This document shows, piece by piece, positions 1 through 21,831 of a DNA stretch of 21,831 nucleotides. Source of the stretch: Candidatus Phoenicimicrobium oleiphilum. Its GTDB lineage: Bacteria; Atribacterota; Phoenicimicrobiia; Phoenicimicrobiales; Phoenicimicrobiaceae. The notes beneath the pieces are model-generated. The model saw nothing but the letters and a program-made list of their open reading frames with translations. It searched no databases and was not told the DNA's origin. The position numbers and the translations under genes are program-made. Each line of letters begins with the position of its first letter. Positions within the stretch are counted from its first letter, which is position 1. The stretch lies in NCBI GenBank assembly GCA_039638295.1, contig JBDIWJ010000032.1, positions 1-21,831 of the forward strand, in the 5' to 3' direction.

Positions 1-1
1 G

Positions 2-103
2 GAACCTTCTTATTATCTCCAATTGATTAAGAAGATTCCCTTTGAGCTAACCCAAGCAAGTGATAAAAAGGTGGTAGACTTTTATTTGTCATATAACCAG
101 TAA
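2..103 (+). CDS. 3' end of an upstream gene (partial, product unknown)
   Basis: Frame 2 is open from the window edge (EPSYYLQLIKKIPFELTQASDKKVVDFYLSYNQ*) to TAA 101-103, where the heptamer repeat begins. Other genes in the window end the same way. No motif recognised. Confidence 0.45.
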   Translation, partial: EPSYYLQLIKKIPFELTQASDKKVVDFYLSYNQ

Positions 104-161
104 TAAGTAATGAGTAATGAGTAATGAGTAATGAGTTACAGGTGGTAAGTTCTGAGTTTAA
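99..161 (+). repeat. Heptamer tandem array (AGTAATG)n followed by AGTT-type heptamers
   Basis: agtaata, agtaatg x4 (106-133), agttaca, ggtggta, agttctg, agtttaa. Same block succession at 5615-5670. Confidence 0.9.
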
Positions 162-280
162 AACTGAAAATTTATATTTGATACTAACGACTAAATTGGT
201 TGGAGAATTAGCCAATCAAATCATCGGTAAGTTAATATTATACTAATATTAAAAACTAAAAAAGAGGGGGCAAATATTTG

Positions 281-955
281 ATGTTAGAGGTTTTTCAAAA
301 AGGTGGATTCTTAATGTATCCTATTTTTATATGCTCATTGATAGCGCTTACTATTTTTTTTGAAAGGATGTTCTATTTAAAAAGTATTAAAACCAAGAGT
401 AAAAGATTTGTTGTTCGAATTAAGGATTTAATAAGAAAGGGGAACATTGAATTGGCTATCTCTGCATGTCGGAAAAATCCAACTCCAGTATCTATGATTA
501 TGTTAGCTGGTTTAATGAAATATGGTAAAAGTAGAAAGGAGATAAAAGAGGCGATTGAAGATAGTGCAAGCCAAGAAATTCCTCTATTGGAAAAACACCT
601 TTCTACTCTTTCTACTATTGGAAATATTACCCCTTTATTAGGGCTTTTAGGAACAGTATTCGGTATGATCAAGGCATTTAATGTAATTGCGATTATGGGA
701 GTAGGAAAACCTGAGGTTCTTGCTGGGGGGATTTCAGAGGCATTATTAACCACTGCCTTTGGATTATCAGTAGCTATACCCACAATCGTAATTTATAATT
801 ATTTATCTAACCGAGTAGATAAATTGATAAGAGAAATGGAAATAAGTTGTGTAGATCTACTCGATCTTTTAACTAGCCATGATATGAAGGAGTCCACTAG
901 TAAAGATTTTAATCGGGAAGGTGATATAGCCTATGAAGTTTCCTCATCCCAATAA
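281..955 (+). CDS. exbB: MotA/TolQ/ExbB proton channel family protein
   Basis: TM1 MYPIFICSLIALTIFFERM; motifs PLLGLLGTVFGMIKAF and GISEALLTTAFGL. SD-like AGAGGGGG at 263-270. ATG 281 preferred over TTG 278. ExbB versus TolQ not strictly resolvable. Confidence 0.92.
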   Translation: MLEVFQKGGFLMYPIFICSLIALTIFFERMFYLKSIKTKSKRFVVRIKDLIRKGNIELAISACRKNPTPVSMIMLAGLMKYGKSRKEIKEAIEDSASQEIPLLEKHLSTLSTIGNITPLLGLLGTVFGMIKAFNVIAIMGVGKPEVLAGGISEALLTTAFGLSVAIPTIVIYNYLSNRVDKLIREMEISCVDLLDLLTSHDMKESTSKDFNREGDIAYEVSSSQ

Positions 956-1349
956 AAAAAGTGCTAGTTTTGATCTAACTCCATTAATAGATGTAGTTTT
1001 TCTATTATTGATATTTTTTATGTTGACTACTACATTTTTAAATCTGGAAAGTAGGATAAAGGTTAATTTACCCACTGGTGATTTTGCGGCTGCTGAACCA
1101 TCAAAAAATATTACTGTAACTATTGCCGAGAATAATACGATTTATTTTAACGGAAGATTGATAGATCCTTTAAAGATTACTGAAAATGTAGCCACAGAGT
1201 TGAAAAAAGATCCAGAGGGACTAGTGGTATTAGAAGCTGATCAAAATGTGCTTCACGGTAAGGTGGTTAGAGTGATGGATTTGATTAAAAAGGGAGGGGC
1301 AGACAAGATTGCCATTGCCACCAAACCGAGCACGGAAAGTAGTAAATAA
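933..1349 (+). CDS. exbD: ExbD/TolR biopolymer transport protein
   Basis: DLTPLIDVVFLLLIFFM with the conserved TM Asp; C-terminal ADQNVLHGKVVRVMDLIKKGG. Overlaps exbB by 23 nt. Confidence 0.93.
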   Translation: MKFPHPNKKSASFDLTPLIDVVFLLLIFFMLTTTFLNLESRIKVNLPTGDFAAAEPSKNITVTIAENNTIYFNGRLIDPLKITENVATELKKDPEGLVVLEADQNVLHGKVVRVMDLIKKGGADKIAIATKPSTESSK

Positions 1350-1352
1350 GTC

Positions 1353-1688
1353 CGTATCTTGTATTTCGTAAATTGTATCTTGTAAACAAGATAGGAGTCA
1401 GAAGTCAGAATTCAGTATTCAGAATAATCTTAAATATGTATAATACTATATTATTCTGACTCCTTGCTCCTGAATTCTGGATTCTTAATTAGTTTTAAGA
1501 AAAGTTTTGAGTTTTGAATTATGGTTTTTCGTTTTTCGCTTAAATCTTTTAGTTAGTTGGTAATTTAGTTTTTAAAACTAACTAAACAATTAACCAAGTA
1601 ACCCAACTAACTAATGCTAACAACTATTCACTATTCACTAGCGACTAATTTAATTGGAGAATTGGAGAATTGGTAAATAGGTAAATTT
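1353..1688. repeat. Modular intergenic repeat region (heptamer/octamer blocks with nested inverted repeats)
   Basis: YGTAWYT block 1353-1387; AGAAKTC block 1393-1427 and its inverse 1451-1485; perfect 12-bp IR TTAGTTAGTTGG 1549-1560 / CCAACTAACTAA 1603-1614; CTATTCA/CTAGCGA block 1617-1651; AATTGGAG octamers 1652-1683. Confidence 0.88.
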
Positions 1689-1720
1689 ATATATATTATT
1701 ATTAGCTGAGGTGCGAATAA

Positions 1721-3214
1721 TTGATACCCAAATATAGTTATCGAGCAAAACGTCTAAAGCAGACCAAAAAAAGTTTTTTAGGAAGGTCGTTCATAATTTC
1801 AATTGTACTTAATATCATATTATTGTATGCTTTTGGGAGTATGATTGCCTTTGATTTTAAAAAACCTTTACCTGAAGAAGAACTGACCCTGGTTAGTCTG
1901 ATAGAACTCCCTGCCCCCAAACAACCAGAAACTAAGAAACCAGAAATTGTTGAAAAAAGACCTGTTGCTCAATTAGAAGTTCAACCAAAGGTCAAACCAG
2001 TTTTACCTGAACCACCTAAATTAAAGGAAGAAATAACTGAGACTAAAGTAGTAAAGAAAGAAGAATTGACTGAAGGTATACCTAAGGTAGAAGTTAAAAC
2101 TCCTCAAATTGAATCTAAACCTCAATTAGTGGCGCCTCCTCCGCAAACTAGTGAATCTTTAGGTGAGGATATACGTATTTCTACTGAATATTTCAGGCAG
2201 GCTATAGCCAGCAGAAAAGAGGTAAAAGGGGAGATCTTAGAACCGGGAGAATCACAGATTAAGGTTGATTTAGGAGAAAAAGGAAAAGAAAATATTGAAG
2301 CTACCTATGGCACAGTGATTAATCCTGGAGAAATTACTACCCTACCTGAGACCAAGGAGAAAGAATCACCATTTGGGAGTAGACCACTTTCTATTATGGT
2401 GGAAAATTCAGAAGGAGCTCGACCTCAAACAGGTTTAGATAAAGCTAATATTGTTTATGAAATTTTAGCTGAAGGTGGAATAACTAGGTTTTTAGCTGTT
2501 TATTATGATAAGGATGCAGAAGTAGTTGGACCAGTAAGGAGTGCCCGACCTTATTTTATTAGTAAGTCTATGGAGCACCAGTCTATTTATGTCCATGCGG
2601 GAGGGAGTGAGGAGGCTTATAATTTTATAAAAGCAGAAAAAATTGATGATATAAATGAATTTGTAGATTTTCAACCTTTTTGGCGGTCTAAAGACCGAAA
2701 GCCACCCCATAATTTATATACCTCAACTATTGAATTACGCAAAGAAGCCAATAAATTAGGTTATATCGAAATGATAAAGAAAGAGGATTACCAATTTGAA
2801 ACTGATAATAATGAGAAGTTAACTGGTAAACCTACTGATTCTATAGTGATTCCTTATAATCAACATTATATAATTAGTTATAATTATCAACCAGAATCAA
2901 TGAAATATCTAAGATTTTTAAATAATGAGCCTCATATAGATGCTAAGACTAAAGAACAATTATTGGTTGATAATATTGTTATTCAATTTGTGAATACTAA
3001 AGTTATTGACGAAGAAGGACGATTGGCAATGGATTTTGTAGGTGAAGGAAGAGGTTTAATATTTTTTAAAGGTGGCTCTCAAGAGATTATATGGAAGAAA
3101 CAAGATTTAAAGACAAGAACAGTATTTTTAGATAAAGAAGGAAATAGGATAGCTTGTGCTCCAGGGAATATCTGGATCCAAATTGTCCCTTCAAATTTAG
3201 TTATAGAGTATTAA
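1721..3214 (+). CDS. Membrane-anchored DUF3048 (YerB-like) protein with TonB-like N-terminal TM and Pro/Lys/Glu-rich linker
   Basis: TTG start with GAGGTG SD. TM SFIISIVLNIILLYAF, then low-complexity P/K/E linker. From about aa 221: RPLSIMVENSEGARPQTGL..ANIVYEILAEGGITRFLAVY, GPVRSARPYF, YVHAGGS, PHNLY, PGNIWIQIVP, recognised as DUF3048 N and C domains. Confidence 0.85.
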   Translation: MIPKYSYRAKRLKQTKKSFLGRSFIISIVLNIILLYAFGSMIAFDFKKPLPEEELTLVSLIELPAPKQPETKKPEIVEKRPVAQLEVQPKVKPVLPEPPKLKEEITETKVVKKEELTEGIPKVEVKTPQIESKPQLVAPPPQTSESLGEDIRISTEYFRQAIASRKEVKGEILEPGESQIKVDLGEKGKENIEATYGTVINPGEITTLPETKEKESPFGSRPLSIMVENSEGARPQTGLDKANIVYEILAEGGITRFLAVYYDKDAEVVGPVRSARPYFISKSMEHQSIYVHAGGSEEAYNFIKAEKIDDINEFVDFQPFWRSKDRKPPHNLYTSTIELRKEANKLGYIEMIKKEDYQFETDNNEKLTGKPTDSIVIPYNQHYIISYNYQPESMKYLRFLNNEPHIDAKTKEQLLVDNIVIQFVNTKVIDEEGRLAMDFVGEGRGLIFFKGGSQEIIWKKQDLKTRTVFLDKEGNRIACAPGNIWIQIVPSNLVIEY

Positions 3215-3249
3215 ATGTAAACAAAGGTGCCTGGCACCTTTGTTTACAT
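3215..3249. repeat. Perfect 35-bp palindrome (17-bp arms, 1-nt centre); possible bidirectional terminator or REP-like element
   Basis: ATGTAAACAAAGGTGCC-T-GGCACCTTTGTTTACAT, directly after the DUF3048 gene stop. Confidence 0.85.
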
Positions 3250-3264
3250 AAATTTGTTGATAAA

Positions 3265-4167
3265 ATGAATAAAAAAAAATTAGAAGAAATTTTAGAGGAT
3301 TTTTTGGATTATCTGTATGTGGAAAGAGGGCTGGCAAAAAATACCATAATTGCTTATAGATATGATCTAATAAAATATATTCATTTCTTAAAAGAAAATA
3401 AGATACGCTCTTTTAACCTCACTAACAAAGAATTAATTAATAATTATTTTATTTATCTAAAAAGAGAAGGATTAGGAATTAATTCGATTTCCAGAAATTT
3501 AGTTGCTATAAAAATATTTTATCGTTTTATGTTAGCGGAAGGTTTTATTAAGGAAGATATTAGCAGTTTAATTGAATTTCCTCGAGTAAGTAAAAAACTT
3601 CCACAAGTTTTAAGCCTAAGAGAGATAAATATTTTGTTAGCTGATAACAATTTTCAGGGTGATTTAGGACAAAGGGATAAGGCAATTCTGGAATTACTTT
3701 ATGCTACTGGAATGAGGGTATCAGAATTGATAAACTTGAAGGTTGATGATATAAATGTAGAAAATCAGATGTTAAAGTGTTTAGGGAAAGGCTCTAAAGA
3801 GCGAATAATCCCTTTTGGTAACAAAGCCAATCAATCTTTAATTTTATATCTTAGAAAAGTTAGAGGAAAATTAGTTAAAGACCCCAGAGAGACAACTTTA
3901 TTTCTAAATAATAGAGGAAAAAAGCTTTCGCGACAGGGGATTTTTTATTTGATAAAGCAGTATGTAAGTAAAGCAGGACTGAATAAAAGAATTACTCCCC
4001 ATACCTTAAGACATACTTTAGCTACTCATCTATTAGAAAATGGGGCTGATTTAAGATCGGTTCAGGAAATGTTGGGTCATTCAGATATTTCTACTACTCA
4101 GATTTATACTCATGTAAGCAGAAAGTGGATTAAAGAGGAATATTATAGAGCTTTTCCGCGAACATAA
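3265..4167 (+). CDS. xerD: Site-specific tyrosine recombinase XerD
   Basis: YLYVERGLAKNTIIAYRYDL N-domain; catalytic motifs LYATGMRVSEL, GKGSKER, TPHTLRH, VQEMLGH, TTQIYTH. Start moved from 3154 to ATG 3265 (300 aa). Confidence 0.92.
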   Translation: MNKKKLEEILEDFLDYLYVERGLAKNTIIAYRYDLIKYIHFLKENKIRSFNLTNKELINNYFIYLKREGLGINSISRNLVAIKIFYRFMLAEGFIKEDISSLIEFPRVSKKLPQVLSLREINILLADNNFQGDLGQRDKAILELLYATGMRVSELINLKVDDINVENQMLKCLGKGSKERIIPFGNKANQSLILYLRKVRGKLVKDPRETTLFLNNRGKKLSRQGIFYLIKQYVSKAGLNKRITPHTLRHTLATHLLENGADLRSVQEMLGHSDISTTQIYTHVSRKWIKEEYYRAFPRT

Positions 4168-4212
4168 ATTAGTCGTTAGTCGTTAGTTGTCAACTATTCA
4201 CTAACGGCTGAT
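4168..4212. repeat. Minimal inverted-repeat element made only of the two terminal heptamer arms
   Basis: ATTAGTCGTTAGTCGTTAGTTG (4168-4189) / CAACTATTCACTAACGGCTGAT (4191-4212): 17 Watson-Crick pairs, 2 U-G pairs, one 3-nt internal mismatch. Confidence 0.85.
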
Positions 4213-4245
4213 TAATTAAATCCGAAAGAGGGAGGATTAGTAAAA

Positions 4246-5070
4246 ATGGTAGATTTAAAAGCAAAAATTGCAGAAAGTGTTGAATACATTGATCAAAAAA
4301 CTAAGGTTAGACCAAAAATTGCTATTATTTTAGGAACTGGATTGGGAAGATTAGCCGAAGATATTGAGGAAAAAGAAATTATCCCTTATAGTAATATACC
4401 TAATTTTCCTGTTTCTACGGTAAAGAGTCATAGTGGAAACTTGGTTTTAGGAAAATTAGGAAATAAAGAAGTAGTCGCCATGCAAGGTAGGTTTCATTAT
4501 TACGAAGGTTATAGTTTGCAAGAAGTAACTTTTCCGGTGAGGGTTATGAAAAAGTTGGGGGCAGATACAATTATTATTTCGAATGCGGCAGGGGGGATGA
4601 ACCGCTTCTTTAAAAGAGGGGATTTAATGCTTATTACTGATCATATAAACTTATTCGGTAATAATCCCTTAATTGGTCCCAATGATGAAGAATTAGGACC
4701 AAGATTTCCAGATATGTCTGAGGCATACAATCGACAGCTTATTGAATTAGCCCTGAAAGTAGCAGTAAAGGAAAAAATTAAATTGCATCAGGGGATATAT
4801 GTAGGTTTAACCGGTCCCACCTTGGAAACACCTGCAGAGTATAGATTTTTAATAAAAATTGGGGCAGATGCAGTTGGCATGTCTACGGTCCCAGAAGTCA
4901 TAGTTGCAAATCATATGGGGATGAAAGTCTTGGGGATTTCATGTATCACCGATTTAGCTATAGATGGTGTAATAGTTAAAACTAGTGTAGAAGAAATTTT
5001 AGAAGCTGCGTCTAAGGCAGAGCCCATTATGACTAAATTAGTAAAAAAGGTGATCGAGAAAATTGATTAG
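4246..5070 (+). CDS. punA: Purine-nucleoside phosphorylase (trimeric PNP/PunA family)
   Basis: IILGTGLG, MQGRFHYYEGY, SNAAGG, ITDHIN, GPRFPDMS, GPTLETPAEYR, DAVGMSTVPE; SD GGGAGG. Confidence 0.93.
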   Translation: MVDLKAKIAESVEYIDQKTKVRPKIAIILGTGLGRLAEDIEEKEIIPYSNIPNFPVSTVKSHSGNLVLGKLGNKEVVAMQGRFHYYEGYSLQEVTFPVRVMKKLGADTIIISNAAGGMNRFFKRGDLMLITDHINLFGNNPLIGPNDEELGPRFPDMSEAYNRQLIELALKVAVKEKIKLHQGIYVGLTGPTLETPAEYRFLIKIGADAVGMSTVPEVIVANHMGMKVLGISCITDLAIDGVIVKTSVEEILEAASKAEPIMTKLVKKVIEKID

Positions 5071-5518
5071 TAATGGTTTAAGGATAGCTTTTCTGTCCGC
5101 TTTACCCCTTACTGAATTAAGAGGGGCAATTCCTTTAGCTTTAGCAATTTATAAAATGCCCGTGTTTCAAGCTTATAGCTTTGCAGTGTTGGGGAATATA
5201 GCACCGGCAATTTTTTTATTATTATATTTAAAACCTTTTTCGGAGTATTTATGTCAATGGTCTTTATTTAATAAATTTTTTCAATGGCTATTTAAAAGGA
5301 CCCGCCGGCATGAAAAAAAATATGAGAAGTATGGTGCTATATTTTTATTATTCTTCGTGGCAACTCCACTACCGATGACTGGAGCTTGGACTGGTTCAGT
5401 TGCAGCATTTGTCTTTGGAATAAGATTTTGGTATGCTTTTCCTACTATAGTAGGCGGAATTTTGATAGCAGGAATACTTGTTACTTTAGCTAGCTTGGGA
5501 ATAATTGGTTTTATTTAA
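5063..5518 (+). CDS. Small multidrug export-like membrane protein (COG2426)
   Basis: LSALPLTELRGAIP and FVATPLPMTGAWTGS motifs, about four TM segments. TTG start overlaps the punA end. Confidence 0.82.
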   Translation: MISNGLRIAFLSALPLTELRGAIPLALAIYKMPVFQAYSFAVLGNIAPAIFLLLYLKPFSEYLCQWSLFNKFFQWLFKRTRRHEKKYEKYGAIFLLFFVATPLPMTGAWTGSVAAFVFGIRFWYAFPTIVGGILIAGILVTLASLGIIGFI

Positions 5519-5522
5519 GATA

Positions 5523-5799
5523 GTATCGGGTATCGCGTATTGAGTATCGCGTGAAAAAATAGAAGTCAGTAGTCAGAGTCCAGTATTCAGAATGTTGAAT
5601 AGCGGATAGGATATAGTAATAAGTGATGAGTAATGTGTAATAGGTTGATAGTTGCAAGTTACGAGTTTAAATAAAGGAAGCAATTGCGTATTACCTGCCG
5701 TATTGACCGGTAGACTTGAGGACTGAGTGACTGGTAGACAGGTAAACCGGGTAAATGGCTAACTAAATACTAAATACTAACTAATGACTATATACTATA
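5523..5799. repeat. Modular intergenic repeat region with seven successive short-repeat blocks
   Basis: GTATCGC 5523-5550; AGAAGTC 5561-5593; ATAGCGG 5599-5614; AGTAATG 5615-5642; AGTTRCR 5643-5670; octamers ACYGGTAG-like 5706-5761; ACTAAAT/ACTAATG arm 5762-5799. Confidence 0.88.
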
Positions 5800-5816
5800 G
5801 AAGAAGAGGATAAAAG

Positions 5817-6848
5817 ATGAGAACTATAGAATGGAAAGAAGGGAAGGTTTTTTTAATTGACCAACGAAAACTTCCCTTAAAATTTGAAGTAATTAATTGT
5901 TCTAATTATCAAGAAATAGCTAAGGCGATCAGAAAAATGAAGATTAGAGGTGCCCCAGCTATTGGAGTAGCTGCTGCCTATGGTATGGCTTTGGCAGCTA
6001 ATTCTTCAAAAGCAAAAAGTTATGAAAAATTTATTAAGGATATGGAAAAAGCAAGAGATTATTTAGCTTGTTCTCGTCCTACTGCAGTCAATTTATTTTG
6101 GGCTATGGATAGGATAATGAAATTAGTAAAAACTAAAAGAGATATAAGTCTTTTAAGATTAAAACACTTAGTTTTACAGGAAGCAAGAAACATCGAGCAG
6201 GAAGATGTTGAAATAAATAAGACCATCGGAAGATATGGCTCTACGCTTATAAAAGACGGAGATAATATTTTAACTCATTGTAATGCTGGAGCTTTAGCTA
6301 CTGCAGATTATGGCACAGCCTTGGGAATAATTCGAACTGCTTTTGCAGAGGGGAAGAAAATACACGTCTATGTCGATGAAACCAGGCCTGTTTTACAAGG
6401 AGCTAGACTTACAGCTTGGGAATTGATGCAGGAGAGAATACCTTTTACATTAATTACAGATAATATGGCTGGTTTTTTAATGTTAAAAAATAAAGTGAAT
6501 TTGGTTATAGTAGGAGCGGACCGCATTGCCCTTAATGGTGATGTGGTCAATAAGATTGGCACTTATTCTTTGTCAGTATTAGCCAAAGAAAATTCTGTCC
6601 CCTTTTTTGTAGCTGCTCCTTTATCAACTATAGATACCTCTTTAGAATCAGGGGAAGAAATTCCTATTGAAGAAAGAGATCCTCAGGAGGTTACTAAAAT
6701 TTTGGGAAAACAGATAGCCCCTATGGGGGTAAAGGTTTTTAATCCTGCTTTTGACCTTACTCCTAATCGTTATGTAGAGGCTATTATTACTGAAAAGGGG
6801 ATTATTAAGAAACCCTTTAAGGAAAATGTCAAATTAGTCGTTAGTTAG
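5817..6848 (+). CDS. mtnA: S-methyl-5-thioribose-1-phosphate isomerase
   Basis: IDQRKLP, IRGAPAIG, SRPTAVNL, LTHCNAGALAT, DETRPVLQG, GADRI, NKIGT, FNPAFD. Confidence 0.96.
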   Translation: MRTIEWKEGKVFLIDQRKLPLKFEVINCSNYQEIAKAIRKMKIRGAPAIGVAAAYGMALAANSSKAKSYEKFIKDMEKARDYLACSRPTAVNLFWAMDRIMKLVKTKRDISLLRLKHLVLQEARNIEQEDVEINKTIGRYGSTLIKDGDNILTHCNAGALATADYGTALGIIRTAFAEGKKIHVYVDETRPVLQGARLTAWELMQERIPFTLITDNMAGFLMLKNKVNLVIVGADRIALNGDVVNKIGTYSLSVLAKENSVPFFVAAPLSTIDTSLESGEEIPIEERDPQEVTKILGKQIAPMGVKVFNPAFDLTPNRYVEAIITEKGIIKKPFKENVKLVVS

Positions 6849-6992
6849 TCTTAGTGAATAGTGAATAGTAAAGAAAAAAGAAAAGAAGTTAGAATATTAG
6901 ATAGCGTAGAGCGTATAGGCGCAGGTGTATAGTGCAAGCAAAGAAAGTTACAATATTATCGAATAGAAGTCAGGATCTTAAACGACTAAATA
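6835..6992. repeat. Intergenic repeat element (left arm overlaps mtnA stop; short right arm before murA RBS)
   Basis: TAGTCGTTAGTTAGTCTTAGTGAATAGTGAATAGT 6835-6869; ATAGCGTAGAGCGTATA 6901-6918; AACGACTAAAT at about 6981-6991. Confidence 0.8.
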
Positions 6993-7005
6993 AAGGAGGA
7001 GAAAA

Positions 7006-8271
7006 TTGGATTCAGAGAAATTTATTATTACTGGAGGAAAAAGGTTAGAGGGCAGTATTGAAATAGCTGGTGCAAAAAATTCTGCCTTATCTATTATGGC
7101 TGCTACTTTATTAACTAAAGAAGTATGCATTTTGAGAAATGTTCCTCGTCTTACTGATGTTGATACTATGGCTGAGGTAATAAGGACACTGGGCGTTAAG
7201 GTGGAGTGGAAGGGAGATAATAACACGCTTTATATTGATTCTGATAATTTCAATAATTATGAAGCACCTTATGATCTGGTAAAGAAGATGAGGGCTTCTT
7301 TTTTAGTTATGGGGCCACTTTTGGCTCGTTTAAAGAAAGCGAAAATATCTTTACCGGGTGGCTGTTCTATCGGTGCTCGTCCAGTTGATTTTCATATAAA
7401 AGGTTTCGAAGCTTTGGGTGCTAAGGTTGAGGTGGAAAAAGGTTATATCGAAGCAGAGGTTAATAAATTGAAGGGTGATGATATATATTTGGATTTCCCT
7501 AGTCTGGGTGCAACCGAGAATATAATGATGGCTGCCTCCCTGGCTGAAGGGATTACCAAAATAGAAAATGCTGCTAAGGACCCTGAAGTAGTAGAATTGG
7601 GAAATTGTTTAATAAAGATGGGAGCGAAAATAGAGGGTTTAGGAACCGACTTGATTACTATAGAAGGGGTAAAAAAATTAAATGGAGTTGATTACGATAT
7701 AATTTCTGACCGAATAGAAGCAGGTACCTATATGATAGCAGCAGCTATAACAAGAGGAGATGTCTTAATAAAAAAAATTGACCCTTTATTACTAAAGCCC
7801 GTAATAGTAAAATTAGAAGAAGCTGGAGTAAAAATCAAATTAAATAAGAATTCAATCAGGGTAATAGGACCAAATAGGGTTAATGCTGTGGATATTAAAA
7901 CTTTACCCTTTCCTGGATTTCCCACGGATATGCAGCCTCAGTTTATGGCTTTGGCTTGTGTAGCAAGGGGAACCAGTGTTATTACTGAGACTGTATTTGA
8001 GAATAGGTTTGCTCACACCGGTGATATGATAAGAATGGGAGCAGATATTAAAGTTGAAGGGCACAGTGCTATTGTTAAAGGTGTAAAAAAATTGAGTGCT
8101 GCTCCAGTAATGGCCTCGGATTTAAGAGGAGGAGCGGCACTGGTGTTAGCTGGTTTAGTAGCAGAAGGAACTACTGAATTGAGCAGAATCTATCATTTAG
8201 ATAGAGGATATATAGATTTAGAAGGTAAGCTAACTTCTTTAGGAGCGAATATTTGCCGAGTTAAAGAATAA
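7006..8271 (+). CDS. murA: UDP-N-acetylglucosamine 1-carboxyvinyltransferase
   Basis: GAKNSAL, KMRAS, LPGGCSIGARPVDFH (catalytic Cys), DRIEAGT, PGFPTDMQ, FENRF, SDLRGG, LDRGY. TTG start with AAGGAGG SD. Confidence 0.97.
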   Translation: MDSEKFIITGGKRLEGSIEIAGAKNSALSIMAATLLTKEVCILRNVPRLTDVDTMAEVIRTLGVKVEWKGDNNTLYIDSDNFNNYEAPYDLVKKMRASFLVMGPLLARLKKAKISLPGGCSIGARPVDFHIKGFEALGAKVEVEKGYIEAEVNKLKGDDIYLDFPSLGATENIMMAASLAEGITKIENAAKDPEVVELGNCLIKMGAKIEGLGTDLITIEGVKKLNGVDYDIISDRIEAGTYMIAAAITRGDVLIKKIDPLLLKPVIVKLEEAGVKIKLNKNSIRVIGPNRVNAVDIKTLPFPGFPTDMQPQFMALACVARGTSVITETVFENRFAHTGDMIRMGADIKVEGHSAIVKGVKKLSAAPVMASDLRGGAALVLAGLVAEGTTELSRIYHLDRGYIDLEGKLTSLGANICRVKE

Positions 8272-8273
8272 TA

Positions 8274-8408
8274 TAGTCGTTAGTATTTAGTGAATAATAT
8301 TTAGTTTATATTAAATAAAAGCAAAAAATTGTGTAACTGTAAATTAAATAACTAATAAGTTTTAAAAAGGATTTTAACTAACGTCTAACGACTATTCAAT
8401 AATAACTA
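8274..8408. repeat. Intergenic repeat element with inverted heptamer arms
   Basis: Left TAGTCGTTAGTATTTAGTGAATAATATTTAGT 8274-8305; right ACTAACGTCTAACGACTATTCAATAATAACTA 8377-8408, followed by GGGAGG SD. Confidence 0.82.
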
Positions 8409-8430
8409 AAAAAGGGAGGAGAAAAATAAT

Positions 8431-9447
8431 ATGCTAGGGATGGATAGAAGCCTGGGTATAGATTTAGGGACTGTAAGTGTCATAATTTATATGAAGGGAA
8501 AAGGAATTGTGCTTCAGGAACCTTCAGTAGTATCTATTTTCCAAGATAGTGGAAAGGTAATGGCAGTGGGTGAAGAGGCGAAGAGCATGATCGGTAAAAC
8601 ACCTGGGAATATAGTTGCTATTCAACCTATGAAGAGTGGAGTAATTGCTGATTATGAAATAACAGAAAAGATGTTAAGTTATTTCATAAGGAAAGTATGT
8701 GGTAATAGTAAGGTATTTCGACCACAGGTGGTAATCTGTGTACCTTCTGGAGGAACCGAAGTAGAGAAAAGAGCGGCATTAGAAGCTGCTATGCAAGCTG
8801 GGGCAAGAAAAGCCTATTTAATCGAGGAACCAATGGCTGCAGCTATTGGAGTAGGTTTGGATATAAGTGAACCTTATGGTAATATGATTATTGATATTGG
8901 AGGAGGGACAGCAGATATAGCTGTTATTTCTCTTGGTGGGATTGTAGTTAGTGAATCATTGAGAGTGGCTAGTAATGATTTTGATGAAGAAATTATTAAA
9001 TATATTAAAAATAAATATAATTTAATAATTGGTGAAAAGACTGCGGAAACTCTAAAAATTGAAATTGGTACAGCAGTGGAATTAGAAGAAGAATTATTCA
9101 CCGAAATCAGAGGAAGAGATTTGATATCTGGTTTACCTAAAAGTATTTCTGTCGGTTCTAATGAAGTATTAAAGGCTATTTCTCCTTCGTTGAAAATAAT
9201 AATAGAGGGGGTTACAGCAGTTTTGGAAAAAACTCCTCCCGAATTGGCAGCTGATATTGTTGATAAAGGGATTATCATTACAGGAGGAGGGGCTCTATTA
9301 AGAAATTTTGATCGATTGTTAACTGAAGTAACCGGGATACCTACTTATTTAGCAGAAGACCCAATTTCATCTGTAGCATTAGGAGCAGGGAAGGTTTTAG
9401 ATAACATACATATACTAAAGAGCGGGTTAGTAAGGACATATAAATAA
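8431..9447 (+). CDS. mreB: Rod shape-determining actin-like protein MreB/Mbl
   Basis: GIDLGT, EPSVV, GVIADY, IEEPMAAAIG, DIGGGT, LEKTPPEL, TGGGALL. Position after murA and absence of mreCD are Mbl-like. Confidence 0.92.
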   Translation: MLGMDRSLGIDLGTVSVIIYMKGKGIVLQEPSVVSIFQDSGKVMAVGEEAKSMIGKTPGNIVAIQPMKSGVIADYEITEKMLSYFIRKVCGNSKVFRPQVVICVPSGGTEVEKRAALEAAMQAGARKAYLIEEPMAAAIGVGLDISEPYGNMIIDIGGGTADIAVISLGGIVVSESLRVASNDFDEEIIKYIKNKYNLIIGEKTAETLKIEIGTAVELEEELFTEIRGRDLISGLPKSISVGSNEVLKAISPSLKIIIEGVTAVLEKTPPELAADIVDKGIIITGGGALLRNFDRLLTEVTGIPTYLAEDPISSVALGAGKVLDNIHILKSGLVRTYK

Positions 9448-9449
9448 AG

Positions 9450-9680
9450 AGTCGATAGTGAATAGCTGTTAGTTAGTATTTAGTTAACCAGTTTACCAGT
9501 TACCCGGTTGGCCAGTTAATATAGTATATAGTCGTTAGTATTACTATCTTATAGCGTATAGGCGAGGGTAATAAGTGCAAGAAAAATACAAATTTCTTTG
9601 CGAGATACGAGACAGGAATTTAGTTTTGAGCTTTCATTTTTCGTTATATACTAAAATACCAAGCAACTAACTAAATTAAT
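9450..9680. repeat. Modular intergenic repeat region
   Basis: AGTCGATAGTGAATAGCTGTTAG arm from 9450; octamers TTAACCAG/TTTACCAG/TTACCCGG 9484-9518; second TAGTCGTTAG at about 9529; ATAGCGTATAGGCG 9551-9564; reverse-complement GTATCT block GCGAGATACGAGAC 9600-9613. Confidence 0.8.
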
Positions 9681-9722
9681 ATATTTATGATTGTGACCCA
9701 AAAAAGTAGACACAGTAGTAAG

Positions 9723-9799
9723 GTAGGGGCATGATGCATCGTGCCCACAGGAGAAATTAGGTAATAATATTAAGAGGGCACAATTCATTGTGCCCCTAC
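9723..9799. repeat. Inverted doublet of GTAG-type REP palindromes
   Basis: GTAGGGGCATGATGCATCGTGCCCAC (+, 9723-9748) and GTAGGGGCACAATGAATTGTGCCC (-, 9776-9799): GTAG tetranucleotide followed by a GC-clamped hairpin. Confidence 0.85.
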
Positions 9800-9920
9800 A
9801 ACTTATAATTATGACTAGAATTATAATTTACTATGAAATTATCTGCATGGTATCCTATATATAATCTGTTGAAAATATTTTGGCTTTTTAGGAAATAACC
9901 ATTTATTAAAGAAGGTAAAA

Positions 9921-11654
9921 ATGAAGATAAAGTTAAATATTATATTGTTTATAAAATTTATTTTTATTTTTTTAACTTTATTTAGCCTGAGTGTGAACAC
10001 AACCTTTTCAAATGATTTGTTTATGCCCATTTCAGAAATAAAACCAGGTATGAAGGGGATAGGTAGGACAGTTTTTCATGGAACAAAAATAGAGAATTTT
10101 CAGGTTGATATTATAGATATAATCAAAGGGGAAGAAGGAATTGATAATTTTATTCTGGCATATTTAAGCGGAGATAATATTGAGGCAGGTGGTGGGATAT
10201 CTGAAGGGATGAGTGGTAGTCCGGTCTATATAGATGGCAGATTAGTTGGAGCTGTTTCTTATGCTTGGGAAATGAGTGAACATAACCTCTGCCTTTTAAC
10301 TCCAATTCAAGAAATGTTAAAAATATTTGATTTTCAAGCTAAAGGTGAACAGTCTTTATTTCGAGAATATCAATTTAGCAAGTCGATATATCCAGTAAGT
10401 TCCTCAGTTATGGTAAGTGGCCTTAAAGATAGGTCTTTTAACCTCCTAAGTAATTCATTAAAAAGGTATAACTTAAAACCTGTTCAAGGGCCTTATGGAT
10501 TAAAGAAGATAGATCTTCAGGAAGTAGGGGAGGTTCCTTCCCAAAGAGTTGAAGCTGGTTCAGCAATAGGAATACAGCTGAGCCGAGGTGATGTCAATAT
10601 TACTTCTATTGGAACAGTGACTTATCGAGAGGGAAATAAAATATTGGCCCTGGGGCACCCTTTTTTAAAGAAAGGAGAGGTTTCCTTTCTTCTTTCTTTA
10701 GTATATATTTATCATAGTTTACCTAATATAATTATGCCTTTTAAGATAGGTACCCCTTTGAATTTGGTCGGAAAAGTAACCCAGGATAGAGAAGCTGGGA
10801 TATTGGGGGAAATTAATTCATTCCCACGAATAATTCCCCTTATGATAAATGTAGATAATTTGAATTTAAAATCATCTTTTCAAATGGAGGTTCAATTGAT
10901 AGATGATCGTGATTTATTAGAACCCTTGGTATCAGCTATAACGGTCCAAGCAATAGATAATGCCTTAAATAGAATCGGTGAAGGTACTGGGGAGGTAGCA
11001 ATAGAATTGAAGGGCATCAAAGAGGGGCAATATCTTAACAGGAAGAATATGTTTTACAGTTCAAATGATATAGCTGTTCAAGTCATTTCTGAAATACCCG
11101 AAATCATAGATTTGATTAATAATAATTATTTTGAAGCAGTGAATCTGAGCCAGATAAATATTGATATTAAAATAGAAGATGAAAAGAAAATTGGTAGGAT
11201 AGAAGAGGTGATATTAGAAGAATCATCTCTCAAGCCAGGAGATTATCTAAACGCACGAGTTAGAATTAGACCTTTTCGACAGGATTTAATTGAGAAGACT
11301 TTGACTATTAAGCTACCTTCTGATATACCTTTGGGGGAGGCTTTATTATTAGTAAGTGGTGGAGGAGATTCAGGTAATCAACAAGAAAAGCAAATTAGTG
11401 CTAATAATAAAAAGATTTATAAAAGTTTAGGCGAAATTTTTGAAGATATTACTGATAGACCGAGGGGAAATCAAATTATAGGAGAAGTAATAATTTATTC
11501 TGATAAATTAATTTCCGAAGAAAAAATTCAGGAAGTAATCAGTGAGAATGACTCAAAGAAGAAAGCAGAATTAGAGGATTTATTAATTTCCAAGATCGAA
11601 ACCGATATGGTTATAGAAGGATACCTGGAGATTCCTTTTACTGTTGAAAAATAA
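9921..11654 (+). CDS. Exported SpoIVB-like peptidase S55 domain protein
   Basis: N-terminal hydrophobic signal; EIKPGMKGIGRTVF, GISEGMSGSPVYIDGRLVGAVS (S55 catalytic Ser motif), GTVTY..ILALGHPF. Confidence 0.85.
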   Translation: MKIKLNIILFIKFIFIFLTLFSLSVNTTFSNDLFMPISEIKPGMKGIGRTVFHGTKIENFQVDIIDIIKGEEGIDNFILAYLSGDNIEAGGGISEGMSGSPVYIDGRLVGAVSYAWEMSEHNLCLLTPIQEMLKIFDFQAKGEQSLFREYQFSKSIYPVSSSVMVSGLKDRSFNLLSNSLKRYNLKPVQGPYGLKKIDLQEVGEVPSQRVEAGSAIGIQLSRGDVNITSIGTVTYREGNKILALGHPFLKKGEVSFLLSLVYIYHSLPNIIMPFKIGTPLNLVGKVTQDREAGILGEINSFPRIIPLMINVDNLNLKSSFQMEVQLIDDRDLLEPLVSAITVQAIDNALNRIGEGTGEVAIELKGIKEGQYLNRKNMFYSSNDIAVQVISEIPEIIDLINNNYFEAVNLSQINIDIKIEDEKKIGRIEEVILEESSLKPGDYLNARVRIRPFRQDLIEKTLTIKLPSDIPLGEALLLVSGGGDSGNQQEKQISANNKKIYKSLGEIFEDITDRPRGNQIIGEVIIYSDKLISEEKIQEVISENDSKKKAELEDLLISKIETDMVIEGYLEIPFTVEK

Positions 11655-11769
11655 TTTAGTCGCTAGCGAATAATAGTGAAGAGCCGTTAATGTATCTTGC
11701 GTCTGCGCTGCGCTATACTTGTACTATAACAATATCTATATATTAACGACTATTCACTAATGACTAAAT
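11654..11769. repeat. Intergenic repeat element with inverted heptamer arms
   Basis: Left ATTTAGTCGCTAGCGAATAATAGTGAAGAGCCGTTAAT 11654-11691; right ATTAACGACTATTCACTAATGACTAAAT 11742-11769 (inner 18 nt match 16/18 as inverted repeats). Confidence 0.85.
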
Positions 11770-11789
11770 AATAAATTGGATGGAAGAAT

Positions 11790-12485
11790 ATGAAAGTTGT
11801 AGCTTTAATCGCGGCTGCTGGGTTGGGCAAAAGAATGAATGCTAAAATAAGTAAGCCATTTATCCCTATTTTTGGCAAACCGATAATAGCCTATACCTTG
11901 GAAAAGTTTGAACAATGTAAGTTTATTGAGAAAATCTATCTTATAGTTAATCGTAAAGAGAAAGATTTATATTTAAAAAATATAATTTTAAGATATAATT
12001 TTACCAAAGTCCAGGGATTAATTGAGGGTGGTAAAACAAGACAGGATTCGGTTTATAATGGTCTTAAAGTTCTGGATGCTGATACAGATATTGTTGTAAT
12101 TCATGATGGTGCTCGACCTCTTGTAGAGAAAACACTTATTCAGGATTCAATCAAAACAGCGCAAAAATATGGTGCAGCTATATTAGTAATTCCAATTAAG
12201 GATACGATTAAAAAAAGCCAAAAATATATGTTTATAAATGGAACTCTTGATCGAGAACAAATTTGGAGAGCCCAGACTCCTCAATCTTTTAAATATGATA
12301 TAATATTGTCTGCCTATAAAAAAGCTTATCAAGATAAATTTTGGGCTACTGATGATGCGGCGATAGTAGAAAGATATGGTCACAAAGTAAAAATGATAAT
12401 TGGTTCGGAAGAAAATATTAAAATTACTACTCCTTTTGATATAATTATTGCTGAAAACTTTTTAAAAAGGAAATTTTTGTTTTAA
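11790..12485 (+). CDS. ispD: 2-C-methyl-D-erythritol 4-phosphate cytidylyltransferase
   Basis: AAAGLGKRM, GGKTRQDSV, IHDGARP, AQTPQ, TDDA, NIKITTPFD. Confidence 0.96.
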   Translation: MKVVALIAAAGLGKRMNAKISKPFIPIFGKPIIAYTLEKFEQCKFIEKIYLIVNRKEKDLYLKNIILRYNFTKVQGLIEGGKTRQDSVYNGLKVLDADTDIVVIHDGARPLVEKTLIQDSIKTAQKYGAAILVIPIKDTIKKSQKYMFINGTLDREQIWRAQTPQSFKYDIILSAYKKAYQDKFWATDDAAIVERYGHKVKMIIGSEENIKITTPFDIIIAENFLKRKFLF

Positions 12486-12558
12486 TAAGAAGGATTAGGT
12501 TGAGATAAAAATAAAAGAGATTTAAAAGAAAAAAATTCCCTTTAATTGGATTAAAAAT

Positions 12559-13416
12559 ATGAATGCAATTGTAATAAACAGTTATTCTAAAATAAATTTA
12601 ATCTTAAATATATTAAACAGGCGTGAGGATGGATATCATGAAATTGAGACTATAATGCAATCAGTTAATCTGGCCGATAAGATAACAATTACTGAAAAAG
12701 AAGATAGGATTGAAATAGAATGCAATAATCCTCAAGTTCCAGTTAATAATAAAAGTTTAGCATATCGGTCAGCAGAGAAGATCCTCAAGAAGTATAAAAT
12801 AGAAAGAGGAGTTAAAATAAAAATTGATAAAAATATCCCTATTGCTGGTGGAATGGCAGGAGGTTCAGCGAATTCTGCTGCGATTTTGACAGGAATAAAT
12901 AAAATATTTAATTTAAATCTCAGCAACGAAGATTTGCGGGAAATGGGGGAAGAATTAGGAATGGATGTTCCTTTTTGCTTACGAAATGGAACAGCTTTAG
13001 CTCTTCATAGAGGGGAAAAGATATTGCATCTTCCTCCTATTACTCCTCCTTTATGGATTATTGTAATAAATCCTGGTTTTGAGATATCTACTCAATGGGC
13101 TTACAATAATATCAATTTAAGGAAGACTAAAAATGGAAGAAATAATATGGAGGCTATGTTAGTCGCTTTAAAAAGGGGAATCCCCGGAGAGATCGCGAAA
13201 AATTTATTTAACTCTTTCGAAGAGTTAATTATAAAAAAATATCCTGAGGTTGGAAGGATTAAGGATAGATTACTAAATGCAGGGGCATTAGGTGCTCTTA
13301 TGTCTGGTAGTGGACCTACGGTGTTTGGAATTATGCAGAATAAAGAAGAAGCTTTAAAGGTTTATGAAAGATTAAAACAAGAATATAAATTAATCTGGTT
13401 AGTTCACACTTTCTAG
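12559..13416 (+). CDS. ispE: 4-diphosphocytidyl-2-C-methyl-D-erythritol kinase
   Basis: SKINLIL, RREDGYHEIET, KNIPIAGGMAGGSANSAA (GHMP motif), GMDVPF, MSGSGPTVF. Confidence 0.95.
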   Translation: MNAIVINSYSKINLILNILNRREDGYHEIETIMQSVNLADKITITEKEDRIEIECNNPQVPVNNKSLAYRSAEKILKKYKIERGVKIKIDKNIPIAGGMAGGSANSAAILTGINKIFNLNLSNEDLREMGEELGMDVPFCLRNGTALALHRGEKILHLPPITPPLWIIVINPGFEISTQWAYNNINLRKTKNGRNNMEAMLVALKRGIPGEIAKNLFNSFEELIIKKYPEVGRIKDRLLNAGALGALMSGSGPTVFGIMQNKEEALKVYERLKQEYKLIWLVHTF

Positions 13417-13520
13417 TCGTTAGTGAATAGTGAATAGTCGTTAACATTTCGTATCTTGTATCTTGTGAATCATATTTCGTAAACAAGATAGGGGTCAGAA
13501 GCCAGAATTCAGTATTCAGA
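13414..13520 (+). repeat. Dispersed ~102-bp composite repeat arm (TAGTCGT/TAGTGAA + YGTATCT + AGAAKTC blocks)
   Basis: 13414-13515 aligns without gaps to the reverse complement of 18271-18372 (90/102 identical by hand count); partial third copy at 1353-1423. Confidence 0.92.
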
Positions 13521-13530
13521 GGGGATAGTT

Positions 13531-14010
13531 ATGCGAGTAGGTTTTGGATATGATGTGCACCCTTTTATTATGGGAAGGAAATTAATTTTGGGAGGCGAAA
13601 TTATTCCTTATTCAAAGGGATTAAGTGGTCATTCAGATGCTGATGTTATAATTCACTCCCTGATAGATGCTTTGTTGGGAGCAGCTGGAGAAGGAGATAT
13701 TGGCCAGCATTTTCCGGATGATGACGTACAGTATAAAAATATTTCCAGTTTAAAATTATTAAAAAAAACGGATGAACTTTTAAAAACAAAAAGATTACGG
13801 GTAAACAATATTGATATTTCTATAATACTGGAGGAACCTCGGCTTTCACCTTATATTTTGCAGATGAGAAAAAATATTTCGAAAGTTTTAAACCTGTCTG
13901 TTGAAAAGATAAATATTAAAGCTACTACCAGTGAAAAGATGGGCTTTGTGGGAAGAAAAGAGGGTATCGTTTCTTATTGCGTGGTCAGTATAAATGATTA
14001 CTCAGAGTAA
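13531..14010 (+). CDS. ispF: 2-C-methyl-D-erythritol 2,4-cyclodiphosphate synthase
   Basis: MRVGFGYDVH, GHSDADV..H, DALLGA..GDIGQHFP, IKATTSEKMGFVGR.EG. Confidence 0.97.
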   Translation: MRVGFGYDVHPFIMGRKLILGGEIIPYSKGLSGHSDADVIIHSLIDALLGAAGEGDIGQHFPDDDVQYKNISSLKLLKKTDELLKTKRLRVNNIDISIILEEPRLSPYILQMRKNISKVLNLSVEKINIKATTSEKMGFVGRKEGIVSYCVVSINDYSE

Positions 14011-14013
14011 AGT

Positions 14014-14088
14014 CGTATCTCGTGCAAAGAATATGAAAATTATGAGTAGGAATTCAGAAGCTGGAATATTAGATAGCGGATAGCGTAT
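14014..14088 (+). repeat. Degenerate copy of the modular repeat blocks
   Basis: CGTATCTCGTG 14014-14024; GGAATTC AGAAGCT GGAATAT 14049-14069; ATAGCGG ATAGCGT 14073-14086. GAATATTAGATAGCG shared with 6892-6906. Confidence 0.7.
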
Positions 14089-14283
14089 AACATTTAAGGC
14101 ATAGGATATTAGTTATTTGGTTTACTGTTTATTTTAATTTGCTAGTTAAATGGTTTGATATTAATTTATTAAACATCTAAATTATATACACAATACGATA
14201 TATAAAAAGAGTTTTAAGCTTTTAATTCTTGATATAAGTAACATTACCCATTTATTTACTGTAGAAGGAGGAGATTAATAATC

Positions 14284-14679
14284 GTGGAAAAGAAAAAAGA
14301 CGAAATGAAAAACAATAAAACAATAAAAGATGAAAGAATAAGAAAAGATATTAAGGAAGAGGAAAAAGAAGAGGCAAAAGAAAAAGCTACAGAGGAAGAA
14401 AAACAAGAAGAACCTCCTAAAGAGCTTGATTTAACTACTCTTTTTGTATGGTTTATAAGTATGTTAAGTGGAAAGGCCTGGGAATATCTGGGTCTTATAA
14501 TGAATCCAGAGACAAAAAAGCTGAATAAGGATTTGAAGAAAGCCAAAATTGCCATCGATACTATCGCCTTTTTATTTGATCAAATAAAAGATGCTCTAAA
14601 CAAAGAAGATTTTAATAGAATAGAAAGTTTATTGGCAAATTTGAGAATGAATTATGTGGAGAAATTGAAAGAATCATAA
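14284..14679 (+). CDS. DUF1844 domain protein with charged N-terminal extension
   Basis: GTG start, AAGGAGG SD; AWEYLGLIMNPET...DLKKAKIAIDTI...LLANLRMNYVE pattern recognised as DUF1844. Confidence 0.75.
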   Translation: MEKKKDEMKNNKTIKDERIRKDIKEEEKEEAKEKATEEEKQEEPPKELDLTTLFVWFISMLSGKAWEYLGLIMNPETKKLNKDLKKAKIAIDTIAFLFDQIKDALNKEDFNRIESLLANLRMNYVEKLKES

Positions 14680-14713
14680 TATAAAAGAAAGTAGGGAAGA
14701 AGGTGTAAGTATA

Positions 14714-15649
14714 ATGGAAAAATTTTATCGCAAAACTGTTCTAAATCTGTTAATTTTTTTGATAATGTTAATTTTGGGTTGTGAAATAATCTATGCTCAG
14801 GACGCCCAAACTTATTATAAGAATGGATATATATATTTTACTCAGGGAAACTACGAGAAGGCAGAACAGAACTATAAAAATGCTGTTGAATTAGATCCTA
14901 ATTTTGAAGATGCTCATTACTGGTTAGGGAAAGTATATAAACAAACCGGAGATTATAGTCGCGCAGTAGAACAATGGAAAAAGGTTTTAAAAATTAATCC
15001 CAAAAATCCTTATGCTTTTAGCTACTTAATAGGCAGTTTTCAAAGCACTTCTCGAGTTAAATCAGATAAAGCAAGTGATTACTTAAACGAAGGAATTAAA
15101 ATAATTGGAAATCCAGAGGAATATCTTATAAAGCAAGATGCGCCATCTGTAGATCTTTTGCTTAGTGCTACTCCTTATTTTAAGAAAGCAATAAGTTTAG
15201 AGCCAAATTTATTAGAAGCTTATTTTTGGCTGGGAGAAATTTATTGGGTTTTAGGAGATAAGAGTACCTCTCAGTTTCGTTCATTAGCTATAGAAAATTA
15301 TGAAAAAGCTATTGACATAGAAGAAGCTACCAATTCCGTGTCTTTCAACCATCCCTCAGCATACTGGCGTTCCTATATACAATTAAGTAAAATATATAAT
15401 TCTTTAAAATGGGTGGACAAAGAAGAACAATTATGGCTAAGATTAGAAAAGGCAAGAGCACTCCCTTATCAACAAGCTTTGGATAGAAAAGGATATTTTG
15501 GTTTTGGATATCCTTCTCGAATAGATGTTAGGTTTACAGAAGGGGATAAGATAGAGAATTGGATTTATACAGAAAAAAATATTACTTTTGTGGTAATTAA
15601 TGGAGAAGTACAGGGTGAGAAAGAGAAAGAGGAGGAACAGCAATTTTAA
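14714..15649 (+). CDS. Exported tetratricopeptide repeat protein
   Basis: Signal-like N-terminus ending IYA-Q; TPR units such as [49 protein letters not shown]. Confidence 0.85.
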
Positions 15650-16251
15650 AAGAAAAAGAAAATATCAAACATTTAGGAATAATGGGTGGAGTATTTGACC
15701 CCATACATTATGGACATTTATTTACCGCTGAAGAAGCAAGGATTGAATTTAAGTTAGATAAAGTAATATTTGTTCCATGTCGGGAACCGGTTCATAAAAG
15801 AGAAAATAGTATTTCTGATCCAGAACACCGATATTTAATGACTGTACTGGCTATCAGCAATAATCCTTTTTTTGAAGTATCTAAAATTGAACTTAATCGA
15901 CCAGGTCCTTCTTACTCTATCGATACAGTAAAAGAATTTTTTAAAAAATATAATCATGGAATAGAAATATTTTTTATAACTGGTGCTGATGCTTTCTTGG
16001 AGATAGATTCCTGGTATAAGAGTGAAGAATTAATTAAACTTTGTCAATTTGTTGCTGCTACTCGCCCTGGATATGATTTAAACAGGTTAGACCAAAGATT
16101 TAAAAAAATAATTAAAATTATGGAGATTCCCCCCTTGTCTATATCTTCTACAGATATTAGAAGAAGGGTAAGAGAGGGCAAAAGTATTAAATACCTAGTT
16201 CCTTATAAAGTGGAAGAATACATCTACAAAAATAGATTATATCAAAGATAA
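15643..16251 (+). CDS. nadD: Nicotinate-nucleotide adenylyltransferase (start probably ATT 15643; first ATG is 15682)
   Basis: [17 protein letters not shown] (HxGH), [32 protein letters not shown]. Confidence 0.93.
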
Positions 16252-16275
16252 TATTTTGTTTTTTTGGAGATGAGA

Positions 16276-16851
16276 ATGGATATTGAATTGATAAAGATAA
16301 GATTAAGGGAAATGATGAGCAAAGAGAGATTTGACCATTCGATTAATGCTTCTCAAGTAGCTCGAAAGTTAGCTTTAAAGTATAATTATCATGATGTAAA
16401 TAAAGCAGAAGTAGCCGGGCTATTGCATGATTGTGCTAAAGATTTAGATTATAGCACCTTAGAGAAGATGATAGTAAAATATAATATAAAAACTGATGAA
16501 ATTATTCGGAAAATTCCTAAATTATTACATCCTTTAGTAGGTGCAGCAATGGCGGAAAAAGAATTTAATATTCAAGATCCAGCTATTTTAAAGGCAATAA
16601 GATCACACAGTACTGGAACATCCCAGATGTCCCTGTTAGATAAGATAATTTATCTAAGCGATAAAATTGAACCTTTGAGAAATAATGATGGAGTTGAAGA
16701 AACAAGGAAAATAGCAGAGTTTAGTTTAGATAAAGCGGTATTAAAGGTTTTGGATAGTGGATTATTATATTTAATTAGTAAAGGTTCTCTAATCCACCCT
16801 GTTACAATTGAAGCCCGCAATGATATCTTAAGCAAGGTGGTTTTTGCTTGA
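16276..16851 (+). CDS. yqeK: HD-domain bis(5'-nucleosyl)-tetraphosphatase YqeK
   Basis: RFDHS, AGLLHDCAK, LLHPLVGA, AIRSHSTG, IIYLSDKIEPLR; directly after nadD. GGAG favours ATG 16276 (alternatives 16264, 16270). Confidence 0.9.
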   Translation: MDIELIKIRLREMMSKERFDHSINASQVARKLALKYNYHDVNKAEVAGLLHDCAKDLDYSTLEKMIVKYNIKTDEIIRKIPKLLHPLVGAAMAEKEFNIQDPAILKAIRSHSTGTSQMSLLDKIIYLSDKIEPLRNNDGVEETRKIAEFSLDKAVLKVLDSGLLYLISKGSLIHPVTIEARNDILSKVVFA

Positions 16852-18035
16852 TGTATGAAAATAATTTAGAAAAGAAGATAAAAAGAAATAGTAGAAAATA
16901 TCTAAGAAAGAAAAAAGATAAAAAATTTTTCTTAATTGTATTTTCTATTTTTCTATTAGCCATTTTAATTATTTTCTTTAAATATTTAGGAATATTTCCG
17001 TTTAGTTCAGATATATTATCCTTTAATCGAATAAATATACTAATTGTGGGTTGCGATGAAGTTGAAAATCATGGACGTGCCGATACCATAGTGCTTTTAA
17101 GTATCTCCCCTAAGGCTAAGGATGCTCTTATTTTATCTATACCTCGAGATACCCGAGTGGAAATCCCCGGGAGAGGAATGGATAAAATAAACCATGCCTA
17201 TGCCTTTGGGGGAATAGATTTAATAAGTAAAACAGTCAGATCATTTTTAGATATCCCTCTCCATTTTTATGTTGTAGCTGATTTTGAAGGCTTTGTTAGC
17301 ATAATTGATGCCTTAGGTGGAGTAGAAGTTGATGTAGAAAAAGAAATGTATTATGTGGATAAAGCAGGAGGGGTAAAAATTGACCTTCATCCTGGGAAGC
17401 AAATATTGGATGGTGAAAAAGCATTAGAATACATTAGATTCAGGCAGGATAAATTAGGTGATCTAGGCAGGATAAAAAGGCAGCAAAAATTAGCCATTGC
17501 TCTGGTTAATAAGATAATGAAATATAATTCTGTACTAAAAATTCCCCAACTATTAGAAGAAGTAAAAGATTGTATTAATACTAATATAGAATTGCAAGAT
17601 GCGGTCACTTTAGCCAATTTGTTTAGTGGTGTAAGCCAGGAAAAGTTTAAATTTGAAACTATTCAGGGTACCCCAATTTACATTGAGGGAATCAGTTATT
17701 TAGAACCAAATGTGGAAGAAGTACGACAAAGAATTAACTCACTGCTTTACAGTCAAAATAGTGGCATAAAAGTAGAGGTTTTAAATGGAAGTGGTCTATC
17801 AGGTATTGCTCATAGAGTGGCTAAAGAATTAGAATTGCAGGGGTTTGAAATTGTGAATATTGGTAATGCAGATAATTTTAATTATGAAAAAACTAAAATT
17901 GTAGTTTGCTCAAAAAAGATAAATTTAGATAATGAATTTAAACGATTATTTAAAGATTTTGAAATGGTTAAAGATTATCAAGCCGATGCTGACTTAGATT
18001 TAGTTATAATATTAGGGAAGGATATGACAGAATAG
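16851..18035 (+). CDS. LytR-CpsA-Psr (LCP) family protein with C-terminal LytR_C domain
   Basis: TM anchor; GRADTI, SIPRDTRV, KINHAY, IDALGGV, YIRFR..GDLGRIKRQQ; C-terminal VEVLNGSG..GIA..GNAD..VIILGKD. TGATG overlap with yqeK (TTG 16848 alternative). Confidence 0.92.
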   Translation: MYENNLEKKIKRNSRKYLRKKKDKKFFLIVFSIFLLAILIIFFKYLGIFPFSSDILSFNRINILIVGCDEVENHGRADTIVLLSISPKAKDALILSIPRDTRVEIPGRGMDKINHAYAFGGIDLISKTVRSFLDIPLHFYVVADFEGFVSIIDALGGVEVDVEKEMYYVDKAGGVKIDLHPGKQILDGEKALEYIRFRQDKLGDLGRIKRQQKLAIALVNKIMKYNSVLKIPQLLEEVKDCINTNIELQDAVTLANLFSGVSQEKFKFETIQGTPIYIEGISYLEPNVEEVRQRINSLLYSQNSGIKVEVLNGSGLSGIAHRVAKELELQGFEIVNIGNADNFNYEKTKIVVCSKKINLDNEFKRLFKDFEMVKDYQADADLDLVIILGKDMTE

Positions 18036-18055
18036 TCGTTAGTGAATAGATGTTA

Positions 18056-18079
18056 GTAGGACAGGCGTCTTGCCTGTCC
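18056..18079 (+). repeat. GTAG-type REP palindrome (second sequence class)
   Basis: GTA-GGACAGGC-GTCTT-GCCTGTCC, 8-bp perfect stem. Confidence 0.75.
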
Positions 18080-18234
18080 ATACTTATGCCCGCAAAAGCA
18101 GATAGGTTAAAAACCATAATTTAAAACTCAAAATTTTTCTTAAAACTAATTAAGAATCCAGAATTCAGGAGCTAGGAGTCAGAATATAGTATTATATATA
18201 TGATTACTACCCAAAAAGCAAACAATATGGGAAT

Positions 18235-18260
18235 GTAGGGGCACGATGCATCGTGCCCAC
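18235..18260 (+). repeat. GTAG-type REP palindrome
   Basis: GTAG-GGGCACGATGCATCGTGCCC-AC (perfect 20-bp palindrome); one mismatch to 9723-9748. Confidence 0.88.
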
Positions 18261-18392
18261 GGGAAACATTATACTGAATTCTGGCTTTTGACTTCTATCT
18301 TGTTTACGAGATATGATTTACAATATACAAAATACAAAACGCTAACGACTATTCACTATCGACTAACGACTAATAAAGAAGGAGGTGTGTTT

Positions 18393-18770
18393 TTGAAAAA
18401 AAATTCTTTAAACATTGCTAAAATAGCTGCAGCTGCCGCAGTAGAGAAAAAAGCAAAAGACACGGTAATATTGAATCTAAGCAAATTAACTTTAATTGCT
18501 GACTATTTTGTAATCACTACTGGTGATTCAGAACCTCAATTAAAAGCAATAAATAATTTTATAATGAAAAAATTGAAAGAGAGTGAAATTAGATTATTAC
18601 ATTGTGAGGGCAGACCGGAGACAGGATGGATTTTATTGGATTATGGGGATGTAGTAGTTCATATATTTTCTAAAGAAAAAAGAGAGTTTTACGATTTAGA
18701 ATATATATGGCAGGAGGCAAATAGGATTCGACTTTTAAAGAGAAAAGTCAAAGAGGAGGAGGAGCAATGA
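18393..18770 (+). CDS. rsfS: Ribosome silencing factor RsfS (Iojap)
   Basis: EKKAKD, IADYFVITTG, WILLDYGDVVVHIF, REFYDLEYIW. TTG 18393 follows AAGGAGGTG; ORF-track extension to 18246 is repeat DNA. Confidence 0.95.
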   Translation: MKKNSLNIAKIAAAAAVEKKAKDTVILNLSKLTLIADYFVITTGDSEPQLKAINNFIMKKLKESEIRLLHCEGRPETGWILLDYGDVVVHIFSKEKREFYDLEYIWQEANRIRLLKRKVKEEEEQ

Positions 18771-19147
18771 GTGCTCGTGAAGAGGGAAAAGGGAGTTGGA
18801 TTTTTGGATTAATAATATTAGTAATTGGTATAATATTTATAGTAGAAAATTTTACAGATTTGGAAATATGGGGAAGAGTATGGAACCTATGGCCACTAAT
18901 TTTAGTTATCGGGGGAATTAAAGAAATATGGCAAAATAAATCAATTTTTTTTGGGATAATACTAATTGCCATAGGAGGTATATTTTTGGGTAAATATTTT
19001 TTTGATTTTGTGATATCAGAAAATATCTGGAGATTTTGGCCCATACTGATAATTGCTTTGGGAATTGATCAAATTTTTAAATCCTTTGGAATAGGTAAAA
19101 TTAGAGCCAAGGGAAAAGCAAAAGAAGAAGAAGAAGAAGAGATATAG
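18767..19147 (+). CDS. Small membrane protein, DUF5668/LiaF-TM-like (two internal repeats)
   Basis: Two G-I/L-ILI..G ... W..WP..LI..G units; ATGA overlap with rsfS; GGAGG SD. Confidence 0.72.
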   Translation: MSAREEGKGSWIFGLIILVIGIIFIVENFTDLEIWGRVWNLWPLILVIGGIKEIWQNKSIFFGIILIAIGGIFLGKYFFDFVISENIWRFWPILIIALGIDQIFKSFGIGKIRAKGKAKEEEEEEI

Positions 19148-19152
19148 TTCCT

Positions 19153-20220
19153 TTATTTTTTATTTCTTTTATTTTTAAACTTTTTAATTTCCAATAAAAG
19201 GACGATTGCTCCGATGAACAAATTAAAATAAAAGACTATAAATCTCCAAGCCCCAACAAAAAGTCCCAAAAGATGATAAGGGACAAAGAGCGAAAATAAA
19301 GTTGCAAAGCCTAATTCTGCTGTACCACTTCCACCCGGGGTAGGCATAAAAGGTAAAATAAAATAAAATATAATTTGTGTTATTAACACTTGGGAGAAAT
19401 TAAATTTTAAGTTAAATCCCCAGAGAAGTAAGGGGGCTATTAAGAAAAAGGTGCCCCAGAAGATAATGGTATATAGGGTAGCTAATAATAATTTAACCCA
19501 ATTTTCTTTTATTAGATAAAAACTTTTATGAAATTTTCTAATTTCGAAAATTATTTTCTCAGTTAAACTCGATACTTTTTCTTTTTTGAAAAAGTTAGAA
19601 AGACAGGGAAATTGTTTAATTCTAAAGATTATTTTTATCATCCTTTCTGGGTGTCTTACCACTAAAATGAATAGGTAAATAAGTAAAAGAGAGAATAAGG
19701 TAACCAGGATAACAAGAATTGCAGAAAAAGTAACATAACTGGTAATTGTTTTGCTAAAGAAGAAGAAAACGATAGGAGTAGTGATTGAAAAGACCAGTGT
19801 TTTAAGTAAAGGAATAACAGTGGCTATCATTGTCGCCTTGCCCAGGGGTATTTTATATTTAAGATTTTTATTAAATAAATACATTTGAGCGGGCAAAGTC
19901 CCGGAGAAAAAAGGAGTTATGCTACCGGCAAAGTTACTGATATAGTGTACTTTTAAAGCTTCTACAAAGGTAATTTTTTCATTAACTGCCTCTACGATCG
20001 TTTTTATTCTGAGGGCGGCTATTATAGCAGAAAATACTATTAAAGTAAAAGATAAAAAAAGGTATTTTTTATTAACATAAGATAAACTTGTCAAGACATT
20101 CTGGTTATTAGTAACAAAAGTAATAACCAAAAAGGCAATTACTCCAATAACTAAGGAAATTATTAATCCTTTGAAAATTCTTTTTTTATCTAAAATTAAT
20201 TCGTTCAAACAATCGTTCAC
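19153..20220 (-). CDS. Lysylphosphatidylglycerol synthase TM / flippase-like membrane protein (UPF0104)
   Basis: Multi-TM; SITPFFSGTLPAQ, MPTPGGSGTAELGF, WRFIVFY. Start is GTG 20220 or, with better SD spacing, TTG 20208. Confidence 0.85.
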   Translation of the reverse strand: MNDCLNELILDKKRIFKGLIISLVIGVIAFLVITFVTNNQNVLTSLSYVNKKYLFLSFTLIVFSAIIAALRIKTIVEAVNEKITFVEALKVHYISNFAGSITPFFSGTLPAQMYLFNKNLKYKIPLGKATMIATVIPLLKTLVFSITTPIVFFFFSKTITSYVTFSAILVILVTLFSLLLIYLFILVVRHPERMIKIIFRIKQFPCLSNFFKKEKVSSLTEKIIFEIRKFHKSFYLIKENWVKLLLATLYTIIFWGTFFLIAPLLLWGFNLKFNFSQVLITQIIFYFILPFMPTPGGSGTAELGFATLFSLFVPYHLLGLFVGAWRFIVFYFNLFIGAIVLLLEIKKFKNKRNKK

Positions 20221-20230
20221 CCCTTCAAAC

Positions 20231-20297
20231 TAGTCGTTAGTGAATAGTCGTTAGTATTTAGTATATAATATATAGTAAAGAAAAGGAAGATAGAATA
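20231..20297. repeat. Heptamer arm directly upstream of the minus-strand gene
   Basis: TAGTCGTTAGTGAATAGTCGTTAGTATTTAGTATA; on the minus strand this reads as the ACTAACG/CTATTCA right arm preceding the SD GAAGGGG. Continuation TAGTAAAGAAAA..GAAG.TAGAATA resembles 6867-6897. Confidence 0.85.
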
Positions 20298-20337
20298 GGA
20301 ATTAAAATTATAGAAGTATAGGTGTATTGCTATATGC

Positions 20338-20453
20338 CCTCAATAAGCTATATTAGACTGAAGGACAGGCGTTCCCCTTTACTCGTTTTCACGAGCACAT
20401 GTTTCACAGGGACAAGTCCGTCTGTTGAGGTAGTTGCTCGATTCACCGAGTGC
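20338..20453. repeat. GC-richer nested hairpin plus degenerate GTAG REP in the divergent spacer
   Basis: CCTCAA/TTGAGG outer pair, GGAC/GTCC, TCCC/GGGA, CTCGT-TTTC-ACGAG inner hairpin; GTAGTT-GCTCG-ATTCAC-CGAGT at 20430-20451. Confidence 0.55.
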
Positions 20454-20542
20454 GTTAAAAGATACTATTGATTATTGAATTTTAGAGTATAATAATAAAA
20501 AAATGATTAGAATATTAAATTATTTAAAAGGATGATTCATTA

Positions 20543-21226
20543 ATGAAAGGGACCATTGTAAATGTAATAGCTATTTTTTTGGGATGTTCAGTAGGATTTA
20601 TTTTGAAGAGTAAATTCCCTGAAAAAATCGGAAAGATTATTATGCAAGCTTTAGGGTTGGTTTCTTTATTAATTGGTATGCAGATGGCTCTTAAAACAAA
20701 CAATATCTTATTAATAATCTTTTCTTTGGTGATTGGTGGGATAATAGGAGAATTAATGGGGATTGAAGAAGGATTAGAAAGATTTGGAGAGAAGATAAGG
20801 TCAAAATTTAAAGGTAACACTGCTTCTGAAAGATTTGTTGAGGGATTTATTACTGCCAGCTTGTTATATTGTGTTGGCTCTATGGCTATAATGGGTGCAC
20901 TCAAAGAGGGGTTAAGTGGTAATCCAGATATACTCTATACTAAATCATTGTTGGATGGAGTTACTTCTATTGCCTTTACTGCCGCCATGGGGATAGGGGT
21001 GTTGTTTTCTACAATTCCGGTATTTTTGTATCAAGGAGGAATTACTTTACTGGCTCAATTGATTAAAGATTTTCTCTCTCCAGAGGTAATAAATGAAATG
21101 ACTGCTGTGGGAGGAATTTTAATATTGGGCCTAGGCTTTGGATTATTGGAGGTCAAAAAGATTAAAGTAGGAAATTTACTACCAGCTATCGTGGTTGCCG
21201 CTATTTTAGCAACAATTTTTAGTTGA
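20543..21226 (+). CDS. DUF554 family membrane protein
   Basis: MKGTIVNVIAI, GFITASLLYCVGSMAIMG, LYTKSLLDG, VFLYQG, EMTAVGG, IKVGNLLPA. Confidence 0.9.
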   Translation: MKGTIVNVIAIFLGCSVGFILKSKFPEKIGKIIMQALGLVSLLIGMQMALKTNNILLIIFSLVIGGIIGELMGIEEGLERFGEKIRSKFKGNTASERFVEGFITASLLYCVGSMAIMGALKEGLSGNPDILYTKSLLDGVTSIAFTAAMGIGVLFSTIPVFLYQGGITLLAQLIKDFLSPEVINEMTAVGGILILGLGFGLLEVKKIKVGNLLPAIVVAAILATIFS

Positions 21227-21273
21227 AATAGTAAAAGAGCCAAGATTAAAAGGATACAAAAGGGTATATACAA

Positions 21274-21831
21274 ATGAAGTCAGAATTTAAACAGAGAAAT
21301 AAAAATGATAAAAATTTAAAACAAAAAATATGGATAGAAAGAATCAAAGAGAATAAAGAAGTATTTGTAGTAGCTGGTATGGTTATATTTTTAAGTATTA
21401 TAGTCTACTTGAGTGAGGTCTTAGATATTCCCCATTACTTTTTTGGTTTTCCAAGAACTACAGTAAACAGGGGAGAAGCCCTTTTTCTAATTATTCTAAT
21501 AATTTTAATCGGTAGTACAGCAATTATTATAATTAAGCGTATTATTGGTGAACGCAGAAAATATTTAGATATCTTGAGGGAGTCAGAAGAAAAATACCAT
21601 ACCCTCTTTGATAATATGCCGGGGGCTTATTATCGTGCAGATATAGAAGGGAATATTCTGCTGATAAATCCTCACGGAGCCAAATTGCTGGGCTATAACT
21701 CTCCCCAAGAGATTATAGGGAAAAATCTGGCGAAGGATTTATATTATATCCCTGAAGATAGAAAGGTATTTTTAGAAGAACTGAAAAAAAGAAAAGGAAA
21801 TATTAAGGATTATGAAGTAACCTTGAAAAGA
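21274..21831 (+). CDS. Membrane-anchored PAS-domain sensor protein (partial, runs off the window)
   Basis: Hand translation from ATG 21274 is open to the edge: two TM segments, then LRESEEKYHTLFDNMPGAYYRADIEGNILLINPHGAKLLGYNSPQEIIGKN (PAS S-box). Output domain not visible. Confidence 0.85.
   Translation, partial: MKSEFKQRNKNDKNLKQKIWIERIKENKEVFVVAGMVIFLSIIVYLSEVLDIPHYFFGFPRTTVNRGEALFLIILIILIGSTAIIIIKRIIGERRKYLDILRESEEKYHTLFDNMPGAYYRADIEGNILLINPHGAKLLGYNSPQEIIGKNLAKDLYYIPEDRKVFLEELKKRKGNIKDYEVTLKR

Follow-up and report, generated by a model that had tools for sequence, protein, structure and literature searches.

The window, a stretch of 21,831 nucleotides from Candidatus Phoenicimicrobium oleiphilum (Atribacterota), belongs to a genome (G000) that is 91% complete. 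Many of its intergenic spacers contain tandem arrays of 7/8-base repeats, or arms: left arms near the upstream stop codon and, in reverse complement, right arms towards the downstream start. The features are given in Table 1, where capital letters denote the repeat words. The arms described in an earlier note are real, as 16 of its 16 coordinates mark an arm within 0-11 nt. Left arms start at 4170, 6835, 8274, 9450/9456 (degenerate), 11657, 13414, and 18033, and right arms lie at 187, 1627-1647, 4197, 5766-5797, 6982, 8388, 11746, 18345-18372, and 20231. The note speaks of about 12 spacers; its coordinates fall in 11, of which only 5 have the named word in both arms (left only in 2, right only in 4, of which 3 have a left arm of a different word). 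The arm remnants at 14012-14090 had been overlooked. An Rfam scan of the window gave 0 matches.

Table 1 Repeat features of the window (x/300: shuffles that pair as low as the spacer, from a duplex test against 300 shuffles per spacer)
Feature	Position	Strand	Observation
Mosaic spacer before exbB-like gene	99..193	+	left arm E 99-136 (5.4 heptamers), right arm A 184-193
Copy of gene-less composite, exbD-DUF3048 gene	1350..1650	+	left arm D, right arms J/H, right arm A 1613-1647
Minimal two-armed word-A element, xerD-purine nucleoside phosphorylase gene	4168..4212	+	end-to-end pairing, 0/300
Mosaic spacer before mtnA	5520..5797	+	stacked left arms C/B, G, E, then right arms H, A/C; 47/300
Word-A element, mtnA-murA	6835..6989	+	inner left arm F, short right arm; 33/300, not significant
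Word-A element, murA-mreB	8274..8397	+	pairing 4/300
Mosaic after mreB	9450..9680	+	left arms A, H, C, F and decayed right arms; 97/300
Word-A element before ispD	11657..11768	+	pairing 0/300
Left third of composite (arms A, D, G), ispE-ispF	13414..13520	+	102 nt, 88% complementary to 18271-18372
Left-arm remnants after ispF	14012..14090	+	words D, G, F
Full composite, reverse orientation, LCP-rsfS	18033..18372	-	word-A arms at both ends; 0/300, z -6.2
Solo word-A arm, divergent spacer	20231..20277	-	just 5' of Shine-Dalgarno of minus-strand lysylphosphatidylglycerol-synthase-TM gene

The arms exceed chance expectation by far. In the whole genome, 46 sense versus 1 antisense copies of the heptamer at 8274-8280 follow stops and 1 versus 45 precede starts, and its density in spacers is 5.88 versus 0.49 per 10 kb (12x). 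In all 33 spacers with both arms of this heptamer, the left arm precedes the right. Adjacent repeats in spacers have a period of 7 in 587 cases, of 6 in 118, and of 8 in 160. A few of our home-made gene calls are wrong, which adds noise to the spacer counts. The arms also reach into the genes. The stop codons of ispE and of the LCP gene are the first triplets of the arms at 13414 and 18033, and the left arm at 6835 supplies the last codons and the stop of mtnA (6846-6848). Amber stops occur at 35/89 arm junctions versus 168/770 others, and the arm itself may supply such a stop.

This heptamer is not randomly oriented (46:1 and 1:45), but the conserved polarity proposed in the earlier note is unsupported. 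Whichever strand is read, an inverted-repeat element with two arms shows its left arm first and its right arm second, which explains the apparent polarity. Asymmetric interiors occur in both orientations, and the left-right order is the same in divergent and convergent spacers. Shared arm-type segments have the same orientation in 69 cases and the opposite one in 32. Even in convergent spacers, left arms lie close against stop codons, which may mean targeting in addition to selection.

The window spacers are gene-less and are mosaics of arms from several clades. A gene-less composite of ~350 nt is present at three junctions in both orientations; the near-identity of these three spacers had escaped the earlier note. 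In the copy at 1350..1650, the inner G pair is complete (1396-1424 with 1443-1480) and the outer left arm A is absent; G001, one of six relatives named here, lacks this composite at the same junction. At ispE-ispF, G001 has the full 378-nt composite. The copy between the LCP gene and rsfS carries a REP-type palindrome (about 18235-18260) in its centre, which G001 lacks, and a pair of such palindromes (about 9725-9800) lies downstream of the mosaic after mreB. Unrelated junctions carry repeated copies of long composites with unique linkers.

Spacers differ widely among relatives, with near-empty and filled alleles, and are thus not invariant. The xerD-purine nucleoside phosphorylase junction has a 17-nt arm-free allele in G004, G012, and G015, and the junction before mtnA has alleles of -4 and 11 nt in G005 and G014. 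At murA-mreB, G005 has a 21-nt arm-free allele and other relatives have other words; before ispD, the genes of G005 overlap (-4). LCP-rsfS alleles of 19-20 nt are present in G012 and G014. The short alleles could be deletions rather than pre-insertion sites.

The same arms enclose genes for a four-helix-bundle protein (PF05635/TIGR02436, the 23S-rRNA intervening-sequence protein, with the Avd fold) in G000 and relatives, as the earlier note had suspected of such a cargo. An intact unit consists of a left arm, an A/G-rich leader, a gene of ~120 codons, and a right arm. G000 itself carries the gene twice in intact form and once as a remnant with an internal deletion; all three lie inside inverted arms of their own. 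The remnant, at the polA-coaE junction, has word A, the word of the earlier note, and relatives have an intact gene at this junction. No gene in G000 is enclosed by word-A arms alone; the intact genes there use other words. The gene is found in 32/41 genomes, is conserved, and is under purifying selection, with a dN/dS of 0.13 from 90 close, non-independent pairs (80-98.5% nucleotide identity, 105 core columns). This value replaces a loose first one of 0.59 (429 pairs, distant and poorly aligned ones included). GxxExxY genes, also proposed as cargo, are absent from G000 and present in 5/41 genomes.

The cassettes sit at junctions inside transcribed gene runs, next to protein or tRNA genes, and junctions are re-occupied by cassettes of different clades. 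At the window's own junctions, no PF05635 gene was found, either at orthologous loci or among the cassette neighbours of relatives, and the window copies carry none. Hence, the window spacers are tied to the cassette via shared words and other junctions. Of 75 intact genes of relatives, 20 lie at 11 junctions that hold gene-less arm mosaics in G000 (arms judged by eye; base rate 238/810). Together, the recurring composites and the arm-matched cassettes support the proposal of a family of nested, non-autonomous elements that occupy exchangeable sites.

Repeat words track the protein clade rather than the host (Mantel rho 0.46 versus a permutation maximum of 0.18, a test that is inflated because many same-clade pairs are orthologous copies). 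The arm distance is 0.49 for close proteins in different genomes versus 0.98 within one genome. The clade-A word is present at 10/10 loci with an identity of at least 75%, and at 8/16, 6/45, and 4/78 in the lower bands. The heptamers of the earlier note accompany one protein clade into Planctomycetota and Omnitrophota. As most of our word library stems from the family to which the window belongs, it may overlook sister-family arrays that use other words.

Arrays could also arise in place by slippage and template switching, with the gene as a passenger. Unit numbers vary freely among relatives, in line with this, and Xanthomonas heptamer arrays with the same polarity are described without any gene in the main text of PMC4692102. 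Yet about ten words coexist in one genome and each goes with a protein clade, a word crosses phyla together with its protein, and long composites with unique linkers stand at unrelated junctions. The recurring composites and cross-phylum words largely refute such host-made repeats, which we regard as hardly tenable.

The earlier note read the spacers at the RNA level: the transcript folds back and sets the stop beside the next ribosome-binding site, preserving translational coupling. Folding against shuffles agreed for 4/11 named spacers (4165, 8269, 11652, and 18033), in which a predicted end-to-end stem links the stop region to just before the Shine-Dalgarno sequence. End-to-end inversion occurs in 22/675 co-directional spacers, against 2 in the direct and 2 in the cross control. 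Of the named spacers, the remaining 7 do not pair end to end; at 99..193 the arms are unmatched and the duplex is no better than shuffles (171/300), and an internal hairpin accounts for the signal at 13414. In only 21/70 two-armed spacers are the outer arms of one word. Divergent (24/59) and convergent (9/43) spacers carry arms as often as co-directional ones do (238/810). Cassettes are also found between tRNA genes, which have neither a stop codon nor a ribosome-binding site. G-U to A-C mismatches in arms are balanced (39:41, 25:26, and 93:89), whereas the RNA-stem controls, terminator-like hairpins and tRNA stems, gave 5:0 and 8:1. Parity was the same (161:141 and 95:92) in a first, looser computation, in which stem controls (50 and 48) were nearly as high as the signal (76); the final test uses ungapped stems. 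As a general function, fold-back is therefore unsupported, and we consider it highly improbable.

In another RNA-level reading, the cassette is an mRNA intervening sequence: the arms are kept for transcript pairing, RNase III cuts the stem as in the 23S rRNA element, and the cassette tunes processing or stability of the operon RNA, which the protein binds. The Coxiella element has the same gene, a 28-bp terminal stem, 5' heptamers, and RNase III cleavage in vitro, according to the main text of PMC4990558. Inverted stems (median 31 bp) are present in 39/68 and 89/145 of our cassettes, versus 5 and 10 in direct orientation. The gene is practically always co-oriented with its neighbours (66/66 and 110/111), copies lie between tRNA genes, and the fold matches RNA-binding Avd. 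RNA runs that contain the stretch exist in the form of contigs, which do not reveal RNA ends. This reading is rather unlikely, as there is no G-U excess (though unit slippage could mask one), outer arms are unmatched in 49/70 two-armed spacers, and in 164/238 co-directional spacers with arms, these all point the same way. It also leaves the spread of copies unexplained.

The ORF-bearing 23S rRNA intervening sequences of Coxiella burnetii and Leptospira encode S23p/PF05635, and the gene is described as decaying in Coxiella (main text of PMC4990558). They share with the cassettes the protein family, a terminal stem of ~30 bp, heptamers upstream of the gene, and, as far as that text goes, a patchy horizontal spread. 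The PF05635 frame is carried by intact cassettes elsewhere in G000 and relatives, and a long terminal stem is also found in the 4/11 window spacers. The window spacers, however, lie between protein genes and not in an rRNA gene, and the cassettes occupy many sites per genome between protein or tRNA genes. Unlike the rRNA elements as portrayed there, the gene is under purifying selection, the words are clade-specific, and there are hundreds of gene-less nested derivatives.

Foldseek gave a TM of 0.80 to Avd (4DWL) and 0.91 to 2GSC; the NF033474 match is weak and below its cut-off. Avd of diversity-generating retroelements (4DWL, 8UB7) binds RNA, and the family forms pentameric barrels (main texts of bioRxiv 10.1101/2023.10.23.563531 and PMC10053308). 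The Avd fold of these retroelements is thus present here, but identity is 12%, and a linked reverse transcriptase (PF00078) was not found in G000. An Avd-like pentamer might capture the looped-out RNA and pass it to a trans-acting reverse transcriptase, with the cDNA integrated at transcript junctions. The fold similarity, together with the Avd partnership with a reverse transcriptase in the bioRxiv main text, suggests this route, and strict gene co-orientation, stop-hugging, and the 2:1 bias of gene-less segments would fit an RNA intermediate. Composites, however, occur in both orientations, and PF00078 is present in 13/41 genomes versus 32/41 with the four-helix-bundle gene; such retro-mobility is improbable. 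A search that covered PF00078 and Y1 found no mobilising enzyme. A RAYT is an unlikely mobiliser, as the single Y1 transposase of G000 is flanked by its own, different palindromes; a reverse transcriptase is unlikely in G000 for lack of a PF00078 match.

On balance, we somewhat favour the view that the window spacers are emptied, nested remains and non-autonomous copies of a mobile four-helix-bundle gene cassette. The putative reader of the arms is likely the cassette protein itself. The pentamer would recognise arrays of its own word at both ends, as a transposase reads sub-terminal repeats. Copies would spread as DNA, either through a host pathway of recombination or repair or through conversion between arms, and would create no target duplication. 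Later arrivals would insert within earlier ones, and genes would then be lost. The arms probably abut the stop and the Shine-Dalgarno sequence mostly because this is the only tolerated place in an operon junction of 10-25 nt.

Correia, RUP, and ERIC elements are bacterial MITEs: short, non-coding, inverted-repeat-bounded, multi-copy, nested, near gene ends, and in either orientation. The gene-less copies are likewise short, non-coding, multi-copy, nested, bounded by inverted repeats, close to gene ends, and in either orientation. Their ends, however, are degenerate periodic arrays and not a fixed terminal repeat, and their coding parent has a four-helix-bundle gene and no known transposase. 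Among 33 word-A elements, no target duplication of 2-5 nt was detected outside the arrays, and a 2-base one inside the terminal unit would be indistinguishable. Repeats at the array edges number 9 versus 6.3 expected at 2 nt and 1 versus 3.2 at 3 nt.

Cyanobacterial STRR are 7-base tandem arrays. Those in the spacers here, sense after stops and antisense before starts, resemble STRR and the Xanthomonas arrays in type. The main text of PMC4692102 describes intergenic heptamers in Xanthomonas and Nostoc that are sense up to 50 bp after stops and antisense in the 50 bp that precede starts; the arrays often face each other in pairs (70 cases in Xcc). The main text of PMC4679880 adds Beggiatoaceae. 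Period, polarity, and facing pairs agree with ours; the words differ from all of these and from STRR. In the main text of Rehm et al., the heptamer loci are conserved, whereas the spacers here turn over fast. The main texts of PMC4692102 and PMC4679880 contain no link to a four-helix-bundle or intervening-sequence gene that we could find. Our literature searches of main texts returned pieces of the system and no description of the whole.

More tentatively, the cassettes may represent a new class of mobile element that encodes neither transposase nor recombinase nor reverse transcriptase. Its four-helix-bundle protein, a ring, would read a clade-specific 7/8-base code at both ends and drive its own copying into gene junctions along with that of gene-less passengers. 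One landing site would then be the rRNA intervening sequences, with Avd as a domesticated relative and the long-noted bacterial heptamer excess as a fossil record, here at saturation with arms in about 3/10 spacers. About ten clades, each with its own word, exist in this lineage, so specificity is directly testable by swapping protein and word.

In this compact genome, operon junctions are filled with repeats that turn over fast and alter stops and last codons of housekeeping genes. An own word for each protein lineage would mean that the heptamer repeats of bacteria, long unexplained, have a partner protein. It joins three loose ends: heptamer arrays, the origin of Avd, and a family known only from rRNA inserts and crystal structures. 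If the protein is indeed a programmable repeat reader or mobiliser, this would be a new kind of element.

The genome of Candidatus Phoenicimicrobium oleiphilum (G000) has 1.65 Mb and 33% GC. Among named organisms, Atribacterota give the best matches to proteins of its relatives. The window carries a run of its housekeeping genes: exbB/exbD-like, DUF3048, xerD, purine nucleoside phosphorylase, mtnA, murA, mreB, S55 peptidase, ispD/E/F, nadD, yqeK, an LCP protein and rsfS. Names lacking a family match were assigned from reading translations. At 933-3214, the ExbB/ExbD-like genes precede a gene for a protein in which a proline-rich TonB-like N-terminal part is fused to DUF3048 domains. The repeat words were lettered. 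Word A comprises the three heptamers of the earlier note (e.g., 8274-8287 and 13421-13427), and the letters B to J denote clusters obtained by computation on the sequences flanking intact four-helix-bundle genes.

The repeat arrays described in the earlier note are real and extend over the whole genome. The density of the lead heptamer of word A in spacers is 12 times that in the rest of the genome, and the heptamer is found 46:1 in sense after stops and 45:1 in antisense before starts. Among spacers of at least 40 nt, 238/810 co-directional, 9/43 convergent, and 24/59 divergent ones carry arms of the words A-F or H. In all three classes, most left arms are in the left half of the spacer and most right arms in its right half. 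An inverted-repeat element gives this order in either orientation, so the "polarity-conserving" character claimed for the arms is uninformative on direction. The coordinates of the earlier note cover 11 spacers, of which 5 have both word-A arms. Outer arms of one word occur in 21 of 70 two-armed spacers (chance 13.4; 63 of 5000 shuffles), which is above chance, yet a minority. One octamer, word I (loci L016, L152, and L156; window 1652-1686), has the opposite sense to the other words, with the purine-rich strand before starts (13:0) and the pyrimidine-rich strand after stops.

Four-helix-bundle genes had been named as possible cargo, and arm copies enclosing them were indeed found in G000 and its relatives. 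In the 281-nt polA-coaE spacer (contig C35), word-A arms enclose what is left of a PF05635 gene, namely its start and its C-terminal third. Two intact genes of this family (contigs C3 and C43) each lie within inverted arms of another word. The family occurs in 32 of 41 genomes searched, with up to 11 matches each. From the fetched loci, 75 intact frames were recovered, 68 of them with both flanks available. Periodic runs lie on both sides in 50 of these 68, and 39 have an inverted stem (median 31 bp), vs. 5 in direct orientation and 32/300 cross-element pairs. In a wider set, the stem is present in 89/145 cassettes, vs. 10 in direct orientation. The protein belongs to TIGR02436 and matches Xcc0516/2GSC in sequence; its structure model (pLDDT 96) matches the folds of 2GSC, 2RLD, and Avd (4DWL). 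The gene is conserved, with a dN/dS of 0.13 over 90 close, non-independent pairs. It is co-oriented with 66/66 and 110/111 identifiable neighbours, and this is the real polarity of the cassette system.

Word and protein clade are linked across phyla. Arm distance follows protein distance (n = 70, rho 0.46; permutation maximum 0.18), a correlation inflated by orthologous copies. The median arm distance is 0.98 within one genome and 0.49 for close proteins of different genomes. On the tree, the word labels need 35 changes vs. 62 when shuffled. The same word does, however, recur at separate sites, with up to 8 different upstream genes for word B and 4 for word D. Clade-A proteins carry word A at 10/10 loci of at least 75% identity, 8/16 at 65-75%, 6/45 at 58-65%, and 4/78 below; these loci include Planctomycetota and Omnitrophota with 43-47% GC. 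Of 10 cassette loci picked by eye, 5 are flanked by tRNA-Met and tRNA-Glu (see table). At L155, the innermost word matches the clade of the gene, and a different word lies outside.

Sites are re-occupied. At 11 junctions whose flanking genes adjoin in G000, relatives hold 20 of the 75 intact genes, and G000 has arm mosaics without a gene, as judged by eye. Four upstream genes, one on weak orthology, host different words in different genomes. Within the family, window junctions are -4 to 504 nt long, and arrays are present in 17/21 genomes at mtnA-murA, 16/20 at murA-mreB, 10/17 before mtnA, 9/16 at xerD-pnp, and 6/10 at LCP-rsfS. The word at one junction differs between genomes, and 1-3 short arm-free alleles exist at 4 of the 5. 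In the sister family, the words are absent from these five junctions (0/6, 0/6, 0/11, 0/10, and 0/10). No intact four-helix-bundle gene was found at any window junction, either in orthologous loci of relatives or among the neighbours of recovered genes. In G004, G012, and G015, which represent two genera, the short xerD-pnp allele of 17 nt has the same sequence, as do its flanks; this may reflect recent regional transfer or mis-binning. Of 250 junctions compared with the congeneric G001 (a comparison covering about 0.43 of its 1.0 Mb), 60 carry arms in G000, against 24 in G001. Spacer lengths differ by a median of 113 nt at arm-bearing junctions and 46 nt at others.

Gene-less elements recur in both orientations, which supports the non-autonomous nested elements that had been suggested. 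The same composite forms the spacers at 1350, 13414, and 18033, with left arms A, D, and G, a short AT-rich loop, and right arms G, J, and A. G001 has a complete copy at ispE-ispF and an inverted one at LCP-rsfS. In G000, the LCP-rsfS copy is inverted too and has a central REP palindrome, only a third is left at ispE-ispF, and a further copy lies at exbD-DUF3048, a junction with different content in G001. Arm-type segments of at least 80 nt shared between co-directional G000 spacers are in the same orientation in 69 pairs and opposite in 32. These pairs are not independent of one another, and the ratios in the largest families are 15:7, 9:5, and 9:4. We consider it very probable that the window spacers are cassette relics.

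The sole Y1 (RAYT-like) transposase gene of G000 (C23:17607-18491) has copies of the perfect palindrome (see table) on its flanks. Hence, the palindrome is likely a REP of this enzyme and not a terminator. The second family belongs to the intergenic words with the strongest enrichment in G000, and exact copies of its 20-nt core number 58 over the whole genome, counting both strands of the palindrome; no cognate transposase was found in this genome.

Palindromes of the window and tRNA-flanked cassettes
Feature	Location	Remark
Perfect palindrome	window 3215-3249	between DUF3048 gene and xerD
Second REP-type palindrome family	window 9725-9800, 18235-18260	inserts inside heptamer elements
Word-A four-helix-bundle cassettes between tRNA-Met and tRNA-Glu	L342, L270, L350, L275, L276	L342 and L350 are from Planctomycetota genomes

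The earlier note proposed that the transcript folds back and brings the stop to the next RBS. End-to-end duplexes exceed dinucleotide shuffles at 4165, 11652, and 18033 (0/300 each) and 8269 (4/300) but not in the other seven spacers. At 96, 1347, 5516, 6830, 9445, and 20221, such pairing is no better than in shuffles (33 to 171 of 300); at 13414, an internal hairpin accounts for the signal. RNA sequencing runs containing the window sequence exist. If transcript pairing were under selection, G-U mismatches should exceed A-C. This is so in the small numbers from 13 terminator-like hairpins (5:0) and 42 tRNA acceptor stems (8:1), unlike in the arms (39:41, 25:26, and 93:89 in a wider set). Mismatches of other kinds are even more frequent, which fits arms made up of variant units better than a maintained helix. 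We regard fold-back and host slippage as very improbable; an RNase III-processed mRNA insert, likewise dependent on pairing, is unlikely.

Arm junctions have amber stops more often than other junctions do (35/89 vs. 168/770, p 0.0005), and at mtnA the arm encodes the final codons of the gene, which vary with the word. The arms hug stops, which counts against purely passive placing. In the convergent G000 spacer C58:7262-7431, a left arm lies behind either stop, the two arms belong to different words, and a terminator-like hairpin is retained between them; this suggests insertion directly behind stops rather than a single element filling the gap.

For the cassettes, we lean slightly towards a reading at the DNA level. 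The protein would read its own word, copies would move as DNA, and new arrivals would nest inside old elements, as L155 may illustrate, with genes lost afterwards; junction placement would mostly reflect survival in tight operons. The four-helix-bundle protein is a tentative, putative mobiliser. In 33 word-A elements, no target duplication of 2-5 nt was seen beyond the array edges, and G000 has no GxxExxY gene. The single Y1 transposase of G000 has palindromes unrelated to the arms, which makes it an unlikely mobiliser. Retro-mobility through an Avd-like role would fit the fold but is quite improbable, as no reverse transcriptase match was found in G000.

In published work, Xanthomonas heptamers follow the same positional rule as here (PMC4692102), those of Beggiatoaceae lie close to starts (PMC4679880), the Coxiella rRNA insert has heptamers at its end (PMC4990558), and the resemblance of PF05635 to Avd is already noted (PMC10053308). 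Xanthomonas is also the source genus of the pentamer structure of the family. A search of open-access main texts found no paper joining heptamer arrays, rRNA insert, and PF05635-Avd likeness. By membership criteria, the arm-cassette system falls outside the rRNA IVS and DGR families; it is a variant of the ORF-bearing intervening-sequence kind that resides in mRNA and tRNA junctions and behaves like nested MITEs. To this, the window adds the test of word against protein clade, the composite found in both orientations, and the comparison of wobble mismatches.

Follow-up and report, generated by a model that had tools for sequence, protein, structure and literature searches.

The question raised by this locus is what an ExbB-ExbD motor does with a TonB-like stalk that ends in a DUF3048 domain. 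The locus lies in a 21,831-nt stretch of DNA from Candidatus Phoenicimicrobium oleiphilum (phylum Atribacterota; contig JBDIWJ010000032.1), here called the window; the genome that it belongs to is referred to as G000. An earlier note on this DNA had proposed a Ton/Tol-like motor with a DUF3048 output, and that reading is supported by the results presented here.

Motor genes and their surroundings

Open reading frames and Pfam searches placed the three genes on Atribacterota DNA exactly where the earlier note had located them, namely, exbB at 281-955, exbD at 933-1349, and the third gene, which encodes the stalk, at 1721-3214. The features discussed below are as follows.

1-98, no strand: terminal part of a repeated IS-like element, with an imperfect 19-bp inverted end at 80-98
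281-955, plus strand: exbB/tolQ-family motor subunit, 224 aa (PF01618, E 1.5e-35)
933-1349, plus strand: motor subunit of the exbD/tolR family, 138 aa, with an overlap with exbB (PF02472, E 3.2e-30)
1350-1720, no strand: spacer of 371 bp with short repeats (blastn matches on many other contigs)
1721-3214, plus strand: TonB/TolA-like stalk protein with a DUF3048 tip, 497 aa, TTG start (Pfam, structure model)
1784-1855, plus strand: transmembrane helix formed by aa 22-45; its S27-x3-N31 occupies nt 1799-1813, as previously noted
1886-1912, plus strand: D-box-like strand, aa 56-64, core V58-S-L-I-E62 and P64; predicted ExbD docking site
1907-2359, plus strand: linker, aa 63-213, Pro/Lys/Glu-rich at 63-145, followed by a better conserved acidic half
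2360-3211, plus strand: YerB/DUF3048 plus DUF3048_C tip, aa 214-497 (Pfam; 2PSB by sequence and fold)
3215-3249, plus strand: 16-pair hairpin between the stalk stop codon and xerD (hairpin scan)

Both motor genes are intact. ExbB has the conserved residues S19 (in TM1), T125, T157, T158, and P167, the first four of which were found in 39/39 aligned sequences, and the transmembrane Asp20 of ExbD (nt 990-992) was found in 41/41. That is, the pore Thr ring (T125, T157, T158) and the transmembrane Asp of TolQ/TolR-type motors are present. The window ExbB scored under both the tolQ and the exbB equivalog cut-offs of NCBIfam. It is encoded by the single PF01618 gene of G000, and in both G000 and the single-contig genome G005, the exbB of this block is the sole MotA/ExbB-family gene. 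Position 23 of ExbB is occupied by L, I, V, or M, and the Trp that is described as contacting TonB His20 in E. coli is absent. One canonical Atribacterota ExbB likewise has Leu at the Trp position.

The spacer reported earlier is real, although its length is 371 bp rather than 370 bp. Its repeats recur in many intergenic regions of G000. In families f3 to f7, the stalk gene overlaps exbD or begins at most 10 nt away (19/19 loci), and the gap measures 39 to 65 nt in f2 and 80 to 427 nt in f1. Judging from these comparisons, the spacer is a lineage-specific expansion. Contigs from RNA libraries (three runs, two studies) cover all three genes, and the spacer is present in pieces in RNA library X1; such contigs reveal neither the strand nor whether there is a single transcript, DNA is a possible source, and they are given no weight here. 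The promoter scan returned 15 sites versus 13.6 expected, and the hairpin scan returned 1 versus 1.9 expected in shuffled sequences. RNA contigs end loosely at 3212-3252. The hairpin at 3215-3249 is a possible terminator but looks like a repeated element.

On the upstream side, the first ~100 nt of the window are 99-100% identical to terminal sequences of contigs C9, C20, C35, and C37, and a matching inverted end lies right after a gene for a TPR protein at the end of contig C54. An IS-like element therefore appears to have been inserted between the TPR gene and exbB, which would explain why the contig breaks upstream of exbB.

The stalk protein and its DUF3048 tip

A basic N-terminus, one transmembrane segment, the strand LTLVSLI, and a Pro/Lys/Glu-rich linker had all been noted for the third gene, and all were found in its product. 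Residues 1-22 contain 23% Lys, the only hydrophobic segment corresponds to a helix at 22-45 in the predicted model, and LTLVSLI occupies aa 55-61. The linker contains 19% Pro, 17% Lys, and 17% Glu at aa 63-145, with a pLDDT mainly below 50. The survey of S-x3-H/N that had been suggested demonstrated that the motif holds phylum-wide in 41/41 aligned proteins (the window and 40 orthologues). All of them keep Ser27, and residue 31 is an Asn in 39 sequences and a His in the other 2, counts that come from kin and do not represent independent events. Among other DUF3048 representatives, S-x3-H/N lies within a hydrophobic segment in only 1/146. Asn in place of TonB His20 is reportedly tolerated in E. 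coli. The SHLS motif's last two positions are not conserved in the stalks. The hydrophobic/polar pattern of the five-residue D-box core was found in 41/41 sequences, as were E62 and P64; the window stalk does not fully match the seven-residue pattern (PMC10907165) at its first two positions.

When a profile of stalk aa 20-66 was searched against 2,067 sequences, three stalk proteins ranked at the top, followed by P0129 and two canonical Atribacterota TonBs with weak E-values (0.032 and 0.041 for the TonBs). These three ranked above all the other 1,909 frames of G000. For aa 1-150, the nearest named ESM Atlas families were three TonB N-terminal families (0.84-0.87), which serve as leads only.

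It could be argued that the stalk is a relic, in which a TonB N-terminus was reused as a passive membrane anchor and spacer for a YerB-like protein and is no longer energised. The replacement of His by Asn in 39/41 sequences and the absence of the ExbB Trp are consistent with this explanation, as is the plain anchoring of most DUF3048 proteins (hydrophobic N-terminus in 140/150), including that of P0125, whose tip is closely related. However, Ser, Asn/His, and the D-box never vary although overall identity is only ~35%, the stalk gene overlaps exbD or lies directly next to it in five families, and no other motor client was detectable in G000 or G005. We therefore regard a relic as very unlikely. 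Coupling of the stalk to the motor is well supported, but we infer it, as we do the action of the tip.

The assignment of DUF3048 to the third gene was correct, but the domain starts at aa 214 in Pfam, ~7 residues earlier than the previous estimate of about aa 221. DUF3048 (PF11258) covers aa 214-348 (E 7.9e-49) and DUF3048_C (PF17479) covers aa 377-486 (E 5.2e-27). The tip matched B. subtilis YerB (2PSB) by sequence (E 2.4e-44) and by fold (Z 35.8, rmsd 2.2 over 273 aa, 35% identity), with the same two-domain fold and invariant residues, and the folded C-terminal part of the stalk is wholly YerB-like. The vWA domain is thus not the identity of the tip. As the earlier note had stated, TonB_C is missing from the stalk; neither it nor TolA was matched, with E-values of up to 0.1 allowed for Pfam and of up to 1 for NCBIfam. 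Typical members of the YerB family differ in being lipoproteins or plain-anchored and in having no motor genes nearby, whereas the tip described here sits on a TonB-like stalk. Indeed, exbB and exbD were both absent from all 71 of the other DUF3048 loci, in line with the earlier view that this domain is usually found apart from ExbBD.

The family-invariant polar residues N229, E247, E251, R256, R273, S274, R276, Y278, H292, R322, N331, and R398 are all kept in the tip. The invariant Glu, His, Asn, and Arg, which are retained in the fused tips, resemble an active site, so DUF3048 might be an enzyme, such as a wall-editing enzyme, that the motor positions or switches on rather than uses as a handle. 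The LpoB-like and CpoB-like folds of the TPR partner (see below) recall regulators of wall synthesis and would suit such a role. In contrast, no fold or sequence links the tip to a known enzyme, and invariant polar residues suit a binding site just as well; we consider an enzyme quite unlikely. A binding site for a wall ligand is favored because Gram-positive bacteria, whose envelope includes a wall and neither an outer membrane nor this motor, have membrane-anchored DUF3048 proteins in which these residues are likewise retained. Since the papers found describe no ligand, phenotype, or activity of any DUF3048 protein, and fold searches with the tip matched 2PSB alone with no second structural relative (a result that excludes nothing), wall binding is something that we only infer, and the exact target of the tip is a guess.

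The family is large (9,896 clusters at E 0.001) and frequent in bacteria that lack an outer membrane. At 70 Firmicutes loci, the genes next to DUF3048 offered no clear hint of a link to the wall; neighbor clustering of 71 DUF3048 loci was dominated by opposite-strand frames. Fusion partners in 36 long DUF3048 proteins (TPR in 6, PEGA in 2, dockerin in 1, beta-lactamase in 1, and none detected in the rest) gave no clear function. In a FastTree phylogeny of DUF3048, the fused tips fell on one side of a branch with a support of 93. P0129 was placed without support, and one origin of the fusion therefore cannot be distinguished from two.

The four-gene block and known motor systems

A full-length stalk gene was found in 74/86 genomes of the phylum, and the synteny with exbBD that the earlier note had asked about holds phylum-wide. 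The stalk gene is preceded by exbD in 36/40 loci, exbB is present in 34/40, and a TPR gene is located upstream in 33/40; every miss, including all 4 for exbD, is at a contig end. Four f4 loci carry an identical exbBD duplicate, and exbD is otherwise single. A canonical tonB or tolA just upstream, which had been raised as an alternative, was rejected, as the upstream gene is the giant TPR gene and G000 has no TonB_C. Inspection of this gene thus yielded a fourth component, though not the outer-membrane partner that had been sought in the block. No paper describing the exbB-exbD-stalk-TPR block was found.

The fourth gene, on contig C54 in G000, encodes a TPR protein of ~1,210 aa. Its head has a TolB-N-like fold (1c5k, Z 13.1, rmsd 2.6, 137 aa) that is also LpoB-like, and its repeats are CpoB/BamD-like and match YfiO/BamD. 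Overall, however, the head is closest in fold to the periplasmic domain of CadC, and the combination of TolB-N with TPRs is therefore not specific to Tol.

The block shares with the Ton system the motor families, the S-x3-H/N helix, the D-box pattern, and the Pro-rich linker. It differs in that the stalk lacks TonB_C and no transporter is present in the block. Neither TonB_C (PF03544) nor a TonB-dependent transporter (PF00593) was found in G000 (91% complete) or in four single-contig genomes with the block, which argues that the block does not serve ordinary Ton uptake. Across the phylum, TonB_C occurs in 21/86 genomes and transporter barrels in 25/86, and the canonical Atribacterota TonBs examined carry their own exbBD, a separate cassette in about a quarter of Atribacterota.

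Motor and stalk may instead energise an unrecognised outer-membrane barrel for import, export, or assembly, with DUF3048 in place of TonB_C and the TPR protein as a chaperone or adaptor. The BamD-like repeats fit this proposal, as does lineage G086, in which a 784-aa TPR gene is followed by a 565-aa transporter-like barrel gene and exbB. G086 has its own similar DUF3048 stalk, which does not adjoin exbBD, and the window ExbB is 49% identical to that of G086 versus 35% to one Ton-cassette ExbB of Atribacterota. However, none of the 40 loci contains a barrel gene. The G086 barrel, used as a query, found only the canonical transporters, whose distribution is patchy (22/86 genomes) and excludes G000, and two TonB_C proteins of G086 could serve its barrel. 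The abundance of DUF3048 in bacteria that lack an outer membrane also counts against this proposal, and we find it unlikely. A search for further members of the G086 lineage yielded one 3-kb metagenome contig among 57 loci, and the group of G086 contained G086 alone.

With Tol-Pal, the block has in common a conserved, housekeeping-like operon and a partner that combines the TolB-N-like fold with CpoB/BamD-like TPRs, but it has no TolA C-terminal domain, TolB propeller, tolB, or pal (40 loci for pal). PD40 proteins are encoded elsewhere in 5/5 genomes tested. The OmpA/Pal domain (PF00691) was absent from G000 and G005 and is patchy in the phylum (32/50 genomes); its matches in G019 and G032 adjoin a motA-like gene.

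In other bacteria, TolQR-type motors power gliding together with TonB-like and TPR partners, as in the Agl-Glt system of Myxococcus. A similar gliding or surface-translocation motor, with the TPR protein as the track or adaptor, is scarcely probable here, as the block has no adhesin or outer-membrane genes, its neighborhood is of a housekeeping type, its presence is near-universal, and flagella have been reported in Caldatribacterium. Gliding has been raised for the vWA-tipped transducers (Williams-Jones et al. 2025, PMC12204202), which share with the stalk the Ser/His helix, the motor box, the Pro-rich linker, and a globular tip other than TonB, and whose genes adjoin a TPR gene and tolQ/tolR-like genes. 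The block differs in its DUF3048 tip, the Asn that mostly replaces His, the single exbD instead of a heterologous pair, and the phylum. In that paper, Atribacteria are mentioned once, for a canonical TonB, and the supplement does not mention Atribacter, DUF3048, or YerB. DUF3048 would extend the short list of output domains of ExbBD/TolQR transducers (TonB_C, TolA, vWA).

A candidate machine of the Atribacterota envelope

We give an even chance to the reading that the block is a machine powered by ions that takes hold of the cell wall, pulls on it, and keeps the envelope layers ordered, a Tol-like housekeeping function without Pal. Its starting point is seen in the sequence: intact motor residues, a stalk with helix, D-box-like strand, linker, and tip, and four genes kept together phylum-wide. 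Very probably, the helix would dock on TM1 of ExbB and the D-box on the ExbD dimer, and turning of the motor would reel in the linker, as for TonB and TolA. The cluster of invariant Arg, Glu, His, and Asn in the tip would, with somewhat better than even probability, bind an anionic ligand in the wall, for instance peptidoglycan. The secreted TPR protein might or might not, with about equal probability, be the scaffold that connects the tip with proteins of the outer layer or with those that build the wall. Counting against this machine are the missing Trp of ExbB, the loss of the last two SHLS positions, and the G086 stalk located away from exbBD. The gap of 7 nm reported to separate the middle layer from the outer one in Atribacter laminatus also counts against it, because a 150-residue linker needs far more.

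More tentatively, and with the balance of probability against it, the four-gene machine could be the Atribacterota replacement for Tol-Pal, in which the ion-driven motor pulls a wall-binding DUF3048 head, arranged by a TPR scaffold of 1,200 residues, and thereby tethers and divides the unusual multi-layered envelope. DUF3048 would then be a widespread, unrecognised wall-binding or wall-editing module in Gram-positive and diderm bacteria. Atribacterota have a three-layered envelope that is unexplained (PMC7736352, PMC13408713), and the block offers a candidate machine for it in a phylum without a universal Pal. It would also tie the large orphan DUF3048 family to envelope mechanics, a first functional lead. 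The idea is testable, since members of the Atribacterota have been cultured and YerB has a crystal structure.

Gene block and its TPR partner

The window, a complete contig (C32) of the 1.65-Mb, 91% complete genome G000, whose nearest named relatives at the protein level belong to Atribacterota, opens with the ExbB-ExbD pair and DUF3048-tipped third gene that the earlier note had read from it; xerD and then housekeeping genes lie 3' of these.

281-955: exbB, first gene
933-1349: exbD, second gene
1721-3214: stalk gene, 497 codons, third gene
1-98 of the window and L074:8987-9085 (the TPR-gene locus): ends of an insertion sequence (IS)-like element, imperfect 19-bp inverted ends

The stalk protein begins with a basic N-terminus and a single hydrophobic helix, continues through a short strand and a linker rich in Pro, Lys, and Glu, and then carries DUF3048 and DUF3048_C (aa 214-486); the domain was present as noted earlier, with its start at aa 214 instead of about aa 221. 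Domain profile searches detected no TonB_C (the canonical TonB C-terminal domain), as the same reading had it, and no TolA domain. In an AlphaFold2 model (24 orthologues), helix 22-45 and the tip were confident and the linker was mostly low-confidence. The sole fold match of the tip was Bacillus subtilis YerB (2PSB; Z 35.8, rmsd 2.2, 273 aligned), called a lipoprotein of unknown function in excerpts of PMC13068155.

Upstream of exbB, where a canonical tonB or tolA had been considered, lies a gene for a TPR protein. In G000 this gene lies at the end of contig C54, separated from exbB by the repeated, IS-like element. That element, whose 19-bp inverted ends are imperfect, occurs at the ends of at least 8 G000 contigs, inserted in short intergenic repeats.

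The N-terminus of the TPR protein appeared by eye to be hydrophobic and signal-peptide-like, and its repeats include YfiO/BamD-type TPRs. The N-terminal alpha/beta domain was predicted at a pLDDT of 92.6, and this head matched the folds of TolB-N (Z 13.1, rmsd 2.6, 137 aa), LpoB, and the CadC periplasmic domain. These features lend the block a Tol-like look, but the pair of folds is not specific. In the TPR protein (L074:5289-8933), a conserved non-repeat motif lies just past the head, and this region matches paralogues on G000 contigs C26 and C20.

Distribution and synteny in Atribacterota

Stalk-gene matches were obtained in 82 of the 86 genomes of the phylum: near full length in one frame in 74 (counted by reading the match table), partial or fragmented in 6, and a stand-alone DUF3048 paralogue alone in 2. 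The four genomes with no stalk gene or DUF3048 match are 60-90% complete. One stalk gene is split in three pieces (G016:C40 14467-15908; assembly 8% contaminated), by a frameshift or an assembly error.

Among 40 loci picked to represent all seven families (f1-f7), the order was TPR gene (~1,130-1,240 aa), exbB, exbD, stalk gene, in many cases lgt, and then xerD. Upstream of the stalk gene were exbD (36/40), exbB (34/40), and the TPR gene (33/40), and all loci missing an expected gene had at most 1,112 nt of upstream DNA. In 19/19 loci from f3-f7, the stalk gene starts within 10 nt of exbD or overlaps it, taking the first possible start; the gap is 39-65 nt in 9 f2 loci and 80-427 nt in 8 f1 loci, and the 371-bp spacer of the window consists of repeats occurring throughout G000. 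The 71 other DUF3048 loci taken for comparison (70 labelled, mostly Firmicutes, 48 of these at least 10 kb) included none with exbB or exbD. Both expectations of the earlier note, synteny of stalk genes with exbBD and DUF3048 usually untied to ExbBD, held. The block is real and conserved. It is apparently undescribed so far: it was not found in the literature on YerB, on Atribacterota with Ton/Tol, or on force transducers, a coverage that includes few subscription journals.

The prolipoprotein diacylglyceryl transferase gene lgt lies directly 3' of the stalk gene at L034:11141-11908 and in most f3-f6 loci. In four f4 genomes (loci L035, L040, L044, and L055), exbB-exbD is duplicated on either side of the TPR gene, as a 1.07-1.15-kb direct repeat that is 99.9-100% identical within a genome and different between genomes. 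The duplication suggests ongoing gene conversion, or recombination able to excise or amplify the TPR gene.

L035:9814-10887 and 14506-15579: exbB-exbD duplicate copies, single-contig genome G019

TonB-like helix, motor, and relation to known systems

In the S27-x3-N31 helix motif, whose S-x3-H/N form had been proposed for survey and proved conserved, Ser27 was invariant in 41/41 sequences (the window and 40 orthologues); 39 of them had Asn at position 31, and the other 2, both from f7, had His. The five-residue core of the D-box, the predicted ExbD docking strand, was kept with Glu62 and Pro64 in 41/41. These counts come from related sequences, and the case for a TonB-like stalk is one of motif and synteny. 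A comparable helix motif occurred in just 1 of 146 other DUF3048 representatives, and S-x3-H in 8/8 canonical TonBs of the phylum. A profile of stalk aa 20-66 found two canonical TonBs (E 0.03-0.04) ahead of all unrelated G000 frames, and the nearest named ESM Atlas clusters were three TonB N-terminal families (scores <0.9).

The D-box pattern is from excerpts of PMC10907165. According to parts of bioRxiv 10.1101/2024.10.08.617233, TonB Ser16/His20 act against ExbB Ser34/Trp38/Pro190, and the last two positions of the SHLS motif are less conserved; Asn can replace TonB His20, according to a paper title (Swayne and Postle 2011, cited in PMC8928145). In the block, ExbD Asp20 was kept in 41/41, and ExbB S19, T125, T157, and T158 in 39/39; by position, these would be equivalent to E. 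coli residues. The Trp38-equivalent position is L/I/V/M in the block and Leu in a canonical Atribacterota ExbB.

The block very probably works like a Ton/Tol force transducer, yet belongs to none of the Ton, Tol-Pal, or vWA classes. TonB_C is present in 21/86 genomes and transporter barrels in 25/86, and both are lacking in G000 and in the single-contig genomes G005, G019, G030, and G032, all of which carry the block. Of ten canonical TonB loci, eight have their own exbB beside tonB and two have a contig edge or no exbB. The patchy canonical transporter-tonB-exbB-exbD cassette (L086-L095) is carried by roughly one Atribacterota genome in four, chiefly in f2. As for Tol-Pal, the TPR head resembles TolB-N, but the block has neither propeller nor Pal; no OmpA/Pal domain was found in G000 or G005, and OmpA-domain genes are patchy (32/50 near-complete genomes). 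The block's exbB is the sole MotA/ExbB-family gene in G000 and G005. A motility machine is very unlikely. The vWA-tipped transducers of PMC12204202 are the closest published concept; a supplement of that paper had no match for Atribacter, DUF3048, or YerB. Excerpts of PMC11658791, PMC4433262, PMC10849945, and bioRxiv 10.1101/2024.07.10.602958 held nothing decisive for the block.

The DUF3048 tip and its possible target

Across 146 other DUF3048 proteins, 35 columns reach at least 90% conservation. Every one of these was kept in 95-100% of fused tips, among them N229, E247, E251, R256, R273, S274, R276, Y278, H292, R322, N331, and R398, so the tip retains the family's predicted binding or catalytic site. 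With such a site, the tip might be an energised enzyme, which we consider unlikely; that the stalk, with its helix motif and D-box so conserved, is a passive relic is very unlikely. Among the best 150 DUF3048 representatives, the N-terminus is hydrophobic in 140, and a simple pattern detects a lipobox in 53; Gram-positive lineages contribute many of the relatives. We therefore infer a ligand outside the cytoplasmic membrane that monoderms and diderms would share, the wall being the simplest candidate. The favored reading, with about an even chance, is that the block is a Tol-like envelope machine gripping the wall.

A second lineage bears on another target. P0129 and its G086 relative each combine an SLIIH helix and a D-box-like strand with a linker of 350 residues and with DUF3048, which shows that the stalk design occurs outside the 86 genomes. 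No exbBD adjoins either stalk gene. The sole exbB found in G086, 49% identical to that of the window, lies 3' of genes for a 784-aa TPR protein and a 565-aa transporter-like barrel without a Pfam match, and G086 carries two TonB_C proteins. This order supports an outer-membrane barrel as the target of motor and stalk, a reading that we still hold to be rather unlikely.

L123:8001-10100 and L196:10488-15388: His-type stalk and separate motor locus of G086

An outer membrane is likely, because all five genomes tested carry an Omp85 gene. Parts of PMC7736352 and PMC13408713 describe three layers resembling membranes and give exbB/exbD as counts alone. The sole Omp85 match of G000 is a 1,095-aa protein also bearing PD40 propeller repeats (C23, about 19700-21800; L102, L122); in single-contig relatives, an Omp85 frame of 556-576 aa takes its place.

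In a FastTree tree of 163 tips, the 16 Atribacterota fused tips share the same side of a branch whose support is 93. P0125 falls within that side, and the P0129 tip lay near these tips without support. P0125 (373 aa, plain membrane anchor) nests among f1 fused tips with two invariant residues changed and is possibly a derived or degenerate copy. A stand-alone 315-aa paralogue (L002:1390-2337, G000:C28), of a type common in f1 and f2, has a signal-like N-terminus and has lost some conserved residues; its neighbors are presumably CBS-domain-like and cytidine-deaminase-like genes. In P0150, P0176, P0178, P0194, P0232, and P0241 (810-917 aa), DUF3048 is fused to TPR repeats, a second, independent DUF3048-TPR link.
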